DNA from: a virus
Lineage: Duplodnaviria > Caudoviricetes
Strand: one strand, 5' to 3'
Virus record (IMG/VR): IMGVR_UViG_3300032327_001202
Coordinates: 18,828 to 82,827 of that record
DNA length: 64,000 nt
Shown here: positions 1-64,000 of the stretch, one piece after another
Layout of the letters: each line of letters begins with the position of its first letter
Position numbering within the stretch: the stretch's first letter is position 1
Translations under genes and position numbers: made by a program
Notes under the pieces: model-generated
Databases searched by the model: none
The model's input: only the letters and a program-made list of their open reading frames with translations
What the model was told of the DNA's origin: nothing

Positions 1-2
1 GG

Positions 3-818
3 ACATTTATCCATTATAAACTGATATAATTTACCATTATAAGTTAAATACCTATAAAACTGAACACCTTCATTATGATAATAGTTTTCATTTTGCATTA
101 ATATATTTAAAAATAAAGGCTGAGAATTACTTATATCTACTTCATATGTTTCTTCACTATCTAATAAAAGACAGTTTTTTCTAATAAAAGATTTTAATAC
201 AGTAAAATTAGTATGCATTCTACCAAATACATCAAAGTGATAAAATATCTGATTTTGATCAATACAATCAACACTATATTTATTTCTATTATAAATACTA
301 TCATCATTAAATGTATTATCCAAATAAAATATAGATTTAGCATAATCTACTTTAGCACTAAATAAATCTAATACTAATTTTTTCTTTATTTCAGTGGGTA
401 TAACAGTTTCTTTCGCTTTACTAATAAAGTTATTAATATTAAACTTCATGTTATATCTTTTTAAGATAATTTTATCATTATTGACATATCTTAAAATTTT
501 ACCTCTACATACTTTAGTATTAAACTCATAAACTCTACAGTTATGACCTTTTCTATAATTTAGAAGAAGTTTTAATACACCTGTTTCAACTAAGTATTTG
601 ATATAATAGTTATATAAATAACCATATCTTTCTTTTAAAATTTCTGCTGATAAGCTGATTTTATTATTTTTCTTATTAAAGTATTTTGCAATTAAAGAAT
701 GAACTAAATCAATTAGAAAAGCAGACTTTAGTTTTTTATTTTCATAGAAAAAGAAAGTTTCCCGAGAAATTTCTAAAAAATCACTCGGTAAATATTGTAG
801 GATATATTTTTTATACAT
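3..818 (-). CDS. Partial ORF (runs off the window start; missing from the ORF track), >=272 aa; possible PolA/T7-RNAP-superfamily-like protein
   Basis: Manual translation from ATG at 818: MYKKYILQYLPSDF...YHFDVFGRMHTNFTVLKSFIRKNCLLLDSEETYEVDISNSQPLFL..., open to the window edge. D-x-x-G-R-x-H and D-I-S-N-S-Q-P resemble polymerase palm motifs; the function call is tentative. Confidence 0.5.
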   Translation of the reverse strand, partial: MYKKYILQYLPSDFLEISRETFFFYENKKLKSAFLIDLVHSLIAKYFNKKNNKISLSAEILKERYGYLYNYYIKYLVETGVLKLLLNYRKGHNCRVYEFNTKVCRGKILRYVNNDKIILKRYNMKFNINNFISKAKETVIPTEIKKKLVLDLFSAKVDYAKSIFYLDNTFNDDSIYNRNKYSVDCIDQNQIFYHFDVFGRMHTNFTVLKSFIRKNCLLLDSEETYEVDISNSQPLFLNILMQNENYYHNEGVQFYRYLTYNGKLYQFIMDKC

Positions 819-825
819 TATGTAA

Positions 826-2148
826 TTAAATAGTATTTTTTTTACCATTTTCTGGTATATTACCTATATCCTTTTTATTTTTTTTAGTTTTATTTTTGCC
901 TGGGTTTTCTATCTCTGAATAAACATCAGGATAAACATCTCCCGTAAAATCTTTATCATATTGGATATCAAAATATTGACCAAAATCTAAAAGACCTTTT
1001 TTACCTAATTCTACTTCTGTTTTCTTTTTTAAGAAAAAATCTATTCTAGAATTTATTTCATCAATAAACTTATTGAATACATTTAACGTTTGGTTAGTAA
1101 ATATACCTATTACTTTATTTCTTTTCTTATTAAAAGAGCCTAAAATAACTTTAAAAATATATTCTAAACGTTTGTCTTGTTCAATATATTGTTTAGTTAA
1201 TTTATTATTTAATAACTCTGTATTAATTCTAAATTTATCCTTATCAAAGAATTTAGGAACTACAAAATCAAATTTTAATATATCATCCTTAACTTCTGTA
1301 ATATACATATTATATAACTTACTTATAAGATTTATATAAGAATCATCTTTTCTAATTCCCGAAAATTTAACATTGTTCAGATTAACACTTTGACAAAAGT
1401 TTAAGAAATTAACCAATATTAAAGTATATACCTCAACAAATTCTGTTGAGTTTGTTTCACTTATTTTCTTATATAAAGGATTTAATATTTGAAATGATAA
1501 TTGCTCATCATCTGTTTTTATAATCAACTTTTCTAAGTTCTTTTGATAATCACCATCCATTAAAAATGATGATTCTAAATTAGGATTTAATATCTTATAA
1601 AAAAAGAAACAAAATGACTTTTCTCCAAAAACATATTCCAAATCATCTGGACTTGTATTTAAGAAATACTTAATAGCTTCTATCATTTGTTGATTTAAAC
1701 ATCCGCTAAATATAATTGGTAACATATCACAGTCAAATAATCTAGCATACTCCTCTAATTCTTCTATATTAGAAGAATATTTACCATTTTTATTTATTGA
1801 TATAAGAACTAAATCATTTTTAGGGGTTCTACTATACTCTATATTAGCAGGTTGATTGTCAGGAAAATATTCAAAACAAAACCACCAATTTTTATTTAAT
1901 AAACCCTTAACTCTATCACTTAAACCATTAAGATAATTTAGAGCTTTATTGTAAAAATTTTGCATAGCCAAATCAATTATATTAATAGGTTCAGAACTAA
2001 GAGTTTTTAATTTTATATTAAATTCTCCATCATAATTTACCCATATTTGGCTACCTTGAACATCTTCGTATACTATTATATCTTTATTGAATAAATCATT
2101 TAATAATGAATCATCCTCTAAGTTATTTATTGTTATTAATTTTCCCAT
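826..2148 (-). CDS. Hypothetical protein; N-terminus resembles a degenerate RNA-ligase (Rnl2-like) adenylation domain
   Basis: 440-aa ORF; IIVYEDVQGS resembles ligase motif I (EKxDG) with Lys replaced; downstream FEYF and LPIIFSG segments fit motif spacing. Confidence 0.35.
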   Translation of the reverse strand: MGKLITINNLEDDSLLNDLFNKDIIVYEDVQGSQIWVNYDGEFNIKLKTLSSEPINIIDLAMQNFYNKALNYLNGLSDRVKGLLNKNWWFCFEYFPDNQPANIEYSRTPKNDLVLISINKNGKYSSNIEELEEYARLFDCDMLPIIFSGCLNQQMIEAIKYFLNTSPDDLEYVFGEKSFCFFFYKILNPNLESSFLMDGDYQKNLEKLIIKTDDEQLSFQILNPLYKKISETNSTEFVEVYTLILVNFLNFCQSVNLNNVKFSGIRKDDSYINLISKLYNMYITEVKDDILKFDFVVPKFFDKDKFRINTELLNNKLTKQYIEQDKRLEYIFKVILGSFNKKRNKVIGIFTNQTLNVFNKFIDEINSRIDFFLKKKTEVELGKKGLLDFGQYFDIQYDKDFTGDVYPDVYSEIENPGKNKTKKNKKDIGNIPENGKKNTI

Positions 2149-2242
2149 AATTAATATATATTATTTATATAATATAGTTTTTAAAAATTTTTTTTTGTTG
2201 AAAAATTTTTATATATTTGTATAAATAAAACAAAAAACAAAA

Positions 2243-3511
2243 ATGATAATCGAAAAAAATTTAGTGGAAATAATCCAAAATATTGATAGTCCTTTAAGTA
2301 AAACTTTTCTAAAATTAGAAAAGTTAAATCTTACTTCTATAGTACAACTATCAAATAAAGATTGGCATTTCCAAGTAGTAAACGGTAAGAAAAAAGAAAC
2401 CGTAAAAATGTTTAAATTTATCAATACTTATTTCCCAAATAAGTTTGAAAAAGATGAAGTTATTAGTTTTTGTGAAAAAATTATAACTAATTCTAAACCT
2501 AAACAAGTTACTACTAAAATAGAACCAAGACCATTTAAATATGAGCCTCTTAATGTAAGAGATACATTTATTTCATTAGTTACTGAAACTTATCCTCATG
2601 GATTTGAAGATGAAGTTTTAGCTTATCTTCCACAAGATCTAGAAATAGATGATTTTGGTAATTACTATAAAGTAATTGGTGATTCTGAAACAGTTTTTAC
2701 GAGTCATTTAGATACTGCTTTAAGAGAAAAATCTGATATTAATTTATATTCATTCTTTGTTAAAGAACAAGAGTTTATTAAAACAGATGAAACAACTATA
2801 TTAGGAGCTGATGATAAAGCCGGTGTTACTATCATGTTATATATGATGGCTAATAATGTTCCTGGTTTATACTATTTCTTCTTAGGTGAAGAAAGAGGGG
2901 GTATTGGATCTAAAAAGGTTGCTAATGATTTTATAGACAATCCACTTTTAAAAGGTAAAAAAAGAATGGTATCTTTTGATAGAAAGAATTATTATTCTAT
3001 CATAACATCACAATTAGGAGAAGCTTGTTGCTCAAATGAGTTTGCAGATGGATTATGTAATGAATTAAATAAAAATGGTTTGCATATGAAACCTGATGAT
3101 ACAGGTATCTTTACAGACTCTGCTAATTTTGTGGATTATATTCCTGAATGTACTAATATTTCTATTGGATATTTCAACGAGCACACTCATAAAGAGATTC
3201 AAAATATTTCTTATTTAGAAATATTGGCTAAGTGTTTAGTTGATGTAGATTGGGAAAACTTACCAACTGTTAGAAAGGCAGGTATTAGTGAACAATCTAT
3301 AATTAAACATGGTGACAAAATTAAGAAGTTAAGAAAGTTAGGTATTAAAAATACGCTTCATATTAAGGAGTTAAAGGGTAATTTATATACTATCTTAGAG
3401 GTAGATAATAAAAATCCTATGGGAATATATGAAGATTTATCTCTTTTAAGAGAAACTTTAGGAAGTATAGATTTAAGATTTTACAATTCAAATATTTTAA
3501 TAAAATTATAA
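2243..3511 (+). CDS. M28/M20-family zinc peptidase
   Basis: Metal-ligand motifs FTSHLDT, GADDKAG, GEERG, TDSA, GYFNEHT. Confidence 0.85.
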   Translation: MIIEKNLVEIIQNIDSPLSKTFLKLEKLNLTSIVQLSNKDWHFQVVNGKKKETVKMFKFINTYFPNKFEKDEVISFCEKIITNSKPKQVTTKIEPRPFKYEPLNVRDTFISLVTETYPHGFEDEVLAYLPQDLEIDDFGNYYKVIGDSETVFTSHLDTALREKSDINLYSFFVKEQEFIKTDETTILGADDKAGVTIMLYMMANNVPGLYYFFLGEERGGIGSKKVANDFIDNPLLKGKKRMVSFDRKNYYSIITSQLGEACCSNEFADGLCNELNKNGLHMKPDDTGIFTDSANFVDYIPECTNISIGYFNEHTHKEIQNISYLEILAKCLVDVDWENLPTVRKAGISEQSIIKHGDKIKKLRKLGIKNTLHIKELKGNLYTILEVDNKNPMGIYEDLSLLRETLGSIDLRFYNSNILIKL

Positions 3512-3768
3512 TGCAAGAGACAGTAGATAAAATGGTAGATTACTTAAATGAAAATTTTTCAGAGGAGTTCTACGTAGATTTTGAAGAAGATGAAAAAAAT
3601 AAAGTAGTCTTTATTCAGTTTTTGATGGATAAAGTTATTAGCATTGATAATGCTATAGATTTTTTTAGCAGAATCAATGATAGTAAAACTTTGTGTAAAA
3701 AACAAGAGTTTGAGTTATGGAAAACAAAGGAAGAAGAACCTATTATTCAAATAAGTTATATTATGTAA
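3511..3768 (+). CDS. Hypothetical protein
   Basis: 85-aa ORF translationally coupled to the peptidase (TAATG overlap). Confidence 0.7.
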   Translation: MQETVDKMVDYLNENFSEEFYVDFEEDEKNKVVFIQFLMDKVISIDNAIDFFSRINDSKTLCKKQEFELWKTKEEEPIIQISYIM

Positions 3769-3770
3769 TT

Positions 3771-3986
3771 ATGAGTACAATTAATGTAAAAATACAAACA
3801 AATAGAATTATTGGCGGTCTTAGAGATTGTATTAAATTATTTTTACAAGAAACTAAAGAAAAAGTATTAACTTTAGAAGTTTTAAAAAAATATAATTTTG
3901 AAGAAAAAGATTTATATGATATGAATCTAACTAAATCAAAAATAAGAGATTTTAAAATTAATAAAATATTAAAATTATGCCAGTAG
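3771..3986 (+). CDS. Small protein, RDxxI-motif family member 1
   Basis: Likely start ATG 3771 (just after the stop at 3768); C-terminus KKYNFEEKDLYDMNLTKSKIRDFKINKIL shared with the four downstream ORFs. Confidence 0.75.
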   Translation: MSTINVKIQTNRIIGGLRDCIKLFLQETKEKVLTLEVLKKYNFEEKDLYDMNLTKSKIRDFKINKILKLCQ

Positions 3987-4216
3987 TTTCATTAGATTTC
4001 GCAAGTTTATATCCTAGACCAATGGGTGATTTTTCTATGGGAGATGATTTTGATAAATCTACTAAGTATATATTAGATAGAAATAAAGATCATGATTATG
4101 TAGATCTTTTATTACTTGAAAAGTATGGGTTGGTAACAAGTAGTTTATTTGATTTTCCTTTTGTTCAAACAAAGGTAAGAGATTATGAGATAAATAAAAT
4201 ATTAGATAGTATATGA
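3977..4216 (+). CDS. Small protein: PolB motif A-like peptide (VVSLDFASLYP) plus RDxxI C-terminal domain
   Basis: N-terminus MPVVSLDFASLYP matches family-B polymerase DxxSLYP; C-terminus KVRDYEINKIL. Confidence 0.8.
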   Translation: MPVVSLDFASLYPRPMGDFSMGDDFDKSTKYILDRNKDHDYVDLLLLEKYGLVTSSLFDFPFVQTKVRDYEINKILDSI

Positions 4217-4467
4217 GTGATATAATCAGACAAGAACTTAAAAAAGTAATAAATAGTTTTTATGGAAGAAATCCCGATATAGAAACTGATTTTACTAAAT
4301 CTATAAAGTTTTTATTATCTAAATTGGATGTTAAGTTTTTAACATACGAGTTTGTAGAAAAGATAAAAGATAAATATGATATAGTATATACGGATTTGTC
4401 TGATTTTTCATTAGTTCAGATAAAGGTAAGGGATTATGAAATAAATAAAATCTTTAAAAGTATCTAA
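4213..4467 (+). CDS. Small protein: PolB motif B-like peptide (KKVINSFYG) plus RDxxI C-terminal domain
   Basis: QELKKVINSFYG matches family-B KxxxNSxYG; C-terminus KVRDYEINKIF. Confidence 0.75.
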   Translation: MSDIIRQELKKVINSFYGRNPDIETDFTKSIKFLLSKLDVKFLTYEFVEKIKDKYDIVYTDLSDFSLVQIKVRDYEINKIFKSI

Positions 4468-4497
4468 ACAAAAAAAATTATTTTTTTATCACTTTAT

Positions 4498-4791
4498 ATG
4501 AAAAGTAAAAGTGATTTAAAGATAAAATATGGTGATAACATCATAGACGAAATAGAAAATAAATTAGCAAAAGAAATATCTGATAGTATAAACAAGGATA
4601 TACTTAATAGTTTTAAGAAACCAAGTAAAATTTATCTACTTTCTTTAGTTGAAAATATTAATAATAAAGAAGGTGAGTTATTTATACTAATGGAAAAATA
4701 TGGTATTATAGAAAATGATTTATATAGCCTTGAAATTGTTAAATCAAAAATAAGAGAATATAATATAGATTTAATCTTAAAAAATAATTAA
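4498..4791 (+). CDS. Small protein: major-capsid-like helix plus RExxI C-terminal domain
   Basis: SDLKIKYGDNIIDEIENKLAKEISDSINKDIL aligns ungapped to this window's MCP segment EDIKANTGMDIVQKMESILVNELSQTISKQII; C-terminus KIREYNIDLIL. Confidence 0.75.
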   Translation: MKSKSDLKIKYGDNIIDEIENKLAKEISDSINKDILNSFKKPSKIYLLSLVENINNKEGELFILMEKYGIIENDLYSLEIVKSKIREYNIDLILKNN

Positions 4792-4807
4792 CTTTTTCAA
4801 AAATTTT

Positions 4808-5107
4808 TTGTATATTTGTATGGAAGAAAAAAATATAAATTATAAATCTTATATAGAGGAACAAATAAGTAAAAGTATTTCTTATTCTGATTATATATGT
4901 GATGAGTTAGATAAAACTATAGATTATGCTGATTACTTAAGTGATAAACTTGAAAGTGAAGTATTTTTAGTAAAATTACACACTGATATGAATTTATCAG
5001 ATATAATAGAAATGTATGATTTATCAGAAAAAGATCTTCATAAATTGAGTATAGTTAAGTTAAAAGTAAGAGATTATAAAATAAATTTATTACTAAAACA
5101 AGATTAA
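4808..5107 (+). CDS. Small protein: two scaffold-like 14-aa repeats plus RDxxI C-terminal domain
   Basis: KSISYSDYICDELDKTIDYADYLSDKLE vs protease/scaffold KSIKYSEYVAENLDKNIAYAEYIAENLD (14/28 identical by hand); C-terminus KVRDYKINLLL. Confidence 0.8.
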   Translation: MYICMEEKNINYKSYIEEQISKSISYSDYICDELDKTIDYADYLSDKLESEVFLVKLHTDMNLSDIIEMYDLSEKDLHKLSIVKLKVRDYKINLLLKQD

Positions 5108-5136
5108 AAAATATAATATATACATTACAAATACAT

Positions 5137-5495
5137 GGGGATGAAATGATTTAGATTCATGGAATTAATGGTAGAGATGCAAACATCGGATAATCCTAAC
5201 CCGATTAATAAATTGGATTAAAGTCTAAACGACAAAACAAATACAGTAGCAAGCCGTGAAGAATTAGTAGCCGCTCTACAAAACAACATCTTAAAGGTAA
5301 ACGAAGTAGCTTTTGCTTAATTGACAAAAACAAAAAGGTTTCCAAATAGTTAAAAATCTATTCAAAAATTTTCGGATTTGTTAGGGGTTCGTTAAAAACT
5401 AAATTAGTTTGTTATTTTATAAAAAAGTAACTACGTTTGTAAATGAGTTTCTATGATTAACCAGAGAAGACCCGAATTCGCCTTCGGCATCTCCA
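5137..5495 (+). ncRNA. ssrA: tmRNA (transfer-messenger RNA)
   Basis: 5' GGGGATG pairs with 3' CATCTCC(A), giving a 7-bp acceptor stem with the G3:U70 alanine determinant; T-arm GAC-CCGAA-TTCGCC-TTCGG; internal tag ORF 5225/5228-5320 ending ...VAFA*; terminator immediately downstream; CCA not encoded (CTA). Confidence 0.92.
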
Positions 5496-5500
5496 CTAAT

Positions 5501-5526
5501 AAATACCCCTTGATTGGGGTATTTTT
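5501..5526 (+). terminator. Rho-independent terminator after tmRNA
   Basis: AAATACCCC-TTGATT-GGGGTATTT followed by T-run. Confidence 0.8.
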
Positions 5527-5538
5527 AATTAAAATAAT

Positions 5539-5958
5539 ATGAATGATGATAACTTTGATAAATACCTAAAAATTAGTAATTTATCTTTAATAATTAAAAA
5601 AATAGGAGATAGAATAGATTTTATTGATAAAAATAAAATCTATGAAAATATAGATGGGTGTATTCGAGAATCTAATATAGATTTTATATTAGAACAACAA
5701 AAAGATTTTTATTTTCTTGATATAGAATACTTCAGAGGAAGAAACCCATTAAATAATAATTATTATCCTATAAATTATAAATTAATAGAAAGTGATATGA
5801 TTAAAATAAAAAAATTTAATCAATTATCAAAATCTAAAATAATTATTGTAGGAAACATTACTATACAAAAATTATATTATTCCGCAGACTTTATTGTAGA
5901 ATATATTGATTCTAAACCAAAAATTATTAAAAATAGATATTTTCCAATTTATGATTAA
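5539..5958 (+). CDS. Hypothetical protein with internal RExxI motif
   Basis: 139-aa ORF containing IRESNIDFILE; C-terminal SADFIVEY...KIIKNRY weakly recalls the DnaB/gp41 helicase C-terminus. Confidence 0.65.
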   Translation: MNDDNFDKYLKISNLSLIIKKIGDRIDFIDKNKIYENIDGCIRESNIDFILEQQKDFYFLDIEYFRGRNPLNNNYYPINYKLIESDMIKIKKFNQLSKSKIIIVGNITIQKLYYSADFIVEYIDSKPKIIKNRYFPIYD

Positions 5959-6277
5959 AGTAAGTTTAACCGCAAAAGAACAAATAATTAAATTAAAAAG
6001 TGAAGAACCTAATACAGGACAATACCTTAGAGTAGGGGTAAAGGGTGGAGGATGTAGTGGATTATCATACATCTTAGAATTTGATGATATATATGATAAA
6101 AAAATTGATGAACTTTTTGAAGATAATGATATAAAAATTATATGTGATAAAAGAAGTCTTCTTTATATATTTGGAACCGAACTAGTATTTTCAGGTGGTT
6201 TAAATGGTAAAGGATTCGAGTTTATCAATCCCAATGCAAGTAGAACTTGCTCTTGTGGAGAAAGTTTTTCAGTTTAA
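5951..6277 (+). CDS. iscA: HesB/IscA-family Fe-S cluster assembly accessory protein
   Basis: LRVGVKGGGCSGLSY and C-terminal CSCGESF; likely start MIKVS at 5951 rather than 5906. Confidence 0.95.
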   Translation: MIKVSLTAKEQIIKLKSEEPNTGQYLRVGVKGGGCSGLSYILEFDDIYDKKIDELFEDNDIKIICDKRSLLYIFGTELVFSGGLNGKGFEFINPNASRTCSCGESFSV

Positions 6278-6289
6278 AAAAATAATAAT

Positions 6290-6466
6290 ATGAACAAAGA
6301 TAAAATAGATTTATATAATTTTTTAGTAGATAACCCTTACTTTTCTAAGGAATATGTTATGGGAAAGATATTTAATTTTTCTTTTTCTGATATACAATAT
6401 ATCAATAATTTAGAACTAATGGAAAAAAGAAATAAAAAAATAGATGATTTATTAAATGAAGATTAG
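6290..6466 (+). CDS. 58-aa ORF (not in track): portal C-terminal-like peptide plus RNKKIDDLL
   Basis: Manual translation MNKDKIDLYNFLVDNPYFSKEYVMGKIFNFSFSDIQYINNLELMEKRNKKIDDLLNED*; PYFSKEYVMGKIFNFSFSDI aligns with portal PYFHVDFLVDKIMKLTPEEI. Confidence 0.75.
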   Translation: MNKDKIDLYNFLVDNPYFSKEYVMGKIFNFSFSDIQYINNLELMEKRNKKIDDLLNED

Positions 6467-6617
6467 TATTGATGAAATAATAACTTATGATATAGTAGCA
6501 TCTCCAGCACTTGGAAGTGCTAAACTAGTATATGATGAAGAGCTTAAACGAAAGAAAATATTAGAGGATATGGAGAGGAGAAATAAGATTTTAGATGAGT
6601 TATTAAAAGAGGATTAA
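6456..6617 (+). CDS. 53-aa ORF (not in track): prohead-protease-like peptide plus RNKILDELL
   Basis: Manual translation MKISIDEIITYDIVASPALGSAKLVYDEELKRKKILEDMERRNKILDELLKED*; TYDIVASPALGSA vs protease TYDIVADPGFASA (9/13 identical). Confidence 0.8.
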   Translation: MKISIDEIITYDIVASPALGSAKLVYDEELKRKKILEDMERRNKILDELLKED

Positions 6618-6638
6618 ATTAATTTAATCCTCTTTTTT
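6605..6638. terminator. Perfect 32-bp palindrome / bidirectional terminator
   Basis: AAAAGAGGATTAAATT-AATTTAATCCTCTTTT between convergent ORFs. Confidence 0.75.
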
Positions 6639-6641
6639 ATT

Positions 6642-6947
6642 TTAATATTCTTTTAAATCTGAGATTTCTAAATCATCTAATACAGATATTGCTTTATCTA
6701 ATCCACTTTTCCAATTAGGCCATTTTCTTCTATGCATTTCAACTGCTTCTTCTAAATCATGATATAAATCATCATTTCCAACTAAGTTATAATATTTATT
6801 TTTAAGTTTAGAAACTAATTGATATAAAACAGCATTATCAGTTTCATTTTTTAAGGCTTCAATTTCGGCTTTAAGTTCAGGAATAAACTCTTTTTTTAAT
6901 TGCCAATTACCTTCAAATAAATGAAGATATTTTAATTTTTTTTCCAT
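6642..6947 (-). CDS. Hypothetical protein with CTS-like leader
   Basis: 101-aa ORF starting MEKKLKYLHLFEG. Confidence 0.7.
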   Translation of the reverse strand: MEKKLKYLHLFEGNWQLKKEFIPELKAEIEALKNETDNAVLYQLVSKLKNKYYNLVGNDDLYHDLEEAVEMHRRKWPNWKSGLDKAISVLDDLEISDLKEY

Positions 6948-6949
6948 GT

Positions 6950-7618
6950 TTATTTTAATTTTTTATCAAGGATTTTAACTAATCCTTCCCCTATTGTAAA
7001 ATGTATATTTTTTAATACATCGCTTTTTATATTTAAAAAATCTTCTAAAAAAGTAAAGTTAAAATCATATTCATATTCTTCATCTATTTTTACTTTTTTA
7101 ATACTAAGTTTTAGTTCATAAGAATCATTTACACTAATAACAAAATCAAATTGTAAATCTTCACATTTTGTAATCTTAAACTTAGGCTCGTATATAACAT
7201 CAAATATAGTATAATCAGTTCTATTAACTGTTTTAAGATAATGATTTAAAAGTAATGCTGGTGTTTCAACAAAATCTGATAATAATTGTAAATCTTTTCC
7301 AAAATTATTTGATTTTATAATCTTCTTTAATTTATATTCTAATTCATTTATATCTTTAAACAATTCTTTATGATAAACACAATTTATATTATATAAGTAA
7401 GTAAAATAATTTTCTGTTATTTCAGTTTTTTCTAAATTTGTTTTAAATATAAATTTAGTATGTAAAACAAATGTTTCTTCTATTAATAAACTATGAATAG
7501 ATATAACTAAATTATAATAATCATCATGTTTTTCATATACATTTTTATATGTTAAAAAACGTCCTTCTGTAAAAACGGATTTAAATAGTTCCTCTATTTC
7601 AGATATTTTAATTGCCAT
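6950..7618 (-). CDS. Hypothetical protein
   Basis: 222-aa ORF co-oriented and closely spaced with neighbours. Confidence 0.75.
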   Translation of the reverse strand: MAIKISEIEELFKSVFTEGRFLTYKNVYEKHDDYYNLVISIHSLLIEETFVLHTKFIFKTNLEKTEITENYFTYLYNINCVYHKELFKDINELEYKLKKIIKSNNFGKDLQLLSDFVETPALLLNHYLKTVNRTDYTIFDVIYEPKFKITKCEDLQFDFVISVNDSYELKLSIKKVKIDEEYEYDFNFTFLEDFLNIKSDVLKNIHFTIGEGLVKILDKKLK

Positions 7619-7619
7619 A

Positions 7620-8372
7620 TTATTTAAATTGTTTATCGTAAGTTTTCTTTCTTAGATTAATAAGTTTTTCTATATATTTATTTCTTCTCAATAACTTAAA
7701 TACTAAGTTTTCTAATGAATACTCACCATCTTTTTCTATACCAGATTTTCTACCATCTTTAATTTTTTTCCAAATTTTCTTCCATTTAAACTGAAAATTT
7801 TCATAATTAGCCACATTACCTGATTCTATTTCTAAATCATCTATACTATCCATTATATCTTCTGCTTTAAGTTTAATTAAATGATAATCAATTTCAAAAT
7901 TCTTTCTATCTGGTTTTTGTACCCAATAGTTATATAGTATAGAATATACTCCACTATTTTTTCTTATCTTTTCTATGTCTGTTTGGCAGTTAAGTTCTAA
8001 TTCATATCCTGCTATTATTATATCATGATCTTCATTCCATAATTTAGAATATGTTTTAAGATAATTTTGAACTAAATTTTCATCGTCATTAATTTCTGTA
8101 AAATCTAAAACTATATGTAAATCTATATCTGACCATTCTGACCAATTATAATTGGCTAATGAACCTGTGAATATAATATCTTTAACCTTAAAATCTATTT
8201 TTAAATCATCTTTTATTTCATCAATAAAATCATTCCCTATTTGGAGTAATTCTTCTTTTACTTCATGATTTAATTTAAATTTATGCCATATTTTCGTATT
8301 TAAATAATCTTTTAACTTAAATGATTTTAATGGAGTTAAATCCTTTTTATGGTCATTATATTTTTTTATCAT
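7620..8372 (-). CDS. Pol-beta-superfamily nucleotidyltransferase
   Basis: FTGSLANYNWSEWSDIDLHIV = GS...DxD motif; likely start MIKKYN at 8372 (track start 8468 overlaps the divergent gene). Confidence 0.8.
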   Translation of the reverse strand: MIKKYNDHKKDLTPLKSFKLKDYLNTKIWHKFKLNHEVKEELLQIGNDFIDEIKDDLKIDFKVKDIIFTGSLANYNWSEWSDIDLHIVLDFTEINDDENLVQNYLKTYSKLWNEDHDIIIAGYELELNCQTDIEKIRKNSGVYSILYNYWVQKPDRKNFEIDYHLIKLKAEDIMDSIDDLEIESGNVANYENFQFKWKKIWKKIKDGRKSGIEKDGEYSLENLVFKLLRRNKYIEKLINLRKKTYDKQFK

Positions 8373-8424
8373 AACTAAAACTTTTTTGTGTATAAGTATA
8401 TATATTAAAAAATAATACCTAATT

Positions 8425-8949
8425 ATGTTAGATGAAAAATTTCCCGATAGAAAAGAAATTAAATACACTTATCAGAAAAGTTTAATTGAATCTATTAAAT
8501 CTATAGATCTTACCGACTATGATTATAATAAAGCAAATGATGAAGAATTTGCACCGAGAACTAAGATAACTCAAAAACAAAAAATTTATTTTTGGATTAG
8601 ACTTTATTTAAATGAAGAAATAGAGATTGAACCAAATGATATAGTTAATATAGTTTATACTCCATTAAATGAAGTATTAGAAACTACTTTTGTTTGCTAT
8701 TCAAAACCTTATTCATCAAAAGTTGATGTTGATAATTTAACTGAATATAATCCTGAAGATGATAAAAAAGTTTTATGTTTAATGGTAGATCAATCACGTA
8801 TAAATGAAAATTCGGATGATATACCTTTTATCAGATCTTTATTTAAAATAAGTAAATATTATGAAGATAGAGTTATGAGAAAAGGAGAATTAAAATTCAT
8901 TCTTGAGAAAAATGATACAGAATTAGAATATTTTAGTATTGGATTTTAA
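8425..8949 (+). CDS. Hypothetical protein
   Basis: 174-aa ORF followed by a bidirectional terminator. Confidence 0.7.
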   Translation: MLDEKFPDRKEIKYTYQKSLIESIKSIDLTDYDYNKANDEEFAPRTKITQKQKIYFWIRLYLNEEIEIEPNDIVNIVYTPLNEVLETTFVCYSKPYSSKVDVDNLTEYNPEDDKKVLCLMVDQSRINENSDDIPFIRSLFKISKYYEDRVMRKGELKFILEKNDTELEYFSIGF

Positions 8950-8951
8950 TT

Positions 8952-8984
8952 AAAAAAGAGGACTTATTTAGTCCTCTTTTTTTT
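8952..8984. terminator. Bidirectional terminator
   Basis: AAAAAAGAGGACT-TATTT-AGTCCTCTTTTTT between convergent genes. Confidence 0.75.
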
Positions 8985-9461
8985 ACCTCTTTTATTTATT
9001 GGAGGTGTATAATTTGTTGATGTGGATTGGGTAGATGGCGTAGTGTAAGCATAATCAAAATAAAATAAATTAGGGCTGGAACCTGTTTTATATAATTCAT
9101 GTTCTTCTTCTTTAAATTCCTCAAATTCTTTGTTTTCTAAAATAGAATCTAATTTTCTATCACGATTAATGGTAGCAACTTCTCGTTTAATTCTTTCTTT
9201 TTCCTCCTCTGAATTACCAAAACCTTTCATAGGGTTAACAGTAACTAAATCTATCCCTATTGTTTGAGCGGCTATTTTTTTAGCAATTGGTAATAAACTT
9301 GGAAAAGATTCATTTGACTGTGTCCCTACTAATGTAGTATCCATATTTATTTCATTTTTTAAATGAAGATTAGCATATTCGGTCATCCAGTTATTTACTA
9401 CAGATTGTGTAGATGATACATGATTCAAATCCCATTTATCTATTTTTATATTTGGTTTCAT
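8964..9461 (-). CDS. Truncated paralog of the major capsid N-terminal region with an inserted RDRKLDSIL helix
   Basis: WMTEYANLH vs MCP WMAEYAEYH; LLPIAKKIAAQTIGIDLVTVNP vs LLPVAMKIAAQTIGLDLVAVKP (17/22); LFYFDYAY vs LVYVDFQY after the insert. Confidence 0.85.
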   Translation of the reverse strand: MKPNIKIDKWDLNHVSSTQSVVNNWMTEYANLHLKNEINMDTTLVGTQSNESFPSLLPIAKKIAAQTIGIDLVTVNPMKGFGNSEEEKERIKREVATINRDRKLDSILENKEFEEFKEEEHELYKTGSSPNLFYFDYAYTTPSTQSTSTNYTPPINKRGKKKRTK

Positions 9462-9464
9462 ATT

Positions 9465-10568
9465 TTATATTATTTTTTCTTCTAAAATTATTTCTATATT
9501 TTGTTCATAAGAAATTTTTAATAATTCTTTTTTATTTTCCAAAACCCAATTATCTTTTAATTGGTCATTTCTTTTTACAACCTCAAATTGCTCTTCACCA
9601 CCAAAAAATTCTCTTGGCTCATAATGTTGAATACCATTAAACTCTATAAATAACCCCTTTTTAGGTAAATAAAAATCAAATCTATATGTAGAATTACCTA
9701 TTTTTTGTTTATATTCTTTAATGTATTCTATACCTTTTATATCTAACCAATTCTTTATTTGACGTTCTCCTTTTGATGAAGAACAATTAGGACAACCACA
9801 TTTATGATGTATAATATAATTAGGTTTAGCACTCCAAATATAATCACATACTTTACATTTATGTTTTAAATAAAAAAGAGACCCTATATATTTTTCACCA
9901 TCTACTAATTCTATATCATTTGGAAGAAGAGATAAATATTTTGTATGAGAAAATTTTCTACCAGAACAAGATGAACACCCTAATACTATATTAGCTATAT
10001 TTTTAGGCGTAGTGTTAAATTTCTCACCACATTTTAAACATTCAAAATCATGATTTTCTCTAAAATTAGTGTAATTTCCTATTAATTTTATATTCCTTTC
10101 TATTAATAATTCATTAAATTTATTAATATAGTTATATGATTTTTTGCTTAATAAATTTTTATCCTTTTTACATTCACAAATATATTTTGTGATTTGTTTA
10201 GGTGTTTTATTTATTATTTCATTACATATTTTACATTCAAAATTTATATACGTATTAGTGTTAATATAATTATCTACTCTAATAAAATCTAAATCTTTTA
10301 TTCTTAAATCAAATTCTTCATTTGTTATTTTTCTACCTAATGAAGAAAAACTATCGTTTGTTTCTTTTTTACATTCACATAATGTTCGATTATATAATTT
10401 AGGCTTTTTCATACTTTTTTTACCACATAACTTACATTCAAATTCTATTGGTGTTTCTGCATTAATATAATTACCGATTCTTATATAATCAGAATCTTTA
10501 ATTTTTAAATCAAAATCATTATTAGTAAATGCTTTTGGTCCTGACTTTTCGTTCTTTTTTATATACAT
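9465..10568 (-). mobile_element. Free-standing homing-endonuclease-like gene (CxxC repeats plus C-terminal PD-(D/E)xK/Vsr-like domain)
   Basis: Repeated FECKxC units, GCPNCSSSKGE, RFDFYLP..FIEFNGIQH; directly downstream of the capsid gene. Confidence 0.8.
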
Positions 10569-10620
10569 AATTTATATATTTTCTTATTATATTTTTATTT
10601 CATGAATAGTTCATGAAATA

Positions 10621-10649
10621 AAAAAACCTCCCTTGAGGGGAGGTTTTTT
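10621..10649. terminator. Terminator downstream of the major capsid gene
   Basis: AAAAAACCTCCC-TTGAG-GGGAGGTTTTTT. Confidence 0.8.
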
Positions 10650-10667
10650 GTATTCTAATTTATTATA

Positions 10668-12410
10668 TTAGTTAAGGTAGCCATTAGCATCATTAACGTA
10701 GATAGTCATAAATTGTTTTTGTGGGAAGAAACCTAATTCAGCCACAGCATATCTTGATCTTAAAATCATTCTTGGAGCAAATGTTGCTTCTGACATGATT
10801 GAGATAGATTGTGCCATGAGGAATGGCACGAAACAGATACCTGGTTGATCAGGATTGTTTTTACGTCCGATTAAGATTCTGTTGTCATTGTATTTCATGT
10901 AAGGATCTACGTAGATAGTGATATCACCGATTTGACCTACAGGGTACATTTGACCGTTTGTGTTTAATTTAGATTTAAGTGGGTTAATTGTGTAACCTGC
11001 AACATCCATTAAAGCTGCTGCTAATCCACCATTTGTTACCGCATATTGTGCTGGTCCAACACGTCCTTCAGTTGCGATGTAGTTAGAAGCATGTACCATT
11101 TTAGTGATAAGCTTTCTTTGTACAGCGTGTGTAGTTTCACCACCTGGTCCTGCTTGAACATAAAGAGTATCTAAGTCAAATATAGTTTGTCCAGAGATGT
11201 TAGCGTTAGCATTTAAACCTGTGTATAAAGGAGCAGTTTGTCTGTTTATATTACCCATATCAAATACTTTAGCAATAATTTGCTTAGAGATAGTTTGAGA
11301 AAGTTCGTTTACAAGGATTGATTCCATTTTTTGAACGATATCCATACCAGTGTTAGCTTTGATATCTTCAATTTCTGTTCTACGTAATGCAGAACTTACT
11401 TCTACTGTACCAACTGTAATTGATTTAGAAGAAATTTTTGGTCCAATTGCACCTGCATATGTGCTTTCTTCTTCTTGACGAGCCATTGGGTATTGCCCAC
11501 CATTACCATTAAAGTTTGTAACATATCCTGGTAATTGATCTTCAAGAGCAGATACTAAGCTTATGCTTATAGCATTTGAGTTAGTAGACTGTCCAAATAA
11601 GTAGTTAATTTCTGAAACCATTGAACCACCTGCTGTAGCACCTGTAGTTGAAACGTTAAATGAGTTGTTTGCTTGATTTAAGCCATAAACAACACCACCA
11701 CCATATGCACCACCTGCCGCATTTGATTCTTTGTAAGCTCTGAATATAGGCTGTCCATCAATACGAGAGAAACCTAAGAACTCTAAGTAACCAAATTTGT
11801 TAGTTGGTTCAGTTGTAGTACTAGATACTGAAGTTGATGCAGTGAAACCTGTCCAAATTCTTGTACCAAATGCTAAACCACCTTGGTTTTGTTGAATACC
11901 TGCAGTAGTTAAAGCGCTATTAATAGCTGTATTTAATGAAGCACTTAAACCTGTAGAAGTTAAAGTAGCATTCCAAGCAATTTTGAATACTTGAGGTTTT
12001 GTGTTAAAGTTTGAAAGATTTAAATCGTCATATTGAAAATCAACATAAACTAAATCAATCTTTGGACCTGGAGTTGGCTTTACAGCTACTAAATCAAGAC
12101 CAATTGTTTGTGCAGCAATTTTCATAGCTACTGGTAATAGGTTTTGTCCTAAATCACCTGAACCTATGTTTGATGAACCATAGTTTGCACCAATTGTTGT
12201 ACCTGGGTAAGTACCAACTTGTGGAGCTAAAACAGCACCTAAACCACCTGTAGAAGCATTAAGGTAAGCGTTTTCGTTTATTGCATGGTATTCAGCATAT
12301 TCTGCCATCCATGAATATTTTTCTCTGTCCTCTTTGTTAACACCAATGTTTTCTAAAATTGGAGTCCATTTGTTAAGAGCTTTTTGTAAGTCAATTCTAA
12401 CTTGTGACAT
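10668..12410 (-). CDS. gp23: Major capsid protein (T4 gp23-like)
   Basis: KWTPILE N-terminus, EDIKANTGMDI..E..L..E helix, IYVDPY, F.P.M.L.SRYAV C-terminal motif; adjacent to protease and portal. Confidence 0.9.
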   Translation of the reverse strand: MSQVRIDLQKALNKWTPILENIGVNKEDREKYSWMAEYAEYHAINENAYLNASTGGLGAVLAPQVGTYPGTTIGANYGSSNIGSGDLGQNLLPVAMKIAAQTIGLDLVAVKPTPGPKIDLVYVDFQYDDLNLSNFNTKPQVFKIAWNATLTSTGLSASLNTAINSALTTAGIQQNQGGLAFGTRIWTGFTASTSVSSTTTEPTNKFGYLEFLGFSRIDGQPIFRAYKESNAAGGAYGGGVVYGLNQANNSFNVSTTGATAGGSMVSEINYLFGQSTNSNAISISLVSALEDQLPGYVTNFNGNGGQYPMARQEEESTYAGAIGPKISSKSITVGTVEVSSALRRTEIEDIKANTGMDIVQKMESILVNELSQTISKQIIAKVFDMGNINRQTAPLYTGLNANANISGQTIFDLDTLYVQAGPGGETTHAVQRKLITKMVHASNYIATEGRVGPAQYAVTNGGLAAALMDVAGYTINPLKSKLNTNGQMYPVGQIGDITIYVDPYMKYNDNRILIGRKNNPDQPGICFVPFLMAQSISIMSEATFAPRMILRSRYAVAELGFFPQKQFMTIYVNDANGYLN

Positions 12411-12490
12411 ATTTTTTAATTTTTTTTATTAATCTATATATTAAATGCTAAAAGTCTCTTTTTGCTATTTTTATAGATTTGTTTGTTTTT

Positions 12491-14695
12491 TTAAATGTTT
12501 TTGAATCTTTCTAAGATTGATTTGAAATCTGAATCAGATAGTTTATCTTCTTGTATTAAACTGTCATGAGAAATCATTTTTTTAGTTGATTCATTCTTTT
12601 TTAAGTTTCTAGTTAACCAAAAATGTTCAATTTTAGCTTCTGAATCCAATTCAGGATATAGTTTAGCTTGTGAAAGAATTGATTTTTTAGAACTTTCATT
12701 TGTTACTTCCCAAATTGATTTTATATTTTCTGGCATCAATCTGATTAGTCTTTCTTCTAATGATTCATTTTTAATAGAAAGTGCTTCTTGTATTAATTTT
12801 ATAACTTCTGAACTTGTGAAATAACTCTTTTCGTTTATGTAAAGTTTTACTTGTTCTTGCTCTTCGTTTGTTAAGCTATAATAGCTATCAACTTGAGACT
12901 TGTTTAAAAATTTTAAGAAATGTAGATCGTTTGTTTCAGAAACTTTACGTTTTCTAGCTTCTTCGATTAATAAATCTATTTTTTTACTTAAATCTGAATC
13001 TGTATTTTTATTTTCTAAGTAGTCTTCGTCTGCTTTAGATACATCTGGTAAACCTTCTAATTTTACTTCTTTACCTAATAATTCATCTTTGAAATCTGCT
13101 TCATTTGGAACCGCAGTATCAACTTTTTGTTCTTCTGGTAATTCAACTTCTGTTAATTCAGTATAATCTAAAGAAACTGGAGTTGCTTCATCAGCTTCAC
13201 CCGCTTTTTCAACACCATCTTCACCATGAAGTTCATCCTCACCACCTTCTAAATAGTTATCTGATTTATTATCAACATCATTTTCACCAAAACCATATTC
13301 TTCTAAAGTAGGAATAAGATTTGATTCATTACTTTCAAATAATTTAGTACCATTAACTTTTTCAGAAATTAAACCTGTATAAGATACAGCTTTATCTAAG
13401 TTTTCAGCAATGTATTGAGAATAAGAAATGTTATCATCAAGGTGTTCTGCTATATATTCAGAATATTTAATATTACCTTCTAAGTTTTCAGCGATATACT
13501 CAGAATAAGCAATATTACCATCTAAGTTTTCAGCTAAATATTCAGCATAAGAAATATTTCTATCTAAGTTTTCAGCTAAGTATTCTGCATAAGAAATATT
13601 CTTATCAACATTCTCAGCAATATATTCAGAATAAGAAATGTTTTTGTCTAAATTTTCAGCGATGTATTCAGAGTAAGAAATGTTTCTATCTAAATTTTCA
13701 GCGATGTATTCAGAATAAGAAATGTTCTTATCTAAGTTTTCAGCAATATATTCTGCATAAGCGATATTTTTATCTAAGTTTTCAGCAACATATTCAGAAT
13801 ATTTAATTGATTTGTTTAAGTTTTCAACTAAATAATCGTTATGTTCGATTAATCTATCAGTTGTATCTTTAAGAGATTTGTTCTCAGAAACAACAACTTG
13901 AATTTTTTCTGCTAAATAATCTAAGTATTTAACAACTTGAGAATTAGTTTTATTTAATTCTTCATAGTAGTTTAAAAGTTTTTCTAATTTAACTGGTTCT
14001 AAATTACCAGATTTAAGAGCACTTTTAACTTCTTTTTTAGTTGCAGCAATTTCATTAACTATATATTTCGAATAGTCTGACAATTGATCTTTCGTTACGA
14101 ATTCATTTTTGTTCATGTTAAATAATTCATTTATTTTTGATTCATTTGATACTTCATATATTCTGAAGTTAGCATCATTTGAATAATTTAAAGACTCATT
14201 TATAGAAGACATTCTCGCAGAAGCAAATCCCGGATCTGCAACTATATCATAAGTAAATAATTTTTTTAGTGATACTGTACCATCAGCTTCTGTAATACCA
14301 GCAGCTCTTGAAGATACAAATATAGGGCAACCATCATCAACTAAAGCCTTAGCTTCTTTTCCCCAATAGGTATTTAATAATTTAATTTGTCCTTCAACTA
14401 CATTTTTTTCTTTAACATAATATGCGGTTTTGATTAAATGGGATGCACGGGATAGTGAAGTGTCAAAGACGTCGGGGTGGTCAAACTCACCATAAACTAC
14501 TCCCATAGTAGAAATCCTGCTATTAAGTTCTTCTAAACAAGGCAAGAATCTTTCAGGAGTATATACTCTTTCATTCCTATTTTTAACCATAAACTCAGTA
14601 AAAGTACCTCCTAAAAGATAATCTTTTCTAGCATCTACACCTTCGTTCATTTTTAAAGGATTTGTATTATTTTCAATGATTAATACTGGCTTCAT
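12491..14695 (-). CDS. gp21: Prohead protease (gp21-like) fused to a scaffold-like region
   Basis: NRNERVY, YGEFDHP, VSSRAAG, TYDIVADPG protease motifs in the N-terminal ~170 aa; coiled-coil, repeat and acidic C-terminal region. Confidence 0.9.
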   Translation of the reverse strand: MKPVLIIENNTNPLKMNEGVDARKDYLLGGTFTEFMVKNRNERVYTPERFLPCLEELNSRISTMGVVYGEFDHPDVFDTSLSRASHLIKTAYYVKEKNVVEGQIKLLNTYWGKEAKALVDDGCPIFVSSRAAGITEADGTVSLKKLFTYDIVADPGFASARMSSINESLNYSNDANFRIYEVSNESKINELFNMNKNEFVTKDQLSDYSKYIVNEIAATKKEVKSALKSGNLEPVKLEKLLNYYEELNKTNSQVVKYLDYLAEKIQVVVSENKSLKDTTDRLIEHNDYLVENLNKSIKYSEYVAENLDKNIAYAEYIAENLDKNISYSEYIAENLDRNISYSEYIAENLDKNISYSEYIAENVDKNISYAEYLAENLDRNISYAEYLAENLDGNIAYSEYIAENLEGNIKYSEYIAEHLDDNISYSQYIAENLDKAVSYTGLISEKVNGTKLFESNESNLIPTLEEYGFGENDVDNKSDNYLEGGEDELHGEDGVEKAGEADEATPVSLDYTELTEVELPEEQKVDTAVPNEADFKDELLGKEVKLEGLPDVSKADEDYLENKNTDSDLSKKIDLLIEEARKRKVSETNDLHFLKFLNKSQVDSYYSLTNEEQEQVKLYINEKSYFTSSEVIKLIQEALSIKNESLEERLIRLMPENIKSIWEVTNESSKKSILSQAKLYPELDSEAKIEHFWLTRNLKKNESTKKMISHDSLIQEDKLSDSDFKSILERFKNI
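13390..13850 (-). repeat. Coding tandem repeat, about 10-11 copies of 42 bp (14 aa: NISYSEYIAENLDK)
   Basis: Directly visible in the translation and DNA of the protease/scaffold gene. Confidence 0.95.
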
Positions 14696-14831
14696 TAATT
14701 TTTAAGTTATTTTGTAGTATTATATATAAAAAAATAATACCTCCTTTTTTCTAAAAAAATCAATTATTTTTATGACCTGGATTTTTTATAGAAAAACTTA
14801 AAACTTAAAATTTTTTTAATATATATTATCT

Positions 14832-15236
14832 ATGTATAAAATTAATTTTGGTGATGAGAAAGTTTTTTTAAATTATTTAAAAGGTTTTGAAAATAAGTAC
14901 CATAAAAGACAAAAAGTATTAAATGAGATTTTAGAAATTAATGATAAAGATGATGAAGCATTAAGCTACTGGGATTTTACTGATAATAGTATAATATATG
15001 GTCAATTTTTTGATAAAAGATATGATAAAGATACATCTTTAAGTAATGTTTCACATTATGTTAAAAACATAGAAAAAATAAATGGGGAATATTTCGCAGA
15101 AATAAAAATATTAACTACTTATTGGGGTATAGCATTATTAGATTTAATTAATGCTGGAATAAAATTTCATTTAGAATGTGTCTATCATACTTATGAAAAT
15201 AAAAAAATAATTAGACTAGATATAAATGATTATTAG
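14832..15236 (+). CDS. Degenerate (likely inactive) paralog of the prohead protease domain, with an RQKVLNEIL motif
   Basis: IIYGQF..DTSLSNVSH..IKILTTYWG..LINAG aligns with protease VVYGEFDHP..DTSLSRASH..IKLLNTYWG..LVDDG; the HP and SSR motifs are absent. Confidence 0.75.
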   Translation: MYKINFGDEKVFLNYLKGFENKYHKRQKVLNEILEINDKDDEALSYWDFTDNSIIYGQFFDKRYDKDTSLSNVSHYVKNIEKINGEYFAEIKILTTYWGIALLDLINAGIKFHLECVYHTYENKKIIRLDINDY

Positions 15237-15564
15237 CAGAGAAATAGAAATAAAAGTAAATAACACAAATATAGGTTATTTACATAATTTAGGTTATGAG
15301 GTTAATAGAGGAGAATTATTATCAATTCCAATTGAATTACTTAGTCCTGGTAGTCATTACAAAATAAGTTGTAAATGTGATAAGTGTGGAATTATTAAAG
15401 ATATTTTATTTAAAAATTATATTAAATATGGAAATAAATGGGGAGAATATTTTTGTAGAAAATGTAGTGAAGATAAAAGAAAAAAATCTTTACAATTAAG
15501 TCATGGAGTAGATTACCCTATTCAAAATAAAGAAATACGAAATAAAATAAAGTTTAAAAACTAA
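15226..15564 (+). CDS. Zinc-ribbon protein resembling the N-terminal DNA-binding part of homing endonucleases
   Basis: CKCDKCG...YFCRKC and HGVDYP (compare KYGVEH repeats in 20258-21946); no nuclease domain. Confidence 0.6.
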   Translation: MIISREIEIKVNNTNIGYLHNLGYEVNRGELLSIPIELLSPGSHYKISCKCDKCGIIKDILFKNYIKYGNKWGEYFCRKCSEDKRKKSLQLSHGVDYPIQNKEIRNKIKFKN

Positions 15565-16342
15565 CTTGTATTCTTTCAAGTTGATATTTTCTTATATCTA
15601 TATTTTTATTAGATTTTAAAAAATCAACAATTTTTTCTAATAAAGTAATTGTGATTCTACAATCACTTAAAGCATCATGATAATTAGACATATTTATATT
15701 TAAAGCAGGACCAATTTTAGATAAACTTGAAGATATAAGTCCATTATCTCTAATAGAAGTACCAATTTTATTTATTAATTCTAAATATTCTAAATTCTCT
15801 TCTGATAATTTTTGAATACAAGGTATATAATATAATTGTATTAAATCTTTAGTATCTAAAACATCATTATTAAATGTTTTTATTCCACTTCTAATATTTA
15901 ACATCCTCATATCAAATTTTGCATTTTGTATTACAAAAATTGAATTTTTATATTGATTAGACCAATTCAAAAAATCATTTAATACTAAATTTTCATCTTC
16001 ATATTTATTTTTATTTTGTCCATAATGGTTAAATCTTAATACTTGTTTAATCCTAGAGTTTGAATTATTTTTGATTATATCTTTAGTTTTATCTGTTAAT
16101 TTAATTTTTTTATTAAATGAATCATTTTCCTTGAATTTATTCAAATTAAAATCATATGTGCATGAAACAGCACTGATTTGTGTAAGTTGTATATCATAAG
16201 GATCAGATTGAAATAACCCTGTAGTTTCAGTATCTAAAAATAAAAAATTATTATTTGATATTTTTTCTAACCAATTTAGAAAGTCTTCTATACTTTTATA
16301 GAATAATTTATTTTCATTTAATTCAAAAAACCTATTTACCAT
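15554..16342 (-). CDS. DEDDh 3'-5' exonuclease (DnaQ-like)
   Basis: FLDTETTG, QNAKFD, HDALSD motifs. Confidence 0.9.
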   Translation of the reverse strand: MVNRFFELNENKLFYKSIEDFLNWLEKISNNNFLFLDTETTGLFQSDPYDIQLTQISAVSCTYDFNLNKFKENDSFNKKIKLTDKTKDIIKNNSNSRIKQVLRFNHYGQNKNKYEDENLVLNDFLNWSNQYKNSIFVIQNAKFDMRMLNIRSGIKTFNNDVLDTKDLIQLYYIPCIQKLSEENLEYLELINKIGTSIRDNGLISSSLSKIGPALNINMSNYHDALSDCRITITLLEKIVDFLKSNKNIDIRKYQLERIQVSF

Positions 16343-16359
16343 ACATTATATATTAAAAT

Positions 16360-16387
16360 AAAAAAATCCTCTTAAAGAGGATTTTTT
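16360..16387 (-). terminator. Terminator after the portal gene
   Basis: AAAAAATCCTCT-TAA-AGAGGATTTTTT. Confidence 0.75.
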
Positions 16388-16394
16388 AGTTATA

Positions 16395-18128
16395 TTAAAA
16401 TTCAAACTCACCACCGCCAGCTTCACCACCAGCTTCAGGTGCAGGAGGATTTTCACCACCAGCTTCAGGTTCCGAAGCAGCTTCACCACCTTCAGGAGGA
16501 GTTTCACCACCCGCTTCAGGAACAGGAGCTTCAGGAGAAGGTCCTGCTTCTCCACCACCGCCTCCACCTTCTGGCATTCCACCTCCAGCAGCAGTTGATG
16601 ATCCAACCCCTTTTGATTTAATCCAATAAGCCTTATTTTCTTCAATTTCTTCGGGAGTTAATTTCATAATTTTATCAACAAGGAAATCAACATGGAAATA
16701 AGGTTGTTCACCATTCATAATTCCTAATAAAGTAGTCATTATGGTAGCTCTAGATTCCATATTTGCTAATTTTTTCCATTCTTCAAAAATCTGATTTGTA
16801 TTGAAAATAACATCAACTTGGTTAAGAAATACTTCATCATGTCTTAATTCAGGAAATTCCATACACATTTGAAGTTTAATTGGTTTAACAATTAGTTCTT
16901 TAATAATTGAACGTAAACGGCTAATAAAATTACCAAAGGTTATTTCATCTCTTGTCATTTCATTTGCAGCAGTCACTAACTGACCCCCACCATTTTCTTT
17001 TTCAAATCTTTGGAAAGGTATCTTACTTGCTCTTTTCAAACAATTCATAAACCAATTTAACATATTATCTTCATTAAGATTATGTCCTTGTGGAGAAATC
17101 AATTCCATATTTGGTGTACCTTGATCACCTTCTGGAAACCATATTTGTTTATTATATGGTAAGTGTTTACTACCACTAATAGTTAATGTACCTAATGAAT
17201 CATCAAATTCTACATCTTCAGAATAATCAGCTATTAATTGTGCAATTTGTTCCTCAGCTCTTTGTTTTGGTAAACCTTTAATAGGTATTGTAAACTTTTG
17301 ATAAACCATCGCATTAACTACGTTAAACATAATTCTTGTTTGTTCCATAATCTTTAATTGATTATATGGTTTAATAAGTCCTTCTACATAAGAAGTTTCG
17401 GAATAATCATGTTGAGTAGAATATGATATAAATACTATTTGCGAATCTAAGAAAATTCTTCTTAAAGCAGGATCTTCTGGATATTGTATCCAAATATTTC
17501 CTATACTTGGTTCATAAGCTGGAACAAGAGTTTCAGGTCTCATTCTATTAAAACTAATAATATTCTTTTTTGTATCATCCCATATAATTTCAACTGCGGC
17601 ATAACCATCAATTAAAAAATCTTTAGTCATATTCCAAGCAGTAATACCATCAGAAAAACCAAAACGACTGTATATTTTTTCAAAAAATTCTTGATATTTA
17701 TCTCGTATATCTTGTGAATAACTATTATTTAAAGGACTTGGAGAACAGAAATCTTTATCTTCATCATACACAATAATTTCATCGGCTAACACAGATACAA
17801 ATTCACGTATTTCATCCTTAATAGAATATTCTCTTAATATTCTTCTTTTATCTGAATACGCTTTATCTAAATAAGGAATTGATTTTTTGTTTAAAACTTG
17901 AGCGACTGCTCTTTGAGAAAAGAAAGCATACATAGAATCCGCTCTTTGAGCAAGAGGGTCTTCATTCATACCGACACCGATAGAATTTCTAAGTATCATA
18001 TCTTCATATTTTAGACCTAACCCTGAAAGGGATCTAAGAAGACGATTAAATATACCTTTATTTTCAACAGCAGAAGGTATAATATTTGGGTTTGTATTGC
18101 TATTTATTGGATTATATGATCCTGGCAT
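16395..18128 (-). CDS. gp20: Portal protein (T4 gp20-like) with Gly/Pro/Glu-rich C-terminal tail
   Basis: 577 aa in the head module; KRASKIPFQR, EMTRDEITFGNFISRLR motifs typical of gp20. Confidence 0.9.
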   Translation of the reverse strand: MPGSYNPINSNTNPNIIPSAVENKGIFNRLLRSLSGLGLKYEDMILRNSIGVGMNEDPLAQRADSMYAFFSQRAVAQVLNKKSIPYLDKAYSDKRRILREYSIKDEIREFVSVLADEIIVYDEDKDFCSPSPLNNSYSQDIRDKYQEFFEKIYSRFGFSDGITAWNMTKDFLIDGYAAVEIIWDDTKKNIISFNRMRPETLVPAYEPSIGNIWIQYPEDPALRRIFLDSQIVFISYSTQHDYSETSYVEGLIKPYNQLKIMEQTRIMFNVVNAMVYQKFTIPIKGLPKQRAEEQIAQLIADYSEDVEFDDSLGTLTISGSKHLPYNKQIWFPEGDQGTPNMELISPQGHNLNEDNMLNWFMNCLKRASKIPFQRFEKENGGGQLVTAANEMTRDEITFGNFISRLRSIIKELIVKPIKLQMCMEFPELRHDEVFLNQVDVIFNTNQIFEEWKKLANMESRATIMTTLLGIMNGEQPYFHVDFLVDKIMKLTPEEIEENKAYWIKSKGVGSSTAAGGGMPEGGGGGGEAGPSPEAPVPEAGGETPPEGGEAASEPEAGGENPPAPEAGGEAGGGEFEF

Positions 18129-18164
18129 AAATATATATTTTTTTTATTGAATATATATTAAATA

Positions 18165-18692
18165 TTATGCCTTTTCTAGTATTTCAGAAAAGTAGGGCTG
18201 TGTGAAGTTTAATAATTTATTTTTATTACCGTCATAAGATGATATTAAAAAATCAAATAACTCTTGACTTTTTATTAAATATTTATTACTTAATTTATTT
18301 AATTCTTTTTTTCTTAATAAATTATCTATGCGGTCACAAATTTTAATTTCTATAATATCATTTTTTGTTTTAGTATCTATATCTTTAAATCTTTCTTTTA
18401 GAATATCTAAAGATTTATTTTTTGATAAATTTACATCATTATCATAATATGTCAAAAACTCAACTAATTTAATCGAATATGAACTAATCATATTTTTTAG
18501 TACATAAATAGATCCACCTCTTTCTAAAAAGTCATGATATAAGGCCGCATTATGTACATCTTGAGAAACAGTTAATAACTTAATTAAGTTAGCAACTCTT
18601 TTTGAGTGTTTAACTTTTTGTAAAGGCATACTCTTTTTAAGAGTTTTTATGTCTGTTTTAGTTGCTTCAAAAATAAATTCTTTGAATTTCAT
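18165..18692 (-). CDS. HD-domain hydrolase (RelA/SpoT hydrolase, Mesh1-like)
   Basis: HSKRVA, ALYHDFLE, IKICDRIDNL; likely start MKFKEFIFEA at 18692 (CTS-like). Confidence 0.75.
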   Translation of the reverse strand: MKFKEFIFEATKTDIKTLKKSMPLQKVKHSKRVANLIKLLTVSQDVHNAALYHDFLERGGSIYVLKNMISSYSIKLVEFLTYYDNDVNLSKNKSLDILKERFKDIDTKTKNDIIEIKICDRIDNLLRKKELNKLSNKYLIKSQELFDFLISSYDGNKNKLLNFTQPYFSEILEKA

Positions 18693-18705
18693 TGTATAAA
18701 TATTT

Positions 18706-19398
18706 TTATTTTCCATACTTGCTATAACTTTTTTGTATTCTATTAATATGGTCTTTTAACTCTGTAAAATTTTTATCAATATCTGATGATATATCAAACA
18801 TATCTTTAACTAATAATTTAGATAATTCAGCATGTCTTTTATCTCGTGTTTCTAATTTAATTTTCCAAATTTCATATAATTTTTTTGGATCATATTTATT
18901 TATTGGATGTCCTGAATATAAAAATCTAGGAATTAAATTCATATTAATTTCATGAACTAAAACTATTTGAGCCATATTATATTCTACAATAGCCCATTCA
19001 TATCCATATTTTGATAATTCATTATAACATCCTTCATAATCAACGTTCAATCCTATATTATTATCAAAGTTTTTATCTATAAAAAATTTATCAAAAATAG
19101 ATACTCTTATTCCAATTGGAATAAAATTAAAATTAACCCCATATATAATAATCAAGTTATCAAACTTTTTAAAATCAATAATAAATACAGGAGAATATTT
19201 AATCCAATTAGAATCATCTTTATAATGAAGATGATAAAAATATCCTAACTTCATGTTACCAGGACTTATATTTAAAACATTTTTATCTGAATTTTTGTAT
19301 TTTTCATAAAAAAATAAAGAATTTTGTTTAAAAACATCGGGTATATCTTTTCCATATACTAAATTAGATAATTTAACTCTTTCCAACAACTCTGACAT
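18706..19398 (-). CDS. Putative DNA end-protector protein (T4 gp2-like)
   Basis: YSPVFIID...GVNFNFIP..R pattern resembles gp2; sits next to the gp4-like gene. Confidence 0.55.
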   Translation of the reverse strand: MSELLERVKLSNLVYGKDIPDVFKQNSLFFYEKYKNSDKNVLNISPGNMKLGYFYHLHYKDDSNWIKYSPVFIIDFKKFDNLIIIYGVNFNFIPIGIRVSIFDKFFIDKNFDNNIGLNVDYEGCYNELSKYGYEWAIVEYNMAQIVLVHEINMNLIPRFLYSGHPINKYDPKKLYEIWKIKLETRDKRHAELSKLLVKDMFDISSDIDKNFTELKDHINRIQKSYSKYGK

Positions 19399-19429
19399 TT
19401 AATATATATTAAAAAAATAATATTTTAAT

Positions 19430-19936
19430 ATGCTTAATTCAAAACCAAATAATAGTAATTATCATCAAGGTTTATATATTCCAAAAAACAAAGATAAAGT
19501 TTTAAAATTAAATAATCAAGGTGGATTATATTATCGTTCAGGGTTAGAAAAAAAAGCTATGATATTTTTTGATTATAGTGAAAGAGTTATTAGATGGTCT
19601 GCTGAAAATTTTAAAGTAGAATATGTTAAAACTGATTGGGATAATGGTACACAAGGTTTAATTAGTTCTAAACATAGTTACTACCCAGATTTTTATTATG
19701 AAATGAAAAAACCTGATGGTAGTATTGCAAAAATTATAGCAGAAGTTAAACCACATAGTGAAACTGTAGCACCAATCTTAAAAGAAAATGCTACAGTTAA
19801 ACAACTTAAAAATTTTGAATATTCCCTAAAAATGTGGAATAAAAATTTAAGTAAGTGGAAATACATGATTGAGTTTTGTGAGAAAAAAGGTTTTGAATTT
19901 ATTATAATAACTGATAAATTCTTATCTAAACTATAA
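19430..19936 (+). CDS. gp4: Head completion nuclease (T4 gp4-like, TnsA N-terminal fold)
   Basis: YRSGLE..WSAE..YYPDF..EVKP..N..KW..A/FCEKKG.EF.IIT pattern. Confidence 0.8.
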   Translation: MLNSKPNNSNYHQGLYIPKNKDKVLKLNNQGGLYYRSGLEKKAMIFFDYSERVIRWSAENFKVEYVKTDWDNGTQGLISSKHSYYPDFYYEMKKPDGSIAKIIAEVKPHSETVAPILKENATVKQLKNFEYSLKMWNKNLSKWKYMIEFCEKKGFEFIIITDKFLSKL

Positions 19937-20219
19937 TTATATCTTCTAATTTAAGAAGATTATTATAATTATAACTTCGTATTTTAAGATTCAAATTCTT
20001 TTTTACTAACTTAAAAAGTTTCTCAGTTATTTCAACTAATATAGGTTCTCCGACAATACGAGAATATTTACTTGGAACTTTTTTTCCTACCCGTTTTTTA
20101 TAAAATTGATTTATATAATTTTTACAATCATTGATTGTAAGATGTAATGATACTCCGTCATTTTTAACTTCTTGATTAATTTCTGATAATTCCCAAAATT
20201 GTAGATATACTTTATTCAT
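19926..20219 (-). CDS. Hypothetical protein
   Basis: 97-aa ORF. Confidence 0.65.
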   Translation of the reverse strand: MNKVYLQFWELSEINQEVKNDGVSLHLTINDCKNYINQFYKKRVGKKVPSKYSRIVGEPILVEITEKLFKLVKKNLNLKIRSYNYNNLLKLEDIIIV

Positions 20220-20257
20220 AATAAATATTTTTTATATTATAAAGATATGAAAATTTT

Positions 20258-21946
20258 TTATAATAAAAAAATCCACTTTTTATTGCCACCATTATATACT
20301 CTATAATATCCTAATTCTAGCATAATTTCTTCTTCAGTTTTATTTATATCATAACCCATTTTGACTAACTTAGATTTTCTCCAATTAAATCTATGTTCTC
20401 TTTTTTTATCAATTACATACCAATATCCAGGTTTAGATGTATGTAAATAAGTAAAACCTAATTTTTCATACATATTTCCATTAGAAATTAAATTATCTGA
20501 ATAAGTTTCTATTCTAATTGGAATCCATTTATCAATAAAATATTTTAATAATTTGGAAGCTCCACCAATTATATTAGTGTTTATTATATTACAATACCGT
20601 GTTAACTCATAAACATGTTCTTGATTTTTTCCACCTAAAGGAAGTCTTAATTTAGAAAATGTCATTAAATTAACTAATTCATTATTATAATATAACCCAA
20701 TTCTTATTGATGATTTACAATCACCTTGAAAATGATTCCTATCTAAAAAATTTTTAGAAGTTGTATAATCAACTTCTTTAATTACACATTTACGTGCTCC
20801 TATTTTATATGTTAAGTTTAATTTATTTAGAATATATGATTTACAGATTTCTTTTTTAATAACCCAATCATCTTCCCATATAGTAAATAAATTAATATTA
20901 TTTTTTTCTGCTAATTGTTTTTTTATTAAATGATATTCTTCTTTTTTAAATTTCTCACTATGCCAATATAGCCCATTAAATTCAAACCCTAATTTTAATT
21001 CTGGTAAATAAATGTCAATTTCATACGGATTAATATAATCTTTAGTATTTACTATAATTTCTCCATTATAATTTTCTTTAATAAAATTATAAATATCAAT
21101 TTGTTTAATACTTGAACTTTCTGATATAGGAAAGCAATTAGTACATATACTAGTATTATTAGTGACTCTATAATAAAATTGATAAGTTAATATCTCAAAA
21201 TTAGTATTACATTTTTTACAAAAAAATTTTAAATATGTAGTTATATTTTTATTAAAACCATTAAATTCATAATCATTTTGATTAATTTTATCCATTATTC
21301 TTTTTTTATAATCAGAATAAAAAACATCAATTGATTTATCATGTATTTCTTTTATCATCCAATGATGTTCAACTCCATATTTTTCAATGGATGTTTTTTT
21401 AAAATTTTCTTTAAAATCACTTATTTTAAAACTTTCTATTCTTTTTTTATTTAATTCTTCTGATTTATTGGGGTTATCTACACCCCAATTTTTTAATAAA
21501 GTTTGTTTAGATTTTTCTTGAGTTTTTTCTAAACACATAGCAGAATTAACCCCATATTTTTCTAAATTTGTTTTTATAATTTTTTGTTTTATTTCTAATG
21601 ATTCAGCAGGGGTTTTAGTTCCATATTTAACAATAGATTTTTCTTGTTTAGATTTTTTTATATTTTCATCTGAACTTATACATTTATTAGAGCAATAAGT
21701 TAAATATCCTATTGTTGAGTTTTTATACTTTACTTTATTACTACAATTATTATTTTTACATTTAGGAACTTCTTTTAAATTATTGACAGAGATAAAAACT
21801 TTTTCTTTAAAAGGTAAATCTCCTAATTCATTATTTATACAATAATCAATAATATATTCATATTCCTTTGGATATGTTTTTAACAAAGATTTTTCTTTAC
21901 ACATACTTCCAGAAGGATCACTTTTTTTAAAAATTTCTAAATCCAT
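20258..21946 (-). mobile_element. Hef-like homing-endonuclease-type gene (KYG repeats, PD-(D/E)xK domain, C-terminal GNAT-like domain)
   Basis: KYGVNS/KYGVEH repeats, EIDIYLP..GFEFNGLYWHS, then FLDRNHFQG..ELTRYC..GGASKLL..YEKLGF; downstream of the tail sheath gene. Confidence 0.75.
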
Positions 21947-21994
21947 AACATTTTGTTTTTACATATATATTAAAAACTCCTAATTATGTTTAAT

Positions 21995-22025
21995 AAAAAA
22001 TCCGTTCCAAAAGAACGGATTTTTT
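21995..22025 (-). terminator. Terminator after the tail sheath gene
   Basis: AAAAAATCCGTTC-CAAAA-GAACGGATTTTTT. Confidence 0.8.
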
Positions 22026-22042
22026 ATTATTTTTATTAATTA

Positions 22043-25000
22043 TTATTGGAAACCACCTGAAGCAATTGCTCCTGTCTTAAGGATTGTTATATTATTAACA
22101 ATTACTCCCATACCCTTAATAATTTCTACATAAGTATCTAATACACCGATTTGATTATCTATGATAATTTGAGTATTATTTTCTTGGTCACACTTGTTAA
22201 AGTAGTTATATAAACCATTTTTACTTACATATGTGCTACAAATAGAATCAGCTCTTTGCTTGATTTCTGCTCTTGTTTGTGTTGTGTTATATTTCCATTG
22301 GAAATCTAACAACATTGCACTTAAATCTCTTTCTAATTCAACCAACACTTCTCTACAGTGAATGTATGATAATGATGATTTGTATTCAGTTTGAGCTGTA
22401 TTTTCAGTCTCAATAACATAACCTCTATTCTTTTTGTATACAATAGGATTAATTTGAGCCGTATTAAGATTAGAAATATCTTGTGGGGTAAAGTCAATTT
22501 CAGTTTTACCAAAACCACTTATTTTACCATTTGTTATACCTGCTGCTATAGTCCAAGGAGTTATAGAAGATGAATTTGCATTTATTTTCTTCATATAAGT
22601 TGTGGCTACAAACATTGCTGGTGGAACATTGAATGGTCTACCATTGTCACTAACTGTTACATAAGGAGTGAAATAACCTACACAAGTTGTACCTCTACCT
22701 ATACCAAAAGAGTATAAGAATGCTGGGTTTTTGTCTAAATTACCACCTGCTGCAATATAGCTTGTTTGTAATACTCCATTTGCATCTATAAATGTAGGTG
22801 ATGCTGATTGTTTAAATTGTTTCATTGAAGGCATGTTTAAAAAACCAAAGCAGTCTAATCTTTCTCCACAAAGGTCAACTAATTGTTGTTTTGAGTATTC
22901 TGTTAAACCTAAACCAAATGAATCAACTAAATATCTGAAATCAATTGCATCTTTATTTGATAAAGCAGTAAATAAAGGAGTTCCTTTTCCAACTAAATCA
23001 AGTATTAATGATTGTCTTGCTTCTGTTCCATCAGGCATTGAGGCATTTCTCATTCTAAATCCTTTAAGAACAATACCTTTATATGTTGTCGCATAGTTAT
23101 CAATTGAAGAATATCTTGTTGTTTGTTTAATCCCATTATAAATCTTATAGTCAATTTTAGAATCACAAGATAGTAATACTTGAGTATTATCAGAAGGATT
23201 AACTTTTTTTGTTAAGATTCTTGTTATTTTCTTAGGTACTTCACCAACTTCTAACATAGTTTCATCATAATAAGCAGATAAGAAATCTCCTGCTAAAATA
23301 TTAGAATATCTTGAACCATCTACAGCAACTGTATTTGCATTAATAACACTTTTAATTTCTACACTTTCTTTATATTCTCCATCATAAGATGTTACATCTA
23401 ATAGTGTTGGTAAATCAAGTATAATAGATTTTGGTGTTTCCTTATCTGTATCAGTAAAAGTTACATTTAATAAATTACCAGAAAATTCCATTTGTAAATA
23501 ATGTGTGTTATCAGGGTCTGTTTTATAAACTCTGTTTGTTGATGTAATAATTTCGTCAGTTACATTATATAAACCTGTGTCTATAACGTACCCGTAAGTA
23601 GCACTTATAGGATCACCTGTTTTTGTAAACTCAAATTTATTAGATGTTGAATCTGGAACTAATAAGGTATCCCCTGTAGTTAAATCTAAATTAGGATTAG
23701 AAAACTTAACATAATTAGTACCATTAACAAAGCTAAATACTACTGATGTTGTTGTGCCTGAGATTAAATTGTCATAAAAATAATCGCCTGTATTTATTAC
23801 ACCATTATAGTAATCCTTATAGAAAGTTGATTGGTATCTTACTGAACCATATCCTGTTGCAGAAATAGGATCAGTTTCGCTTGTTTTAAATCCTTGACGA
23901 CCAATTATAAATTCATCATCTTTTATATAGAATACAATTTGATTAAGACTTGTACCTGTTAAATTTGTATTAATAGCAATATATCTATCAGTTAAGTTAT
24001 TATTAGTGTAAGATGCTAAACTCATATTGCTTGTTGATTTAACAACTGCATTTGGACCAGTTGTATATAAAAATGCTCCGTGAGTAAAATTTGAACTACT
24101 AACTATTGATAATAAGTAATTGAATGCTTTAATTTTTCTGTAAGTAGCATAATCATTAACATTAGGTGTACCTGCTGTTTTTGAAAATGTTATACCTAAA
24201 ACTCCATTAGAAAGGCTATATAAAAAGTCTGTACCATTTTGTAATTCTACAAAACCATTTGTATCTACTGTTACATTACTAAATGTTAGAGATGATAATC
24301 CTTCAGAATTTTTTATAGTATAGTTCATATAACCTAACACTATATCTGTTGGTTGTACTGGGGGATTTATTTTTCCAGGAACTGTTGATCTTATAGCATT
24401 AATTCCAGAATTATTTAATACAATAGCTGTTTGATATAATCCATCTGAAGTATAAGACATTGGATCTATACTAAAAGAATAATTACCTTCTGAAAAAGTA
24501 ATAAAAATACCATTAGATACAGCAGAAGCCATTGAACCTATAACATAAGTAACGGGAGTATATAATGTTGGATATTTTAATGATAATATTAAAGGATTAG
24601 CTAATGCATTATATGCAGAACCACCTGAAAAAGTACCACTTGTAAATATTGATGCTGTAACACCTTTTGATATTTTAATAGAAAAAGTGTATCCATTAGC
24701 AGCAGTACCTCCATTGGTGTAGCCTAAAGAAATTGTAGCTCCAATAGTACTCATTGTATAACCTGATGATGTACCATATGACAAATTCCAATTCTTAACT
24801 ATATCAGCAGCAATAGCTGTTGAAGCTGTTGAAGCTGTTGTTGATGAAAGTGTAAATCCAATAGTTAGTCCAGGGGCAGCACTTGTTAAATTAAAATAAC
24901 TATAACTCAATCCTGAATAAGTTAATCCGCTTATATTTATATAAGCTAAAGCACTTGCTGTTGCGGTAGCAGTTGCTCCAAATGATGTAGATGGTATAGA

Positions 25001-26380
25001 AACTGTAGTACCATCAATTCCAATTGAACTAGTACCTACATAATTTGTATTTATTACCACACTAGTTCCATAATTAATTACATTAATTGAAGCTGTTAGA
25101 CCAGCAGTAAGACCTATAGAATATGTAAATCCTGATGATGTAATATCAGGGAAATAACCGGTAGTTGGTGAAGATATAGTAGTAAGTCCGTTAAATTTTA
25201 TATAAGAAGATGGTGTAGAACCTAATGTTATATTTCTTACTATACCTTCTGAGTAATCAAAATCTCTATCATTTACAGTATCTGTTCCTCTTTGTCCGCC
25301 TGATATATCAATACCAAAAACATTTCCTGCTCTATTTAATACAGTATTTTCAAATTCAACATTTTCAACAATTGTGTCTTTATAAGATAAAAAATCAATA
25401 GAATTTGTTGAATCAATTGAATTACCTACTAAATCAACTAAGCCATTAGCAAATGCAGTTTCATATAAATCCATATTAAATGCACAGTATAATCCTGTTT
25501 TTGCAAAATCATTATTTAATACAGTTTCAATAAATAAATTATTACCACTTAAATCAGTGAAATAAGGAATAAAAGAAAGATTAGAATAAAATGATAATAC
25601 ACTTATATTTCTATCAGCAGCAAAGTTTGATAATTGACCTTTTTTAAGACCTGTTCCATCAAAGTATTTATTCCATCTAGGATCAACTGATAAAGATGCA
25701 TAGTTAGACCAATCACCTGATACTGCTAATACATCAACCATATAATCAGAAGCCCAATCTGTAGCTTTTAAGTATGGAGGAATATTTTCTACAGAACCAT
25801 AATAATTAATTAAACTATTATTGTAAGAAGTTGTTTGTGTTTTGTATATAAATAATGTTACATAATTACCACTCATATTAGTAACATTAAATAATCTATT
25901 ATGATTATTTCCATCAGTACTACCATTTGGCTCAACATTAGCTAAATAGTTAAATGATTCAGTATCTTTTTTCCAGAAACCTGTCGTATTAAAGAACTTG
26001 CTATAAGGAGCACCATTAGAATTAATATAGTTAGGATAATTACAAGCGGCTGAAAGTGAAGCGTATTGTAATAGATCTAAAGTATCATCAGTTTCTAATA
26101 AGTTTAGAGCATAAACTGGACCTGATAATAACATTTGTTGAATTGTTCTATGAAAGAAAGAACCATTTCTTTCTAGGGTTCTATCAATATTACCGAATAT
26201 ATTTGTTAAATCACTTTGACTTTGTAATAAAACTGGAGTATTAATAGGTCCTATCTTAGAGAAACCTATTACTAACGTATAATTCCCAGCTGGTGCTACA
26301 ATGTTTGGTAAAATTGAATTGTCATACTCATTAATATATATACCTGGTCTTGTATATTGTCCTATTTGAATTGTTGGCAT
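22043..26380 (-). CDS. gp18: Contractile tail sheath protein (gp18-like), enlarged
   Basis: N-terminal PGIYINEYD..IGFSKIGPINTP; C-terminal VPPAMFVA, WTIAAG..G, INPI, LSYIHCREVL motifs; 1445 aa. Confidence 0.9.
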   Translation of the reverse strand: MPTIQIGQYTRPGIYINEYDNSILPNIVAPAGNYTLVIGFSKIGPINTPVLLQSQSDLTNIFGNIDRTLERNGSFFHRTIQQMLLSGPVYALNLLETDDTLDLLQYASLSAACNYPNYINSNGAPYSKFFNTTGFWKKDTESFNYLANVEPNGSTDGNNHNRLFNVTNMSGNYVTLFIYKTQTTSYNNSLINYYGSVENIPPYLKATDWASDYMVDVLAVSGDWSNYASLSVDPRWNKYFDGTGLKKGQLSNFAADRNISVLSFYSNLSFIPYFTDLSGNNLFIETVLNNDFAKTGLYCAFNMDLYETAFANGLVDLVGNSIDSTNSIDFLSYKDTIVENVEFENTVLNRAGNVFGIDISGGQRGTDTVNDRDFDYSEGIVRNITLGSTPSSYIKFNGLTTISSPTTGYFPDITSSGFTYSIGLTAGLTASINVINYGTSVVINTNYVGTSSIGIDGTTVSIPSTSFGATATATASALAYINISGLTYSGLSYSYFNLTSAAPGLTIGFTLSSTTASTASTAIAADIVKNWNLSYGTSSGYTMSTIGATISLGYTNGGTAANGYTFSIKISKGVTASIFTSGTFSGGSAYNALANPLILSLKYPTLYTPVTYVIGSMASAVSNGIFITFSEGNYSFSIDPMSYTSDGLYQTAIVLNNSGINAIRSTVPGKINPPVQPTDIVLGYMNYTIKNSEGLSSLTFSNVTVDTNGFVELQNGTDFLYSLSNGVLGITFSKTAGTPNVNDYATYRKIKAFNYLLSIVSSSNFTHGAFLYTTGPNAVVKSTSNMSLASYTNNNLTDRYIAINTNLTGTSLNQIVFYIKDDEFIIGRQGFKTSETDPISATGYGSVRYQSTFYKDYYNGVINTGDYFYDNLISGTTTSVVFSFVNGTNYVKFSNPNLDLTTGDTLLVPDSTSNKFEFTKTGDPISATYGYVIDTGLYNVTDEIITSTNRVYKTDPDNTHYLQMEFSGNLLNVTFTDTDKETPKSIILDLPTLLDVTSYDGEYKESVEIKSVINANTVAVDGSRYSNILAGDFLSAYYDETMLEVGEVPKKITRILTKKVNPSDNTQVLLSCDSKIDYKIYNGIKQTTRYSSIDNYATTYKGIVLKGFRMRNASMPDGTEARQSLILDLVGKGTPLFTALSNKDAIDFRYLVDSFGLGLTEYSKQQLVDLCGERLDCFGFLNMPSMKQFKQSASPTFIDANGVLQTSYIAAGGNLDKNPAFLYSFGIGRGTTCVGYFTPYVTVSDNGRPFNVPPAMFVATTYMKKINANSSSITPWTIAAGITNGKISGFGKTEIDFTPQDISNLNTAQINPIVYKKNRGYVIETENTAQTEYKSSLSYIHCREVLVELERDLSAMLLDFQWKYNTTQTRAEIKQRADSICSTYVSKNGLYNYFNKCDQENNTQIIIDNQIGVLDTYVEIIKGMGVIVNNITILKTGAIASGGFQ

Positions 26381-26434
26381 ATTATGTTATTTTTTTTATT
26401 ATCTTATATATAAAAATAAAATTATCTATTTTTT

Positions 26435-26962
26435 CTATTTTGTAGATTTCATATTACTAATTTTTTTGTTTAGTAAAGTTAATTTATTTTTTATTTCCGT
26501 ATCTATTTTAGTAATTTCCGTTTTTAGTAGGTTAATTTCATTTAATTTATCTGAGATTTTTTTATTTAATTCTGTTATTTCTTCATTTGTACTTTCTTGT
26601 AAGTTAGGATTTTTTTTAATTAAATCTTGTTTTTGGATTATATTATTTTTATAACCTTCTATAGTATCATTTATATTTTGTATTTCTTTTTTCTTACCTG
26701 CAATTTTTGCCCATATTTCTAGTAGTTCATTGGTAAAAGCCATTTTATTATCTTTACCTCTAATAACTAATTTAGCATTAAATAATTTATTTTCTAAATC
26801 TTTTTCATTAATATTAGTTTGGTAAATTTTATCTAAAATAGTTTTTTTGGATTTATATTCCATTACTTGTTTTTCTAAATTTTCCAAACTTTCTAAATTC
26901 TCTAAGTTTTGTACTTCTACTTCTTCTTTAATAAAAGAAGAAAATTTTTTATATATTTTCAT
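26435..26962 (-). CDS. Hypothetical coiled-coil protein with CTS-like leader
   Basis: MKIYKKFSSFIKEE; heptad-rich sequence. Confidence 0.7.
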   Translation of the reverse strand: MKIYKKFSSFIKEEVEVQNLENLESLENLEKQVMEYKSKKTILDKIYQTNINEKDLENKLFNAKLVIRGKDNKMAFTNELLEIWAKIAGKKKEIQNINDTIEGYKNNIIQKQDLIKKNPNLQESTNEEITELNKKISDKLNEINLLKTEITKIDTEIKNKLTLLNKKISNMKSTK

Positions 26963-26963
26963 A

Positions 26964-28700
26964 TTAAATTATTGTGCCTTTTTTATAAGATAAAACAGCG
27001 TCTGTTAATTTACTTTTAACTTTATCTGTTAATAACTTATGATATTTATTATAAGTATTATCATCACAAGAAAATTGAGAACCAGCAGCACCTTCTGTTA
27101 AAAAAGAATAATTTTTTATTTCTGTATCACCAAAAGAAATTTTTGTATCAATATTATCTTTAATTGTAGGATAACCACCACTTTTATCTTTTGTTACATC
27201 TATATAATCAAAAGTTGTATTATTACCACCTTTAACATCCATTAAATACCATTCACAATTATCAATTTTAATAGGACTATTAGATGTATTTAGTGAATCT
27301 AAAAGTCCTATTCCTTCATGATCATTTTCTATATTAGGATATTTAGCATCTCTTAATTTAAATCCTTTATGATTTAAATTTATCCAATCTCTAATTATTT
27401 TATCATTATTTTTCCAATAATAAAAATATATTCCTTTAAACTCTTCCTTTTTATTATTAGCTTTAAATTCAAAAAAACATTTTTCCAAAGCTATACATAT
27501 AAAAGCTAATTGATTACTTGTAGCAGCCGCAAAAAACTTTTTATTTATTTTATCATAATCTGGTCTACCTGAAACTTGCCAATAAAAAGTTTTTGGTTCT
27601 ATATCTCTTTTATTTTTCTTAATAAGTGTCCCATTATAAGTTACTTTATCAACTGAATCCCCTTTAATTCCAAAATAATCAAACATTAGTTTATTTTTAT
27701 TACTATCAAAATCTGATAATTTATTTTTATCAAGCATATTCCTCATAAAAGTAAATATTATTTGACCTTGTTTATCATTACCACTTGGTGTAGCAGTTGC
27801 TTCTTCAGCTTCATTAATAAATTTAATACTTTCTAATTTAGTTTGTTTATTTGGTTCTTCTACAACTGTAGTATTTTTTACTTTAAATTTAGAATTAGCA
27901 AATATTTTTCTCATTTCTTTATCTTGAAATATTTTCTCAATACCATCTCTCCATTTATTAAATATAGAATTTGCTATAAAAGGTCCATTTGGTGCTCTTT
28001 CTTCAGTCCACTGACCTCCACCTGGTTCTTTTCCTACATAAGTATATTCTAAATAAGTTTTTTGAGATACTTTACCTAAAGGTCTTCCTGTTGGAATTTG
28101 AGGAGTAAAATATAATTGATGTGCTTGTTGAAATAAATCAACTATTTTAATAATAGGATCTTTATCTGTATCATCTGGAGTATAAGACCATGATTCTACA
28201 TCTTGTGAACCTATATATTCCATTTTTTTATAATCTTCATCCGTCATTTCCCATTTTTGTCTTTCTTCTTGTTTAAAGATTGTTCCAAACAAACCATCTA
28301 TAGTTAGAGGAGTTGATGCACTAGCGCCTTGAGTAGGCGCTGTTACTGATGCACTTCCTCCTTGAGTTTGAGATGTATTTGATGCACTTCCTCCTTGAGT
28401 TTGAGAGGTATTTGATGCACTACCACTTTGTGGTTGATTTTGTATAGAAGAATTATTATTTGAAGCACTTGCTCCTTTATTATCATTGTTATTTAAACCT
28501 TTATATATAGTATCTAATTTATTAATCCAATAATTAGAGTCTTGTTTTTTTGTGTTATCAGCAGAAACAAACTCATCTAATAGTGATTTTAATTCTGTAT
28601 TATTTTTATCAGATTTTGAAGCTTTTGCTAATTTATCATAAATAAAATCAGAATTAAGTTCTTCTTTTAATAAAGTTGGATGTTTTTTTATATATCTCAT
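26964..28700 (-). CDS. Hypothetical protein (possible head-internal protein)
   Basis: 578 aa; MRYIKK..LLKEE leader, internal FINEA site, Q/S/G linker repeats. Confidence 0.75.
   Translation of the reverse strand: MRYIKKHPTLLKEELNSDFIYDKLAKASKSDKNNTELKSLLDEFVSADNTKKQDSNYWINKLDTIYKGLNNNDNKGASASNNNSSIQNQPQSGSASNTSQTQGGSASNTSQTQGGSASVTAPTQGASASTPLTIDGLFGTIFKQEERQKWEMTDEDYKKMEYIGSQDVESWSYTPDDTDKDPIIKIVDLFQQAHQLYFTPQIPTGRPLGKVSQKTYLEYTYVGKEPGGGQWTEERAPNGPFIANSIFNKWRDGIEKIFQDKEMRKIFANSKFKVKNTTVVEEPNKQTKLESIKFINEAEEATATPSGNDKQGQIIFTFMRNMLDKNKLSDFDSNKNKLMFDYFGIKGDSVDKVTYNGTLIKKNKRDIEPKTFYWQVSGRPDYDKINKKFFAAATSNQLAFICIALEKCFFEFKANNKKEEFKGIYFYYWKNNDKIIRDWINLNHKGFKLRDAKYPNIENDHEGIGLLDSLNTSNSPIKIDNCEWYLMDVKGGNNTTFDYIDVTKDKSGGYPTIKDNIDTKISFGDTEIKNYSFLTEGAAGSQFSCDDNTYNKYHKLLTDKVKSKLTDAVLSYKKGTII
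28340..28430 (-). repeat. Coding 33-bp repeat (QGGSASNTSQT, about 2.5 copies)
   Basis: gatgcacttcctccttgagtttgaga occurs twice at 33-bp spacing. Confidence 0.85.
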
Positions 28701-28735
28701 AATTTTTTATTTTTTAATTTATTTAAATAAAAAAC

Positions 28736-29554
28736 TTAAATACTAAGTTTTTTATTTAACTCTGCAATTTCTTCTTCTTTTTTCTTAATATCATCTTCTA
28801 TTTTTGATTTAAGTACAGGATTATTTGCATTATTCAATGCTTCTTTCTGATTATTAATACTATCTTTGATAGTATTAATTTGTTCTTCAACTTTTTTCTT
28901 CTCATCACTAATATCAACTTGATTATTAACCTGACTTGCACTAGGACCATTATAAGTAAGTAGCCCTTGTGGTTTAATTGGTTGAGGAGCTTCTTCTTCA
29001 GGTTTAGATTCTTCTTTTGGATTTTTTAAAGTTTTCAACTTTTGTGCAAAATCTCTTAATTGTTTCAAAATAAAATCACGATTATCAATTTTATACTGAT
29101 AGTCACCTGCTTTATCTTTTAGATTTAATTCAGTTAATGCTTCAATGGCAGCTTGTATTAAACCACCATTACCATTTTTACCTATAAGTTGAATCTTTTT
29201 TTCTTCAAACTCAATATCCTCATTTTTAACCATCTCATCAACATTAGACATAGCAAGACGATATAAATAATAACCATACTCATTCTTTAATTCACCACTC
29301 ATATTCTCATCTAACATTAAGTATAATTGATCTCTAACTTTTGTTACTAAGGGAGTTACTTGAGTTCCTTTATATGCATTTGTTGCTCTTCTAATTGTAG
29401 AGTTTATCAAACGGCCAAACCATGAACCACCAAATCTAATATCATTACCTACTATTTCAGTAATTAAATTAGAATCTTGATTAAGTAATTCAGGATTAAT
29501 TAAAGATTGTTTTACGTTAGATATAAATAATTTTCTTTCTTTGATATATTTCAT
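28736..29554 (-). CDS. Hypothetical protein
   Basis: 272-aa ORF, MKYIKE leader, coiled-coil C-terminus. Confidence 0.75.
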   Translation of the reverse strand: MKYIKERKLFISNVKQSLINPELLNQDSNLITEIVGNDIRFGGSWFGRLINSTIRRATNAYKGTQVTPLVTKVRDQLYLMLDENMSGELKNEYGYYLYRLAMSNVDEMVKNEDIEFEEKKIQLIGKNGNGGLIQAAIEALTELNLKDKAGDYQYKIDNRDFILKQLRDFAQKLKTLKNPKEESKPEEEAPQPIKPQGLLTYNGPSASQVNNQVDISDEKKKVEEQINTIKDSINNQKEALNNANNPVLKSKIEDDIKKKEEEIAELNKKLSI

Positions 29555-29750
29555 TTATCTATTATATTTTATTTATTATATATTAAAATATAATTGTTGT
29601 ATTTTACATTAGATAATTTAAATAAACATGATTTTTAATGTTGAGAAAAAGTAGTAAATATAAGTAAATATAGTATATTATATATATCATGATCTTGCAT
29701 GAATTCAAATTTATTTCATTCTGATTAAAATCTGCGTAAATTAAAAAATT

Positions 29751-30101
29751 GTGTTTTTTCCAAAAAAACACATATCGGTTATTTTGGAGTTTAAGATTAA
29801 AATATATATGTGTATGAGATTTTTAAAATTAAAAATTAATGATAAAATCATTACCGACCCAATTGAAATAAACAAAATATTATCTAAACAAAAATTTTAT
29901 TGGTTAATAGATTCAGAAATTGAAATGGCTGATATTGAAATCATACATGATACTATTGTATGGAATAGTGGTAATTTTTATACTGGAAATTGGTATTATG
30001 GAATTTGGAAAGGGGGTAATTTTTACGGGATTTGGGAGAATGGGATATTTGAAGCAGGTAAATTTGAAGGAAAGTTTTTATCAGGAATAAAAAATATTTA
30101 A
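29751..30101 (+). CDS. Hypothetical protein with G-x-W/F pentapeptide-like repeats
   Basis: NSGNFYTGNWYYGIWKGGNFYGIWENGIFEAGKF; true start probably an ATG near 29787-29793. Confidence 0.65.
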   Translation: MFFPKKHISVILEFKIKIYMCMRFLKLKINDKIITDPIEINKILSKQKFYWLIDSEIEMADIEIIHDTIVWNSGNFYTGNWYYGIWKGGNFYGIWENGIFEAGKFEGKFLSGIKNI

Positions 30102-30104
30102 CTT

Positions 30105-30545
30105 ATGAGAAAAAAAAGACTTAATGAAGCAGATAACATTATTTTTAAAAATAATAACATCAGCATCATAAAAGATTTAGAAAACCAATATGTTTATGAA
30201 ATAGGAAATGAAATTACATATGATGTTGGTGAAGCAGTTGCTCTAATGATCGGTGATAATTCTAAAAATTTATGGGATTTAGATATAAAAGTTAAATTAA
30301 CAGATATTTCTCCTGAAAAAACTTTATACTGGATGAGTGGTGGTAATAAAGAATGGAAAACTTTAGAACATTATAATAAAACATGGACGGATTGTTATTT
30401 AGATTTTTTAGAAGAATATGGATATATTATCATAAATATTCTTCGTAAGTCTAAAAAGTTAGTAGATATTAAAAGAGGATTTCAAAAACATATTAATTTA
30501 CCGACAATGTATGACTTTGCAATAAGTAAAGGTTTTGTCAAATAA
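30105..30545 (+). CDS. Hypothetical protein
   Basis: 146-aa ORF. Confidence 0.7.
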   Translation: MRKKRLNEADNIIFKNNNISIIKDLENQYVYEIGNEITYDVGEAVALMIGDNSKNLWDLDIKVKLTDISPEKTLYWMSGGNKEWKTLEHYNKTWTDCYLDFLEEYGYIIINILRKSKKLVDIKRGFQKHINLPTMYDFAISKGFVK

Positions 30546-30563
30546 AATTTAATATATAACTTA

Positions 30564-31421
30564 ATGGAAAAATTTAAATGTAATGTTTTTGATATAGATA
30601 CTATTTTAGTAATAGATAGTAAAGTATGGATAGTTGATAAAACTAAACCAAATATCCCTATATTAAAAATAAGCGAATATGAATTTAATTTAATTAAAGA
30701 CGGTATATATAAAAGTCAAGATAATAAAATATATTTTAATGGTAAAGTATATTGGCTTCCTACAACATTATATAATAATATAAAAATTCATGCTAAAAAC
30801 TATAAAGCAGATCTTAATAATTTAGGAATATCTATTCAAGAATTTCTAAACAAAGATATTATTGATAATACTAACTATGAATTAAGAATAGATTTACTAA
30901 ATAAATTATTAAAGAATAAAACAGATGATAATTATATAATTTGTTCTAAATTAACTAAAAGAAATTATGAATCTATAATTGAAAAAGTTGAAAAAAAGTT
31001 AAATGAAGAAGGTATTATAATTAAAAAATTTATTTTCATAAATGAAACTTTTTATGATAAAGATGCTGATTTTGTACATTACAAAAAAATAGAATTTTTA
31101 TTAAGACTATTGACCGGATATAAAATTCAAGATAAAAAGTTTATAGATAAACAAAATAAACAATATAGTGTTGTTAATTTTTATGATATTGATTTAGGAA
31201 CTCTTAGTATATATAATGATATAAATAATTACTTAAAAAGTATTTTAAGTAAAACTGATAATGGTCTAAAAGAAGTTATTAAAGAAAACATAGATTTAAT
31301 AAAACCACTTTTAGAAATAAATCAATTAACTACAAATAAGCATAATCAAATTATTTCCAAAAGTGTTTATTTAGATTATTCTAATCTTTTCAAGACTTTT
31401 GAATCTTTTAATAAAAGATAA
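30564..31421 (+). CDS. Hypothetical protein, possible degenerate HAD fold
   Basis: N-terminal VFDIDT resembles HAD motif I. Confidence 0.5.
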   Translation: MEKFKCNVFDIDTILVIDSKVWIVDKTKPNIPILKISEYEFNLIKDGIYKSQDNKIYFNGKVYWLPTTLYNNIKIHAKNYKADLNNLGISIQEFLNKDIIDNTNYELRIDLLNKLLKNKTDDNYIICSKLTKRNYESIIEKVEKKLNEEGIIIKKFIFINETFYDKDADFVHYKKIEFLLRLLTGYKIQDKKFIDKQNKQYSVVNFYDIDLGTLSIYNDINNYLKSILSKTDNGLKEVIKENIDLIKPLLEINQLTTNKHNQIISKSVYLDYSNLFKTFESFNKR

Positions 31422-32066
31422 TTAATCCTTATTTTTAAGGATTTTATCAATCATATCATTTAAACTTCTTGCATCAACAACTTGTTTATCATCTTCAACA
31501 ACCTTGTTAATTTCTTCCTCTTGGATTAATTCTTCTTTAACTTCTGGTTCAATTGAAGTAGTTACATTTGTTAAACCTAAATCTTTACGAATTTCTTTAT
31601 AGAATTTTTCTAATTCAGTTCTTTGAGTAGAAATAAATTTAATATTTTCTCTCATCTGACCTACTGTTTGATTCACAACTTCATGCATTCTAGCACTATT
31701 ATCACCATTATCAATTTGTCTTAACTGTGTTAAATAGTTCTTTCTTGTCATTTTACCCAAGAACATAGTTTCTGCATATATTGAAGCATCCTGCCTCATT
31801 TTTTGTTTAATATATCCATGTTCCATTACTACTTTAGAATCTCCTAAATATAAATCAACTAATGATTCTAACATATCTGATGCTTCAGTATTTGCTGTAG
31901 TAAGATCTAAATCATAATTATATATTTCTATTTCACCTAAATCGGGTAAATCATCTTCTGTTGCAAAGTATTTTGTTAAATCTAGCCCTTTGCTAGTTTC
32001 TTGAATTCTTTCAAACTCCTCTTTTATAGACTCCATTTTGACGTCTTTTTCTGATTTTTTTGCCAT
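31422..32066 (-). CDS. Hypothetical helical protein
   Basis: 214-aa ORF divergent from the terminase; no recognised motif. Confidence 0.7.
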   Translation of the reverse strand: MAKKSEKDVKMESIKEEFERIQETSKGLDLTKYFATEDDLPDLGEIEIYNYDLDLTTANTEASDMLESLVDLYLGDSKVVMEHGYIKQKMRQDASIYAETMFLGKMTRKNYLTQLRQIDNGDNSARMHEVVNQTVGQMRENIKFISTQRTELEKFYKEIRKDLGLTNVTTSIEPEVKEELIQEEEINKVVEDDKQVVDARSLNDMIDKILKNKD

Positions 32067-34270
32067 ATTTTTATGTATATGATATTTATTTATATATATT
32101 AAAAAATAATTTTTCTTTTATGGCTAAAAGCACAAAGATAGATGAAGAAGAATTAAGGAAATTTGTCTTTAACTCAGAACTAGTTGAAGAATTAACGCAG
32201 AAAATAAATGACGGTATTGTATTAAAACGTTATCAAAATCCTTGGTTCAAAAATGAAATAGGAAATAGGAGAGCAGGTATAACCTTCGCAATGACTCCTG
32301 AAGAAATCGCAGAATATATTAAATGTAAAACAGATATAAAATACTTCGCACAAAAATATTGTAAAATTAAAGTTGAAGATGGTAGTATTAAAAATCTAAC
32401 ACTCAGAGATTATCAAATAGATATATTAGAATTATATCAAAATAGAAAATCTATTCTATGTGGTAGTCGTCAGATAGGTAAAACTATTAATGCCGCAATT
32501 ACCATGTTACACTTTGTAACATTTAATAATGATAAAAATATCATGATTGTGGCTAATATAGCCAGTACAACAATTGAAATTGTAGATAAAATTAAATCTA
32601 TATATGTTCACCTTCCATTCTTCCTTAAAGTAGGTATTAAAAACTGGAACCAAAGAACAATGATATTTGAAAATGGTTGTCGTATTAAAACAGCTGCAAG
32701 AAGTAGAACTCCCGCTATCGGTTTTACGATAGACTTTTTATACTTAGATGAATTTGCACACATTCCTTCTAATATTATCGAACCTTATTATCAAGCAGTT
32801 TATCCCGTAGTATCTGCGGTAGAAAACTCAAAAATAATTATTACATCAACCCCTAATGGAATGAATCTATTTTATAGATTATTAACCGATGCGGAACGCC
32901 CTGAAGGCGATCCTCAAAAAAATCAGTTTAAGGCATTAAGAATATATTGGTATCAAGTACCAGGAAGATTCGTAACATTTTATAGATTAAACCCTGTTAA
33001 ATTATTTAAATTTGGTTTAACAGAAGAATCTTTATATGAACAAGTTATAGCTAACTTTTCACACTTAACTAAAGTAGAAAAAAAGTTCGATGCTGAAATA
33101 GAAAAAGAAACTATAGCAATTCATAATAATGAACTATGTCCTGAAGAATTAACAAAATCTTTTCAATTTTATGACAACAATAATGTATTAACACCTATTC
33201 AATTAGCATGTGACGTTTCTACATGGAAAGAAGATTCTATAAAAAATATAGGTGGAGAAGATGCATTTAACCAAGAATATGGTTTACGTTTTATTAACGC
33301 AACTCGTTCTATATTAAGTGAAAGTGTGATAGATACGCTAATAAAAGGAAAAAAGCATTTTGAGTATAGAGATATACCTATGTTTGATGATAAATTAAGA
33401 TTTAGTTATAGAGACTTAGCATGGGTTGATAATGATACATTTAATCATGCAAATCGTAAAGATATTAAAGGTATAATGTCGATTGATATATCTGAGGGTT
33501 TAGGTCAAGATTATACTATTATAAATATATTTAGAATAGCGTTAAAACCTATAGAATTAATTGAAGCTCAAAAATCTAATTTATATGATTTTAGTGATTT
33601 CTTTTGGTTAGAACAAATTGGATTATATAGATCTAATTTAATTTCTGTTAAACAATTATCAGATTTATTTTATATGTTAGCTTTTGAATATTTTGATTAT
33701 GAAAAGTTTAGAGTAGTATTAGAAACGAATACTTATGGTAGTGAGTTTTTAGCACATTTACCACATGTATTTGATGGTAATAATAATTATGGTTCTGGTA
33801 TATTTTTTAGATATAAACACAGGATGGATTCTAGTGAAGAAAAAGTAGGATTAAAATTAGGAGATAATAAAAATCTTTTAGTTAAAGATTATCAAGAAAA
33901 CATGAATAAAAGAAATTTTCACATAACTAATGAAGATAATATTAAAGAAATAACCACGTTTGTTAGACACATAACATCAGCAGGTAATGTTAGATATGCT
34001 GCGGATATAGGTAAAGATGACTTAGCCATGTCATTAGTAAATGCTTCATCTATATTTAGTCGTTATGATTATAAAGAGATGATACAAGATTTTAGTAAAG
34101 AGTTGCCAAGTGATGTATTAAATTATATTAATAATATAATAAATAATTCAAGTGAAGCTAAAGAAGTTTCGGATTATTCTGCATTAATAAATGTTAATCG
34201 TAGAAGAAAAAATGCTACTTCATATACTTATGAAAAAAGTATAGATTGGCATGGTAAAAAATATTATTAA
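32060..34270 (+). CDS. gp17: Terminase large subunit (gp17-like)
   Basis: LRDYQ, SRQIGKT (Walker A), LYLDEFAH (Walker B), TSTPNG, nuclease IDISEG..DY and DDLAMS; start probably MAKSTK at 32120. Confidence 0.95.
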   Translation: MPYFYVYDIYLYILKNNFSFMAKSTKIDEEELRKFVFNSELVEELTQKINDGIVLKRYQNPWFKNEIGNRRAGITFAMTPEEIAEYIKCKTDIKYFAQKYCKIKVEDGSIKNLTLRDYQIDILELYQNRKSILCGSRQIGKTINAAITMLHFVTFNNDKNIMIVANIASTTIEIVDKIKSIYVHLPFFLKVGIKNWNQRTMIFENGCRIKTAARSRTPAIGFTIDFLYLDEFAHIPSNIIEPYYQAVYPVVSAVENSKIIITSTPNGMNLFYRLLTDAERPEGDPQKNQFKALRIYWYQVPGRFVTFYRLNPVKLFKFGLTEESLYEQVIANFSHLTKVEKKFDAEIEKETIAIHNNELCPEELTKSFQFYDNNNVLTPIQLACDVSTWKEDSIKNIGGEDAFNQEYGLRFINATRSILSESVIDTLIKGKKHFEYRDIPMFDDKLRFSYRDLAWVDNDTFNHANRKDIKGIMSIDISEGLGQDYTIINIFRIALKPIELIEAQKSNLYDFSDFFWLEQIGLYRSNLISVKQLSDLFYMLAFEYFDYEKFRVVLETNTYGSEFLAHLPHVFDGNNNYGSGIFFRYKHRMDSSEEKVGLKLGDNKNLLVKDYQENMNKRNFHITNEDNIKEITTFVRHITSAGNVRYAADIGKDDLAMSLVNASSIFSRYDYKEMIQDFSKELPSDVLNYINNIINNSSEAKEVSDYSALINVNRRRKNATSYTYEKSIDWHGKKYY

Positions 34271-34288
34271 AAATTAATATATACAGAT

Positions 34289-35551
34289 ATGGAAAATTAT
34301 GTTAAAGTTTTTGAACTCTTTGATAAGAGAACTAATGTATTTAAAAATGCTAGTGTAGATAAAATAGAAGGTCAGAGTAAACAACCTTATACTCAAACAA
34401 TTAATTACTTTTTTACATTTGAGGAAGCTAAGAAAAAAATAAGTTCTATATGGAACTTTTCTACTCCTGAATTAAATAAAAGAATTGATAAAGAAGTAAG
34501 TCCTTCATTGATAAAAAAATTTGGGGATAAAGTTAAAGATAAGTTAGGTATTTCTAAAGAAAAAGAAATTAAAATAAAAAGCTTAACAAGTTTAGGTATT
34601 TCTGAAAAAAAAGAAAGTAATCAATTATTTTACTATACATATCAAGGTTTAAGAATTGCTAAAATAGAATTTGATAGAACTAAAGTTCATGATAGAAGTT
34701 GGAAAATGACTTTTTATTATTATGATGGAGTTAATGGAGATTCTAGTAAAAAAGTTCCAGGAGAAATACCTTCTAATAGTAAAAAGAAAGAAGATAATAT
34801 ACCTGGTAATATAGAAAGTAATAATCAAGGAGAAGAAAATAATAAACCTAAAGAATTAGGATATAAAAAAGATATTGTTGTTCCATTTATAGATAGTTCA
34901 AAAAAAGCATTAGATTTTATTAAAAAGCATTTAGATTATATTTACAAACCAAGTGATACAGAAATAGAAATTGGGGATATGAAAGTTTTAAAAGATTCTA
35001 ATAAAAAATTTACTATTAAAATAGATAATAGAAGTATTGAAGTAGTAAATAGTGATATAGTAAAAGGATTAAATCAGGTATTTAATTATGAAGGATCTTC
35101 TGATGCTAAACAAATAGGAAATGGAGAAACTCCAAATGAAGATCCTATAAAAACTGATAAAGAATCTAATAAAGATACAGAAGAAAAAGTTGATACATTT
35201 GAGGAACATAAAAAGAAAGATACGCCTGAAAATAAACTTTTAAGTGAACTTACTAAAATCAAAAATGATATTAATAATGAAGATTATAAAAAAATAAGAA
35301 GTTCTTATAGAATGTTGGTTCATCCGGACAAATTAGGTAAAGTTATAGAAGTGAAAGATGATGAAGGTAGAAATACAACTGAAAGAGAACATTCTAAGTT
35401 AGATAATAAAATTATTGCAATATATACAGAAACAGAAGAAATTTTAGGTAATAAACAATTATCAGAATCTGATAAAAAAAATCGTATAAAAGGAGATTTA
35501 GATAAAATAATAAATTTATTAGAAAAAGAAATAAAAAAAGAGGCTAAGTAA
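34289..35551 (+). CDS. Hypothetical protein with a C-terminal J-domain-like HPD segment
   Basis: YKKIRSSYRMLVHPDK resembles DnaJ helix II-HPD. Confidence 0.55.
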   Translation: MENYVKVFELFDKRTNVFKNASVDKIEGQSKQPYTQTINYFFTFEEAKKKISSIWNFSTPELNKRIDKEVSPSLIKKFGDKVKDKLGISKEKEIKIKSLTSLGISEKKESNQLFYYTYQGLRIAKIEFDRTKVHDRSWKMTFYYYDGVNGDSSKKVPGEIPSNSKKKEDNIPGNIESNNQGEENNKPKELGYKKDIVVPFIDSSKKALDFIKKHLDYIYKPSDTEIEIGDMKVLKDSNKKFTIKIDNRSIEVVNSDIVKGLNQVFNYEGSSDAKQIGNGETPNEDPIKTDKESNKDTEEKVDTFEEHKKKDTPENKLLSELTKIKNDINNEDYKKIRSSYRMLVHPDKLGKVIEVKDDEGRNTTEREHSKLDNKIIAIYTETEEILGNKQLSESDKKNRIKGDLDKIINLLEKEIKKEAK

Positions 35552-35566
35552 TTAGCCTCTTTTTTT
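35533..35566. terminator. Bidirectional terminator
   Basis: AAAAAAAGAGGCTAA-GTAA-TTAGCCTCTTTTTTT. Confidence 0.8.
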
Positions 35567-35567
35567 A

Positions 35568-35852
35568 TTAGATATTTTCTTCCATTGTCACACTAAGACC
35601 TTTTGACTTTAATTGTTCATACATCTTAGTTACTATTTCTTTAGTACCTCTTTTTACATCACATTTACCTCTAAAATGTACTATATGAGCACACTGAGAT
35701 GCTTGTTCGTAAGAATGCTTACAAACTTTCATTAAACACTCTATTACGTGTTCAAAACTATTATAGTCGTCATTGTGAAGTAAAAGGGTAAAAGGTTGAC
35801 TTAAGATCTCATCTACTTTTGTTTCACTTTTTGTTTCTGTAATTGTTGCCAT
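35568..35852 (-). CDS. clpS: ATP-dependent Clp protease adaptor ClpS
   Basis: LLLHNDDYNSFEHVIECL..A...VHFRGKC pattern. Confidence 0.9.
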   Translation of the reverse strand: MATITETKSETKVDEILSQPFTLLLHNDDYNSFEHVIECLMKVCKHSYEQASQCAHIVHFRGKCDVKRGTKEIVTKMYEQLKSKGLSVTMEENI

Positions 35853-35856
35853 ATTA

Positions 35857-36357
35857 TTATATTAATTTTTTCTTGTTTATAACATCTATTATTTCAATAG
35901 GAACTTTTTGTTTAGGAGCCCATTCATTTACAAACTTAATTAAATGTTCATGTCTATCATCGAATAAAATGAATTTCTTTGGTTTATATCTATCAATTAG
36001 ATTTGTAAATAATCTTGCTTTAAATAAATATGTATCCATGCCAGGGTTACAATACAAATCTATATCAATATCATGAAGTTTTAAAACTTTTATTACTGAT
36101 CCTCTTAACTTCTCAACTCTACCTGTTGCTAAAAAGCAATGACTGTTAGTATCTTCTGAATATTGTTTATAAAATTTATATACCCATTCATTACGAGGTA
36201 TATAAAATATATTTGTATTTAAGGATTCTTTATTTCCCCACCAACCTCTTCCTTGCCAAGAAGAACCTGTTTCTTTTTCCCAAAGATCTTTACCACTTTC
36301 TGGTGTTGGAGTGTGGAACATTGTTGAATCAAAATCAAAACTCACTAGGTTTTCCAT
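35857..36357 (-). CDS. HAD-superfamily phosphatase ('Swiss Army Knife' RNA-repair HAD-like)
   Basis: FDFDSTMFHTP (DxD motif I), LATGR, FDDRHEH; WW-containing segment typical of this subfamily. Confidence 0.7.
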   Translation of the reverse strand: MENLVSFDFDSTMFHTPTPESGKDLWEKETGSSWQGRGWWGNKESLNTNIFYIPRNEWVYKFYKQYSEDTNSHCFLATGRVEKLRGSVIKVLKLHDIDIDLYCNPGMDTYLFKARLFTNLIDRYKPKKFILFDDRHEHLIKFVNEWAPKQKVPIEIIDVINKKKLI

Positions 36358-36447
36358 TTTTAATTATTTTTATTTATATAACAAATATAAGAAAAATATT
36401 TATTAAAACAAAGTATTTTTTTTATATATAAAAATAAAAAAGTTTCT

Positions 36448-37065
36448 ATGAATAAATTATTTATTCCAATTATCGGAACCCTACTTATCATTTTATTTTT
36501 AATGAGATTTAATAGTTGTGGTTGCCATTCTCCAATCCCTCAAATAAAATCAGACACATTAGTAATACATGATACTATTAAAATTTATGATACTACTCCT
36601 GGAAAGATTGAGTTTGTAAAATCTAAGCCAATTCAACATTGGGATACTATACCAAAATATATTCCTGATACAAATTATCCTGGTTTATTAAAACAATATA
36701 ATAATTTAGGAAATGAGTATTTTACTCAAAATATATATAAAGCTATATATAGAATAGATTCATTAGGAACATTAACTGCAATAGATACCATATCACAAAA
36801 TAAATTAACAGGTACTTCTTTAATTACTAATTTAAAAATACCATATAAAAGAATAGTTGTAACTAATACTATAATACCTGCTGCTAAAAATCAATTATAT
36901 ATAGGTGGTGGTCTTAATGGAAATAGAAGTTCATTAATAAATTCAGCAGAAGTTGGGCTTATTTTAAAGACGAATAAAGATCAAATTTTCCAAGTAAAAG
37001 TAAGTGAAGACTTAGATGGTAAAATTAATTATGGAGTTGGAACTTATTGGAAAATAAAATTATAG
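36448..37065 (+). CDS. Membrane-anchored or secreted hypothetical protein (possibly lysis/spanin-related)
   Basis: N-terminal hydrophobic helix, DTLVIHDT repeats, C-terminal beta-strands ending YWKIKL. Confidence 0.6.
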   Translation: MNKLFIPIIGTLLIILFLMRFNSCGCHSPIPQIKSDTLVIHDTIKIYDTTPGKIEFVKSKPIQHWDTIPKYIPDTNYPGLLKQYNNLGNEYFTQNIYKAIYRIDSLGTLTAIDTISQNKLTGTSLITNLKIPYKRIVVTNTIIPAAKNQLYIGGGLNGNRSSLINSAEVGLILKTNKDQIFQVKVSEDLDGKINYGVGTYWKIKL

Positions 37066-37124
37066 AAAATTAATAAAAAATGACTTTTGATTAATAATAT
37101 ATAATTAAAATTAAAATTAAAATT

Positions 37125-37631
37125 ATGAAATACATAAAACAATATGAAAATCATGTAAAATTAAAAAAGGCACAAGAAGTTCCTGTTAAAGAAGTAAAAA
37201 CTTTACAAGTGATTAATGAAAGTGTTGAAATAATTGATGATATATATGAAGTTAGAACAACTACTGAGATCCCTCAATCTCTTATTAATGGTTTTATTAA
37301 AAAAGCAGAAACTAATTTAGACATTAAAGTTCGTAAAACTTACAGTGATAAAGACCTTGCTGAGATGTTAGTTAATAAAGTTATTAAAATGAATTTAGAT
37401 ATTGAGAAGTTAAACCCAAGTGATTTCTTTGGAGGAGGACAATCTTCTTCACAAGAAGGACAATCTCAAGAAACTCCAACAGAAGCTCCAACTGAGACAC
37501 CTCAAGAAGATTCAGCAGAAGCTCCTCAATCTCAACCACAAGCACAAGCACAATCAGCTCCTACAGAAGGATATGAAAGTACAGAAGAAAATTTACCAGA
37601 AGAACAAACTCAAACTCAAGAACAAGTTTAA
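37125..37631 (+). CDS. Hypothetical protein with CTS-like leader and Q/E/P/T-rich tail
   Basis: MKYIKQYENH; low-complexity C-terminus. Confidence 0.75.
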   Translation: MKYIKQYENHVKLKKAQEVPVKEVKTLQVINESVEIIDDIYEVRTTTEIPQSLINGFIKKAETNLDIKVRKTYSDKDLAEMLVNKVIKMNLDIEKLNPSDFFGGGQSSSQEGQSQETPTEAPTETPQEDSAEAPQSQPQAQAQSAPTEGYESTEENLPEEQTQTQEQV

Positions 37632-37647
37632 AAATAAAAGCCAAAAC

Positions 37648-37676
37648 AAAAAAACCACCGATTAGGTGGTTTTTTA
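37648..37676 (+). terminator. Terminator
   Basis: AAAAAAACCACC-GATTA-GGTGGTTTTTT. Confidence 0.75.
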
Positions 37677-37691
37677 TTTAATATATACTTT

Positions 37692-38300
37692 ATGAAATAT
37701 TTAAAAATATTTGAAGAATTTGAGGATAAAGTATTAGTTATTGTAGATGTTCAAAAATCTTTTAAGAAATACTTTAATGATATTTATTTAGAAGAATTAA
37801 AAAAATATTGTGCGGAATTTACAGAAGTTTATCAAATATACGATAATCATATTTTTGATAAACCAGGAACAGATTTTATGTTTTCTGATAATCCTATAAA
37901 ACCTATTTTTGATGAATTATATAATTTTAATGAAGTTGATATAATAGAAAAACGTTATCATAATGAACACCATTTAGTTTATTACAAATCTTATTTAACT
38001 AATGAAGTTTATAGAACTATTGTTGAAAGACAAAAAAATAATTTGTTAAAAGTTGGTGATATGTTTGATACTAAACACGGAACTAAAATAATTTTTGTAA
38101 ACCATAAACATATGTGGTTTCATTTAACTAAAAAAATGATAAATTTCTTTAATAAATTAAAAGGAAGAAAAATTATTTTAGTAGGTGGTGCTATAGACCA
38201 TTGTTTAAAAGATATAGAAGTTTCTATGGAAACATTTGTATTAGATATAACTATACAACACAAATTTATTTATAGTGGTACTTACTGTTATTTTAGTTAA
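37692..38300 (+). CDS. Isochorismatase/cysteine-hydrolase (nicotinamidase-like) family protein
   Basis: LVIVDVQKSF, IIEKRY, LVGGAIDHCL (Asp-Lys-Cys triad pattern); CTS-like leader MKYLKIFEEF. Confidence 0.7.
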   Translation: MKYLKIFEEFEDKVLVIVDVQKSFKKYFNDIYLEELKKYCAEFTEVYQIYDNHIFDKPGTDFMFSDNPIKPIFDELYNFNEVDIIEKRYHNEHHLVYYKSYLTNEVYRTIVERQKNNLLKVGDMFDTKHGTKIIFVNHKHMWFHLTKKMINFFNKLKGRKIILVGGAIDHCLKDIEVSMETFVLDITIQHKFIYSGTYCYFS

Positions 38301-38685
38301 GAACTTGATTATAAACACCTAACTTAGCATATACATCATACTTTCCTATTTTAAAATTAACATAAAGTATATCTTGATAGTTAAAAGGATCTTGTGTAAA
38401 TATACATTTTACTTCATAATTTATACCTGCTATTTCAGGAATAAATTGAATGATCTGATCATTTATTGATTTTTGAACATATTCAGCACTTACTGTAGTA
38501 TTAAAAATTAAAGATTCTAAATTAGCACCTAATTTTGGTTCGCCATAAACTTCTCCTTGATTAGTAAAAAGAATTATTTCATATTTCTGAATAATCATTT
38601 GCATTATATCATCTTCTTCTATTACAGAAGAATTAAATCTAGGATGTCCATCGTATAGTATATAAAAATCTTTAAAGTCAAACAT
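38293..38685 (-). CDS. gp25: Baseplate wedge gp25-like protein
   Basis: ILFTNQGEVYGEPKLGANL..L.F pattern of the gp25/GPW family. Confidence 0.75.
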   Translation of the reverse strand: MFDFKDFYILYDGHPRFNSSVIEEDDIMQMIIQKYEIILFTNQGEVYGEPKLGANLESLIFNTTVSAEYVQKSINDQIIQFIPEIAGINYEVKCIFTQDPFNYQDILYVNFKIGKYDVYAKLGVYNQVLN

Positions 38686-38712
38686 AAAATATATATTAAA
38701 ATATATATTCTT

Positions 38713-39690
38713 TTATTTAAACAAATCTTTTAATTTACCAATTAAAGTCATTCCAACAACTACAGGATCTGTATTAGTATCTAATAATTTATGATATTCT
38801 GAAATAATATAATTAACTTCAAATAATTTATCCATGTTTTCTCTTTTTTCATTAAATACCCAATTGATAAAATCACGACTAAATAATTGGAACATTTCGT
38901 CAATATTATCTTGACCAAAATTATCCATCATAAAGTGATATATCTTTTCATAATCCATATCACTAAATACAACATTATATAAATCTGTTTTTAATTTAGC
39001 ATTAATGGAATTATTACTTGTTACTTCACCTGTTAATTTAAACTGTTGTAAAGCATTTATTATAGATCTAAAATCAGGAAAATTTCTGTTAATTAACTTT
39101 ACTAAATTTTCTTTATTAATTTCTATTTCTTCTTTAACACATATTTCATTCATTATTCTTTTATACAAAGAATTTTTTAAGAACTTTTCTTCTTCACCAT
39201 TTATTGTATTAAAGTTAATACAAGTCATTCTTGACTTAATACCATCTGATACTTTATTTATATTATTTGTATTAAAAATAAATCTAACATTCTTATTAGA
39301 AAAATCTTCAATATAAACTTTTAATGCATCTTGATATTGAATTGAAGATCTTTCAAACTCATCTAAAAATACATATTTTATATCATCTTTTGTTATTTCG
39401 GAATCTAAGTCTATCCCTGTATATACTTTAGAACAGAAATCATCAACTTTAGTTCTTAAATCATCAATTGAAGAATAGTAAGAATTATTTAATTCTAAAT
39501 AAGGTTTATCTTTTGAATATTTACCAATTAAAATTCTTGCTAATGAAGTTTTACCTGTTCCAGGTGTTCCATAAAATACATAATTAGCGGTTATTTCTCC
39601 ATTCGGAAAAAACTTTTGGATTCTTGGTATAATAACCAAATCTTCTAATTTTTTAGGTCTCCATCTCTCGTTTAGTAGTAATTGTTTCAT
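38713..39690 (-). CDS. gp44: Clamp loader AAA+ subunit (T4 gp44/RFC-like)
   Basis: ERWRPKKLED, GTPGTGKTS, FLDEFE, IKSRM, NFPDFR. Confidence 0.92.
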   Translation of the reverse strand: MKQLLLNERWRPKKLEDLVIIPRIQKFFPNGEITANYVFYGTPGTGKTSLARILIGKYSKDKPYLELNNSYYSSIDDLRTKVDDFCSKVYTGIDLDSEITKDDIKYVFLDEFERSSIQYQDALKVYIEDFSNKNVRFIFNTNNINKVSDGIKSRMTCINFNTINGEEEKFLKNSLYKRIMNEICVKEEIEINKENLVKLINRNFPDFRSIINALQQFKLTGEVTSNNSINAKLKTDLYNVVFSDMDYEKIYHFMMDNFGQDNIDEMFQLFSRDFINWVFNEKRENMDKLFEVNYIISEYHKLLDTNTDPVVVGMTLIGKLKDLFK

Positions 39691-39720
39691 ATAAAATTAT
39701 ATTATTTTTTAAGGAAAAAG

Positions 39721-40686
39721 TTAAAAAATAATATAGTCGTATATTCTAGATAATTCATGATATACATAAATATCATTATTAAATTCATCATTATTATAGT
39801 CATTACCTATAGTTAGGTAATGACTTTCAGAATAAGGTTTATTGTCTCTTATAAATTTATCTATAATTTCATTAGAATTTAATAAAAATTTATTCCCAAT
39901 TTTTTCGAAATTTATTTTTATTTCTTTATAAAAATTTTTTAATTCATTAAATGTTTTTATAACATATTTTTTCTTTAATATATTTTCTATAAATAAATTT
40001 GTAAATTCTAATAATTCATTAAATTCAACTTTTGTTAGAATATTATTTGAATCAAAATTAATAAGCATCATTGCTGATTTATATAAATAATTTTTTTTGA
40101 ATTCATCTTGAATCATAGATTTATCAAATGTTCTTAGATAATATAATTTATCATACAACATTCTAATTCTTGCATCTACCTCATGATCTAATGCTAAGTA
40201 ATTTAATTGCATAAAATCATGTATCCAATAATTTTTTTTATAAAAGTTTATTAATCCATTTGTATATAAAACTTTATCAAAAGATTCAAGATTATTATTA
40301 TGATATAAGTCATATATATGTTTTAATTCATGAACAATTATAGAAAATAATTGATAATAATCTATTTTAATGTCAATTATTTCTATTTTAATGTCAAAAT
40401 TTTTAAAATTATTTTTTTTAATTATGTCTTCCTGTACATAAGCATAATATTTTTTCTTATTATTATCTTTATAATCTATAATTATATCAAATATAACACC
40501 AAATGGATCAAATTCTTTAAAGTCATTTTTGTTTCTAAAATCAAAATCAAAATGGTATTTATTTATTCCTAAATTAATATTATTTTCTATTTTTTGTCTA
40601 ATAATATTCATATGCTTTTTTAAAGCAAACTCATATATTTTTTCTTCACTTTTACTAAATTCTTGATATTTTTTTAAATTATCCAT
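39721..40686 (-). CDS. HEXXH zincin-like protein, paralog A
   Basis: IIVHELKHIYD ... EVDARI; similar layout to 56584-57567. Confidence 0.6.
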   Translation of the reverse strand: MDNLKKYQEFSKSEEKIYEFALKKHMNIIRQKIENNINLGINKYHFDFDFRNKNDFKEFDPFGVIFDIIIDYKDNNKKKYYAYVQEDIIKKNNFKNFDIKIEIIDIKIDYYQLFSIIVHELKHIYDLYHNNNLESFDKVLYTNGLINFYKKNYWIHDFMQLNYLALDHEVDARIRMLYDKLYYLRTFDKSMIQDEFKKNYLYKSAMMLINFDSNNILTKVEFNELLEFTNLFIENILKKKYVIKTFNELKNFYKEIKINFEKIGNKFLLNSNEIIDKFIRDNKPYSESHYLTIGNDYNNDEFNNDIYVYHELSRIYDYIIF

Positions 40687-40815
40687 ATATTATATATTTT
40701 TTAAGAAAAGTATCTTTATTTTAAATAATATATTTTTACATGTAAAAGTTTAAAAAATACATTTTTCACATGTAAAAAATACAAGAGGAAAACACCATTT
40801 TAATATATAATTAAA

Positions 40816-41124
40816 ATGTCAAAAAAATTAACACAAGAAGAATATATAGAAAAAGTTAGGTTTATTCATAATAATAGTTATGAATATTCAAAAACTATCT
40901 ATACTGGTAATAAGAATAAATTAATTATTACTTGTATAGAATATGATGGAAAGCAACATTTCGAATCAATTGAATATTTTGGTAGTGAAGAATCATTAAA
41001 AAAGAAAAAAATAAAAGATTTTATTAAAGATAATTTTTGTTTAAAAAATAAAATTAATCTAATAAGAATACCTTATTATGATTTTGATAAAATTGAAAAA
41101 ATTATAGAAGAAATATGCCAATAG
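40816..41124 (+). pseudogene. Internally deleted homing endonuclease (DUF723-like N-terminus joined to the end of a PD-(D/E)xK domain)
   Basis: ..YTGNKNKLIITC joined directly to IEYDGKQH..LIRIPY; zinc fingers and the catalytic D are missing compared with 9465-10568. Confidence 0.75.
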
Positions 41125-41903
41125 GTCAAAAACACAATGCCGACGACAGTTTTTTCCGGGACCTAATTTTATGTGTTTTAGATACTTTAGAATCTGAGTT
41201 AATGTGGGTTAATAGATTTTCAAGTGGTAATATAGAAGTATCTGTGCCTATTTATTATTCTCTAACTGGTGATGAAAGATTTTTATTAGATTCATTTGTT
41301 GATGATGTTGTATCTGATAATAGATATGTTGAATTAAATACTGATAAAATACCAAGAGGTCATTTAACGATGACTGGATTTGATATTTTGTCTGATAGAT
41401 TTAATAATCCAAATGTTTGGTTAAAAACTGTAATTGATGATAATGAGGAAATAAAAAAAGTTTTGACAAAAATTAAAGCTATTCCTTTGAGTGTAAAATT
41501 TGATTTAGTAATTTTATTAGCAAATGAAATAGATTATTTTAAATGTAGTCAAGCTATTTTAGATTCTTTTTCATTTTATAGATATATTCAATTTGAGTAT
41601 AATTATATGAATATAGATGCTATGATTATATTACCTGATACAAAAACACTTGAGTTTTCAAGAGAAAAGAACATGACATCAGACAACTCACTTAAATTAA
41701 CAATGCAATTTGAGGTATCTACTTATTACCCTGCTTATAGAAGACCAAAAAGTAATTTAGAACTTAATGATAAAAATATGACGTGGTCAAATGCTTTTAA
41801 TTATGATGGATTTAAATCAAATAATAAAGATTTGATAGTAAATCCAAAGAAAAGTAAGTGGTGGAGTAATTTACTAAGAGTACAAAAAAGAAATAATGAG
41901 TAA
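41115..41903 (+). CDS. Tail completion / sheath-stabiliser gp15-like protein
   Basis: IEVSVPIYY..E.FL..KIPRG pattern resembles T4 gp15. Confidence 0.55.
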   Translation: MPIGQKHNADDSFFRDLILCVLDTLESELMWVNRFSSGNIEVSVPIYYSLTGDERFLLDSFVDDVVSDNRYVELNTDKIPRGHLTMTGFDILSDRFNNPNVWLKTVIDDNEEIKKVLTKIKAIPLSVKFDLVILLANEIDYFKCSQAILDSFSFYRYIQFEYNYMNIDAMIILPDTKTLEFSREKNMTSDNSLKLTMQFEVSTYYPAYRRPKSNLELNDKNMTWSNAFNYDGFKSNNKDLIVNPKKSKWWSNLLRVQKRNNE

Positions 41904-41975
41904 TTGTTTTTCTAAAATAGAAATAAATGACTTTTTATATAAAATATATACTAATAACAAAAATAATAAATATTC

Positions 41976-43259
41976 ATGAAAAATATTAAATTGGAAATTT
42001 TTAACTTTCGTAAAAGTTTATCTATTGAGCAAGAAGAAGTATCTAACATATTAGAAGCTTATCTAGGTTCTCTTAATGATATATCAGAAAAACAAACTGT
42101 TCTTTCGCTTAATGAAAGATTAAAAACATATACTTATGATAAAGGAGTAAAATCTTTTTTAGAAGCATTAAATAATGATATGAAAGAATATCAATTAGTA
42201 TATGAATTAAAACATTTATATAGTGTATTAAATACTAAAAATCAAGGTGAACTTTATAGACAACCTATTAATGTTATCTTACAAACTATCAATTTAGATT
42301 CTGATTCTGACAGAATGTCAAAAGTATTAAACGAATTAGCAATTTATGATTGGGTTCCTGAGATTAAATTATTCGTACATAACTTAACAAAATCTCCTGA
42401 ACAAAGAGCTAACTTATTATCAGGGGGTAAGGGAGAACCTATTTATACATTAGTAGAACAAGTAGAAAATGGATATATCTGTTTAATTAGAGATTCATGG
42501 TTTTTCTTAAGTGATGATAACATCGAAAAAACTTTAGTAGAAACTCATGTTAAAGATGAAAGTAAAATCCTTTTATTAAGAACTTTATCAACTGCAATGC
42601 AGTATTCAAATATCACGGCTGAAAGAGTTAATTTTAGAATTTCAGAAAATTTAACAATCGGCTTATCAGTATCAAAGAAAGGGCAAATTTATATCAATGA
42701 AGATTTATTAAATAAAGAAACAACATTAGAAAGTTTATTCAATTCTCCAATCGTGCCATTAATAAATAAAAATTTCTATCCATTAATTGTTGAAACTGCA
42801 AATAATTTAGACAAATTCGTGGAATTAGATATAGTTAAAAAAGTATCAAATATAGTTAATCCTTATTTAGAAGCTTATGTATTCAATTATAAAGACGCAT
42901 CTTATATTTATCGTTGCGATGAAAGATTTGGGCATTCATTATTCAAATATGATTCAGTTTTAGAAATAGTAAATGAAATTAAAAATGACTTAAATTACGA
43001 TTTAACATATTTCTTTGAAAATAAATTAGATAAAGAATTAATTAGCAAAAGAAAATTAGAAGATAAAGAAAGAGAAATAGTTCTTAAATTAGAAGATATT
43101 AAATTCAATATTAGTAAAATTAAAACATCTTTACAATATATCGGTGAATCAGAAACTTTATCAACTGCATTAGTTAATTTAGAAAAAAGAGAAAACACAT
43201 TATCTACAGAATTACAAGCTGTAAAAGAATTACAATATAACGAAAGAATTAAAATCTAA
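41976..43259 (+). CDS. Hypothetical protein (coiled-coil C-terminus)
   Basis: 427-aa ORF preceded by an AATATATA motif. Confidence 0.75.
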   Translation: MKNIKLEIFNFRKSLSIEQEEVSNILEAYLGSLNDISEKQTVLSLNERLKTYTYDKGVKSFLEALNNDMKEYQLVYELKHLYSVLNTKNQGELYRQPINVILQTINLDSDSDRMSKVLNELAIYDWVPEIKLFVHNLTKSPEQRANLLSGGKGEPIYTLVEQVENGYICLIRDSWFFLSDDNIEKTLVETHVKDESKILLLRTLSTAMQYSNITAERVNFRISENLTIGLSVSKKGQIYINEDLLNKETTLESLFNSPIVPLINKNFYPLIVETANNLDKFVELDIVKKVSNIVNPYLEAYVFNYKDASYIYRCDERFGHSLFKYDSVLEIVNEIKNDLNYDLTYFFENKLDKELISKRKLEDKEREIVLKLEDIKFNISKIKTSLQYIGESETLSTALVNLEKRENTLSTELQAVKELQYNERIKI

Positions 43260-43277
43260 TCAAATAAAATAACGGCA

Positions 43278-43313
43278 AAGACCTATGTATTTTTATACAT
43301 AGGTCTTTTTTTG
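43278..43313 (+). terminator. Terminator
   Basis: AAAGACCTATGTA-TTTT-TATACATAGGTCTTT followed by T-run. Confidence 0.75.
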
Positions 43314-43361
43314 TTAAACTTTTTATCAAAAAAGTCTATAGTATAAAAATAATATCTACAA

Positions 43362-43727
43362 ATGTATTTACAAAACAAAGAACTTTTCATTGAAATTGTT
43401 ATTTCAAAAGCTCAAGGAAAATTAACTAATCCCGCTAAAAAAATGTTAGAAATGTTAGCTAAAAAAACAATTAAAAAATTTAGATATTACAACAACGAAG
43501 ATAAAATGGATTGCTACCAATCTGCTTTATTAGATATGTTTTCTAATTGGTATAATTTTAATGATGAAAAAAGTGATAATGCTTTTGCTTATTTTACTGA
43601 GATATTTAAAAGAGGTAGTGCGAAAGGACTTAATCAAATCTATGTAAAAAAAGGAGATTCATTAAATCAAATAAAAGTAATTAGTATAGAATCATCAAAT
43701 GATGGTCAAGGACTTCACTCAATTTAA
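43362..43727 (+). CDS. gp55: Late-transcription sigma factor (T4 gp55-like), short
   Basis: YLQNKEL.. and NF..EKS.NAFAYFTEI motifs characteristic of gp55. Confidence 0.7.
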   Translation: MYLQNKELFIEIVISKAQGKLTNPAKKMLEMLAKKTIKKFRYYNNEDKMDCYQSALLDMFSNWYNFNDEKSDNAFAYFTEIFKRGSAKGLNQIYVKKGDSLNQIKVISIESSNDGQGLHSI

Positions 43728-43730
43728 TTA

Positions 43731-43757
43731 AAAAAAAGTAGGCAATGCCTACTTTTT
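43731..43757. terminator. Bidirectional terminator
   Basis: AAAAAAAGTAGGC-AAT-GCCTACTTTTTT. Confidence 0.75.
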
Positions 43758-44030
43758 TGCTTTATGTAATAACATTTCTAAATTATCTTTAGTAAAATCT
43801 TTAAAATCTTCTTTACCACCATCTTTTAAATAAGCATTATATAACTCTTGATATTCATATAATGTATAATATTTTCCTGTAGTTTCGGAAAATAAAACTC
43901 CTGTATCTTTAGCATCTATTCCTATATCTAATACTTGATTACCATATGCCGGTCCTATACTTCCTGCACCAACAGGTATTTCTGCTCCACTAATGGATTC
44001 TACAAACTTGTTAAATTTTTTAATTATCAT
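43749..44030 (-). CDS. Hypothetical protein with CTS-like leader
   Basis: MIIKKFNKFVES. Confidence 0.7.
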   Translation of the reverse strand: MIIKKFNKFVESISGAEIPVGAGSIGPAYGNQVLDIGIDAKDTGVLFSETTGKYYTLYEYQELYNAYLKDGGKEDFKDFTKDNLEMLLHKAKK

Positions 44031-44436
44031 CAGTTTCTATTTTTTCATAAAATTCATCACTTTCGGTTAATAAAAAGTGATCATTTTTGCATACATAATT
44101 TATGTGATAAAGATAATTATCTTTTACTTCACAACGTTTTTGATTTTCTAATAAAAGAAAATCTCTATCTTTTTTATTTATAACTTCTAAAACTTTGTCA
44201 TTGTATGCTTGAAGATTACATATCATATCTTTTTTATCTAACAAATATTTAACTTGTGAAATAAAATCGTATTTTGATAAATATAAATAATCTTTTATAT
44301 AATCTAAATTATAGTTATCTAAAAATTTCTTTTCACATGTAGATATAATTTCATTTTTAGATATTTTATCCAAAATTTGATTTAATGCATACACTTTATC
44401 AGTGTCTCTCTTAAAAAAATATTTTAACCTCTTCAT
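44020..44436 (-). CDS. Hypothetical protein
   Basis: 138-aa ORF. Confidence 0.65.
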   Translation of the reverse strand: MKRLKYFFKRDTDKVYALNQILDKISKNEIISTCEKKFLDNYNLDYIKDYLYLSKYDFISQVKYLLDKKDMICNLQAYNDKVLEVINKKDRDFLLLENQKRCEVKDNYLYHINYVCKNDHFLLTESDEFYEKIETDDN

Positions 44437-44486
44437 ATATGTATATATTATTATTTTATATATAAGATTAATAACTAACCTAAAAA

Positions 44487-47400
44487 ATGGATAAAAAACT
44501 ATTAGATGCTTTTAATAATTTGAGTAAAGCCTTAGATTTACTTGCTAATACATTAGATAAAAATAAAAAAAGCAAAGAATCTGGGTCGGCTACTGGAGAT
44601 GCTTTAAAAAATAAAGAAATTAAGGATATTGCTACGCAGATAAAAGATATTAGTGATGGTGTCAAATCATTAAAAAGTGATAATAAAAAGATTTTAGCCA
44701 ATCAAAAAACTTTATTAGACTTAGCAAGAAAACCACAAAAAGGAGTTGAAAGTAAAACAGGCGCAGTTGAAGATGCAGGAGATCCTAATAAGAATAAACG
44801 TATTAAAGATGGTGCTTTAATGATAGTTGGGATAGCAGTTGCTGTATTAGCAATTGGTCTGGCATTTAAACTAATAGGTAAAATTGATGTAGGTAGTGTA
44901 TTAGCTCTTTCTTTAGCAATACCGTTAATAGCATATGCTTTTGAAAGAGTTTCTAAATTAAAATTAAATTATAGAGATATATTAAGTACTTCTTTAGCAT
45001 TAATAGCAATTGCTGGTGTTCTTACGATAGCATCATTCATTATGCAATATATTCGTCCTATTTCATTTGCACAAGGGTTTACAGCTATTTTTATAGCTAC
45101 AACATTTGTTGCTATATCTTTTGGTATAAGACGAATTGTAGATGGTTTCAAAAGTATTAATCCAATTCAACTTATAAAACTACCTGTTATATTGATAACT
45201 TTATCATTGGCTATAACAGGTGCATCAATGATTATGCAAGGTATTATACCAATTACTTTTACACAAGGTTTAACTGCTATATTTATAGCAGCTACTTTTG
45301 CTGTAGTTTCTTTTGGTATTAGTAAACTAGTTTCAGGATTAAAAGATATTACTAGTGAACAAATAATAGAATTACCAATAGTGTTAATAACATTAGCTCT
45401 TGCTATAACTGTGGCATCTATTATTATGCAAGCAATTACTCCAATTACTATTGCTCAAGGTTTAACTGCTATATTAATAGCGGCTACTTTTGCTGTAGTT
45501 TCTTTCGGTATTGGTAAATTATTATCTGGATTAAAAGATGTTACAGTAGGTGAAATTATTGAGTTACCTCTTGTTTTAGTTACATTATCTATAGCTATTG
45601 TTGCTTCATCTTATATATTACAATTAACTATGCCAATAAAATTTGGTACATTATTATCTGTAATTGAAATTGCTTTAACAATGGCAATTGCTTCTACTAT
45701 AATTGGGTTATCTATTTTTGTATTAAAAAAATTAGGACTAAAACCAAAAGATATTTTAGAAGGTGGAGAATCAATAGTTTTAATTGCAGCTACTATAACC
45801 GCATCCTCATGGATATTAGCATTAGGAACTTATACAAATCCTCCTGATTTTATGTGGGCTTTACAAGCTGGATTAAGTATTTTAGTATTTGGATTAGCAG
45901 TTGTTGGTATGGCATTAGTTATGACAAAATTAGGTATTGGAGTAGAAGCACTTGTAGAAGGGGGTATAGCTGTATTAGGTATAGCTGTAGTTATTGCTGC
46001 ATCTTCTCAGATATTAGGTTTAGGTAGTTATGGTAATGCTCCAACTTTTGAATGGGCGGAAGGCGTTGGTATGAGTCTTTTAGTATTTGGGTTAGCAACT
46101 CTTGCATTAGGAGCAGCAATTGAATTTTCAGGAGGATTAGCAGCCGGTGCATTACTATTAGGTGCCCCCGCTGTATTAGGCATTGCAGCATTAATAGTAG
46201 GTAGTGCAGCAATATTAAGTACAGGTAATTATGGTAAATACCCTACATTAGATTGGGCAGAAGGTGTTGGTTTAAGTTTATTAGCTTTTGGTTTAGGAGC
46301 TTTAGTAATAGGGGGTGCAATTCTTGCTACTGTTGGTTTAGGAAAATTAGCTCTAAGTATGGGGCAAGATGCTATATTATCTATAGCAAGTACAATAGTA
46401 GAAACTTCAAAAATATTTGCAAATGGTACATGGAATGGTGGTCCAACATTTGAGTGGGCTTTAGGAGTTTCCATGGCTATAGGAGCATTTTACCCACTTA
46501 TAGATAAATTAAATACAGGTGGATTATTTAGTTTATTTACAGGAGGTCTAAAATCAGAAGATATTATTAATACTATAACTGGTGTAGCAACTGGGTTAGT
46601 AATAGCAAGAGATGTTTTACAAGAAGGAACTTGGACAGGAGGTCCAACCCCTGAGTGGGCACAAGCAGTGTCGACAGGTTTATCAGCATTCATGCCTTTA
46701 ATAAATCAATTAGATAAAGGTGGTATATTTAGTATATTTACAGGAGGTCTTAAACCAGAAGACATAGTTAATTCTATAACAGGTGTTGCTTTAGGGTTGG
46801 CAGTAGCTCGTGATGTTCTTAAAGATGGTGATTGGACAGGAGGTCCAACTCCTGAATGGGCAGATGCTATATCAAAAGCATTAGGTGCTTTTGCTCCAGT
46901 ATTCGGTTATTTACATGATAATAGTGGTTGGTTCTCTGGTGGAACTGATGAAATATCAAATGGTATAACAGCAGTTGCTTGTGGTATAAGAGATGCTACT
47001 GATATATTTTCTCAAATAAAAATAACTAATTTACCAGAAGGAGATTTTATGGATACTATATCTAATTCAATTAAAAAATATATTGATTTATCAGAGTATT
47101 TAGCAACTAAAGGTATGGGTATTTCTTCATTAGGAATGATAAGTGTAGTATTTGGAATGTCTTCTATGGCAAGTGCTTATTATGAATTAGCAGAAAGTGT
47201 ATCTAAATTAACAAGTTCTATGAGAGATTTAGATTTAGATAAATTAAATGCTCTTAAATCTTTAAGTGGGAATATAGTTCTTATGTCATTAATTGATTCA
47301 GAACAATTTGGACAAATGATGGATACTTTAGAAGATAAAAGTAGTATAATTAGTAATGCATTTGATGGTATATTTGGAAAAGGAGAAGGTAAAGAAAGTG

Positions 47401-47588
47401 CAACTGTTTCTTCTGGAGGATCTAAAGGTAAAAATAACGATGACCTTTATAATATGCTAAGTTCTATGAATGGTAGTTTAGCTCAAATAGTGTCAAATAC
47501 TGGAGCATCAAATAATAATTTATCACAAATTTTAAATGAAGCTAGAGAAAGTAATAAAAAGCCAAGAATAGGGGGAAAACTTAAATAA
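44487..47588 (+). CDS. Tape-measure-like protein
   Basis: 1033 aa; Ala/Gly/Ile-rich amphipathic repeats with regularly spaced W/F; charged termini. Confidence 0.6.
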   Translation: MDKKLLDAFNNLSKALDLLANTLDKNKKSKESGSATGDALKNKEIKDIATQIKDISDGVKSLKSDNKKILANQKTLLDLARKPQKGVESKTGAVEDAGDPNKNKRIKDGALMIVGIAVAVLAIGLAFKLIGKIDVGSVLALSLAIPLIAYAFERVSKLKLNYRDILSTSLALIAIAGVLTIASFIMQYIRPISFAQGFTAIFIATTFVAISFGIRRIVDGFKSINPIQLIKLPVILITLSLAITGASMIMQGIIPITFTQGLTAIFIAATFAVVSFGISKLVSGLKDITSEQIIELPIVLITLALAITVASIIMQAITPITIAQGLTAILIAATFAVVSFGIGKLLSGLKDVTVGEIIELPLVLVTLSIAIVASSYILQLTMPIKFGTLLSVIEIALTMAIASTIIGLSIFVLKKLGLKPKDILEGGESIVLIAATITASSWILALGTYTNPPDFMWALQAGLSILVFGLAVVGMALVMTKLGIGVEALVEGGIAVLGIAVVIAASSQILGLGSYGNAPTFEWAEGVGMSLLVFGLATLALGAAIEFSGGLAAGALLLGAPAVLGIAALIVGSAAILSTGNYGKYPTLDWAEGVGLSLLAFGLGALVIGGAILATVGLGKLALSMGQDAILSIASTIVETSKIFANGTWNGGPTFEWALGVSMAIGAFYPLIDKLNTGGLFSLFTGGLKSEDIINTITGVATGLVIARDVLQEGTWTGGPTPEWAQAVSTGLSAFMPLINQLDKGGIFSIFTGGLKPEDIVNSITGVALGLAVARDVLKDGDWTGGPTPEWADAISKALGAFAPVFGYLHDNSGWFSGGTDEISNGITAVACGIRDATDIFSQIKITNLPEGDFMDTISNSIKKYIDLSEYLATKGMGISSLGMISVVFGMSSMASAYYELAESVSKLTSSMRDLDLDKLNALKSLSGNIVLMSLIDSEQFGQMMDTLEDKSSIISNAFDGIFGKGEGKESATVSSGGSKGKNNDDLYNMLSSMNGSLAQIVSNTGASNNNLSQILNEARESNKKPRIGGKLK

Positions 47589-47630
47589 TAAACTTTTTAA
47601 ACAAAAAATAAATTTTCATATATATAGTAT

Positions 47631-48059
47631 ATGAAACCAAATTTATTTAACCGACTTAAACTATTTTTTCTTTATAAATCTACTATAAATAAAAATTTAT
47701 TAACTCTAAACTCATCTTTCAATCTCAGAAAAGATTTATCTAACAGATTATATACTGTTATAAATGTACCCGTTGAAAATTTTGATGAGCCTTATAATAT
47801 AAGATCATCAGATATAAATGCTATTGCTGAAAATTATATCAGAGATTTTTGTATTAGAATTGGACAAGCTTTAGATTTTATGGGACTTAAAGAGTTATAT
47901 AAAATATATTCTATATCAAAAGTTGATAAGTATAGTTACTTAGTAATTATAGGATTTAGTTTATTTGAGACAGATAAAGTTTATAGAAATTTAATAAATT
48001 TCGGATTATTTTTAGTAGGTTGTTTTATTTTATATAAACTTTTTCATTATTTTATTTAA
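47631..48059 (+). CDS. Hypothetical protein with C-terminal transmembrane helix
   Basis: Ends NLINFGLFLVGCFILYKLFHYFI. Confidence 0.7.
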   Translation: MKPNLFNRLKLFFLYKSTINKNLLTLNSSFNLRKDLSNRLYTVINVPVENFDEPYNIRSSDINAIAENYIRDFCIRIGQALDFMGLKELYKIYSISKVDKYSYLVIIGFSLFETDKVYRNLINFGLFLVGCFILYKLFHYFI

Positions 48060-48085
48060 AATATAAACAACAAAAAATTAAAAAT

Positions 48086-48523
48086 ATGAGTAAATTTTAC
48101 GAATTAAGTGATCATACAGTATCACTATTTAACGATGTTTTCAGAAAAAAAGCATTTTCAATTGAATTAGATTTTGCATTTCAAGGAAATGAAGGTCAAA
48201 AAACTTTAGTAAAAATAAATAAAATTCCTGAGCAGTATGCTGTTCTTTTAGAAAAATCTATTTTAGTTACTATTAATGAAGAAGTGATGGGTCTAATGGA
48301 TGATGAATCAATAACAATTTTATTTGAGCAAGAATTAGATAAGATTTCTGTAAATATTGATAGTGGGAAAATTAAATTAGTAAAACCAGATCTTACAACT
48401 TTTTCATCATTAGTTATAAAATATGGTATAGAAAAAGTAAGTAAAGCAAATAGTTTAGAAACATTAGCATCTGATCAAAAAGATGATATGGATATAGATG
48501 AATTTGATATTTTAACAAAATAA
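48086..48523 (+). CDS. Degenerate phage metallopeptidase-like protein
   Basis: ILFEQELDKI...KPDLTTF..V.KYG matches the layout of the putative phage metallopeptidase family (HELxH...HD..F..V.RYG) with the His ligands replaced. Confidence 0.45.
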   Translation: MSKFYELSDHTVSLFNDVFRKKAFSIELDFAFQGNEGQKTLVKINKIPEQYAVLLEKSILVTINEEVMGLMDDESITILFEQELDKISVNIDSGKIKLVKPDLTTFSSLVIKYGIEKVSKANSLETLASDQKDDMDIDEFDILTK

Positions 48524-48546
48524 AAAATTAAAAAACAAAAATAAAT

Positions 48547-49254
48547 ATGGAACAAGAAGTAAAAAAACCAATGTTAGAAAATAGTGTAATTAAACCAAAA
48601 TTAACTATGTCATTTAACGAAACAGAATACAGATTAATTTCATCAGAAAATGAAGTAAACTTAGACACTACAATTGAAGGTATTGAAGCATTCATTACAT
48701 CAAACGATGGTAAAGGTAAATCTGAAACAGAAAAAGATGATTTATATACAAGTGCAAAAGAATTATGGGGTTCTTTAGCCTCTTTGTTAAAAGAAACAAA
48801 TTATACTTTCTATTTAAATAGAAAGCAATATCATTTCTTAAAAGATCTTTTAGAAGAAAAGTTAGAATATGATGTTAACACAGTATTCGTAGCTATTGAA
48901 TTATATAATATGTTAGGTCAGTGGAAAGAATCAGGTGCTAAACAAACAAATGATAAAGATATTAAGGGTTACTCTGCTGATGCAACTGAAATCACTTACA
49001 TTTATCACTTAATTTCTAAGCATAAAGTTAAAGGATTAGGAGCATCTACATTCTTATTCACTGAAATTTTAAGAAAGATTGGTGATCTAAGTAAGATTAT
49101 ATCTTACTATGATAATAAAGCAAAATCTTTATCTAAAGAAATCCAAGATTGGGTGGTAACCTTTGATGAAGGAGTAATTGCTGAATCAGTTGAAGCTCTT
49201 AAAGAAAAAGCTAAGGCTAAAAAAGTAAAAAAAGAAGCTGAAGTTTCTGAATAA
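48547..49254 (+). CDS. Hypothetical protein
   Basis: 235-aa ORF followed by a terminator. Confidence 0.75.
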   Translation: MEQEVKKPMLENSVIKPKLTMSFNETEYRLISSENEVNLDTTIEGIEAFITSNDGKGKSETEKDDLYTSAKELWGSLASLLKETNYTFYLNRKQYHFLKDLLEEKLEYDVNTVFVAIELYNMLGQWKESGAKQTNDKDIKGYSADATEITYIYHLISKHKVKGLGASTFLFTEILRKIGDLSKIISYYDNKAKSLSKEIQDWVVTFDEGVIAESVEALKEKAKAKKVKKEAEVSE

Positions 49255-49256
49255 TT

Positions 49257-49290
49257 AAAAAAAATCCCCTCTTAGTGAGGGGATTTTTTT
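49257..49290. terminator. Bidirectional terminator
   Basis: AAAAAAATCCCCTC-TTAGT-GAGGGGATTTTTT. Confidence 0.8.
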
Positions 49291-49293
49291 TAA

Positions 49294-52200
49294 TTATGGG
49301 TAAATAGTAAATGTATCACTACCTACTTTACCAGTAGTAGTATCTGTTACTGTTAAAGTAACATACGGGATATGGACTGGACTACCAGGGTACCAAAAAG
49401 CAGTCTTTTTATCATCTGGGATTATCTTAGCACCATAATTTGAAGTCCATTTATAAGAATAATTACCACTACCATTAAAAACATTTGCAGTTAAATTATA
49501 ATGTCCACCTAAATTTGTATTTGTTATATAAACAAATAGTGAATTACTCGAATTTCTTTTAATAACTAATAAATCTTTTTCAGAATAATTACCAATACTA
49601 TCCGTCACATAAAATGTAAAATAATAATTACCATTTGATATTAGTCCATTAAATGTAGGTACTAGTGAGTTAGTGCCAACAATAATTGGATTACTTGGAG
49701 GGAAATAAATATCTGTAATCGTCCAAATTATTGAATAAGGAGGAACACCACCTGTTATTAAAGCAGATGTATTTGTATACGAATTATTAGTAATACTTGC
49801 CGTATTACCTGCATAAATATAAAAAATAGGATTATATATGTAGCTACTTATATTTGAATAACCCCCTGTATTACCATTTAAAAATGTCAAATTAGATTTA
49901 ACATACCAACTTTGTGTTGATGATATACTTAAACTATATGTTGTATTTATAGTACTAAATGATGCCGAACTATTTAAATTATTACTACTTGTTCCATAGT
50001 AAAAAGTTATGTAATTAAAATTAGTTGAATTATAATTTAAATTAACTAATATATTAGAACCTGTCCCTATAATATTATTAATAACAGGAATATTATCAAT
50101 AATATTAAGTCCTATATTATATGATGTTGCTGCTTCATATCTTGAATCTCCTAATTGATTAGCAGTTATATTTGTAATACCAGCTCCAATTATAGTTAAT
50201 GTATTATTATTTATAGTTGCTATTGATGTGCTACCTGATGTATAAGTTATAGGTAAATTTGGTATAAATAAATTGGTATTTAAATCTATACTTGAATTTG
50301 TCAATGATATAGGGGTATTATCATAAATATATTTATTTAAATTATTACTACCAGTTATACCTTGCATTCCTTTATATATTGTTAAACTTTGAGTTATTGA
50401 ATATGCTGGATAATAACTAGTGTCACCATCTTGAGTAGCAGTTATAATAACAGTTCCTGCTGAATAAATATTTAATCGAGAAAGATTTGTGACATCTATA
50501 TTTGCTATAGATATACTAGAACTAGTAAATGATACAGTTAAATTAGGAATTGCGCTGGATGAAGCAGAAAGTCCTAGTGTTAAAGGCATAACATTATTAG
50601 TTACATAAGTAATTGGATTTAATGAATCAAATGTTAAATATTGATTTTTTTTCTTAGTATCATTTGTTAACTCTACTTTAATATTACTAGATCCTGTTGC
50701 ATTCACAGTAAATACATAATTTCCTAAATTTTTATTAGATACATTTGTTGGTCCATTATTTCCTGTAACACTCATAATATAAAAAGCATCACAATTGTCT
50801 AAAAATAATTTTACAGTATAAATACCAGTAGGTAAACTTATTGTTCCTGAATTACCATAACTTATTGAAGGATTTATTGTGTAAGAAGGTATTCCAGGAA
50901 TACCTTCTATTTTTGTAAAGGCAAAACTACCACTTCTTTCAGGTAATATAGATATATTTAATAAATTACTCCCTGTAGGAGCAGTTGGTAAAACAGGTTG
51001 TACATATACATATGGAAAAGATGGTTGAGGTTCCGAAGCTATATATGTAATATTTGATTTTTTTGTAGGTAATCCTAATATAGAACGTATTTCATAATTT
51101 TTCTTACTTGTATAAATTAATCCATAATTATTATCAGAAGTTAACTCACATACTATATAAGGGTCTATATTAGAATCAACTGTTATACTAAAAGGATATA
51201 ATTGAGTTCCTAATCTAAACTCACTCAAACTTTGAACAGGTTGCAAATCAACAACTTCCCATTTAGTTATATCTAGCCATATTGGGGAAGGATTAATAAT
51301 ATTATTTAATGGGGTTGAATATGAATAATTTAAAGAAGATTGTGTTCCTATAAATTCATAAATTCTACCTTTATATTTAGCTAACTCTGTCACGGTATAG
51401 TCATAAGTAATACTCCATGTTGCAGTATTTACATATTTTCTTGGATCATTTAAAATATTATCATTCTTATTAGAAATATAATTTAACTCATAATAAGAAA
51501 TCATATCACCTAAATTGTAAGTATTAAACGGATACCATTCAGGAAAAGTCTGATAAGTTTTTACTTTTAAAGTAAAATAATCAGGTATAGTTGAATAAGT
51601 ATAAAAATCAAAATGTACATTATATACAGAACTACCAGAATTAATAGGCATTAAATATGCTTCATTGATTTTAAAATCAATTGGTGACATTGTCTGTGCT
51701 GTATTTAATATAGTTGTTTTATATGATTTATGTTTTATATAAGTAGGATCTAAAAAATCTGCTCTACCAGTTATATCTAAAATTTTATGAGTAACAGGTA
51801 TAACGTTAATATCTAACCATCTTTTTAATCCTTGTAATTTTACAATTACTTCCTCTAAAGAATATTTTAATATATTATTACCTTTTTTATCTGTAATTAA
51901 ATAAGTTAAATTAAATTCATTAGTAATATCATAACTTGAATTAGGATATGTATTAATCAAATAATCTGATTCATTCCAACCTATAACACTACTATCAAAT
52001 ATATCTGGTATTTCAATTTTCTTTAATTGTCCATATTCATAAGAATTAATATCTACATTTCTATAATATTCATAAAGTTGTAAATCATTATATCCAAAAT
52101 ATCTTATAGCATTTATAATTGCTTTATAGGAACCTACATAAGGAAATATTTCATTTTTATACATGAACATTTCCTTTCTTTTCTTATTTAAATAAACCCA

Positions 52201-55200
52201 ATCATACCCTTGTTCTTTTATATTATATTCATTGAATATAAACACATCATCTGCATTAATATTATTTCCTAAATTATCTAATATTGTTTTATAACGAATA
52301 TCTTCTATTTCAGTTTGTCCATAAATATCAAATCTACCAATAACTTTATCTATAGTTTTTATTTGTAAATATAAATAAGTTACACTTCCTAATCTTGGAA
52401 AATTATTAATCATAGTAGTTTCATTTGTAAATATAATACCGTCATTATAACTAACTAAAATTTCTTTATCGTATATTTCAAGTATATTTAATGAAAGACC
52501 GTTATTATTAGAAATATATCTAGAATTTGTATTTGTAGTATCATTTACAAAAATATTAATATCTTGTCCTACTTTAAGACATGTAGAGCCTCCATTATTA
52601 TCAAATAAAAAGCTTAAAGTAGAGTTATAATTAATTGAAATTTTACCCGTATTATTCCCATAATTATCTAATATGTTTTGAAAGGTAATTATGTTATTCA
52701 AATTAGTTTTTAAAGTAAAATTTACATTTTCTTTATAAATTAATTGTAATTTAGATTTAGAATATCCTTCATTTTGAGAATTATAACCTAAAAATACAGG
52801 TAAAGCAACTGGTATATTAGACAAATCTTCTGCATCATGGTATTCTAAAGTATATGAAATTGAACCAAATATTGTTTGTTGAGCTGATGAATCATATATT
52901 TTAGTTATATCTAAATTTGGTGATTTATTTAAATGTATATTTGTTAAAGGCTTAGGACCTTGATAACTTAATTTGCCATTATTACCCAATTGTTCTCCCG
53001 AAAAATCATACATAAAAATATCAGGATTATTATCACTTTCCCAACTCCAAATATATTGAGTACTTGGTTGTCCTATATATCTATCTCTTGGATATCTTAA
53101 AAATTTTCTAGTCTTACACCATATTCCTTGAATTGGATTATATAAAGGATCTAAAATTCCATATTGATTTGGAAATCCACTTTGATATCCTGTTGTTGTA
53201 GATGATGTAAAAGATTGTGTTATATAACTACCTGATGTTAGTCCAACAAATGAATCAGTATTAAATGAAATTAATTCATATGGAGAAGTGTTTAGTGGGG
53301 GTGTAGAATAATCACCCCCACTAAATGGACCTATATAACTAAGTACTATATTAGTGCTAGTAACTTGTAATATATTATACTCCATATTATCTAATACTTG
53401 ATTACTACCATTAACACCGACAACCATCCCAGAGGATAAATTAGCTTGATTAAAATCATCATTTTGATTTACTAAACCAACTGCGTTTGATGTAATTATA
53501 GAACCAGTATTTTCAACATCTATTGGAATTTTATGATAAAAATATTCACCTGGTAAAGAAGATTTACCACAATCTATTTTTATAACTATATTTGTAGTTA
53601 CATGTGTTTTACTAAAATATAAATTATTTGAATATATACCTGTACCATAGTTAACAATTATTCCATAATTATATAAGGTACTAGCAAATGCGTTTACCCA
53701 TTTTTGTATAGTAGGAGCGACATATGTAGTACTTGACGTAGATGATTGGGTTCCATAAGTAGTATTATTTATAGTTATATTTAAATGATTATAAATATTA
53801 TAAAATTCAACATAGAAATCATCTATTATTTGGTAGTTATTTTTATCTGTAGATACTGATAAAACTAAAGGAGTATTTGGAAATATTGTATTAAAAACTA
53901 AATTATCTATATAAGATGCTGATCCAAATATAGAATGAGTATATGATAATAAAATACCTAAGTTATATAAGTCATTTGAATAATCTGAACTAAATTTTAA
54001 TATAGTATTTTGAATGGTGTTCGGTGTATCTAATAAACCATTTTTATAAGTTAACTCAGCAGCTGTATGGTATTTTTGAGAATTAATATTAAATGAGAAT
54101 CCATATTTATCTAAATTTTCAAACCTAATGCTTTTATTAGTTAACTTAGATATATTAGTATTTTCTTCATTTATTAATGTTTCCTGAACACTAAAAACAA
54201 ATTCATTCTTTGGTATATTATTACTAATTATATTACTTGCTGTTATTGAACCAAAATAAGCTTTAATATCACAATAATTATCAGGAAATTTACTTGTTAA
54301 AGTTAAAGTACTTGATAAATCATCATTAGTTATTATTGAAGGGATAATATAATCTGTTAATAAATAACTTTTATATGTTTCATAAAAAGAGTTTAATGTA
54401 ATATTACTTGCAGAATTTCCACTTGTTGAATAGATAAATTTATTATTTAATAAACGAATACTACCTGTATATATATTACTTTGACTTAATAATTTCTCAC
54501 TTATCTTAATATAAGAAATTTTATTACTCCAATAAGTAGAATTATCTGGATAAATACTTGATGTAGCTGATTGTGTATAAGATGTAATACATTCATAAAT
54601 TACTCCATTATATGAATATTGTACTCCTTTATTATAAAATAATAAATCTCTAATACCAAAATTACTAAATGTAGCAATTGTTAAATTACTTATAGTAAAT
54701 TCATTTGATATATCATGGGATTCTATTTCTATTTTATACCCTGATCTAAAACCAACATTTCCACTATTGTTAAAAACAGGTAATATTGAAGAATTAAGTT
54801 GAATTATATGATTAGAACAACTTAATCCAGAATTCTTATAAATATAGGGGGATTGTGTTAGTAAATCATATTCTAAAATAAAGTTATTTCCTGATGGAAT
54901 ATCATTTGAATTAATAACCCAATTATTATAAACATTATCAATATATATATGATTAGCCGTATAAACTCCATCATTTTTTTTAGTATTAACTACATTAACA
55001 ATTCTTTCTCCATGTGTTTTAATACTGTTATATAATTTATTATAAAAATCAGGCTGTGACCAACTACTAATACTTGAGGAATTGCCAATTAAATAATCTT
55101 TTACTCCAATTGCATTAATACAACCAATAGCAGTTATACTAGATGTTGTTGAAATATATTTAGTATAATTTTCATTAGGTTTCTCACTTAGTACCATTAT

Positions 55201-55641
55201 AGATCCTCGTCTAGTTGATATAACATTATAGATTTTATTACTTATACCAAAATCATGAAGTTCCGTATCTTTTGAAACAAAAGTAAATTTGGTTCCAATA
55301 GGAAATAATTTATCAAAATCTTTACCATTTATCCATTTTGAATAAAAGTTAATGTTTTCATTTACTGCTTCAACACTATCTACTATAGAATATGTATTTG
55401 GATTTGTTCTAAAATTAAAACCATATTCATTAAATAATTGAAATTTATCTAAAGCTAAACCTGATAATTGAAAATCAAAAGGATCAACTTCTTCAAAAGT
55501 ATATACTGTTAGAGTTTTAAAAGTATCGGAACTATTTTCTTCAAATAGTAATTCACCTGTATAACAATTTTGATTTGCGCTCCAACCAAAATTTAAACCA
55601 TTTCCATTTTTATCAAAAAAAACTAAAGATTGTGTATTCAT
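49294..55641 (-). CDS. Large virion structural protein (probable baseplate wedge/tail protein with C-terminal Ig-like domains)
   Basis: 2115 aa, S/T/N/Y-rich; central YVGSYKAIINAIRYFG segment resembles baseplate wedge proteins; TSSSISIA..AGTVIITATQDG repeats are Ig-like. Confidence 0.6.
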   Translation of the reverse strand: MNTQSLVFFDKNGNGLNFGWSANQNCYTGELLFEENSSDTFKTLTVYTFEEVDPFDFQLSGLALDKFQLFNEYGFNFRTNPNTYSIVDSVEAVNENINFYSKWINGKDFDKLFPIGTKFTFVSKDTELHDFGISNKIYNVISTRRGSIMVLSEKPNENYTKYISTTSSITAIGCINAIGVKDYLIGNSSSISSWSQPDFYNKLYNSIKTHGERIVNVVNTKKNDGVYTANHIYIDNVYNNWVINSNDIPSGNNFILEYDLLTQSPYIYKNSGLSCSNHIIQLNSSILPVFNNSGNVGFRSGYKIEIESHDISNEFTISNLTIATFSNFGIRDLLFYNKGVQYSYNGVIYECITSYTQSATSSIYPDNSTYWSNKISYIKISEKLLSQSNIYTGSIRLLNNKFIYSTSGNSASNITLNSFYETYKSYLLTDYIIPSIITNDDLSSTLTLTSKFPDNYCDIKAYFGSITASNIISNNIPKNEFVFSVQETLINEENTNISKLTNKSIRFENLDKYGFSFNINSQKYHTAAELTYKNGLLDTPNTIQNTILKFSSDYSNDLYNLGILLSYTHSIFGSASYIDNLVFNTIFPNTPLVLSVSTDKNNYQIIDDFYVEFYNIYNHLNITINNTTYGTQSSTSSTTYVAPTIQKWVNAFASTLYNYGIIVNYGTGIYSNNLYFSKTHVTTNIVIKIDCGKSSLPGEYFYHKIPIDVENTGSIITSNAVGLVNQNDDFNQANLSSGMVVGVNGSNQVLDNMEYNILQVTSTNIVLSYIGPFSGGDYSTPPLNTSPYELISFNTDSFVGLTSGSYITQSFTSSTTTGYQSGFPNQYGILDPLYNPIQGIWCKTRKFLRYPRDRYIGQPSTQYIWSWESDNNPDIFMYDFSGEQLGNNGKLSYQGPKPLTNIHLNKSPNLDITKIYDSSAQQTIFGSISYTLEYHDAEDLSNIPVALPVFLGYNSQNEGYSKSKLQLIYKENVNFTLKTNLNNIITFQNILDNYGNNTGKISINYNSTLSFLFDNNGGSTCLKVGQDINIFVNDTTNTNSRYISNNNGLSLNILEIYDKEILVSYNDGIIFTNETTMINNFPRLGSVTYLYLQIKTIDKVIGRFDIYGQTEIEDIRYKTILDNLGNNINADDVFIFNEYNIKEQGYDWVYLNKKRKEMFMYKNEIFPYVGSYKAIINAIRYFGYNDLQLYEYYRNVDINSYEYGQLKKIEIPDIFDSSVIGWNESDYLINTYPNSSYDITNEFNLTYLITDKKGNNILKYSLEEVIVKLQGLKRWLDINVIPVTHKILDITGRADFLDPTYIKHKSYKTTILNTAQTMSPIDFKINEAYLMPINSGSSVYNVHFDFYTYSTIPDYFTLKVKTYQTFPEWYPFNTYNLGDMISYYELNYISNKNDNILNDPRKYVNTATWSITYDYTVTELAKYKGRIYEFIGTQSSLNYSYSTPLNNIINPSPIWLDITKWEVVDLQPVQSLSEFRLGTQLYPFSITVDSNIDPYIVCELTSDNNYGLIYTSKKNYEIRSILGLPTKKSNITYIASEPQPSFPYVYVQPVLPTAPTGSNLLNISILPERSGSFAFTKIEGIPGIPSYTINPSISYGNSGTISLPTGIYTVKLFLDNCDAFYIMSVTGNNGPTNVSNKNLGNYVFTVNATGSSNIKVELTNDTKKKNQYLTFDSLNPITYVTNNVMPLTLGLSASSSAIPNLTVSFTSSSISIANIDVTNLSRLNIYSAGTVIITATQDGDTSYYPAYSITQSLTIYKGMQGITGSNNLNKYIYDNTPISLTNSSIDLNTNLFIPNLPITYTSGSTSIATINNNTLTIIGAGITNITANQLGDSRYEAATSYNIGLNIIDNIPVINNIIGTGSNILVNLNYNSTNFNYITFYYGTSSNNLNSSASFSTINTTYSLSISSTQSWYVKSNLTFLNGNTGGYSNISSYIYNPIFYIYAGNTASITNNSYTNTSALITGGVPPYSIIWTITDIYFPPSNPIIVGTNSLVPTFNGLISNGNYYFTFYVTDSIGNYSEKDLLVIKRNSSNSLFVYITNTNLGGHYNLTANVFNGSGNYSYKWTSNYGAKIIPDDKKTAFWYPGSPVHIPYVTLTVTDTTTGKVGSDTFTIYP

Positions 55642-55730
55642 TAAAAAATTTATTTATTAATTTTATATATTAAATATAACCTAATCAGTTATTAAATTTA
55701 ATATATAAAATATAAAATATAATTATACAA

Positions 55731-56309
55731 ATGAAATACATTATTAATTTTGAACAAGTAAAAATATCTGAAAATCTACAATACCATATAGATAAAGATA
55801 TTTCTATTTTTGAAAATATATTTAGATCAGGTTCGGATTCATTTTATGAATTATTAAAAGAATCTAGAGAACTTTTTGATAAAAAATCCATAAATATTTG
55901 TGTCGAAGATAAAATTCTTTTTGAAGAAACTGATTTAGGTCACTTTGATTATTATGAAGGTTATTTAGTTCCATTAGATTTACCTTTTGAGGAAGAAGAT
56001 GAAGAATTAAATGAAGCAGAATACCATGGTAAAAAAGTTAAATTAGGACATCCTACAAGAAGTTCTGGCCCAAAAAAATTCCAAGTTTATGTTAAAAATC
56101 CTAAATCAGGAAAAGTAATTAAAGTTAGTTTTGGTGATAAGAAAGGTGGATTAAGAACTAGAATCGGAAATGCTAAAGCAAAAAAATCTTTCAGTCAAAG
56201 GCATAAATGCTCCACTAAGAAGGACAGAACAACCGCTGGCTACTGGTCTTGTAGATTGAATAGATATAAGAATCTATCTGGTTCTGGTAAGACTGGTGGA
56301 TATTGGTAA
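55731..56309 (+). CDS. Hypothetical phage protein: acidic N-terminal half, basic C-terminal domain after an LNEA site
   Basis: EEEDEELNEAEYHGKKVKLG..KVSFGD..RHKC..AGYWSC. Confidence 0.75.
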   Translation: MKYIINFEQVKISENLQYHIDKDISIFENIFRSGSDSFYELLKESRELFDKKSINICVEDKILFEETDLGHFDYYEGYLVPLDLPFEEEDEELNEAEYHGKKVKLGHPTRSSGPKKFQVYVKNPKSGKVIKVSFGDKKGGLRTRIGNAKAKKSFSQRHKCSTKKDRTTAGYWSCRLNRYKNLSGSGKTGGYW

Positions 56310-56366
56310 TTTTTTTATGATTTAATAAAAAATGCTTTAAGGGAAAGTAATATTTTAATATAATAT

Positions 56367-56531
56367 ATGAAAAATATAGAAATAATAAAAAAATTATTAC
56401 CATTAGAACAACACAAAAATTTAGATAAATCAGGGATTTATAAAATAACTAATATTATAAATAATAAGGTACTAAAAAGTAGTGGTTGGTTGAAACAAGA
56501 AGAAAAAACTAAGATACATAATTTTTCTTAG
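56367..56531 (+). pseudogene. GIY-YIG homing endonuclease remnant (54 aa, not in track)
   Basis: Manual translation ...DKSGIYKITNIINNKVLKSS...*; the GIY half-motif is present, and the sequence diverges where YIG is expected. Confidence 0.7.
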
Positions 56532-56583
56532 ATTTTTTTGAACGGTGGAAATGTTATGAGTTATAAAAATAAATACATAATTA

Positions 56584-57567
56584 ATGAATAAATATATAAC
56601 ATCATATGAAAATTATTTTACTTATGATCCTTTATTAGAACCTATAAATGAAGGAAGAGGCATCCCTGAAGATTTAAAATCTGTAATAAATGAAGTATAT
56701 AATTCTATTATAGATTTTATAGAAAATGGAAAAAAAATTAATCTTTTTTCTTTTTCTTATGAAAAATTTAAAATAAAGAATCTTAGAATTAATCTAAATA
56801 TAGATAATAGTAGAAAAGATATATATGCTACTTCACAATTTGGAAAATTTAATGGTAAAGAATTAGAAAATCCTATTATAAATTTGATAACTAATTTAGA
56901 TTTATCAAATTTAAAAGTAGTAATAACTCATGAATTACTTCATATATATGAGATATATAATAGAATAATTAAGATAAATAAAAATAATTATGATATTCAA
57001 TGGTATAATGCTAATATTTTATATAAAATAAGAAATAAATATAATGATGATTTTATAAAGTATTTTATATATTTAATATACTTATCTTTTAATCAAGAAA
57101 TAAATGCAAGAGTTGCTCAAACTTATACTTATTTAATGGAATTAAATAAGTTGAAAACATATTCAAAAGATGAATTATTTTTAGAATTAAAAAAATCTAA
57201 TGCTTGGAAATATAGTGAAGAATTATTAAATTTTGATTTTAATAATAAAAAAATAGATTTTAATTTACTTAAAAAATTTTTAGTAGAATACAATACAGAA
57301 ATAAATAAAAAAATTGTTAAAAAGTTTAATATAAATAAAATTCCTGATACTAATAAAGATTGTTTAGATATTTTAAAATCATATAAGAAATTATTTAAGA
57401 AAAAAGGTTATTATTTTCAACATAAATTAGAAATTATAGTTGATGAAGTTATATTAGACACATTACTATATAACAGAGCATTTAGAACTTTTGAAAATGG
57501 TATAATAAAAGTAATTTTTGATAAAAAGTTACTTAGAGAAAGTAAAATATATAAATTATTAAGATGA
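56584..57567 (+). CDS. HEXXH zincin-like protein, paralog B
   Basis: VITHELLHIYE ... QEINARVAQ; leader MNKYITSYENY..INEG. Confidence 0.6.
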   Translation: MNKYITSYENYFTYDPLLEPINEGRGIPEDLKSVINEVYNSIIDFIENGKKINLFSFSYEKFKIKNLRINLNIDNSRKDIYATSQFGKFNGKELENPIINLITNLDLSNLKVVITHELLHIYEIYNRIIKINKNNYDIQWYNANILYKIRNKYNDDFIKYFIYLIYLSFNQEINARVAQTYTYLMELNKLKTYSKDELFLELKKSNAWKYSEELLNFDFNNKKIDFNLLKKFLVEYNTEINKKIVKKFNINKIPDTNKDCLDILKSYKKLFKKKGYYFQHKLEIIVDEVILDTLLYNRAFRTFENGIIKVIFDKKLLRESKIYKLLR

Positions 57568-57824
57568 ATTTAGCATTTAAAGAAGAAAGAAAAGATAATT
57601 ACTATATCAGAACTTTTAATAAAGATGTTAATATAGAAGATTTAGAATGGCATAGAGATCGTGAGGATCGTTTAATAGAATGTATTGGAGAAACAAATTG
57701 GCAATTTCAAATAGATAATGAATTGCCAATTTGTTTTGATAAACCAATCTTTATTAAAGCAGAGGTTTATCATAGACTTATTAAAGGAGATGGTGAGTTA
57801 GTATTGAAGATTATTAAATATTAG
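57564..57824 (+). CDS. Small cupin-like protein
   Basis: LEWHRDREDR..WQFQ..VYHRLIKG pattern. Confidence 0.55.
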   Translation: MNLAFKEERKDNYYIRTFNKDVNIEDLEWHRDREDRLIECIGETNWQFQIDNELPICFDKPIFIKAEVYHRLIKGDGELVLKIIKY

Positions 57825-58527
57825 CTATGTTATAACTTATAAGACAATCTTTTGGAATGTTTTTAATTGCAAAAACTCCACTAGGTAAATAAGGATCTTT
57901 ATAAAGATAAATTCCTTTTTCTTCTAATTTGTTTCTATCTATTTTAAATAAAACAGGTTTTTTTACATCAAAATCAGGATCATTATATAACCAAGTACAT
58001 TCTTTTTTATCAGTTGCTAAATAAATCCTATCAGGATGATATGCTTTTTTAGACTTACTTTTAGGAACAAGTCCTACTTTTAAGATTTTATCTAAATATT
58101 TCGTATCAGATACGTGATATAGTATATCTGGTAATTTATCATAATCTACTATTGTTCCTGTTTTAGATTCAAACATAAGTGTATAGATTTCATCATCTTC
58201 ATCATCAATATCATTAGAATTTATATATTCTTTTAAATCTAAATCACAATTAGGTATTTTAAAATTACTATCTTTTCTATTAACTATATCGTAAGTATCA
58301 TACATTATTTCAGCTAAATACCAACCATATACATTTTCTATACCAGTTAATATTTCATTATATTTACCAATATGGTTAGGTTTTATACCAAGATAAAAAA
58401 AACCTTCATCTTGTTGATAAAAATCTATACCTTCTTTTAATCCTTTCCTTTTAAGAAATTGTCTTATTTTAGAAAAGGGGTATGTATTAAACCCTTCAAT
58501 AATAAATTGATAATATTTTTTAATCAC
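57814..58527 (-). CDS. ADP-ribosyltransferase-fold (KptA/Tpt1-like C-terminal domain) protein, copy 1
   Basis: LYHVS..ILKVGLVP..YHPDRIYLAT..LFKID..NIP pattern. Confidence 0.65.
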   Translation of the reverse strand: MIKKYYQFIIEGFNTYPFSKIRQFLKRKGLKEGIDFYQQDEGFFYLGIKPNHIGKYNEILTGIENVYGWYLAEIMYDTYDIVNRKDSNFKIPNCDLDLKEYINSNDIDDEDDEIYTLMFESKTGTIVDYDKLPDILYHVSDTKYLDKILKVGLVPKSKSKKAYHPDRIYLATDKKECTWLYNDPDFDVKKPVLFKIDRNKLEEKGIYLYKDPYLPSGVFAIKNIPKDCLISYNIANI

Positions 58528-58532
58528 TATTG

Positions 58533-59237
58533 TTATAATTTTTTATACCCTATAATATATTTAGGGTGTATATTTTCAATTACATAAATACCTCCATCAT
58601 GAAGATTAGAATCTTCATAAAATTTAAAACCTTTTTCTTTTAATCCTTTAGCATCAATTATTAGTATAATAGGTTGTTTTAATTCAAAATCTGAGTGATT
58701 TGCTAATTCCATACAAATATCTTCGCTAGTTCCAAAAAAGATTCTATCAGGATGATAACTAATTTTATCTAAGTGTTTTGGTATAAGTCCTTTTTTCATT
58801 ATTTTAAAATAAAATCTACCATTTGTTATATGATATATCTTATCAGGAATATTTTCATAATCTATGATTCTATCATATTTAGGTTCAAAACATAACCTAC
58901 CTAAAGGTTCTTCATTATTATCTTCTTCCTCATTATCTTCTATATACTCTTCAATAAAATCTTTATAAAAATTAACATCTTTATCTTCTGTAAAATTTTT
59001 TTTATTAACAAATGCTAAATACCATCCATAAAAATTTTCTAATTTAGTAATTATTTGTTTATATAAATATTTATTTGCAGGACGCAATGTTATATAAATT
59101 TTATCTGCACTAAACATACTATAGTAATCATATCTTTGTTTTAATCCTAAACTATCTAAATATTTAGTTACTGTTAAAAAAGGATACGTTTTTAAATTCT
59201 CATTTAAAATAAAGTCATTAAATTTTGTAATAATCAT
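58533..59237 (-). CDS. ADP-ribosyltransferase-fold (KptA/Tpt1-like C-terminal domain) protein, copy 2
   Basis: IYHIT..IMKKGLIP..YHPDRIFFGT..ILIID..NIHP; collinear with copy 1 (ENFYGWYLA / ENVYGWYLA). Confidence 0.65.
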   Translation of the reverse strand: MIITKFNDFILNENLKTYPFLTVTKYLDSLGLKQRYDYYSMFSADKIYITLRPANKYLYKQIITKLENFYGWYLAFVNKKNFTEDKDVNFYKDFIEEYIEDNEEEDNNEEPLGRLCFEPKYDRIIDYENIPDKIYHITNGRFYFKIMKKGLIPKHLDKISYHPDRIFFGTSEDICMELANHSDFELKQPIILIIDAKGLKEKGFKFYEDSNLHDGGIYVIENIHPKYIIGYKKL

Positions 59238-59255
59238 ATTTAATATATATTAAAT

Positions 59256-59774
59256 ATGAAAAATTTAAAAAACTTTAAACAATTTAACGAAGCCCATGTT
59301 GATAAATATGGAAAATTAAGAAATATGAATTGGGAAGAAGATCTTTTTGATGAAGATGAACTAATAAAATTAGCAAGAGCTGGATTTGAAAAAGGTAATT
59401 TTGTTGATGAGGAAACATATTTAATGATGCCATTGAATTTACAGAGTATATATAAAAAAATTAGTGTAGAAGATAATGTTGTGTTTTTTAACCCCCCATA
59501 TATAGTAGAAGATATTTTAGAAGATTATCCGTATGAATGTAAATTATGTATTGAAAATAATATATTAAATTCTAAAAAATTACCTTATTCTTTTGAAGTA
59601 ATAGAAATATTACCAATTGAATATCAAGAATTAATTATTTCATACATAATTAATAATTTTAAAAAATATCAAATAGAAGAAATACAGTTTGATTCATTTG
59701 ACTTAAAAGTTCAAAAAATAATTAATTTTAATAAAGACAAAATTATTATAACATGGAAAAAGCAAGGAAGATAA
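59256..59774 (+). CDS. Hypothetical protein with CTS-like leader
   Basis: MKNLKNFKQFNEA. Confidence 0.7.
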   Translation: MKNLKNFKQFNEAHVDKYGKLRNMNWEEDLFDEDELIKLARAGFEKGNFVDEETYLMMPLNLQSIYKKISVEDNVVFFNPPYIVEDILEDYPYECKLCIENNILNSKKLPYSFEVIEILPIEYQELIISYIINNFKKYQIEEIQFDSFDLKVQKIINFNKDKIIITWKKQGR

Positions 59775-59787
59775 TCCTTGCTTTTTT
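59759..59787. terminator. Bidirectional terminator
   Basis: AAAAGCAAGGA-AGATAA-TCCTTGCTTTTTT. Confidence 0.75.
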
Positions 59788-59792
59788 ATTTT

Positions 59793-60155
59793 TTAATTTT
59801 TTAAAATTAGGTTTATAGATTCTTCCCTTTGTTTATATATTGTATATTGTTTATAAAGTATTTCAGCAAATAAATATACAGATATATCTGAATAAAAAGG
59901 ATCTTTATCCGTATGTATTATATATTCGCAATTATTCCAATCAATTGATTGGAATAATTGTAAAAAGTAATTCTTTTTATCTTCCATTTTAGAATTAGTA
60001 TAAATTTCTTCAGGCTTTAAGAAATTAGGTACTTTAATAGGATCAAGGTTATAAAAAATTTCTTTATAACCAGCATCATATAAATACCATTCATTATCTT
60101 TTATTATAAAAGCTACTTCACTTTTATTTTTTTTAATAACTTTAAAATGTTCCAT
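59793..60155 (-). CDS. Hypothetical protein ending in an RExxI motif
   Basis: C-terminus QREESINLILKN, like the 3771-5107 family. Confidence 0.7.
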   Translation of the reverse strand: MEHFKVIKKNKSEVAFIIKDNEWYLYDAGYKEIFYNLDPIKVPNFLKPEEIYTNSKMEDKKNYFLQLFQSIDWNNCEYIIHTDKDPFYSDISVYLFAEILYKQYTIYKQREESINLILKN

Positions 60156-60157
60156 AT

Positions 60158-61279
60158 TTATTTTTTATTTTTATAATTCTCTTCATATATTCTTAATATA
60201 TTTCCAAACTCATCTAATACTCCTGATTTAATTTTTTTATTATCCCATTCCATATTTGAAATATATCCTTGGATTATATCTTTATAATCATTTGATATTG
60301 TCAATACATCACCCTCATTTAAAATACTTGTTATATCTACTTGAGCAACTTCTTCTGTTTTTGAAGTAATATCATCTATATATTCTACACTCGTAAAATT
60401 ACCAGTTTCCAATACACCTTCAATTTTTCTTCTTAACTTTCTATTATTGATTAGTAAACTGTTAGAAATAAATAAATCAATCCAATCTTTTTTATCAATC
60501 TTATCCAAACTATCTATATCATCCTCTTTTCTTAAATAAATTTTCTTAAATTTAGGTGATACATTATTTGGTACAAATTTTTCAGTATCTAAATCAGTAT
60601 CTAAAATAAAAATACCCTTTTGATTATCTATATCATTTCTATCCATCTCATGTACAGATCCAACAAAAGTAAAGTTTTTATTTCTTTGTAGAATATGTAT
60701 ATGTCCTGAATATACCCCTTTATACCCATCAAAATCCTCTACATCTATTTTATGTAGGTTTTTATGTGCTACTGAATTTAAATGCATTCTTGCACCATTT
60801 AAATCAGAATGACAGAATAAAAAATCACTACCTGAGTTTTCTTTAAGAACTTCTACTTGATCACTTTTCTTTTCAACCCAAGGCATCATCAAAATAGATT
60901 TATTATTAAATTCTATTCGTTCAGGTTTTTCATAAATACTAACATTAGGAATATGTTTGAAACTTTTCAATGAGTTTATATCATTTGTAGATTTTGTATA
61001 TATATCGTGATTACCTATTAAAACATGTACAGGACAAATAGAAGTCATACGTTCTAATATATCTTGAGCATAATTTAAGATATTAATAGGAACTACGTCT
61101 CTGTTATCAAATAAGTCTCCTAATTGAACTATTATATCATCTTTATCTAATTCTCTTTCCATTAAAGGGAAAAGGAAGGTTTCACAATATTCTTGTGAAA
61201 CCTTAAACCATTTATCAACTTTATTAGGAAATCCAAGAGATAGATGGAAATCTCCTATTAAAAATATTTTATTTGCCAT
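60158..61279 (-). CDS. gp47: Recombination nuclease (T4 gp47 / Mre11 / SbcD family)
   Basis: Metallophosphoesterase motifs GDFH, GDLFD, GNHD, CHSD, GHIH. Confidence 0.9.
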   Translation of the reverse strand: MANKIFLIGDFHLSLGFPNKVDKWFKVSQEYCETFLFPLMERELDKDDIIVQLGDLFDNRDVVPINILNYAQDILERMTSICPVHVLIGNHDIYTKSTNDINSLKSFKHIPNVSIYEKPERIEFNNKSILMMPWVEKKSDQVEVLKENSGSDFLFCHSDLNGARMHLNSVAHKNLHKIDVEDFDGYKGVYSGHIHILQRNKNFTFVGSVHEMDRNDIDNQKGIFILDTDLDTEKFVPNNVSPKFKKIYLRKEDDIDSLDKIDKKDWIDLFISNSLLINNRKLRRKIEGVLETGNFTSVEYIDDITSKTEEVAQVDITSILNEGDVLTISNDYKDIIQGYISNMEWDNKKIKSGVLDEFGNILRIYEENYKNKK

Positions 61280-62690
61280 TAAATATGTTTTTTATTTTGT
61301 TAAAAAATTTACTAATTGTAGAAATTTTCTTTTCTTCTTTAACAGGTACAAAAACATCAGTTAATGGAGTTGTTGGTGTGTCTGTTATTAACTCTACCTT
61401 TGAAGTTTCTTTATTTGGTGAAGGGAACCAAATATCTTTTTGATAAGGAATTTGTGTTTTACCATCTAAAATCAATTCTTTTTTATCTTCATCAAACTTA
61501 ACATCTTGTTGATAACTATTAATTAATTCCGCTAAAGCTTGTTTAGCTAACTCAGGATCTGTATTTCCAATAGGTATTGTGAACTTTTGAGAAAAAGTAT
61601 GACTTAATATATTATGACTAAGTATTTTAGAATCTTCAACAATTTCTTCTGTTATCGTAGTTTCTGGTTTAGTTATTTCATAAACATCATCTTCAAATTT
61701 AACCATATTTGGAGTTTCAGGAACTTCTTTAGATTTTGCTAAATATTCATTATATGAAATATCATTAGATGATTTTACATTTCTTAAATCTTCTCCTGTA
61801 CTATATGTTATACCATTGATATTTATAAATTCCTCTTTATTATTAATATACTCAATATTAATTTCAGGTTTTGGTTGTTTACCGACAATATGTGGAGTAA
61901 TATCTTTCAATTTTTCTTTTCTAATAGCTGCCATTTTTTCTATTATTTCTTTGGTATCAGCATTTGGATCTTTTTGTCTTTGTAATAATTCTCTTCTTAG
62001 ATCATGAAAATTTTCAGTTATTTCATTATCAATAGGTTTAATATTATCAAACGCTAAGAATCCATCTTCATTTAGAGAAGTTTCTTCAATAATATTTACT
62101 GATTCTTTAATACCATCTGCTTTGTAATTAATTAATTCTGGATAGTCAGATAATTCTTCTTCTTTGAAGTCATTAGTTATACTAATAATTTCCCAATTTA
62201 ATAATTGTCTATTTCTTTTTATAAACTTTTTTTCTAATTGAAAAGAGCTAGCTAAATCCCAAAGATTTAATTCTTCTATTTTTTGTCTTTCTAATTTATT
62301 AAAACTAACTAAACCAGTTACATTTGCTTTTCTTAAAATAATTTTATTCCAATTAAGATGATCTTGATATTCAGTAATAAAGTCTTTATCAAAATTAAAA
62401 TAAGTATTTAGTGTTAAGTATTGTAAATCATTAGTTTTTAAAAATTCTTTTTCCAAAAGAATTTTAACAAGATTTTGACTACACGTAAAAACTGGTATTA
62501 AATACTCTTTTCCGACAAATGACGGATCTTCAACTAAAGAAGTAATAATTTCTTCAGAAATTTCATATTCTCCAAAAAAATTTGGAGAAGAATTAATTTT
62601 TATTATTAATTCTTTTAAAGTCAACTCTTCTTGGCTTTGAGAATTATCTTTTAAATAATATTTTTCATTATTGAGTGTTATTTTTTTCAT
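61269..62690 (-). CDS. Mosaic protein: Trp-repeat N-terminal region, scaffold-like peptide, and a portal-clip-like C-terminal segment
   Basis: FITEYQDHLNW / NRQLLNWEIIS repeats; NDISYNEYLA; a 68-aa segment 29/68 identical (ungapped, by hand) to this window's portal. Confidence 0.75.
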   Translation of the reverse strand: MKKITLNNEKYYLKDNSQSQEELTLKELIIKINSSPNFFGEYEISEEIITSLVEDPSFVGKEYLIPVFTCSQNLVKILLEKEFLKTNDLQYLTLNTYFNFDKDFITEYQDHLNWNKIILRKANVTGLVSFNKLERQKIEELNLWDLASSFQLEKKFIKRNRQLLNWEIISITNDFKEEELSDYPELINYKADGIKESVNIIEETSLNEDGFLAFDNIKPIDNEITENFHDLRRELLQRQKDPNADTKEIIEKMAAIRKEKLKDITPHIVGKQPKPEINIEYINNKEEFININGITYSTGEDLRNVKSSNDISYNEYLAKSKEVPETPNMVKFEDDVYEITKPETTITEEIVEDSKILSHNILSHTFSQKFTIPIGNTDPELAKQALAELINSYQQDVKFDEDKKELILDGKTQIPYQKDIWFPSPNKETSKVELITDTPTTPLTDVFVPVKEEKKISTISKFFNKIKNIFNGK

Positions 62691-62749
62691 TTTTAAATAT
62701 ATTTTTTATTTATATAAAAAATATATTTAATAGTTTTAATATATAAATT

Positions 62750-63961
62750 ATGATAAAAAAATATTTAGAATTTATCTTAGAATTGAAAAAAGATGATTTA
62801 AAAGGTTCTTATTTACTTAATGATTATGAAAATAATTTAGAATTAGAAAATAAGTTAAAAACTATTATAGATGATAAAATAGTTTTAAACCAAATTCAAA
62901 TCCCAGAAAAAGTGGGGGATAAAAACTTTATTAAAATAAAAGATTTTTTAAAAAATGATAAAGACTTATTAAATATATTTACAAATAATAATAAGGAACC
63001 TCTTAATAAAGAAGGGTTAAAAAAGTGGATTGAAAAATTTATTAAAAACAAATATCTAAATATATCACCAATTAAAAAGGATAAAAAAGAATTTGATATA
63101 GATTTTAAAAAAGTAGATAAAAGTTCCCCAATGTATAAACAAACAGGAGAATTAAATAGAGGTTATGGAGATAATTTTGAAATATATCAAATACTTTTTA
63201 CTAAAGAAATAAATGATCTTATTGAAAAAAATCCAGAATTTAATAAAGCAGATAAATACATGTATCTTACACTAGAAACTGATCATCTTAACAGAGTTCA
63301 TTTTCCAGGAAGACAAGTTAGAAATTGGTATTCTTGGCAACTTAGTGGAATACCAACTACTTTAAGAGGTGATGGGATATCTTTTTTTATTTACAGAGCA
63401 TTTATACATAAGGTAGGTTATTTAACTTCTAGTACAAGTTCATCATCATCAATAAGAAAAATATGGGAAAAAATTATTGTAGATAATAGTGTTAATAGTA
63501 TTATTTGTAATCATGATATTATTGTATTTTCTAAAAATTATACAGGTGATATTGATAATATAGTTAAAAAGTTCTTAAATTCTAAAACATGTACCAAAAA
63601 TAAATTAAAAATAGATACTGAATTAGAAAATAAATTAGGAGATTGGTATAAAGAATGGAAAAGAAAACTTGTTGATTCGTCTTATTATTTAAATAATTTA
63701 AATAAATTAATCAATAAATATAAAAATTATAAAATAACTGATGAAGATATAAAAGATACAAAAAGTAAAAAATTAATTTTTATTGTTTATTTACCAAAAA
63801 ATAAACAAATAGGTGTTCTTAACGAAATAAGTACAAAAGAAGATAAATCATTATTTTATAGTATTCAATATTTAGATTCAGGTAAATATTATAATGATGA
63901 ATTTAATGAAATAGATGAGACAAGTTTTAATATCTTAGAAAAGAAAAAAATCAATTTGTAA
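62750..63961 (+). CDS. Hypothetical protein with CTS-like leader
   Basis: 403 aa; MIKKYLEFILE. Confidence 0.75.
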   Translation: MIKKYLEFILELKKDDLKGSYLLNDYENNLELENKLKTIIDDKIVLNQIQIPEKVGDKNFIKIKDFLKNDKDLLNIFTNNNKEPLNKEGLKKWIEKFIKNKYLNISPIKKDKKEFDIDFKKVDKSSPMYKQTGELNRGYGDNFEIYQILFTKEINDLIEKNPEFNKADKYMYLTLETDHLNRVHFPGRQVRNWYSWQLSGIPTTLRGDGISFFIYRAFIHKVGYLTSSTSSSSSIRKIWEKIIVDNSVNSIICNHDIIVFSKNYTGDIDNIVKKFLNSKTCTKNKLKIDTELENKLGDWYKEWKRKLVDSSYYLNNLNKLINKYKNYKITDEDIKDTKSKKLIFIVYLPKNKQIGVLNEISTKEDKSLFYSIQYLDSGKYYNDEFNEIDETSFNILEKKKINL

Positions 63962-64000
63962 AACTAATATATACCATGTATTACAAATGTTTTTTCATTG

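Follow-up and report, generated by a model that had tools for sequence, protein, structure and literature searches.

The 64,000-nucleotide window analysed here is a piece of a bacterial virus genome of about 550-630 kb, that of a Mahaphage-type giant phage, and it encodes a set of small proteins that share a short helix (hereafter the tag). Judging from their sequences, a subset of the tagged proteins carry selected copies of conserved segments of PolB, capsid, scaffold and prohead protease. In five tandem genes the tag is predicted to lie inside a 45-aa three-helix domain, behind a disordered and exchangeable head. The reading that we favour, with middling confidence, is that these are modular mini-proteins of a 'fragment + address tag' type that act by mimicry.

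Gene context

The genes discussed are listed in Table 1, and ORFs are referred to by their first position; judged by their orthologs, family genes 1 and 5 (ORFs 3717 and 4808) actually start at 3771 and 4820. A same-strand block that begins with the peptidase gene at 2243 stops at a terminator (6605-6636). The parent genes of the copied segments include the prohead protease, whose fused scaffold part consists of about eleven 14-aa repeats; the PolB of this phage is encoded in split form by two genes. Homing endonucleases and inteins are abundant in the genome, and endonuclease genes at 9465, 15226 and 20258 adjoin the major capsid protein (MCP) and protease genes. The mini-ORFs were considered as relics of inteins, group I introns or homing endonucleases, and this was rejected because searches of Pfam and Rfam gave no Pfam match (hence no Hint or endonuclease domain) and no intron RNA.

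Table 1. Genes of the window discussed in the text
Feature	Coordinates	Strand	Evidence
Peptidase gene; first of same-strand block	2243..3511	+	PHROG 4191 E 4e-66
Family member 1, 71 aa from ATG 3771 (ORF opens 3717)	3771..3986	+	Family HMM E 1e-16; tag PSSM 20.7
Family member 2, 79 aa; head a PolB motif A copy (VVSLDFASLYPR)	3977..4216	+	Head HMM E 1e-4
Family member 3, 84 aa; head PolB motif B-like (KKVINSFYG)	4213..4467	+	Motif only
Family member 4, 97 aa; head like MCP helix (MCP residues about 349-380)	4498..4791	+	Profile level only
Family member 5, 95 aa (ORF opens 4808); head 2-3 units of 14-aa scaffold repeat	4820..5107	+	BLAST E 1.6e-10
Tagged mini-protein, 58 aa; weak likeness to portal C-terminus	6290..6466	+	Tag PSSM 20.3; PHROG portal E 0.01
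Tagged mini-protein, 53 aa	6456..6617	+	Protease residues 141-162, E 1.3e-4; head HMM E 1e-7; tag PSSM 18.8
Paralog of MCP N-terminal region, 165 aa	8964..9461	-	MCP residues 34-115, E 9e-9; tag PSSM 15.8
Parent gene: gp23-like MCP	10668..12410	-	Pfam Gp23 E 3e-27
Parent gene: prohead protease (S77-like) with fused scaffold	12491..14695	-	Pfam S77 E 0.0025 (below cut-off); sequence
Truncated prohead-protease paralog, 134 aa	14832..15236	+	Protease residues 66-125, E 4.5e-5; tag PSSM 14.8
Parent gene: T4-type portal	16395..18128	-	Pfam Portal_T4 E 5e-54; PDB 3JA7/6UZC
Tag-ending protein, 327 aa (LLRESKIYKLLR)	56584..57567	+	Tag PSSM 15.7
473-aa protein without tag; residues about 350-436 copy portal stem/clip	61269..62690	-	E 5e-15

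The five-gene tandem family

The five tandem ORFs at 3771-5107 form one family, which is represented by 53 clusters among 1.8 billion proteins; all are short and the shared domain is C-terminal in every case. Neither Pfam nor PHROG has a name for it. A family HMM matches 3717, 3977, 4213, 4498 and 4808 (E 1e-14 to 1e-19) and gives no match to 6290, 6456, 8964 or 14832, and the homologous C-terminal domain (~45 aa) is common to only these five ORFs. Each member is predicted to combine a disordered variable head with a confident three-helix C-terminal domain; in an AF2 model of 3977 the head is disordered and the helices span residues 39-78 (pLDDT 81-93). The C-terminal module of the tagged proteins, be it the three-helix domain or the single helix, has no Pfam match and is not an ankyrin repeat array. 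Gene order in the family is conserved in relatives (L002 and L011-L015), and the make-up of the array varies among close relatives: an extra PLPHY member is present in L013-15, and members are absent from L002 and L011.

Heads of the individual members resemble different core proteins. The head of 3977 has an unusual SLYPR that is also present in the resident PolB, and two orthologs of 3977 (P0017 and P0014) retain DFxSLY. In 4213 the motif is closer to the canonical form than is the resident type (KLVLNGSYG); K...NS.YG occurs here as the sole motif B of the contig (0.04 expected), whose sequence does not include the parent gene. The likeness of 4498 to MCP is found only at the profile level (head HMM E 3e-6; Pfam Gp23 E 0.003; PHROG 138, major head protein, E 0.0026), while the ortholog head HMM of 4808 matches the scaffold repeats at E 1e-50. 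For the first member, which has the C-terminal three-helix domain and the tag, no parent of the head was detected, as for most heads (GGW and GWG types) in the wider family.

Fragment-bearing proteins outside the family

The head of 6456 corresponds to the conserved strand that ends the prohead-protease domain (TYDIVAxPxxxSA) and is retained in the L002 ortholog. In 8964, three MCP segments are kept in order, with 17 of 24 residues identical in the core segment, and an insert of about 50 aa holds a tag-like helix (RDRKLDSIL). The tag-like helix of 14832 lies at residues 26-34. Alignment of this protein with the protease shows DHPD replaced by DKRYD and FVSSR by FHLEC; we take the DHP and SSR motifs to be catalytic, as in T4 gp21, and by this alignment 14832 would be a dead, truncated protease paralog that has lost the catalytic His and Ser. 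The 473-aa protein 61269 matches portal residues 260-345, which are equivalent to about 266-351 of T4 gp20 (stem and clip); its 15 orthologs are 60-96% identical in the portal-like part and several have a recorded Pfam Portal_T4 match. The tag-ending protein 56584, a paralog of 39721, shows no mimicry.

The fragment matches were assessed by comparison with every protein of the contig, using shuffled queries, BLAST and head-only profiles built from orthologs. All ORFs named in the initial annotation are present as listed, and eight of the nine fragment matches that it proposed beat the controls. Seven of them pass the statistical tests: those to PolB motif A (3977), the capsid helix (4498), the scaffold repeats (4808), the protease strand (6456), the capsid N-arm (8964), the dead protease (14832) and the portal stem/clip (61269). 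PolB motif B in 4213 holds at the motif level, with no parent found by the head HMM, and the exception among the nine is the portal C-terminus in 6290, which is weak and has no head HMM match to the portal. The annotation had also argued that the fragments are not random debris, and this agrees with dN/dS values of 0.08-0.45 against close relatives, with the kept synteny and with the motif residues, which are retained even where the overall identity of the orthologs is only 45-48%. dN/dS is well under 1 for 3977, 4213, 4498, 6290, 6456 and 8964; the heads of 4808 evolve more quickly (0.45-0.87). Taken together, these comparisons indicate that the five-gene family is under purifying selection; its heads diverge fast (48% identity versus 88% in neighbouring genes). 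Third codon positions are unconserved and, therefore, the likeness to the parents is kept at the peptide level.

A C-terminal tag throughout the clade

The tag has the consensus [I/L]-R-[D/E/N]-x-K-[I/L]-[N/D]-x-[I/L]-L, followed by 0-3 residues to the C-terminus, and forms an amphipathic helix. The shared motif reported in the initial annotation, R[DENQ]..[IL]..[IL]L, is found 13 times in the 91 ORFs versus 0.6 in shuffled sequences (nine times outside the five-gene family, versus once for the version with K), with the qualification that the helix is internal rather than terminal in 8964 and 14832, as also in 5539. In the complete 642-kb genome of a relative (LR756502) the motif occurs 93 times versus 3.7 expected, 75 of these within 20 aa of the C-terminal end, whereas the K version occurs 9 times versus 8.5 expected and is never C-terminal; a second relative (LR745206) has the same pattern, with 60 matches versus 2.3 expected. 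The 79 tagged proteins of LR756502 fall into 77 BLAST clusters, that is, their bodies are unrelated, and in 60 of them the tag ends 0-3 residues from the C-terminus. Positions left free in the pattern are also enriched (K at +3 in 63%; N, D or S at +5 in 77%) and the Leu at +8 is encoded by both TTR and CTN codons, a pattern that points to conservation of the tag at the protein level. A PSSM built on LR756502 selects 4498, 3717, 6290, 4808, 6456, 8964, 56584 and 14832 in the contig. The scaffold, protease, MCP and portal themselves carry no tag, and the tagged genes of LR756502 are grouped in arrays of small orphan genes distant from the head module.

In complete genomes of relatives, the share of ORFs that bear the tag is about 8% by the strict pattern and up to 16% by the profile: an address-like helix on roughly one protein in ten across a whole group of giant phages. 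Since the bodies are unrelated and mostly lack mimicry, the helix can no longer be regarded as a hallmark of the mimics. Its suggested role as an adaptor fares better, as on sequence grounds it behaves as a portable docking label on unrelated proteins. Of the earlier interpretation as a whole, the docking label and the selected nature of the fragments are retained, the mimic-specific helix is given up and a pure gene nursery is disfavoured.

Mimicry itself is also seen in LR756502, whose own mini-ORFs copy MCP (five), the portal, a Clp-like ATPase and, independently, PolB motif A (49 aa). Of its fragment-bearing mini-ORFs, 4 of 11 are tagged versus a base rate of 23% among small ORFs by PSSM, which is no enrichment, and therefore the link between mimicry and tag may be loose.

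Proposed mode of action and alternatives

In the fragment-and-tag reading, the tag would dock all of its carriers onto one shared reader, and the copied segment would take the site that binds the same segment in the parent protein. Occupancy of this site would either place the mini-protein in the parent complex or titrate the binder. Our leading guess for the reader, a tentative one, is the assembling procapsid or core; the tag would then serve for cargo loading, in the manner of encapsulin targeting peptides or of the C-terminal helix by which scaffolding proteins bind the coat. A Clp-type unfoldase or adaptor is a further candidate, as is some other hub. The guess is based on the association of head paralogs in the contig with the tag, and on the complexity of giant phage heads, which contain over 50 proteins with paralog families (PMC5694885, PMC10052503). 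A role in head assembly does not account for the fragments of PolB and Clp. Also counting against the reading are the untagged parent proteins, the position of the tagged LR756502 genes at a distance from the head module, the parentless heads of most members of the wider family and the possibly loose link between mimicry and tag.

It is also conceivable, if on balance unlikely, that two unrelated things overlap: the larger paralogs (8964, 14832, 61269 and the scaffold-like 4808) would be accessory head proteins that arose by duplication, and the tag a general feature of small proteins. The high base rate of the tag in small ORFs, the lack of fragment-ORF enrichment in LR756502 and the untagged 61269 are in line with this, as is the precedent of SPN3US and phiKZ-like phages, in which the PolB is split, head paralogs form large families and a truncated prohead-protease paralog is inactive (PMC5694885). 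The short protease paralog 14832, without catalytic His and Ser, and the two PolB genes are counterparts of these, although the present phage belongs to another lineage with a T4-type S77 rather than an S80 protease, and 14832 also bears a tag-like helix. Coincidence leaves unexplained why two neighbouring genes of the family have 15-25 aa heads with PolB motifs A and B (probability by chance far below 1e-4) and why LR756502 has its independent motif A mini-ORF. Moreover, an all-against-all search of the contig gives only five partial core-protein paralogs, all of head proteins, and 4/5 are tagged versus a base rate of 10-20%. A pure gene nursery, which the initial annotation had offered as one option, is disfavoured because of the purifying selection. 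Here recombination and homing endonucleases would drop fragments before a 3' cassette that codes for the tag, leaving most ORFs functionless. The variable array content among close relatives, the endonuclease genes beside the MCP and protease genes and the quick evolution of the 4808 heads would suit such a process. We consider it improbable given the low dN/dS of six of the ORFs, motif residues conserved while the remainder diverges, copies old enough for synonymous sites to be randomised, and genes that are in frame and tightly packed.

Two further readings assign the heads a role in conflict. As putative immune decoys or baits, they would imitate conserved phage segments read by abortive-infection sensors (Lit with the gp23 Gol peptide, CapRel, Avs, CBASS), and a sensor caught in this way would be held, neutralised or destroyed through the tag; we think this reading rather doubtful. 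In T4, the Gol peptide of gp23 is sensed by the Lit protease with EF-Tu, a case of host defence that reads a short linear stretch of the capsid N-terminal region, and 8964 copies MCP residues 92-115, presumably the positional equivalent of the Gol region; no Lit-like sensor is known in the host of this phage. Disordered, linear and fast-evolving heads are what a decoy might look like, but most known sensors recognise folded domains rather than peptides of 10-20 aa, a faithful mimic might set off the sensor instead of blocking it, and the majority of tagged proteins are non-mimics. The parents (capsid, portal, protease, scaffold and DNA polymerase) do belong to classes reported as triggers or escape loci (PMC13728456), and an analogue has been proposed for Bodo saltans virus (PMC5871332). 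Very improbable, in our view, is interference with co-infecting phages by putative dominant-negative pieces that would target the polymerase and the head assembly of rival phages rather than proteins of this phage itself. Motif B of 4213 and the LR756502 motif A mini-ORF (MDYTSLYSNIILSHNIMPE) are indeed nearer to canonical PolB than to the resident split PolB (KLVLNGSYG; SLYPTTQRQFF), and the homing endonucleases and inteins throughout the genome point to inter-phage conflict. Against this, the lineage-specific SLYPR is common to 3977 and the phage's own PolB, 6456 and 8964 have 45-71% identity to proteins of the phage itself, and a polymerase that is folded and unsplit would hardly be poisoned by short peptides.

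Comparison with known systems

The initial annotation knew of no described system of this kind, and we found no published description of such fragment + tag proteins in phages; a similar decoy idea has, however, been published for Bodo saltans virus and is the nearest to ours (PMC5871332). That virus has a multigene family in which an ankyrin module is joined to pieces of its own DNA polymerase and MutS, proposed in 2018 to be decoys, in an AT-rich genome with many inteins and homing endonucleases (PMC5871332). The present proteins likewise form a multigene family with an N-terminal piece of an essential protein and a constant module, in an AT-rich genome. They differ in that Bodo saltans virus is a eukaryotic giant virus with an ankyrin array, whereas the constant part here is a C-terminal helix of 10-16 aa that is also found on about a tenth of the proteome.

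The tag can also be compared with known short targeting and binding peptides. The C-terminal targeting peptides of encapsulin cargo and the coat-binding helix at the C-terminus of scaffolding proteins (for example P22 gp8) bind the inner face of HK97-fold shells and, like the tag, are short C-terminal peptides on unrelated proteins. The conserved basic positions of the tag, R at 0 and K at +3, are reminiscent of the scaffolding helix. Its sequence fits no encapsulin, scaffold or T4 capsid targeting sequence (CTS) consensus, and shell binding is putative here; 80 to 150 carriers per genome is far above any known targeting-peptide case. The T4 CTS is an N-terminal leader of about 10 residues that takes its carrier into the prohead core and that the prohead protease cuts off at L/I-x-E. 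The tag was rejected as a CTS because it is not N-terminal and lies at the C-terminus in most LR756502 cases; the internal motifs in 5539, 8964 and 14832 are each followed by ILE, a feature that is inconsistent in LR756502. A further likeness is to the PIP-box and the clamp-binding tails of T4 and RB69 (gp43, gp33, gp55), which are helical motifs at the extreme C-terminus with the spacing polar-x-x-h-x-x-h-h. The tag has the same spacing as Q-x-x-[ILM]-x-x-[FY]-[FY], with D/E/N for Q and I/L-L for the aromatic pair; unlike in these tails, its residues are aliphatic and many of its carriers are head-protein paralogs. The replicative polymerase of the relatives does not carry the tag: in LR745206 and LR756502 the C-half of PolB terminates in the T4-like SVVMDIFGG.

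The phage and its relatives

The contig from which the window is taken (82.8 kb; G+C ~24%; CheckV completeness 15%) includes the window as its bases 18828-82827 and has as its nearest named relatives the 634-735 kb uncultured phages LR745206, LR756502, LR756504 and LR756501, which belong to the Mahaphage clade and whose predicted hosts are Bacteroidetes (PMC7162821). The region of interest is syntenic with a 633-kb ENA scaffold (L002) and with several shorter contigs (L011-L015). The window contains a T4-type head module on the minus strand and also encodes the large terminase, a clamp loader, a peptidase and several homing endonucleases. The features discussed below are listed in the Table; ORFs are named by their start in the window, with 3717 and 4808 denoting the first and last genes of the tandem family.

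Features of the window and parents of the fragment-bearing ORFs
Feature	Position	Strand	Details
Five tandem family ORFs	3771-3986, 3977-4216, 4213-4467, 4498-4791, 4820-5107		common C-terminal domain of ~45 aa
tmRNA gene	5137-5498	+	Rfam RF00023, full model length, 22.2 bits, E 5e-7, below gathering score
IscA/HesB-like Fe-S assembly protein	5906-6277	+
Nucleotidyltransferase (NTP_transf_2)	7620-8468	-
gp23-like capsid protein	10668-12410	-	head module
S77-like protease fused to scaffold	12491-14695	-	head module; ~eleven 14-aa repeats
Portal	16395-18128	-	head module
Two Tpt1/KptA-like proteins	57814-59237	-	paralogous to each other
Mini-ORF 4808	4820-5107		parent: scaffold repeats, E 1.6e-10
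Mini-ORF 6456			parent: protease residues 141-162, E 1.3e-4
ORF 8964			parent: major capsid protein (MCP) residues 34-115, E 9e-9
ORF 14832			parent: protease residues 66-125, E 4.5e-5
ORF 61269			parent: portal residues 260-345, E 5e-15

A C-terminal tag shared across the clade

The pattern R[DENQ]..[IL]..[IL]L occurs 13 times in the contig, as against 0.6 in shuffled sequences. Nine of the occurrences lie outside the tandem family, compared with a single one for the version starting with K, even though K is four times as common as R. In the relatives this ending was seen on proteins of very different kinds, which prompted a reading of the complete LR756502 genome (974 ORFs), in which 93 ORFs carry the pattern (3.7 expected), 75 of them within 20 residues of the C-terminus. 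The control patterns behave like chance and are never C-terminal (K version 9, with 8.5 expected; reversed pattern 3). The free positions of the pattern are also biased, with K at +3 (63%), N/D/S at +5 (77%), I/L at -1 and K at -4, and in 60 of the 79 C-terminal cases only 0-3 residues follow the motif. Scanning relatives for the helix, as the initial annotation had proposed, finds it both in LR756502 and in the first 381 kb of LR745206 (60 matches against 2.3 expected, 46 of them C-terminal). A position matrix derived solely from the LR756502 tags detects 4498, 3717, 6290, 4808, 6456, 8964, 56584 and 14832 in the contig, all above 99.9% of the null, and marks 157 of the 672 small ORFs of LR756502 as tagged.

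Stripped of the tag, the 79 proteins that carry it sort into 77 BLAST clusters, and no Pfam domains were found in the ten largest. The whole 45-aa family domain is present in only two LR756502 proteins; the others have the last helix alone. Judged by this distribution in sequence, the common helix is a real and general, address-like tag. The shared helix that the initial annotation had seen is therefore genuine, but it is not the hallmark of mimics that it was taken to be. Adjacent tagged pairs are more frequent in LR756502 than expected (14 versus 6.3). The tagged genes are dense in two divergent arrays of small orphan genes (~606-642 kb and 3-19 kb; 22 of the 79), which flank coordinate 1 of the circular genome.

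The invariant Leu of the LR756502 tags is encoded by both TTR (44) and CTN (35) codons, so that it is the peptide, and not a DNA element, on which selection acts. A gene-end DNA or RNA element was ruled out since Leu and Ile are each encoded from both codon families and third positions are only loosely constrained, and a termination or translational-coupling signal was rejected because tight downstream spacing is merely in modest excess (66% versus 50%). In form, the tag is a short docking helix, with three hydrophobic positions (h-x-x-h-h) behind a charged R-D-x-K, and its hydrophobic spacing equals that of the PIP-box. A polymerase clamp-binding tail was nevertheless ruled out, because the resident family B DNA polymerase (PolB) ends differently, with a T4-like tail that is unlike the tag.

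Mini-proteins that copy segments of core proteins

The initial annotation had listed nine ORFs with segments of core phage proteins, and most of these matches hold at one level or another. Each candidate was compared with all 91 contig ORFs by local alignment, with 200 query shuffles, and by BLAST. The matches of 4808, 6456, 8964, 14832 and 61269 are clearly above chance in these sequence comparisons, including against the shuffled controls that had been suggested as a check, and an unbiased all-against-all search of the contig returned exactly these five as the sole partial paralogs of core proteins. Since short heads (the variable N-terminal parts) cannot on their own pass single-sequence tests, head-only profiles were built from orthologs in relatives. 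These support 4498 and 3977: the top match of the MCP-helix head is the MCP (E 3e-6) and that of the motif A head is the N-terminal half of PolB (E 1e-4). Likewise, the protease-strand head has the protease as its top match (E 1e-7), and the scaffold-type head matches the scaffold with E 1e-50. The 4498 head also falls on major capsid profiles, independently by Pfam and PHROGs (E 0.003). The likeness of 4213 to PolB is confined to the motif K...NS.YG, which is unique in the six frames of the contig and expected 0.04 times in the proteome; as the neighbouring family gene begins with D..SLYP, the pair is far outside what chance would give. The similarity of 6290 to the portal C-terminus is weak (PHROG portal E 0.01), and its head profile gave no match.

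The portal stretch copied by 61269 corresponds to T4 gp20 ~266-351, that is, the stem plus clip, and the AF2 model of this part, with a pLDDT of 36, is too poor to be used. The assignment of catalytic residues in the protease and the correspondence between the copied MCP stretch and Gol are presumed here from T4. The 3977 product and the phage's own PolB have in common a lineage-specific SLYPR, and the motif B head of 4213, like the motif A mini-ORF of LR756502 described below, is nearer to canonical PolB than to the resident, diverged split PolB. Synonymous positions in the matched stretches show no conservation, which indicates that the copies are old and maintained at the peptide level, and which rules out gene conversion from the parents as a recent source. 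Neither Pfam nor PHROGs has a family for the mini-ORFs, and a PDB sequence search with the protease domain did not find T4 gp21. Relics of inteins, introns or endonucleases were ruled out, as no such domains or RNA were found, and RiPP precursors with a follower peptide, an idea that came from the peptidase gene heading the block, would leave the copied motifs unexplained.

LR756502 also has fragment-bearing mini-ORFs of its own. Five are locally similar to different segments of the capsid protein, one to the portal clip region and two to a Clp-like ATPase, while in a 49-aa ORF the first half is a PolB motif A region of textbook form (Pfam DNA_pol_B E 3e-4) and a tag-like helix follows. Several of these mini-ORFs end in variants of the tag, but tags are no more common among them (4 of 11) than the 23% base rate of small ORFs. 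Of the five head-protein paralogs in the contig, four are tagged, where the base rate is 10-20%.

The PolB of this phage is split within the fingers domain (L001 11394-12932, minus strand, and L016-L019). Its N-terminal half, which contains the exonuclease, motif A and a heptad-like tail, lies upstream of the window, and a NUMOD homing endonuclease gene comes next after it. The C-terminal half, with a heptad-like start, motif B (KLVLNGSYG), motif C and the clamp tail SVVMDIFGG, is absent from the contig; in LR745206 and LR756502 the two halves are ~100 kb apart. A PF00136 search of the contig gave no match and missed the N-terminal half itself. The split PolB and 14832 are ordinary for giant phages.

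The tandem family and selection on the mini-proteins

Searched exhaustively by profile, a set of 1.84 billion representative proteins yielded 53 clusters of the five-gene family, 44-140 aa in length, in which the domain is C-terminal without exception; a scan of IMG/VR found no more than one locus. Heads with PolB motif A (P0014, P0017) and MCP helices (P0012, P0021, P0048) are recurrent, as are scaffold-repeat heads, which occur even on a diverged constant domain (P0029). The majority of distant members have heads rich in glycine, for which no parent was detected. With the family alignment, AF2 predicts a disordered head (pLDDT ~50) and three helices in residues 39-78 (pLDDT 81-93), and Foldseek found no fold match for the constant domain in PDB or BFVD. 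An origin of this domain from the PolB fingers region was rejected for lack of similarity (family HMM versus PolB halves, E above 1). The content of the array varies among relatives, with an extra member in L013-15 and members absent from L002 and L011. In distant contigs, family members are adjoined by a ClpS homolog (L008 2529-2813) and by a protein like the C-terminal domain of ribosomal L7/L12 (L010 509-799).

Estimates of dN/dS against close relatives (NG86), which are rough at the base composition of the contig, are 0.08-0.23 for 3977, 0.14-0.38 for 4213, 0.23-0.30 for 4498, 0.45-0.87 for 4808, 0.19 for 6290, 0.21-0.28 for 6456 and 0.34-0.37 for 8964, compared with 0.03-0.35 for neighbouring genes. 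The mini-proteins are 41-59% identical to their counterparts in L002 and the neighbours 78-88%; despite this divergence, proteins of the 3977 type keep DFxSLYP and those of the 6456 type keep YDIxxxPxxxS. These patterns of substitution mark the mini-ORFs as real, fast-evolving genes whose copied motif is under selection, and they bear out the earlier view that the fragments are not random debris: dN/dS stays below 1, the motifs persist in orthologs and the copies are maintained as peptides. The finding also warns against writing off short, selected ORFs (50-100 aa) of giant phages as noise.

Possible roles of the tag and the copied segments

Most likely, these are modular proteins that a portable tag would dock onto one common reader, and in a subset of them the copied conserved segment would provide an address or bait function by mimicry. 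Our leading guess for the reader, a tentative one, is the assembling procapsid, since the tag is found on head-protein paralogs and since it is through C-terminal helices that scaffolds, proteases and cargo of encapsulins attach to HK97-fold shells. The guess also draws on the heads of giant phages, which hold >50 proteins, among them large paralog families and proteins that are ejected (PMC5694885, PMC10052503). However, the PolB and Clp fragments fit poorly with a procapsid reader, most tagged genes are in orphan-gene arrays distant from the head module, and the ClpS homolog that adjoins family members in one distant contig also speaks against it.

An immune-decoy function of the copied heads is a possible and attractive reading, because the parent proteins are known trigger classes. 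A rather improbable scheme, proteome-wide in extent, is a Mahaphage-type addressing system for counter-defence, in which the C-terminal helix would be read by a single receptor. Its cargo would include a library of self-mimic baits derived from conserved polymerase, capsid, scaffold, protease, portal and Clp motifs; host immune sensors or competitor proteins, in recognising the copied motifs, would be trapped by the baits and passed to the receptor for sequestration or destruction. No published description of the tag, or of tagged fragment mini-proteins in phages, was found in the literature searched. The nearest published idea comes from Bodo saltans virus, whose family of ankyrin-repeat proteins contains pieces of catalytic domains from essential genes and was suggested to serve as decoys (PMC5871332).

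Should the tag prove to be an address label, about one-tenth of the orphan genes of the largest known phages would be clients of one machine, which one peptide pull-down could then identify. Members with copied fragments would amount to natural, evolution-tested interface or bait peptides for polymerase and head-assembly proteins, and a direct route to learning which phage motifs are read, be it by host sensors, competitors or the phage's own assembly line.

Other genes in and around the mini-ORF block

The tmRNA gene, which was missed by ARAGORN, fills an ORF-free gap in the middle of the mini-ORF block; tmRNAs have precedents in huge phages (PMC7162821). The acceptor stem of this one is 7 bp long and has G3-U70, CCA is not encoded, and the gene is ~97% identical in L002, versus 41-88% for the flanking genes. 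The candidate tag ORF opens at 5249 and its last residues are NEVAFA; compared by eye, the tmRNA tag peptide and the protein tag are different motifs. The nucleotidyltransferase is possibly a CCA-adding enzyme, which would bear on the lack of an encoded CCA.

One of two paralogous peptidase genes (window 2243-3511, plus strand, and L001 15530-16639, minus strand; 53% identity over 247 aa; PHROG 4191) stands at the head of the block. Between the convergent ORFs 6456 (plus) and 6642 (minus), a hairpin whose 14-bp stem is perfect, with a T run after it (6605-6636), resembles a two-way terminator closing the block.

Between the capsid gene and 8964, the minus-strand ORF 9465-10568 encodes 367 aa with repeated zinc ribbons and a PD-(D/E)xK/Vsr-like C-terminal part, probably a homing endonuclease; it is an insertion polymorphism, being found in L013 and L014 and missing from L002, L011 and L012. 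A fragment of the same type lies at 40816-41124. A short zinc-ribbon ORF (15226-15564, plus strand) adjoins the protease gene, and its LR756502 ortholog adjoins the portal gene. Within the structural region, a 562-aa HNH homing endonuclease is encoded on the minus strand (20258-21946; PHROG 3339, E 1e-115). The helicase gene at L001 7424-10331 (minus strand) is interrupted by a split intein, in which the Hint N-part ends one ORF and the splicing C-part begins the next, with a TnsA-like endonuclease gene between them.

Follow-up and report, generated by a model that had tools for sequence, protein, structure and literature searches.

Five short open reading frames standing in a row on the plus strand of a phage genome fragment are paralogs, and their similarity to one another lies far beyond chance. 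Each of them ends in the same small helical domain, and at least three of the five begin with a segment that appears to be an old copy, at the protein level, of a conserved stretch of an essential protein of the same phage. The explanation tentatively favoured here, at somewhat less than an even chance, is that the array is a birth-and-death family of mimics, in which a fragment of a core phage protein would be carried on a common handle and would act as a decoy or as a competitive binder.

The window, that is, the whole 64,000-nucleotide stretch of DNA that was analysed, corresponds to bases 18828-82827 of a viral contig in IMG/VR, 82.8 kb long and 15% complete by CheckV. It has a G+C content of ∼24% and encodes T4-type head and tail genes: a Gp23 capsid protein, a Gp20-type portal, a sheath and a large terminase. 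Short stretches match the ‘Mahaphage’ genomes LR756502, LR756504 and LR745206 (634-642 kb) at 68-74% identity, and the predicted hosts of these phages are Bacteroidetes (PMC7162821). Syntenic array loci are found on metagenome scaffolds of 633,298 and 635,887 bp. Taken together, the Mahaphage matches and the synteny indicate that the phage is most likely a T4-related megaphage of ∼635 kb. The array adjoins head-morphogenesis genes, and three genes of this phage recur throughout the analysis:

10668..12410, minus strand: major capsid protein (MCP) of the Gp23 family (Pfam Gp23, E 3e-27)
12491..14695, minus strand: 734-aa protein, a prohead protease (S77-like N-terminus) followed by a scaffold-like region with about ten 14-aa repeats
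G000:11394-12932, minus strand, outside the window: PolB-A, 512 aa, from the phage's own split PolB

The N-terminus of the 734-aa protein is that of a T4 gp21-type prohead protease (Peptidase_S77, E 0.003), so that the protein is a protease-scaffold fusion. As for the polymerase, PF00136 has zero matches anywhere in the 82.8-kb record, and scans of viral contigs for PolB-B returned self or near-self matches only. Homologs of the LR756504 PolB-B were found in a search for the PolB-B of the clade, and among the best 120 none lies on the 633-636 kb scaffolds.

The five cassettes, with the starts of c1 (3771) and c5 (4820) chosen to agree with those of their orthologs, are as follows; cX denotes a further cassette that is present in relatives:

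3771-3986, plus strand: cassette c1, 71 aa, a short front without detectable source joined to the common domain
3977-4216, plus strand: cassette c2, 79 aa, residues ∼3-19 like family-B polymerase motif A, then the common domain
4213-4467, plus strand: cassette c3, 84 aa, a close paralog of c2; in the window a c3/cX recombinant with the crossover at ∼4441-4450
4498-4791, plus strand: cassette c4, 97 aa, residues ∼5-42 like an MCP helix, then the common domain
4820-5107, plus strand: cassette c5, 95 aa, residues ∼4-48 resembling copies of the protease-scaffold 14-aa repeat, then the common domain

Neighbouring cassettes overlap by 10 nt (c1/c2) and 4 nt (c2/c3), and the remaining spacers measure 30 and 28 nt. 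Every one of the five has a start codon and an intact frame, so that silent donor copies are absent. An earlier note, made from the letters of this DNA, had described five consecutive reading frames ending in the same domain, and the comparison bears this out: a C-terminal motif of ∼35 aa is present in all five, the cassettes match one another by BLASTP with E values of 1e-5 to 3e-9, and profile-profile comparison (hhalign) gives 1e-7 to 1e-16. These are the only copies of the family in the 82.8-kb record, and all lie within the array. Other details of the description needed revision. The proposed pattern KY(G/D/N)(I/L)xxxDLxxxxxVxxK(I/V)R(D/E)(Y/F)xIxx(I/L)L fits c4, and c1, c2, c3 and c5 each deviate from it at one or two positions. 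The shared C-terminus stands, but it is longer than the 30 aa first ascribed to it, and the N-terminal halves are not wholly different: c4 and c5 share ∼50-55 aa, c2 and c4 the last 34 residues, and c2 and c3 67 columns (hhalign, E 1e-16), which is nearly their whole length, so that only the first 20-45 residues truly differ. Similarity of the DNA encoding the motif was likewise correct for the 29-mers at 4173 and 4423, which agree at 27 of 29 positions; this run, between c2 and c3, is the longest near-identical one in the constant segments, which are otherwise just 64-72% identical.

The source of the fronts was sought by searching each cassette against all 121 ORFs of the record and by a comparison of every front with eight core proteins, controlled by 400 shuffles. 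For c2, the phage's own PolB-A comes first among the 121 ORFs, with 9 of 17 residues identical at motif A; PolB-A is the top match for c2 of three lineages, and none of the 400 shuffles scores as well (z=6.2). Aligned with the PolB-A of LR756504, the c2 front gives an hhalign match of 12 columns (E 3e-4), and the two proteins have eight consecutive identical residues, including the unusual Arg after the SLYP core. The D-F-x-S-L-Y core is kept even in c2-type relatives below 50% identity (P0162 and P0166). The c4 front matches residues 348-395 of the phage's own MCP (BLASTP, E 2e-4; shuffle z=8.2, 0/400; hhalign, 38 columns, E 4e-4), a match that falls on an amphipathic helix, where composition helps. 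On Pfam Gp23 the divergent c4 ortholog P0160 reaches 28.1 bits, which exceeds the cut-off of 24.4, and the MCP segment 347-385 is invariant across the clade. The strongest case is c5, whose front matches the 14-aa repeats of the 734-aa protein (BLASTP, E 1.5e-10; shuffle z=16.5) and whose ortholog in L010 matches the protease-scaffold protein with an E value of 2e-19. Thus at least three of the five fronts, those of c2, c4 and c5, look like old protein-level copies of PolB motif A, an MCP helix and the scaffold repeats, respectively, on the strength of matches that are short (12-45 residues) and carry hhalign probabilities of 33-38%.

The remaining fronts are less informative. Those of c1 and cX have zero source among the eight core proteins tested. 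The c3 front resembles PolB motif B over 14 columns (hhalign, E 0.007), with a shuffle z of about 1, and its alignment to the c2 front runs column for column; c3 is best read as a duplicate of c2 with a drifted front. At the DNA level there is no match between the array and the source genes (20 of 36 bases agree between c2 and the motif A codons of PolB-A), so that recent gene conversion or other recent copying from the source genes is excluded. The array was also considered as a fragmented PolB, in which c2, c3 and c4 would supply motifs A, B and C, and this was rejected. The c4 front is capsid-like and not motif C; c2 and c3 are not pieces of a family-B DNA polymerase by palm, fingers, exonuclease or motifs A, B and C, c2 having just a motif A-like stretch of 12-17 residues. 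A motif B origin for c3 fails because its front aligns with that of c2 and the likeness to PolB-B is non-significant. The constant domain itself is unrelated to PolB-B, and an apparent HMM match of cX (PolB-B 128-179) was lost in shuffles and in hhalign.

The part common to the cassettes is a folded C-terminal helical domain of ∼55 aa, of which the last 35 aa are the most conserved. Prediction of its structure, which the earlier note had proposed, gives a confident, compact helical domain in AlphaFold2 (AF2). The model of c3, built with the family alignment, is a compact five-helix bundle (pLDDT 88, pTM 0.74). That of c4 has a long N-terminal helix, formed by the capsid-like segment (pLDDT 60-78), and a compact C-terminal domain at residues 42-96 (pLDDT 90-98). 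No family matching the common domain is present in Pfam (E<=0.1) or PHROG, PDB sequence searches with c2 and c3 as queries gave nothing meaningful, and the c3 model compared by Foldseek with PDB and BFVD and by a wide VIA-align search found generic helical matches only (best E 0.38, best Z 5.1). An exhaustive profile search of 1.84 billion representatives recovered 63 clusters at E<=1e-3. Nearly all are proteins of 54-140 aa that end in the domain, which occurs twice in a few. All five cassettes share this build, a conserved helical domain of ∼40 aa ending a protein of 54-140 aa, and match the profile of C-termini with E values of 2e-15 to 9e-21. Longer or fused relatives of c2 were sought among proteins of 140-2000 aa and none scored, in a search whose sensitivity was weak owing to word crowding. 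Tandem rows recur in the unrelated contigs L028 and L029, with three to five copies side by side. To judge by these profile matches, the common domain is an unnamed family of small phage proteins that is prone to form tandem rows. Across the wider family the fronts are mutually unrelated, ranging from low-complexity stretches to a transmembrane helix and to collagen-like repeats, which match tail-fibre PHROGs; those of most distant members are of low complexity without recognisable source.

Comparison with related loci shows how the array changes. Its flanks are kept in all relatives: a peptidase and an 85-aa ORF upstream, and an RNA gene, a 139-aa ORF, an Fe-S protein and the mini-gene pair d1/d2 downstream. 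Between them lie three to six cassettes:

L030 (the most divergent relative): c2, cX, c4
L008, L010 and L012: c2, c3, cX, c4, c5
L006 and L007: c1, c2, c3, cX, c4, c5
Window: c1, c2, c3, c4, c5

The order is invariant, and presence or absence alone varies. The earlier note had expected gain, loss and shuffling of cassettes with breakpoints at the constant domain; loci with three, five and six cassettes and one breakpoint in the constant domain agree with this, and reordering is not seen. That breakpoint lies in the window, where c3 is identical to the c3 of L006 up to ∼4441-4450, inside the codons of the constant domain, and beyond this point follows, in the DNA alignment, the end of cX and the cX-c4 spacer. 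Because c3 switches to the cX end and spacer in this way, the absence of cX from the window is a derived deletion, the product of unequal crossing-over, in frame, between the constant segments of adjacent cassettes. The L008-L013 lineage has lost c1, the last four codons of which remain fused to the preceding ORF, and just one breakpoint of this deletion is at a constant domain. Smaller changes are also seen: L011 has a truncated cX, a frameshift splits c5 in both L008 and L011, the c4 of L007 is missing its first 15 residues, and the front of c5 varies in repeat number among relatives, most of it having been replaced in L006. L030 and P0166 retain the motif residues.

The selection acting on the cassettes was estimated as dN/dS by the Nei-Gojobori method, with 30-100 codons per estimate, so that the values are noisy. 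The cassettes give 0.25-1.2, compared with 0.05-0.12 for the flanking genes, and c1 differs between the window and L006 by six non-synonymous and no synonymous changes. Several fronts are near neutral in some comparisons (0.85-1.3). The c2 front is at 0.11-0.15 in three pairs, in contrast with 0.5-0.7 for the constant domain of c2. Orthologous cassettes are inherited stably across lineages at a synonymous divergence of 0.2-0.8.

In the favoured explanation, the common ∼55-aa domain would be the handle, and the N-terminal segment of at least three of the five copies would have been copied long ago from a conserved part of an essential phage protein. The array would grow by tandem duplication, c2 giving rise to c3 and c4 to c5 with a new front, and it loses cassettes through unequal crossing-over inside the constant segment or through deletion of a whole cassette. 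The handle would present the core-protein segment and so occupy whatever normally binds that segment. A candidate partner is a host sensor of conserved phage proteins, for which the cassettes would be decoys. Sensors of bacterial immunity often respond to conserved phage proteins, among them the capsid protein, portal, terminase and replication proteins. The alternative candidate is an assembly or replication partner, for which they would be competitive modulators. If the explanation is right, small expendable copies of sensed segments on a common handle would amount to an undescribed phage counter-strategy.

The competing explanation that survives best, rated as possible but rather less likely, is that the function resides in the C-terminal domain alone. 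The fronts would then be filler, acquired through illegitimate recombination or template switching during duplication, with a similarity to their sources that is decaying, and pieces of abundant or conserved phage genes would have been used simply because they were at hand. Fronts with a dN/dS of about 1 in several pairs look like unconstrained filler of this kind; so do fronts that are replaced, truncated or expanded between close relatives, as in L006 c5 and L007 c4. The fronts of most distant family members, unrelated to one another or made of low-complexity sequence, a transmembrane helix or collagen-like repeats, point in the same direction. The mimic design, moreover, holds for three of the five copies, since for c1 and cX no source could be identified and the front of c3 is best taken as a diverged c2 front, and PolB motif A, which is buried in the polymerase active site, makes an odd bait. 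Filler does not readily explain why the diagnostic residues are retained even below 50% identity, when the DNA likeness to the sources has been erased, or why the c2 front is more constrained than the domain that it precedes. That the genome has other partial paralogs, of the capsid, protease and portal proteins, is also in favour of mimics, and the same design appears again, with a different tail, in the pair d1/d2:

6290-6466, plus strand: mini-gene d1, front weakly similar to the portal (z=2.5)
6456-6617, plus strand: mini-gene d2, front similar to the end of the protease domain of the 734-aa protein (z=7.9; BLAST E 1.4e-4)

These two genes are built like the cassettes and have a tail common to both. 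The C-domain profile of the array matches neither, and by this measure d1/d2 are context, outside the five-cassette family.

A broader form of the mimic explanation would treat the array, d1/d2 and the partial paralogs of capsid, protease and portal as one ‘self-mimic library’, with a single conserved epitope per mini-protein on a common handle. Such a library might sequester or block host immune sensors of those conserved proteins, or poison the assembly and replication of competing phages, its cassettes being gained, lost and re-fronted in an arms race, and it would be the phage counterpart of the Bodo saltans virus decoy and a general strategy of giant phages. This larger claim is unlikely as it stands. 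The Bodo saltans virus fusions are nonetheless the nearest published parallel, and a decoy function is a proposal in both cases: the 5' parts of the ankyrin ORFs of that virus are fragments of essential viral genes, and a decoy role was suggested by its authors (Deeg et al. 2018, eLife; PMC5871332). Both are directional tandem arrays in which an N-terminal fragment of an essential protein (there DNA polymerase and others) precedes a common C-terminal domain, and both evolve fast, with the copy-number change between relatives seen here recalling what was termed a ‘genomic accordion’ there. An essential-protein fragment is found in front of the domain in c2, c4 and c5, is weak in c3 and is undetectable in c1. 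The differences are considerable. Bodo saltans virus is a giant virus of a eukaryote and not a bacteriophage; it has 148 copies of hundreds of residues with ankyrin repeats, compared with the 3-6 copies here, which are 70-120 aa long and end in a small helical domain that is novel; their fragments come mainly from head-assembly proteins. Since the common domain is not ankyrin, having no Pfam match at E<=0.1 and a small helical fold in the AF2 models, the array is an analogue of the Bodo saltans virus system and not a member of it.

The phage system that comes closest, by analogy and with the layout reversed, is the T-even internal-protein locus. IPI, IPII and IPIII share a capsid targeting sequence, and the ip locus is polymorphic (Repoila et al. 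1994, as cited in PMC3012670; PMC9026906). As those accounts describe it, this too is a row of small, fast-diverging genes, there individually dispensable, with one constant element and unrelated remainders, and the scaffold-like front of c5 suggests a link to the prohead core here. On this model the cassettes would be capsid-internal, ejected proteins, with scaffold-, capsid- and protease-like fronts that carry the common domain into the prohead core and are trimmed by the prohead protease. The location beside the head-morphogenesis genes of a T4-like phage fits, as does a c5 front built from the scaffold's own repeat, and the T4 targeting sequence resembles this 14-aa repeat. A late-promoter-like TATAAATA lies 16 nt upstream of the first gene of the operon, a motif that is not enriched in the window. 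The internal proteins of T-even phages are likewise diverse and fast-changing, with only the targeting sequence in common (PMC3012670, PMC9026906). However, in the T4 proteins a 10-residue N-terminal leader is cleaved off and the payloads vary, whereas here the folded C-terminal domain is constant and the short front is variable, so that five addresses would deliver one cargo. The N-termini of the cassettes differ, without a conserved common leader of ∼10 aa ending at a prohead-protease site, scaffold-like repeats occur in c5 alone, and the c2 front would derive from a replication protein and not from a head protein. A capsid-internal role is judged improbable.

The weakest explanation, that the array is a programmed display system whose constant DNA is a dedicated anchor for shuffling N-terminal payloads at high frequency, is largely refuted and very improbable, since the constant DNA is just 64-72% identical, the order of cassettes is the same in all relatives, all copies are intact with their own starts and no separate expression site, and neither a recombinase nor a reverse transcriptase is found at the locus or in the record. 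The earlier note had put forward this payload swapping, and had held that the idea would fall if the array were fixed across related genomes and the N-terminal halves were mutually homologous. The array is not fixed; c2 and c3, on the other hand, are homologous over nearly their full length. What stands of the recombination anchor is the one in-register crossover within a constant segment, which is ordinary unequal crossing-over; the common domain does occur behind different, unrelated fronts in c4 and c5, yet the orthologous cassettes are stable across lineages. The 82.8-kb record, itself only a genome fragment, has no match to RVT_1, and the locus has neither the reverse transcriptase with template and variable repeats of a diversity-generating retroelement (DGR) nor the silent, promoterless donors of a pilS-like system.

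Close T4-type relatives are known to differ by small accessory genes that were gained or lost by way of short repeated sequences, as in PeSL-mediated modular shuffling in the hyperplastic regions of T4-type genomes (Arbiol et al. 2010, PMC2839356; PMC4122927). There, non-coding cassettes of promoter and stem-loop flank the ORFs, whereas here the repeat is the coding constant domain, and the cassettes overlap or are separated by AT-rich spacers of 28-30 nt without stem-loops. A sigma-70-like promoter and terminator stem-loop around each ORF are absent: promoter-like sites in the array do not exceed those in shuffles, no terminator-like hairpin occurs within 3771-5107, and Rfam at E<=1 over 3400-6700 gives nothing within the array. 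In its lineage-specific expansion, unequal crossing-over and relaxed constraint, the array resembles ordinary tandem paralog families of jumbo and mega-phages; unlike those, its fronts are related specifically to conserved segments of polymerase, capsid and scaffold proteins that the phage itself encodes. Even without a mimic function, the locus illustrates cleanly how small genes can originate in phages: tandem copies of a constant domain are made, fronts taken from other genes are joined to them, and unequal crossing-over removes cassettes. In addition, the analysis defines an unnamed domain family of small phage proteins.

Of the partial paralogs noted elsewhere in the genome, that of the capsid N-terminus lies at 8964-9461, that of the protease at 14832-15236 and that of the portal at 61269-62690.

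Directly 3' of c5, in the array of five tandem mini-genes c1-c5, lies a 430-nt 'intergenic' gap that is 95% identical across five relatives, a conservation far above that of the adjacent genes. The gap holds a candidate RNA gene followed by a hairpin:

5137-5498, + strand: tmRNA-like RNA gene
about 5499-5526, + strand: terminator hairpin with one compensatory pair

The match covers full-length model positions 1-374 of RF00023 (tmRNA) at 22.2 bits (E 4e-7), short of the gathering score, which is 47. An Rfam search over a larger stretch did not recover the match, and ARAGORN found no tmRNA. The acceptor stem of this RNA has G-U as its third pair, and a T-arm is present. The tag frame is likely to be 5222-5320, an unusually long frame of ∼31 codons with A-F-A at its end; the Ala resume codon is absent from its usual place in this candidate.

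The operon opens with a peptidase gene. A paralog of it, with 53% identity across 247 aa, lies in the part of the 82.8-kb record (G000) preceding the window. A motif of ∼25 nt, rich in runs of A and T and with TTGTAT at its end, sits ahead of both the peptidase gene and c5:

2243-3511, + strand: 422-aa peptidase (PHROG 4191, E 4e-66)
G000 15530-16639, - strand: peptidase paralog, about 2.2-3.3 kb ahead of the window start
2198-2227 and 4795-4819, + strand: the two motif copies
2162-2169, - strand: second TATAAATA, facing the divergent gene

The peptidase-side copy runs on, at 2220-2227, into the T4 late-promoter-like TATAAATA. Across the window this sequence is not enriched (43 found, 42.6 expected).

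Downstream of the array, two overlapping mini-genes have a common C-terminal tail that differs from that of c1-c5, and a strong terminator closes the operon:

6290-6466, + strand: d1
6456-6617, + strand: d2, overlapping d1
6605-6636: terminator

At its front, d2 reproduces the final stretch of the prohead protease domain (z=7.9), and the front of d1 bears a weak likeness to the portal C-terminal region (z=2.5; PHROG portal E 0.01). In T4, protease and scaffold are separate genes (21 and 22), whereas here they are fused in one protein, whose scaffold-like region has an acidic tract and ∼10 copies of a 14-aa repeat in tandem. Additional ORFs that are partial paralogs of core proteins are listed with it:

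12491-14695, - strand: prohead protease (S77-like at residues about 17-138) plus scaffold-like region
8964-9461, - strand: 165-aa ORF, matching capsid residues 21-115 (36%, E 3e-8)
14832-15236, + strand: 134-aa ORF, matching protease residues 66-125 (E 5e-5)
61269-62690, - strand: 473-aa ORF, matching portal residues 260-345 (38%, E 5e-15)
40816-41124, + strand: 102-aa ORF, matching the 367-aa protein at 9465-10568 (47%, E 3e-9)

In L009, a syntenic array locus of a relative, c3 and cX (a cassette found in relatives and absent from the window) seem to be missing. This was rejected as evidence of deletion because the place where they seem to be missing, L009:8240-8345, is an assembly gap filled with N.

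Two genes encode the family-B DNA polymerase in this phage group, the split lying within the fingers domain:

G000:11394-12932, - strand: PolB-A (exonuclease domain and motif A), 5.9-7.4 kb ahead of the window start

PolB-B contains the thumb together with motifs B and C, and in some of its homologs motif C is the site of an intein (Pfam PF14890). In the related 'Mahaphage' genome LR756504 the two genes (256913-257305 and 538061-539188) lie ∼280 kb apart.

Follow-up and report, generated by a model that had tools for sequence, protein, structure and literature searches.

Why should a phage encode two adjacent mini-proteins, one opening with motif A and the other with motif B of family-B DNA polymerase (PolB)? 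The question is raised by a locus in what we call the window, the whole stretch of DNA analysed (64,000 nt at 24% G+C, positions 18,828-82,827 of the IMG/VR record IMGVR_UViG_3300032327_001202, with a source contig of 82.8 kb). The phage is huge and uncultured and has T4-like head genes, namely those for capsid (10668-12410), protease-scaffold (12491-14695) and portal (16395-18128), and its closest relatives in GenBank are uncultured phages of 630-735 kb (LR756502 and others) with a capsid identity of 50-62%. The two genes, m2 and m3, belong to an array of five tandem paralogues (m1-m5, 3771-5107), all on the plus strand, which is placed 5.6 kb away from the capsid, scaffold and portal genes in a cluster that begins at 2243 and closes with a terminator-like hairpin (6605-6636). 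Each paralogue joins a variable N-terminal peptide of 13-45 residues to a C-terminal part of about 55 residues that is constant.

The protein of m2 (3977-4216, plus strand, 79 residues) bears the motif A sequence D-F-A-S-L-Y-P at residues 7-13 (nt 3995-4015), an arginine next to it (4016-4018) and the constant helical domain from about nt 4046 onwards. That of m3 (4213-4467, plus strand, 84 residues) starts with a helix that includes the motif B pattern K-x3-N-S-x-Y-G at residues 10-18 (nt 4240-4266), and the constant domain follows. Both open reading frames are intact and overlap by ATGA, and both motifs lie within the first 13-18 residues. The preliminary description of this DNA had recognised adjacent mini-proteins with PolB motifs A and B, each fused to a constant domain and neither able to be a polymerase, and the present analysis bears it out on all these points: the reading frames are as described, the patterns are above chance, and outside the motif each protein is homologous to its paralogues. 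Assignment to family-B polymerases (PF00136/PF03104) is rejected, as there is one motif per protein, motif C is absent and no Pfam profile matches, with PF00136 leaving m2 and m3 unscored at E≤1. The gene with motif A does precede that with motif B, in the polymerase order that had been pointed out, although the order of two items carries no weight.

Resemblance by chance, or descent from a decayed or frameshifted PolB, is largely refuted and retains hardly any probability. Among the 364,000 residues of open reading frames from the contig and from a related, complete 464-kb genome (G001), D..SLYP has no occurrence apart from m2 and the two PolB N-halves, K...N[SG].YG none apart from m3, and the occurrences expected by chance for the N-termini of the family are about 1e-4 (motif A) and 4e-4 (motif B); a match to PolB no better than chance, named at the outset as a reason to abandon the idea, is not what these numbers describe. 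When the m2 peptide was compared by unbiased blastp-short with all G001 reading frames and the window, PolB motif A was its top match, at a score reached by 1 of 100 shuffles. The m3 peptide gave no match in the same search, in which the motif B of G001 is broken by a coding gap and located in a reading frame below the size cut-off; the support for motif B consists in the five-residue pattern and in the fact that diverged orthologues keep it, some as N-G-x-Y-G like the clade's own polymerases. The missing PF00136 score of m2 and m3 would suit a chance likeness, and so would the alignment of S-x-Y-x-R in identical columns of the two proteins, whereby part of each motif could be shared ancestry. 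Decay is contradicted by the six-frame check that had been proposed for a collinear polymerase: tblastn with the phage's own PolB N-half and the relatives' C-halves, and likewise a profile HMM of the N-half, recovered from the six frames of 3300-5300 just the local match at motif A. An intact PolB N-half is moreover present elsewhere on the contig. A remnant of an intein or homing element was considered as well and dismissed, with no Hint/intein or endonuclease family found in Pfam and with the helical domain of the family following each motif.

The siblings of m2 and m3 place the two motifs in a wider pattern. The first family member, m1 (3771-3986, plus strand, 71 residues from the ATG at 3771), aligns with the others and has an N-terminal peptide for which the same unbiased search against G001 and the window gave no significant match. 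The peptide of m4 (4498-4791, plus strand, 97 residues) resembles the conserved helix of gp23-type capsid proteins (Pfam Gp23 at E 0.003, which is sub-threshold and the sole Pfam family match in m1-m5; PHROG major head protein at E 0.0026), and m5 (4820-5107, plus strand, 95 residues) contains three copies of the 14-residue repeat of the scaffold (blastp E 6e-14 against the phage's own protease-scaffold). Further along the plus strand, two mini-ORFs of related design have tails different from the constant domain of m1-m5: m6 (6290-6466) is similar to the C-terminal segment of the portal (PHROG portal at E 0.01, weak blastp match to the own portal) and m7 (6456-6617) has an N-terminal peptide similar to a prohead-protease motif (blastp E 4.5e-5 against the own protease; score of the N-terminal peptide reached by 1 of 100 shuffles). 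An extra member found in relatives shares its first seven residues with the start of the gp19-like tail-tube protein of G001.

The constant part is predicted to form a compact, confidently folded helical domain of about 55 residues. In the AlphaFold (AF2) model of m2 the pLDDT exceeds 90 for residues 22-79 and drops to about 58 for residues 1-20, the peptide being modelled as flexible; in that of m3 the domain reaches about 90 and a helix is placed at residues 3-17 (pLDDT 75-81), so that the motif B peptide has in the prediction the helical form that it takes in PolB. With a profile of the constant domain, 78 cluster representatives were retrieved from 1.84 billion proteins, nearly all of 54-140 residues and with the domain at the C-terminus; at the N-terminus they vary, and motif A, the capsid helix, scaffold repeats, the tail-tube N-terminus and collagen-like repeats occur among them. 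When extended fusions of the domain were looked for, only m5-type proteins of 113-121 residues came up. Neither Pfam nor PHROGs gave a family for the domain, typical distant members included, and tblastn against GenBank phages gave no relative of m2, though capsid genes 61% identical are present there. Structural comparison of the m2 model returned no meaningful match from the PDB with Foldseek (best E 3) or from 48,161 chains with VIA-align (best Z 4.3); in the ESM Atlas the TM-score stayed below 0.5, and a feature search was without usable match. At the least, the family defines an unnamed protein domain widespread in metagenomes.

Evolution of m2 is fast outside the copied motif. Between relatives the dN/dS of m2 amounts to 0.36-1.09, as compared to 0.08-0.13 for a neighbouring gene of 422 codons, and in two more distant relatives with syntenic arrays (L125, L126) identity is 83-88% for the neighbouring protein but no higher than 47-48% for m2. 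Within codons 2-14 of m2 only codon 2 changes, though up to 4 of the 9.4 synonymous sites do, and D7, F8, L11 and Y12 are invariant even in the orthologues of L125 and L126. As judged from these codons, the copied motif of m2 is kept by selection. For m3 the dN/dS is 0.46, and the N-terminal peptide is no more conserved than the rest of the protein; the gene is absent from L003, L122, L123, L125 and L126 and, missing as it is from several close relatives, must be dispensable. Further along these lines, m1 is deleted in L002-L005. The arrays of L002, L003 and L005 have decayed differently, with the m1 deletion leaving its last codons fused to the upstream reading frame, m5 split by a frameshift and the tail-tube mimic shortened, and in L003 m3 and the tail-tube mimic are lost together.

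What the two motifs could imitate depends on the polymerase of the phage itself. The preliminary description had placed the polymerase gene outside the window, which is correct; however, the gene is split, and its N-half is on the same contig (G000:C1:11397-12953, minus strand), about 10 kb upstream of the array, which changes what m2 and m3 could mimic. This N-half, missed by the PF00136 profile search of the contig, was found by BLAST against G001, to whose counterpart it is 69% identical. It ends after the first finger helix and is directly followed by a reading frame with NUMOD1 and NUMOD3 domains, a homing endonuclease. In the relatives G001, G003 and G004, from which rather than from the phage's own lineage the C-half and the real motif B were read, the C-half is up to 130 kb off, stands beside an HNH-like reading frame (by sequence inspection) and opens with the second finger helix, the carrier of motif B. 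The polymerase is thus split at the finger tip in the own genome as well as in relatives. The own motif A reads DFSSLYPR, with a minority arginine present in 2 of 22 relatives; the arginine is shared by 9 of the 11 aligned m2 sequences, and one m2 orthologue is DFSSLYPR, identical in all eight residues. Codons of m2 and of the own motif A differ at nearly every synonymous site, and the likeness is consequently old and kept at the level of protein, not a recent copy of DNA. The same differences remove the readings at the DNA level (recombination arm, homing-site decoy, RNA decoy), for which a repeat search yielded only paralogy of 64-72%.

Since selection preserves the copied motif, m2 and m3 are probably molecular baits. 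Mimicry is the simplest reading: folded mini-proteins would carry at their free N-terminus copies of those segments that vary least in proteins of the phage itself. Imitation of the polymerase before a host sensor or an interacting partner had been suggested from the outset, and it is consistent with the selection on the motif, with the copying of PolB at the protein level and with siblings that copy core proteins; the binding, its partner and its effect are what we infer. In the mechanism that we propose, the exposed peptide copies the most conserved segment of one essential protein of the phage and docks on the surface that the copied segment would normally contact, whereby the constant domain is brought there. 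As is known for family-B polymerases from RB69 gp43 structures, the strand bearing motif A pairs with the hairpin bearing motif C, and the helix bearing motif B packs on the finger helix before it. In the split enzyme, the first of these contacts would join the motif A strand in the N-half to the motif C hairpin in the C-half, and the second would join the motif B helix at the start of the C-half to the finger helix at the end of the N-half. The split at the finger tip makes the contacts of motifs A and B the contacts between the halves, and for that reason binding of m2 to the C-half and of m3 to the N-half is favoured, the two proteins either keeping the place as chaperones or inhibiting assembly of the polymerase. 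To this specific docking, with its binding, partner and effect all inferred, we assign a probability of roughly one in three. It fits that siblings copy elements of self-association or assembly, such as the scaffold repeats, the tail-tube N-terminus and, in distant members, the collagen-like repeats. A peptide as short as thirteen residues may not suffice for binding to a polymerase half. Docking also leaves fast evolution and frequent loss unexplained, both of which fit a decoy for a host sensor, and the combination of high dN/dS with presence/absence variation suits a gene in an arms race no less well than a housekeeping factor for assembly.

Decoys directed at host defence are accordingly a possible reading, albeit one to which we give less than even credence by a wide measure: the peptides would imitate segments that are seen by a bacterial sensor or protease, and the constant domain would trap or block that factor. 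Being taken from the parts of core proteins that vary least, the copied segments make good immune targets, and the fast evolution with gain and loss between strains is in line with such a function, which has also been proposed for ankyrin reading frames of Bodo saltans virus (PMC5871332). Yet in a folded polymerase motif A lies hidden within the active site; scaffold and collagen-like repeats, being motifs of self-association, are unlikely epitopes for a sensor; and no defence-related family was matched in the Pfam and PHROG searches. That the N-terminal fragments are by-products of recombination, caught by chance during the copying of cassettes in a genome rich in homing endonucleases, with the constant domain alone of importance, appears improbable. 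Homing-endonuclease genes do fracture the polymerase and helicase genes of the contig, and members of the array are deleted, shortened or frameshifted in relatives; but across deep divergence no part of m2 is better conserved than the residues of motif A, even as synonymous sites change, and the same kinds of fragment recur in distant members of the family. Slightly more improbable still are proteins of the prohead core, in which the constant domain would target the scaffold core in the manner of the T4 capsid-targeting sequence and the peptides would be payloads, packaged or released. The array lies 5.6 kb from the head genes, T4 has small and dispensable core proteins (PMC9958956), m5 has its scaffold repeats, and the constant domain shows a weak, collinear likeness to scaffold residues 456-474. 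That likeness, however, is not significant (E 0.016-0.04 among 77 scaffold sequences), no protease site is conserved between peptide and domain, and polymerase motifs have no obvious role in the head.

Returning to mimicry by docking, a broader version of it is that huge phages encode a library of "address-label" mini-proteins, in which one helical effector domain is steered by copies of interface motifs of 13-45 residues and the split PolB is one target among others; this we consider speculative and rather unlikely. If it were true, m2 and m3 would be the first natural regulators or chaperones that imitate the catalytic motifs of a polymerase. If the peptides do dock on the partners of the copied segments, short motif mimicry would be a general and modular way of addressing phage machines, or the host sensors that watch them; ready-made peptide ligands would be at hand for capsid, scaffold, portal and tail-tube proteins as well as for the halves of the polymerase, and the widespread splitting of phage polymerases by selfish nucleases would be tied to a class of accessory proteins.

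The closest precedent is found in Bodo saltans virus, in which ankyrin reading frames begin with pieces of DNA polymerase and MutS and were proposed to be decoys (Deeg et al. 2018, eLife, PMC5871332). Essential-gene fragments at the head of a constant module, read as mimics or decoys by proposal, are common to both systems, and the present genes show the same arrangement, a tandem array of a repeated module to whose N-terminus fragments of essential proteins are fused. The difference is that between a eukaryotic giant virus with a known ankyrin fold and a phage with an unnamed helical domain of 55 residues, headed by fragments of 13-45 residues that derive also from structural proteins. MicroProteins and dominant-negative fragments (Id proteins, LITTLE ZIPPER) keep the interaction element of a larger protein and engage its partner. 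They are alike in being small proteins with just such an element and unlike in being eukaryotic regulators that keep a whole dimerisation domain, whereas here a short motif is set on an unrelated domain. The locus for internal proteins (IP) of T4 is polymorphic. T4 IPI-III, Alt and gp67/gp68 are comparable in that they are small, partly dispensable and encoded near the head genes, and combine a short constant module with variable parts (PMC9958956). Their tag, unlike the domain described here, is an N-terminal peptide of 10 residues cut by gp21, and their variable parts are not copies of other phage proteins. Assignment to T4-type capsid-targeted proteins was rejected, these having an N-terminal peptide with an (L/I)-x-E site and the present proteins a shared part that is C-terminal; the glutamate before K-Y-G is not conserved among m2 orthologues. 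Fractured genes have been described (PMC2677866), and split family-B polymerases, together with T4 gene 60/mobA, are related to the present case by a parent PolB split beside homing-endonuclease genes. In contrast to such pieces, m2 and m3 are separate genes on another domain, and they are not needed for a complete polymerase, given that m3 is often absent. We found no published description of a phage family with this domain, the published analogue being from the eukaryotic giant virus.

Several observations were made on the surroundings of these genes. In the relatives with a known C-half (L093, G001:C1:363500-369500; L094, G003; L095, G004), motif B is interrupted as K-L-V-L-N-G-S-Y | G-A-F by a stop codon and, immediately after it, a G+C-rich hairpin, over a gap of about 36-48 nt that shifts the frame in G001 and is flanked by the serine codons TCT and TCA in G004. 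An HNH-like reading frame, recognised by eye, stands just upstream on the other strand, and the arrangement looks like a bypass cassette of the T4 gene 60/mobA type. One locus of the phage's own contig (L124, G000:C1:10350-12953 and 7427-10334) comprises the PolB N-half with its NUMOD1/NUMOD3 reading frame and a helicase gene; the latter is halved by a reading frame of 294 codons with a TnsA-like endonuclease domain, and a further gene at 4750-6645 of that contig is also in two pieces.

Positions 1-8949 of the window are inverted relative to G001:C1:234482-244358, a block that has the PolB N-half on one side and the capsid gene on the other. The array is missing from the syntenic position in G001; unrelated genes stand where the window has the array, a tmRNA-like region and an IscA-like gene (5906-6277). 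The tmRNA-like region (5137-5498, plus strand) follows the array directly and probably represents a divergent phage tmRNA: it gave a full-length but sub-threshold Rfam match (22 bits, as compared to a gathering score of 47; E 4.7e-7 in local search), and ARAGORN called no tmRNA at these positions. Finally, a reading frame of 165 codons at 8964-9461 (minus strand) is a paralogue of the N-terminal region of the capsid protein (E 1e-9 against residues 33-115) into which an acidic helix module with the motif N-R-D-R-K-L-D-S-I-L is inserted, and several reading frames like it adjoin the polymerase C-half in G004.

Follow-up and report, generated by a model that had tools for sequence, protein, structure and literature searches.

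What is a segment of the major capsid protein (MCP) doing at the N-terminus of a small protein that is encoded apart from the capsid gene? The question is raised by open reading frame (ORF) 4498-4791, with an 11.3 kDa product, P0001, which lies in a viral contig of 82.8 kb. We analysed a window of 64,000 nucleotides of this contig (bases 18828-82827; 24.7% G+C; CheckV completeness 15%), and positions below are those of the window unless a contig position is given (Table 1). The contig encodes a gp23-type MCP, P0002, and a search of a phage collection placed LR756502 (62% identity) among its nearest relatives, together with LR745206, LR756504, LR756501/3 and LR756500. These MCPs come from uncultured phages of 460-735 kb, with Lak phages ranking after them, and the window is therefore taken to be a fragment of a huge T4-type phage. 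A phmmer search of the MCP against PDB sequences gave no match, and because the AlphaFold-type model of the MCP had a pLDDT of 48, only secondary structure was taken from it.

Table 1. Positions of the mini-gene, its array and the capsid-derived features in the window
Feature	Position	Strand	Basis
Mini-gene P0001, 97 aa + stop	4498..4791	(+)	ORF list and translation; ATG at 4498, stop ends 4791
P0001 residues 5-43, copy of gp23/gp24 short P-domain helix and spine helix	4510..4626	(+)	Profile matches, orthologue conservation
P0001 residues 44-61, variable linker	4627..4680	(+)	Least conserved part of orthologue alignment A3
P0001 residues 62-97, 36-residue C-terminal module	4681..4788	(+)	Alignment A2; common to four flanking paralogues
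Tail motif REYNIDLIL	4753..4779	(+)	Fits R-[DENQ]-x-x-[IL]-[DN]-x-[IL]-L
Paralogue 1 of array, source of N-terminal part not identified	3771..3986	(+)	Module alignment and profile
Paralogue 2, N-terminus resembles PolB motif A	3977..4216	(+)	9/17 identities with contig PolB N-fragment residues 409-425, E 0.08
Paralogue 3, N-terminal K-x3-NS-x-YG pattern (PolB motif B type)	4213..4467	(+)	Pattern search; PolB C-terminal part off contig
Paralogue 5, N-terminus copies 14-residue repeats of scaffold/protease ORF 12491-14695	4808..5107	(+)	BLASTP E 2e-10
MCP gene, P0002, 580 aa	10668..12410	(-)	Pfam Gp23 E 3e-27
MCP residues 348-386, segment copied by mini-protein	11253..11369	(-)	Most conserved window, predicted helices
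Second MCP-derived small protein, 165 aa, copies MCP residues 34-115	8964..9461	(-)	BLASTP E 1e-8

An earlier, sequence-only reading of this DNA had aligned the N-terminus of P0001 without gaps to the MCP. The alignment was confirmed, with residues 5-36 pairing with MCP residues 348-379 at 11 of 32 identical positions (BLASTP E 2e-4). Its Smith-Waterman score of 58 was reached by none of 3000 shuffles when the MCP alone was considered, and by 1.5% of them when each shuffle was given its highest score among the 246 ORFs of the contig; one unrelated contig ORF scored 55. The MCP was the top contig match for all ten orthologue N-termini (48 residues), at 57-72 against 46-56 for the next best, and an HMM of the N-terminal 47 columns found it at E 5e-4, with the next contig ORF at 0.22. 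An origin of the N-terminus from the scaffold repeat that is copied by paralogue 5 was ruled out with the same HMM, to which that sibling gave E 0.22, and the scaffold ORF was absent among the matches listed (E up to about 5). When the mini-proteins were compared with a 40-sequence MCP alignment using hhalign, 34-39 columns aligned at E 3e-5 to 6e-5 (probability 66-72%); alignments of 38-39 columns arise because the likeness of the orthologues to the MCP extends past its helix and through the adjoining I-F-E-M stretch.

Comparison with the gp23 family at profile level, by which that reading was to stand or fall, gave significant matches. Against Pfam, the first family for P0001 was Gp23 (PF07068; 17.4 bits, E 0.003, profile positions 161-196 of 376, under the cut-off of 24.4), as was the capsid family phrog_138 against PHROGs (E 0.0026). 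Gp23 was also the family matched most frequently, by seven of ten mini-protein family members, one of which, P0134, exceeded the curated cut-off of 24.4 (28.1 bits, E 1.8e-6). The Pfam RFC1 C-terminal domain, matched by four members at E about 1e-3 and under cut-off, was taken as helical noise. A 34-position profile built from the mini-protein helices alone, A7, was searched against 177,635 PDB sequences; the top three matches were T4 gp24 entries (E 3.3e-6; 1yue residues 191-219), with T4 gp23 residues 283-306 (6uzc_a) and coiled coils of the GCN4 type matched weakly. The helix is thus one conserved in gp23-like capsids, T4 included, as had been claimed. Both hydrophobic and charged helix positions are conserved between the mini-proteins and gp24, and the mini-helix, judged by these sequence matches, is closer to the general gp23/gp24 consensus, represented by T4 gp24, than to the phage's present MCP. 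In six-frame scans, A7 also matched the MCP helix of three genomes of 0.46-0.64 Mb: LR756500 (E 6.5e-5), LR756504 (3.1e-4) and LR756502 (0.012). As the matches are replicated at the profile level, we regard the similarity as homology rather than chance. The homology is confined to a segment, the spine-helix region of PF07068: about 40 residues align, and a complete HK97 fold, with A domain, P domain with its sheet, and E-loop, is lacking. Since P0001 in addition falls under the Gp23 cut-off, it is not a capsid protein.

The copied segment is the part of the MCP that changes least. Of all 32-residue windows, the one at residues 347-378 is the most conserved among 40 MCPs of 65-93% identity, and the helix is invariant in these 40 relatives; the second most conserved window, residues 84-115, lies inside the part copied by ORF 8964-9461. 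P0001 had been described as mimicking a different part of the MCP from that ORF, and the two copied parts are indeed separate (MCP 348-386 and 34-115). The low-confidence MCP model has helices at 344-354 and 356-391, the first matching a short helix and the second the long spine helix. Two groups of mutations map to the corresponding stretch in T4: the head-length (ptg) mutations A268V, A275T, D285V and D287V/N flank a short acidic P-domain helix that touches adjacent capsomers through charged groups close to the quasi-threefold axes, and the gp31-bypass changes G292S/V306I/V307I lie in the spine helix (PMC9546572). The T4 mutation numbering is tied to the mini-helix through the 6uzc_a 283-306 match. 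By analogy with T4, the copied segment would be mostly P-domain core, and its two ends would make contacts between capsomers and between subunits. The question of whether the helix is an intersubunit surface is answered in part by this comparison.

We are highly confident that ORF 4498-4791 is a real gene and that its homology to the capsid helix is genuine. Nine orthologues were found, at 64-99% identity, in which residues 1-35 are near-invariant and as conserved as the tail module, while residues 36-62 are variable. The dN/dS ratio was 0.23-0.43 for the entire mini-gene and, by the Nei-Gojobori method, 0.14-0.39 for the helix part (codons 1-40), 0.5-0.64 for the linker and 0.10-0.45 for the module; these ratios rest on small counts and had the same direction in five pairwise comparisons. 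The mini-gene and the MCP segment share 53% codon-aligned nucleotide identity, from which the copy must be old, and by the same figure a recent DNA copy or a decoy DNA site was ruled out. The AlphaFold model of P0001 is all-helical and weak (pLDDT 60); a Foldseek search of the model against the PDB gave no match at E 0.001 or better, and a search of the ESM Atlas gave no usable match. ORF 4498-4791 appears to encode a functional chimeric microprotein, of which residues 5-43 are an ancient, selectively maintained copy of a gp23/gp24 segment.

The remainder of the protein belongs to a family. ORF 4498-4791 is the fourth of five packed, same-strand small ORFs that share the C-terminal module of 36 residues, and a profile of this module (A2) detected exactly five copies on the contig (E 2e-21 to 8e-20; P0001, E 5e-20), as well as one protein of 56-60 aa in each of LR756502 and LR745206. 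P0001 combines a module matching A2 with an R-[DE]-x-x-I-[DN]-x-[IL]-L ending and an N-terminal part drawn from a conserved segment of an essential phage protein, the MCP. Neither ankyrin repeats nor any other Pfam domain were found in any array member by Pfam search. The tail motif, which in P0001 stops three residues short of the C-terminus, occurs 10 times in 95 non-overlapping contig ORFs compared with 0.09 times in shuffles, an enrichment of about 100-fold, and seven times within 12 residues of a C-terminus compared with 0.003. The strict motif is also C-terminal in a 120-aa ORF remote from the array, 59793-60155 (-), and internal in a 139-aa ORF, 5539-5958 (+). A further small ORF, 6456-6617, copies a strand of the prohead protease (E 1.7e-4).

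In near relatives the array has 4-6 members, and the capsid-helix member was kept in all six relatives examined. An extra member, with an N-terminus of the form M-P-x-M-P-L-P-H-Y... and the same tail module, is present at L016:4595-4816 (73 aa) and L022:2973-3173 (66 aa). The L017 array is without member 3, and its member 2 ends like member 3, as if modules had recombined. An exhaustive profile search retrieved more distant family members, P0131-P0134, at 39-56% identity; scans of viral contigs found no locus for P0132 and P0134. When complete LR756502 and LR745206 were scanned with PF07068, an MCP was found in each, together with ORFs of 70 aa and 67 aa that match only Gp23 positions 164-194 and in which the helix is followed directly by an R-x-x-S-I-N-K-I tail. 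The helix-plus-tail mini-gene is thus retained in relatives as distant as 61% MCP identity. LR745206 also contains a 75-aa ORF, L025:1429-1656 (-), that matches only Gp23 positions 302-356, the C-terminal capsid strands. This ORF ends R-K-R-K-I-E-N-I-F and the next small ORF R-K-E-K-I-E-K-I-F, and both are candidate further tagged capsid-fragment genes in this distant relative. Two distant members of the tail-module family, P0135 and P0138, have two copies or a partial duplication of the module, without a recognisable mimic segment.

Several other loci are of note. Directly 3' of the array lies a divergent tmRNA-like gene, 5137-5498 (+), which matches Rfam RF00023 over the full model (1-374) at 22.2 bits (gathering score 47; E 4.7e-7 in a restricted scan) and has an acceptor stem GGGGATG/CATCTCC with a G3:U70 pair; it was missed by ARAGORN and by an Rfam scan at the gathering threshold. 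The idea that the tail motif might be related to the tag of this gene was dropped, as by eye the motif does not fit. Near the mini-gene loci, ORF 5906-6277 (+) encodes an IscA/HesB-type iron-sulphur cluster assembly protein (Pfam Fe-S_biosyn E 3e-14). Between the MCP gene and ORF 8964-9461 sits ORF 9465-10568 (-), whose 367-aa product has repeated C-x-x-C pairs and an endonuclease-like C-terminus, with sub-threshold Pfam matches only, and looks like a free-standing homing endonuclease. Upstream of the window, at G000:C1:10347-12932, PolB seems to be split: a 512-aa N-terminal fragment ending after motif A is followed by a 331-aa ORF resembling a GIY-YIG endonuclease, and no ORF with PolB motif B or C was found on the contig. 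ORF G000:C1:7424-8689 begins with a sequence resembling an intein C-terminus.

As to function, we tentatively favour, at somewhat less than even chances, a role for the ORF 4498-4791 protein as a competitive mimic, or bait, of the capsid segment, a proposal drawn from its sequence. The free helix would occupy whatever normally recognises the segment in the capsid, and the shared tail would tie the whole set of mini-copies to one common, putative reader. In the version that we prefer, some factor of the host or of a rival senses hard-to-mutate segments of essential phage proteins, and the protein would serve as its bait or decoy. The same idea fits the siblings, with their PolB catalytic motifs, scaffold repeats, and protease and capsid N-terminal pieces. 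It is preferred because the PolB catalytic motifs in the set are not assembly surfaces, because the copied pieces are the least mutable windows, and because immune systems are known to be triggered by capsid proteins and by short peptides from them: Gol, 29 residues of T4 gp23, suffices to trigger Lit (PMC3014915), and CapRel is triggered directly by capsid proteins (PMC9712102). Against it, a decoy that resembles a trigger peptide could activate the sensor instead of blocking it. Moreover, the T4 spine helix packs largely on its own P-domain sheet, and is therefore not an obvious external epitope in the folded protein. A wider and more doubtful proposal is that huge phages may carry a clade-wide 'self-mimic' bait system of small tagged proteins that hold the least mutable segments and share a tail reader. 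Such a set would comprise capsid helices, PolB catalytic motifs, and protease, scaffold and portal pieces intercepting factors of the host or of rival phages, with ORF 4498-4791 supplying the bait for the capsid spine helix.

The main rival, which we consider unlikely but worth serious attention, is that the protein regulates or assists folding or assembly of the phage's own capsid, as a microProtein acting on its parent protein. On this view the free helix would have the chaperonin, the MCP itself or the surface of an adjacent capsomer as its target, and by binding there would adjust how a very large shell nucleates or folds, or the angles between its capsomers. Consistent with this, the homologous T4 stretch holds both the head-length (ptg) and the gp31-bypass mutations (PMC9546572), the hydrophobic and charged positions shared with gp24 have been kept, several other tagged mini-genes copy head proteins (scaffold, protease, capsid N-terminus), and the mini-gene is ~6 kb from the head module. 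However, regulation of the capsid leaves unexplained why other members of the array bear PolB catalytic motifs, and the mini-gene is on the opposite strand to the head genes, while the genes that share its operon have no relation to head assembly.

It is also possible, at a low probability, that the protein is cargo, an internal head protein that the tail or the helix targets to the prohead in the manner of the T4 capsid targeting sequence, to be packaged and perhaps injected. Huge phages package many proteins, the tail motif is C-terminal in many small proteins, and paralogue 5, with its scaffold repeats, could enter the core as it assembles. On the other hand, (L/I)-x-E sequences that might be protease sites are expected by chance in a sequence rich in E and I, the PolB-motif siblings do not suit a head address, and packaging gives no reason for cargo to need a capsid helix.

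Less probable still is that the helix is functionless debris, a capsid fragment captured in front of a recombining array, for example through homing-endonuclease breaks. Homing-endonuclease-like genes and ORFs with intein-like starts abound on the contig, its PolB is split, array copy number varies among near relatives with one junction that looks recombinant, and the fragments fall at just the conserved motifs that such elements target. Nevertheless, the conservation data already disfavour debris: conservation of the helix part equals that of the tail module (dN/dS of the helix part 0.14-0.39), the copy is old by its 53% nucleotide identity to the MCP, and helix plus tail persists both at only 61% MCP identity and in members at 39-56% identity. 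Chance likeness, in an AT-rich genome, of a pair of amphipathic helices that are both rich in K, I, N, D and E has practically no probability left. The modest single-sequence signal (p = 0.015 over the contig, another ORF at 55 against 58) and the weak GCN4-type matches might speak for it, but it is refuted by the T4 gp24 match, the Gp23 score of P0134, the MCP-helix matches in three other genomes and the G-x-D turn that precedes the helix in both proteins.

If the bait or competitor reading is true, phages could protect or regulate parts of essential proteins that are unable to mutate, and these hard-to-mutate parts would be the ones read by bacterial immune sensors such as Lit and CapRel. 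Because the copy spans the T4 regions of head-length and chaperonin-bypass mutations, a small copy acting in trans could also be a natural tool for investigating the folding and size determination of very large capsids. Whether bait or regulator, the shared tail points to a putative reader that would handle a sizeable fraction of the clade's small proteins.

Literature searches returned no paper on capsid-helix mini-genes or on a shared tail in phages. Several known systems share parts of the design. With T4-type gp23/gp24 (PF07068, HK97 fold; 1yue, 5vf3, 6uzc, 7vs5), P0001 shares the G-x-D turn and the pattern (S/T)-E-x-A-x-x-I-(N/D)-K-(D/E)-I-L. It has, however, ~40 of their roughly 400-580 residues, fused to an unrelated helical module and tail, and being without A domain, P-domain sheet, E-loop and insertion domain it cannot form a shell subunit. 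Gol, too, is a conserved linear stretch from a capsid protein of the T4 type, and its mere 29 residues are active alone (PMC3014915). Unlike P0001, Gol is part of gp23 with no separate gene, and it triggers a host defence rather than being a known counter-measure. It also lies in the N-terminal quarter of gp23, the region copied by ORF 8964-9461 and not by ORF 4498-4791.

The nearest concept is the eukaryotic microProtein (miP), for which our literature searches found no phage setting. MiPs are under 20 kDa, carry a piece related to a larger protein to which they are evolutionarily related, and engage the partners of that protein (PMC9638782); they are defined as binding the larger protein or its partners in non-productive complexes. 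P0001, too, is under 20 kDa, one piece of it has a larger relative encoded in the same genome, and it would be expected to act through that piece. MiPs contain a whole interaction domain, in contrast to the helix segment and clade-specific tag that make up P0001.

The nearest described design is that of the ankyrin arrays of Bodo saltans virus, in which fragments of essential genes are fused to ankyrin repeats in tandem arrays, and for which the authors propose a decoy role (PMC5871332). There, as in the array described here, same-direction tandem paralogues carry N-terminal fragments taken from conserved regions of essential proteins and share a C-terminal part (Deeg et al. 2018, PMC5871332). 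P0001 thus has the N-terminal essential-gene fragment within a tandem paralogue array, and not the ankyrin body. Bodo saltans virus, unlike the phage encoding P0001, infects a eukaryote, and its array products are large proteins with ankyrin repeats in place of the 36-residue helical module. The fragments it carries are of DNA polymerase and MutS, with no capsid helix reported among them (PMC5871332). The two genomes, on the other hand, have in common their giant size, an AT-rich composition and an abundance of homing endonucleases and inteins.

Follow-up and report, generated by a model that had tools for sequence, protein, structure and literature searches.

A phage mini-protein pairs scaffold-like N-terminal units with a conserved C-terminal domain and may be carried into the prohead core

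The viral DNA analysed here, a stretch of 64,000 nucleotides (the window), encodes a mini-protein that begins with copies of the 14-residue unit of the phage's own scaffold and ends in a conserved domain. By analogy with the capsid-targeting sequence (CTS) of bacteriophage T4, we tentatively favour the reading that it is a small prohead-core protein, taken into the prohead core by a scaffold-mimicking leader; we consider this possible, with slightly less than even confidence. Association with the scaffold is its best-supported element, because the unit matches the T4 CTS, which works by co-assembly with the scaffolding core, the units are N-terminal, and the packing positions are retained. The sequence-only reading had likewise proposed co-assembly with the scaffold. 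That part of the reading is supported by analogy.

The window lies within an 82.8-kb contig of 24.7% G+C, and the program-made list of its open reading frames includes an ORF at 4808–5107. Seven of eight aligned proteins, namely the window protein and its seven orthologs, begin MEEKNI (six of the orthologs start MEEKN). Because of this shared opening, the ATG at 4820, and not the upstream TTG at 4808, is almost certainly the true start. The gene then spans 4820–5107 on the plus strand and encodes 95 residues plus a stop codon, an assignment based on the ORF list, the seven orthologs and conserved synteny.

Alignment with the scaffold places three consecutive 14-residue units (NINYKSYIEEQISK, SISYSDYICDELDK and TIDYADYLSDKLES) at residues 5–46 (4832–4957, plus strand). 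They start at residue 5 of the ATG-4820 product, which is the extreme N-terminus, as T4-type CTS proteins require. The conserved C-terminal domain follows (residues 47–95; 4958–5104, plus strand) and closes with the helix K-x-K-V-R-D-Y-x-I-N-x-L-L. It is delimited by alignments, profile searches, dN/dS and model confidence. An AlphaFold model built from a 69-sequence alignment reaches pLDDT 92–97 in this domain, where it predicts a long helix besides three short ones. Residues 8–53 are predicted as a single long helix at just 60–71, a value that counts against the use of the N-terminal segment as a scaffold-binding leader. Directly downstream of the gene, a 430-nt spacer (5108–5538) is conserved in relatives. 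ARAGORN detected no tmRNA or tRNA in it and Rfam gave nothing at E-values up to 0.1; it contains one terminator-like hairpin on the minus strand (5487–5472).

The similarity of these units to the scaffold repeat is real and in register, as judged from alignment E-values, shuffled sequences and shared invariant positions. With composition adjustment, BLASTP of the mini-protein against the scaffold gives a pairwise E-value of 4e-12, with 44–47% identity over 45 residues in seven registers, and a search of the contig's full set of 245 ORFs recovers the scaffold at E 2e-10. Smith-Waterman alignment scores 130, compared with 47 ± 7 (maximum 82) in 2000 shuffles (z 11.6) and only 49 for the second-best contig ORF. 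Chance or composition as the source of the similarity is ruled out by the shuffle test and the composition-adjusted BLAST. The 14-residue unit I-x-Y-x-E-Y-[IL]-x-E-x-L-D-K-N is found in register in the mini-protein. Across 13 units from five orthologs, five hydrophobic positions (I, Y, Y, I/L and L/I/V) are essentially invariant and other positions vary; these are the same five positions that are invariant in the scaffold units.

The sequence-only reading had described two copies of the repeat at 14/28 identity. That figure is reproduced for the 28-mer at 4871–4954, which is 14/28 identical in one register and 15/28 in the best. The copies themselves also stand, but they number three rather than two, and together they match the scaffold at 21 of 43 residues. 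A profile of the 14-residue unit, too short for a sensitive search, found nothing beyond the mini-protein among all ORFs, and the N-terminal MAEYAEYHA of the capsid protein was not significant against it. Residues 167–249 of T4 gp22 align weakly to the mini-protein (E 0.003).

The window contains a T4-type head module, with a gp23-like capsid protein, an S77-like protease and a portal protein. The scaffold is part of a 734-residue protein (12491–14695, minus strand) in which a gp21-like prohead protease (residues 1–230) is fused to a gp22-like scaffold. The protease part matches the head maturation protease family phrog_207 (E 5e-29) and, weakly, Peptidase_S77. The His and Ser motifs correspond in its alignment with T4 gp21 (E 2e-4). 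LR756502 encodes an ortholog with a full-length identity of 66%. Eleven tandem 14-residue units occupy residues 283–436 (13388–13849, minus strand), with the consensus N-I-S-Y-S-E-Y-I-A-E-N-L-D-K, the core Y-[SA]-E-Y-[IL]-A-E and an [LI]-x-E site in each. This repeat lies about 8.4 kb from the mini-gene, a little closer than the 9 kb first given. The mini-gene itself is 7.4 kb from the protease-scaffold gene, on the opposite strand, and is not placed between the portal and protease genes. Its position neither adjacent to the head genes nor on their strand counts against a role as a prohead-core protein.

The gp23-like capsid protein (10668–12410, minus strand) is 50–62% identical to those of the 634–735-kb genomes LR745206 and LR756501-4, and is more distantly related to the capsid proteins of Lak phages. 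The Mahaphage clade of Al-Shayeb et al., whose predicted hosts are Bacteroidetes, consists of genomes of these sizes (PMC7162821). Compared with its orthologs, the capsid protein is 84–88% identical, with indels, whereas neighbouring genes are 95–99% identical, a pattern suggesting that it contains a region of variable insertions. The portal protein (16395–18128, minus strand) ends in a low-complexity tail of about 70 residues rich in Gly, Glu, Ala and Pro. Beside the capsid gene, a 367-residue ORF (9465–10568, minus strand) shares an endonuclease-like segment (IEYDGKQH...) with a 102-residue ORF at 40816–41124 (plus strand; E 4e-11). The larger ORF is missing from that position in two related loci, L002 and L007, and so probably encodes a mobile endonuclease of the homing type.

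The link to capsid targeting comes from the core of the scaffold unit. In T4, the CTS is a peptide of about 10 residues, MKTYQEFIAE, which is cleaved off and which directs IPII and IPIII, or whatever protein it is fused to, into the capsid or scaffolding core (PMC8442874; PMC7411985). The core Y-[SA]-E-Y-[IL]-A-E closely resembles this peptide. A pattern derived from the window's scaffold unit, Y-x-E-[FY]-hydrophobic-A-E, was back-translated and compared with the 169-kb T4 genome. It has two matches only, at residues 4–10 of ipII and ipIII, and its reversed control has none.

A related motif recurs as a leader in LR745206 (635 kb), where Y-x-E-[FY]-I-x-E has 10 matches, versus one for the control. 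Four fall in the scaffold and one in a scaffold-like mini-ORF. The five others all lie 5–8 residues past the first Met of ORFs (MKLFKYIEFINE, ...RKIDTYIEFINE, MRLKKYLEFIKE, MILLKYNEYITE and MKIRKYIEFITE), whose downstream sequences look unrelated by eye. The scaffold-like mini-ORF (L001:3917-4168; 460.4–460.7 kb) starts MNYEDYIAES and has four scaffold-like units. It ends in a basic tail, SRKKKIKNLFN, common to the preceding small ORF, without the full C-terminal domain.

Similar leaders occur in the window. They are MIKKYLEFILE at the start of a 403-residue protein (62750–62782, plus strand), MIKKYYQFIIE at the start of a 237-residue protein with weak Tpt1/KptA similarity (58495–58527, minus strand), and MKFKEFIFE at an internal Met of an ORF beside the portal gene (18666–18692, minus strand). 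A weaker leader, MKIYKKFSSFIKEE, starts another larger protein (26435–26962, minus strand). The proteins that carry these leaders are candidates for packaging into the head. The 237-residue protein belongs to a pair of tandem paralogs (57814–58527 and 58533–59237, minus strand) with below-threshold similarity to the RNA 2'-phosphotransferase Tpt1/KptA (E 0.048 and 4.8e-4). The leader on one of them recalls Alt of T4, which is a packaged enzyme.

The protease gp21 of T4 cuts after Glu, with [LI]-x-E as its cleavage specificity. From its sequence, the scaffold of the window's clade looks like a tandem array of CTS-like units, each with such a site. Y-x-x-Y-I-x-E describes unit 1 of the mini-protein (NYKSYIEE), whose closing I-E-E is a candidate site for cleavage of the T4 type. 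At the presumed cut position, units 2 and 3 have Asp in place of the Glu of the scaffold units, a substitution that counts against the prohead-core reading.

These features suggest how the mini-protein could be delivered. Its one to four N-terminal units would act as a capsid-targeting leader, forming an amphipathic helix whose packing positions are those of the scaffold's 14-residue units. During head assembly, this helix and the repeat region of the protease-scaffold protein would assemble together, and the C-terminal domain would thereby be carried into the prohead, where we infer a role for it. The scaffold-fused gp21-type protease would then probably cut after unit 1, at I-E-E, as it probably chops the scaffold units at I-A-E.

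The parallel with IPII and IPIII of T4 includes an N-terminal peptide that partly recalls the core Y-x-E-[FY]-I-x-E ending in an [LI]-x-E site; the scaffold unit fits the pattern strictly, and unit 1 of the mini-protein more loosely. It also includes a tag found on proteins that otherwise look unrelated in a phage with a T4-type head module (gp23-like capsid protein and S77-like protease). The T4 tag is removed by gp21, and the window phage too encodes a gp21/S77-type prohead protease and a scaffolding core. There are also differences. T4 uses one tag of about 10 residues, whereas the mini-protein has one to four full 14-residue scaffold units. Its leader varies and the rest is conserved, and its later units have Asp for Glu at the presumed cut position. 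Compared with the gp22-type scaffold of T4, the mini-protein has units homologous to the repeat of the window phage's gp22-like region. However, only one to four of them are present, joined to an unrelated C-terminal domain, and the remainder of the scaffold is missing.

A search of 5.8 billion proteins returned seven full-length orthologs at 59–72% identity. The mini-gene ORF is intact at every locus and present on many independent contigs, and the surrounding synteny is conserved in the four loci that were retrieved (L002, L004, L006 and L007). Constraint within the protein is uneven. The last approximately 48 residues are nearly invariant among orthologs, and the C-terminal domain, the most constrained part of the protein, is under purifying selection. 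Its dN/dS is 0.15–0.21 against L002, the most distant locus (dS about 0.8–1.1), a figure that covers this domain, as the repeat part is unalignable. The repeat part shows strong sequence divergence and ranges from one recognisable unit (P0007) to four (P0002). At least one unit is nevertheless kept in every ortholog while copy number drifts, which fits a tag for which a single unit of about 10 residues suffices.

The divergence is sharply local. DNA of the window and L004 is 95–96% identical on both flanks, and the alignment breaks exactly at 4848–4943. Across 15 kb the mini-protein is the most diverged gene, at 62% identity compared with 90–99% for most neighbours. Repeat instability alone is insufficient to explain this variation, because the scaffold units stay conserved position by position in L002 and L004, which with the window make up the three genomes that include the scaffold gene. 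One unit of the L002 mini-gene, ILYSEYISEYVDKN, is identical to unit 5 of the L002 scaffold at 37 of 42 nucleotides. The two share a unique Val and a rare GAG codon (11% of Glu codons), which suggests that a unit is occasionally copied from the scaffold gene into the mini-gene. A comparison of co-variation between mini-gene units and their own scaffolds has no power, as the three scaffolds are nearly identical.

Together with the sequence comparison, these data bear on whether the gene is simply non-functional debris, either part of a scaffold gene duplicate or a resemblance produced by chance from an AT-rich composition dominated by N, I, K, Y, S, D and E. The 24.7% G+C genome and the poorly conserved repeat part would suit such an origin, as would the L002 unit that looks freshly copied from scaffold unit 5. 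We regard it as very improbable, given the composition-adjusted E-value of 4e-12 and the shuffle z of 11.6, the intact ORF at all loci on many independent contigs, the low dN/dS of the C-terminal domain, and the recurrence of the mini-protein architecture in distant lineages. Debris or chance is already largely refuted and essentially excluded.

The variability of the units also bears on an active role in assembly. The sequence-only reading proposed that the repeat fragment could cap the scaffold coiled coil and affect prohead size or poison foreign proheads. As an active regulator of this kind, the repeat stretch would cap or terminate growing scaffold helical bundles and so tune core size or timing, or act as a dominant-negative poison of related phages' proheads. 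The mini-protein does have the scaffold's unit and packing positions in a region predicted to be helical, and very large heads are needed in this group, whose closest relatives have genomes of 634–735 kb. In T4, gp67 and gp68 are small proteins of the scaffolding core that the prohead protease degrades (PMC9958956; PMC7411985), so small proteins can take part in a core. However, a cap or ruler would be expected to be conserved along with an invariant scaffold, and here the units number one to four and their sequence degenerates in near-identical phages. The model also gives no role to the conserved C-terminal domain. BLASTP of the mini-protein against T4 gp67, gp68, gp21 and gp22, at E-values up to 10, gave no match to gp67 or gp68. 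It further differs from both in that its gene lies away from the portal and protease genes and its C-terminal domain, predicted to be folded, is common to paralogs. We consider such a regulator improbable, because phages with identical scaffolds should not differ in a ruler or cap.

The C-terminal domain, on which the sequence-only reading is silent, extends well beyond this gene. It comprises about 45 residues of the form ...KY.I...DL.....VK.K.RD..I..IL, located at the extreme C-terminus of proteins shorter than 150 residues, a description that the mini-protein fits. A profile search of 1.84 billion representative sequences identified 72 clusters, nearly all of 55–140 residues with the domain at the very C-terminus. 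On this sequence evidence, the domain defines an undescribed family, absent from Pfam, of about 70 mini-protein clusters with swappable N-terminal pieces. These pieces are modular and recurrent, and include scaffold-like units, a gp23 helix, motif A of family-B DNA polymerase (PolB), an MPLPHY type and collagen-like repeats. Scaffold-like units are found in members P0017, P0018, P0029, P0063 and P0074. Distant members pair two to three such units with the domain, and P0063 and P0029 match the window's scaffold at E 5e-15 and 1e-8, respectively. Pfam Gp23 matches family members with a best E-value of 1.8e-6.

Searches for relatives of the domain gave few leads. Foldseek against the PDB found nothing significant (best E 1.8), with many helix-turn-helix proteins among the weak rows. 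A wide structure search (VIA) gave a best Z of 5.2, with all matches to long helices, and hmmsearch against PDB sequences gave a best E of 1.1. Pfam showed no family match for the domain, only scattered weak helix-turn-helix or winged-helix matches in single members (E 0.0014 or weaker). An ESM Atlas search with the mini-protein gave no usable feature match, and the Atlas's own model was poor. An origin of the domain from the scaffold C-terminus or from T4 gp22 was rejected, with hhalign probabilities of 0.2% and 0.1%. A tree of the domain, poorly resolved over 44 columns, places the window-type scaffold members in one clade and other scaffold-type members elsewhere; a single clade of all scaffold-type members is not rejected by the AU test (p 0.27). 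In LR745206 the full domain is rare, with one good match and two tail-only matches.

Within the window, the mini-gene is preceded by four tandem paralogs (3771–4791, plus strand), identified by BLASTP and alignments, which share the C-terminal domain and differ in their N-terminal modules. The N-termini of the paralogs at 3977–4216 and 4213–4467 (plus strand) resemble PolB motif A (SLDFASLYP) and motif B (KKVINSFYG); the analysis of the contig, which was not aimed at polymerases, came across no polymerase gene that could be their parent. That of the paralog at 4498–4791 (plus strand) resembles the gp23 helix of the capsid protein at 10668–12410 (BLASTP E 2e-4; Pfam Gp23 E 0.003; phrog_138 E 0.0026). 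Relatives carry a sixth family member, of the MPLPHY type and 70–73 residues long (L002:9427-9639, L004:9420-9641 and L006:9430-9642), between the orthologs of 4213–4467 and 4498–4791; the window is without it and has a 30-nt spacer there. The tail motif R-[DENQ]-x-x-[IL]-[DNS]-x-[ILF]-[LF], which was defined after the data had been inspected, occurs 12 times in contig ORFs compared with 0.3 expected, and eight times at C-termini compared with 0.007 expected. Two overlapping micro-ORFs at 6456–6617 and 6290–6466 (plus strand) have the tail helix only (RNKILDELL and RNKKIDDLL), and the first also copies protease residues 141–162 (E 4e-6). A 134-residue ORF (14832–15236, plus strand), divergent beside the protease-scaffold gene, is like protease residues 66–125 (E 6e-5) and has RQKVLNEIL near its N-terminus.

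This repertoire raises the possibility that the mini-proteins form a library in which short stretches copied from essential phage proteins are presented on the C-terminal domain as a shared handle. The scaffold copy would then be a self-mimic decoy or bait that diverts a factor of host defence or of a competing phage, and its fast change would reflect an arms race. We consider this explanation unlikely, though a real contender. Among the pieces so presented would be segments of scaffold, capsid, portal, protease, PolB and collagen-like fibre. One and the same domain bears N-modules like PolB motifs A and B, the gp23 helix, collagen repeats and others, and the excess of tail motifs is consistent with such a set. 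The mini-protein reproduces a segment of a larger protein from its own genome, the scaffold, and no segment of these near-identical genomes has diverged more than this repeat module, while its supposed partner is unchanged.

A comparable proposal exists for Bodo saltans virus, whose ankyrin-repeat ORFs with 5' fragments of essential genes are proposed decoys (PMC5871332). Those ORFs, like eukaryotic microProteins, resemble the present arrangement in joining a short copy of a larger essential protein of the same genome to a constant module in tandem paralog arrays. They differ in that the constant module here is an unrelated helical domain of 45 residues in a bacteriophage, and the decoy role is hypothetical in both cases. 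Several points argue against the explanation. No defence factor or reader is known, and short linear copies of buried catalytic motifs are unlikely mimics of folded targets. The variability could equally reflect relaxed constraint on a redundant repeat; the dN/dS figure is limited to the C-terminal domain. The CTS match, moreover, explains the scaffold-type member more simply.

The reading of the mini-protein as a prohead-core protein has difficulties that keep the decoy model alive, because the address is variable, units 2 and 3 have Asp, and paralogs bear PolB-like motifs. The pattern of constraint differs from that of the T4 internal proteins, since here the sequences show a fast-evolving presumed address joined to a conserved presumed cargo, with an almost invariant scaffold as its partner. 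The paralogs join the C-terminal domain to PolB-like motifs without an obvious prohead role, and the mechanism may differ across the family. A broader and equally doubtful version of the decoy model is that huge phages keep, as tandem mini-genes, a library of self-mimic peptides tagged with a common C-terminal domain that some partner would read, with the scaffold copy under diversifying selection as a decoy for host defence or a dominant-negative weapon against co-infecting relatives, and not as a passive head component.

If the mini-protein is indeed carried into the prohead core by its leader, this would support the view that the T4-type capsid-targeting tag is a detached scaffold unit and that targeting occurs by homotypic co-assembly. 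The scaffold of these huge phages would be a tandem array of tag units, and cargo proteins would carry one to four of them. Recognition of the T4 tag and its scaffolding-core partner would become testable with simple peptides from an uncultured clade, and phage engineering could gain a packaging tag of several units that can be tuned. The C-terminal domain is the hallmark of an undescribed mini-protein family with N-terminal modules that copy essential phage proteins. Identifying its reader could uncover a further level of regulation or conflict among the largest phages known.
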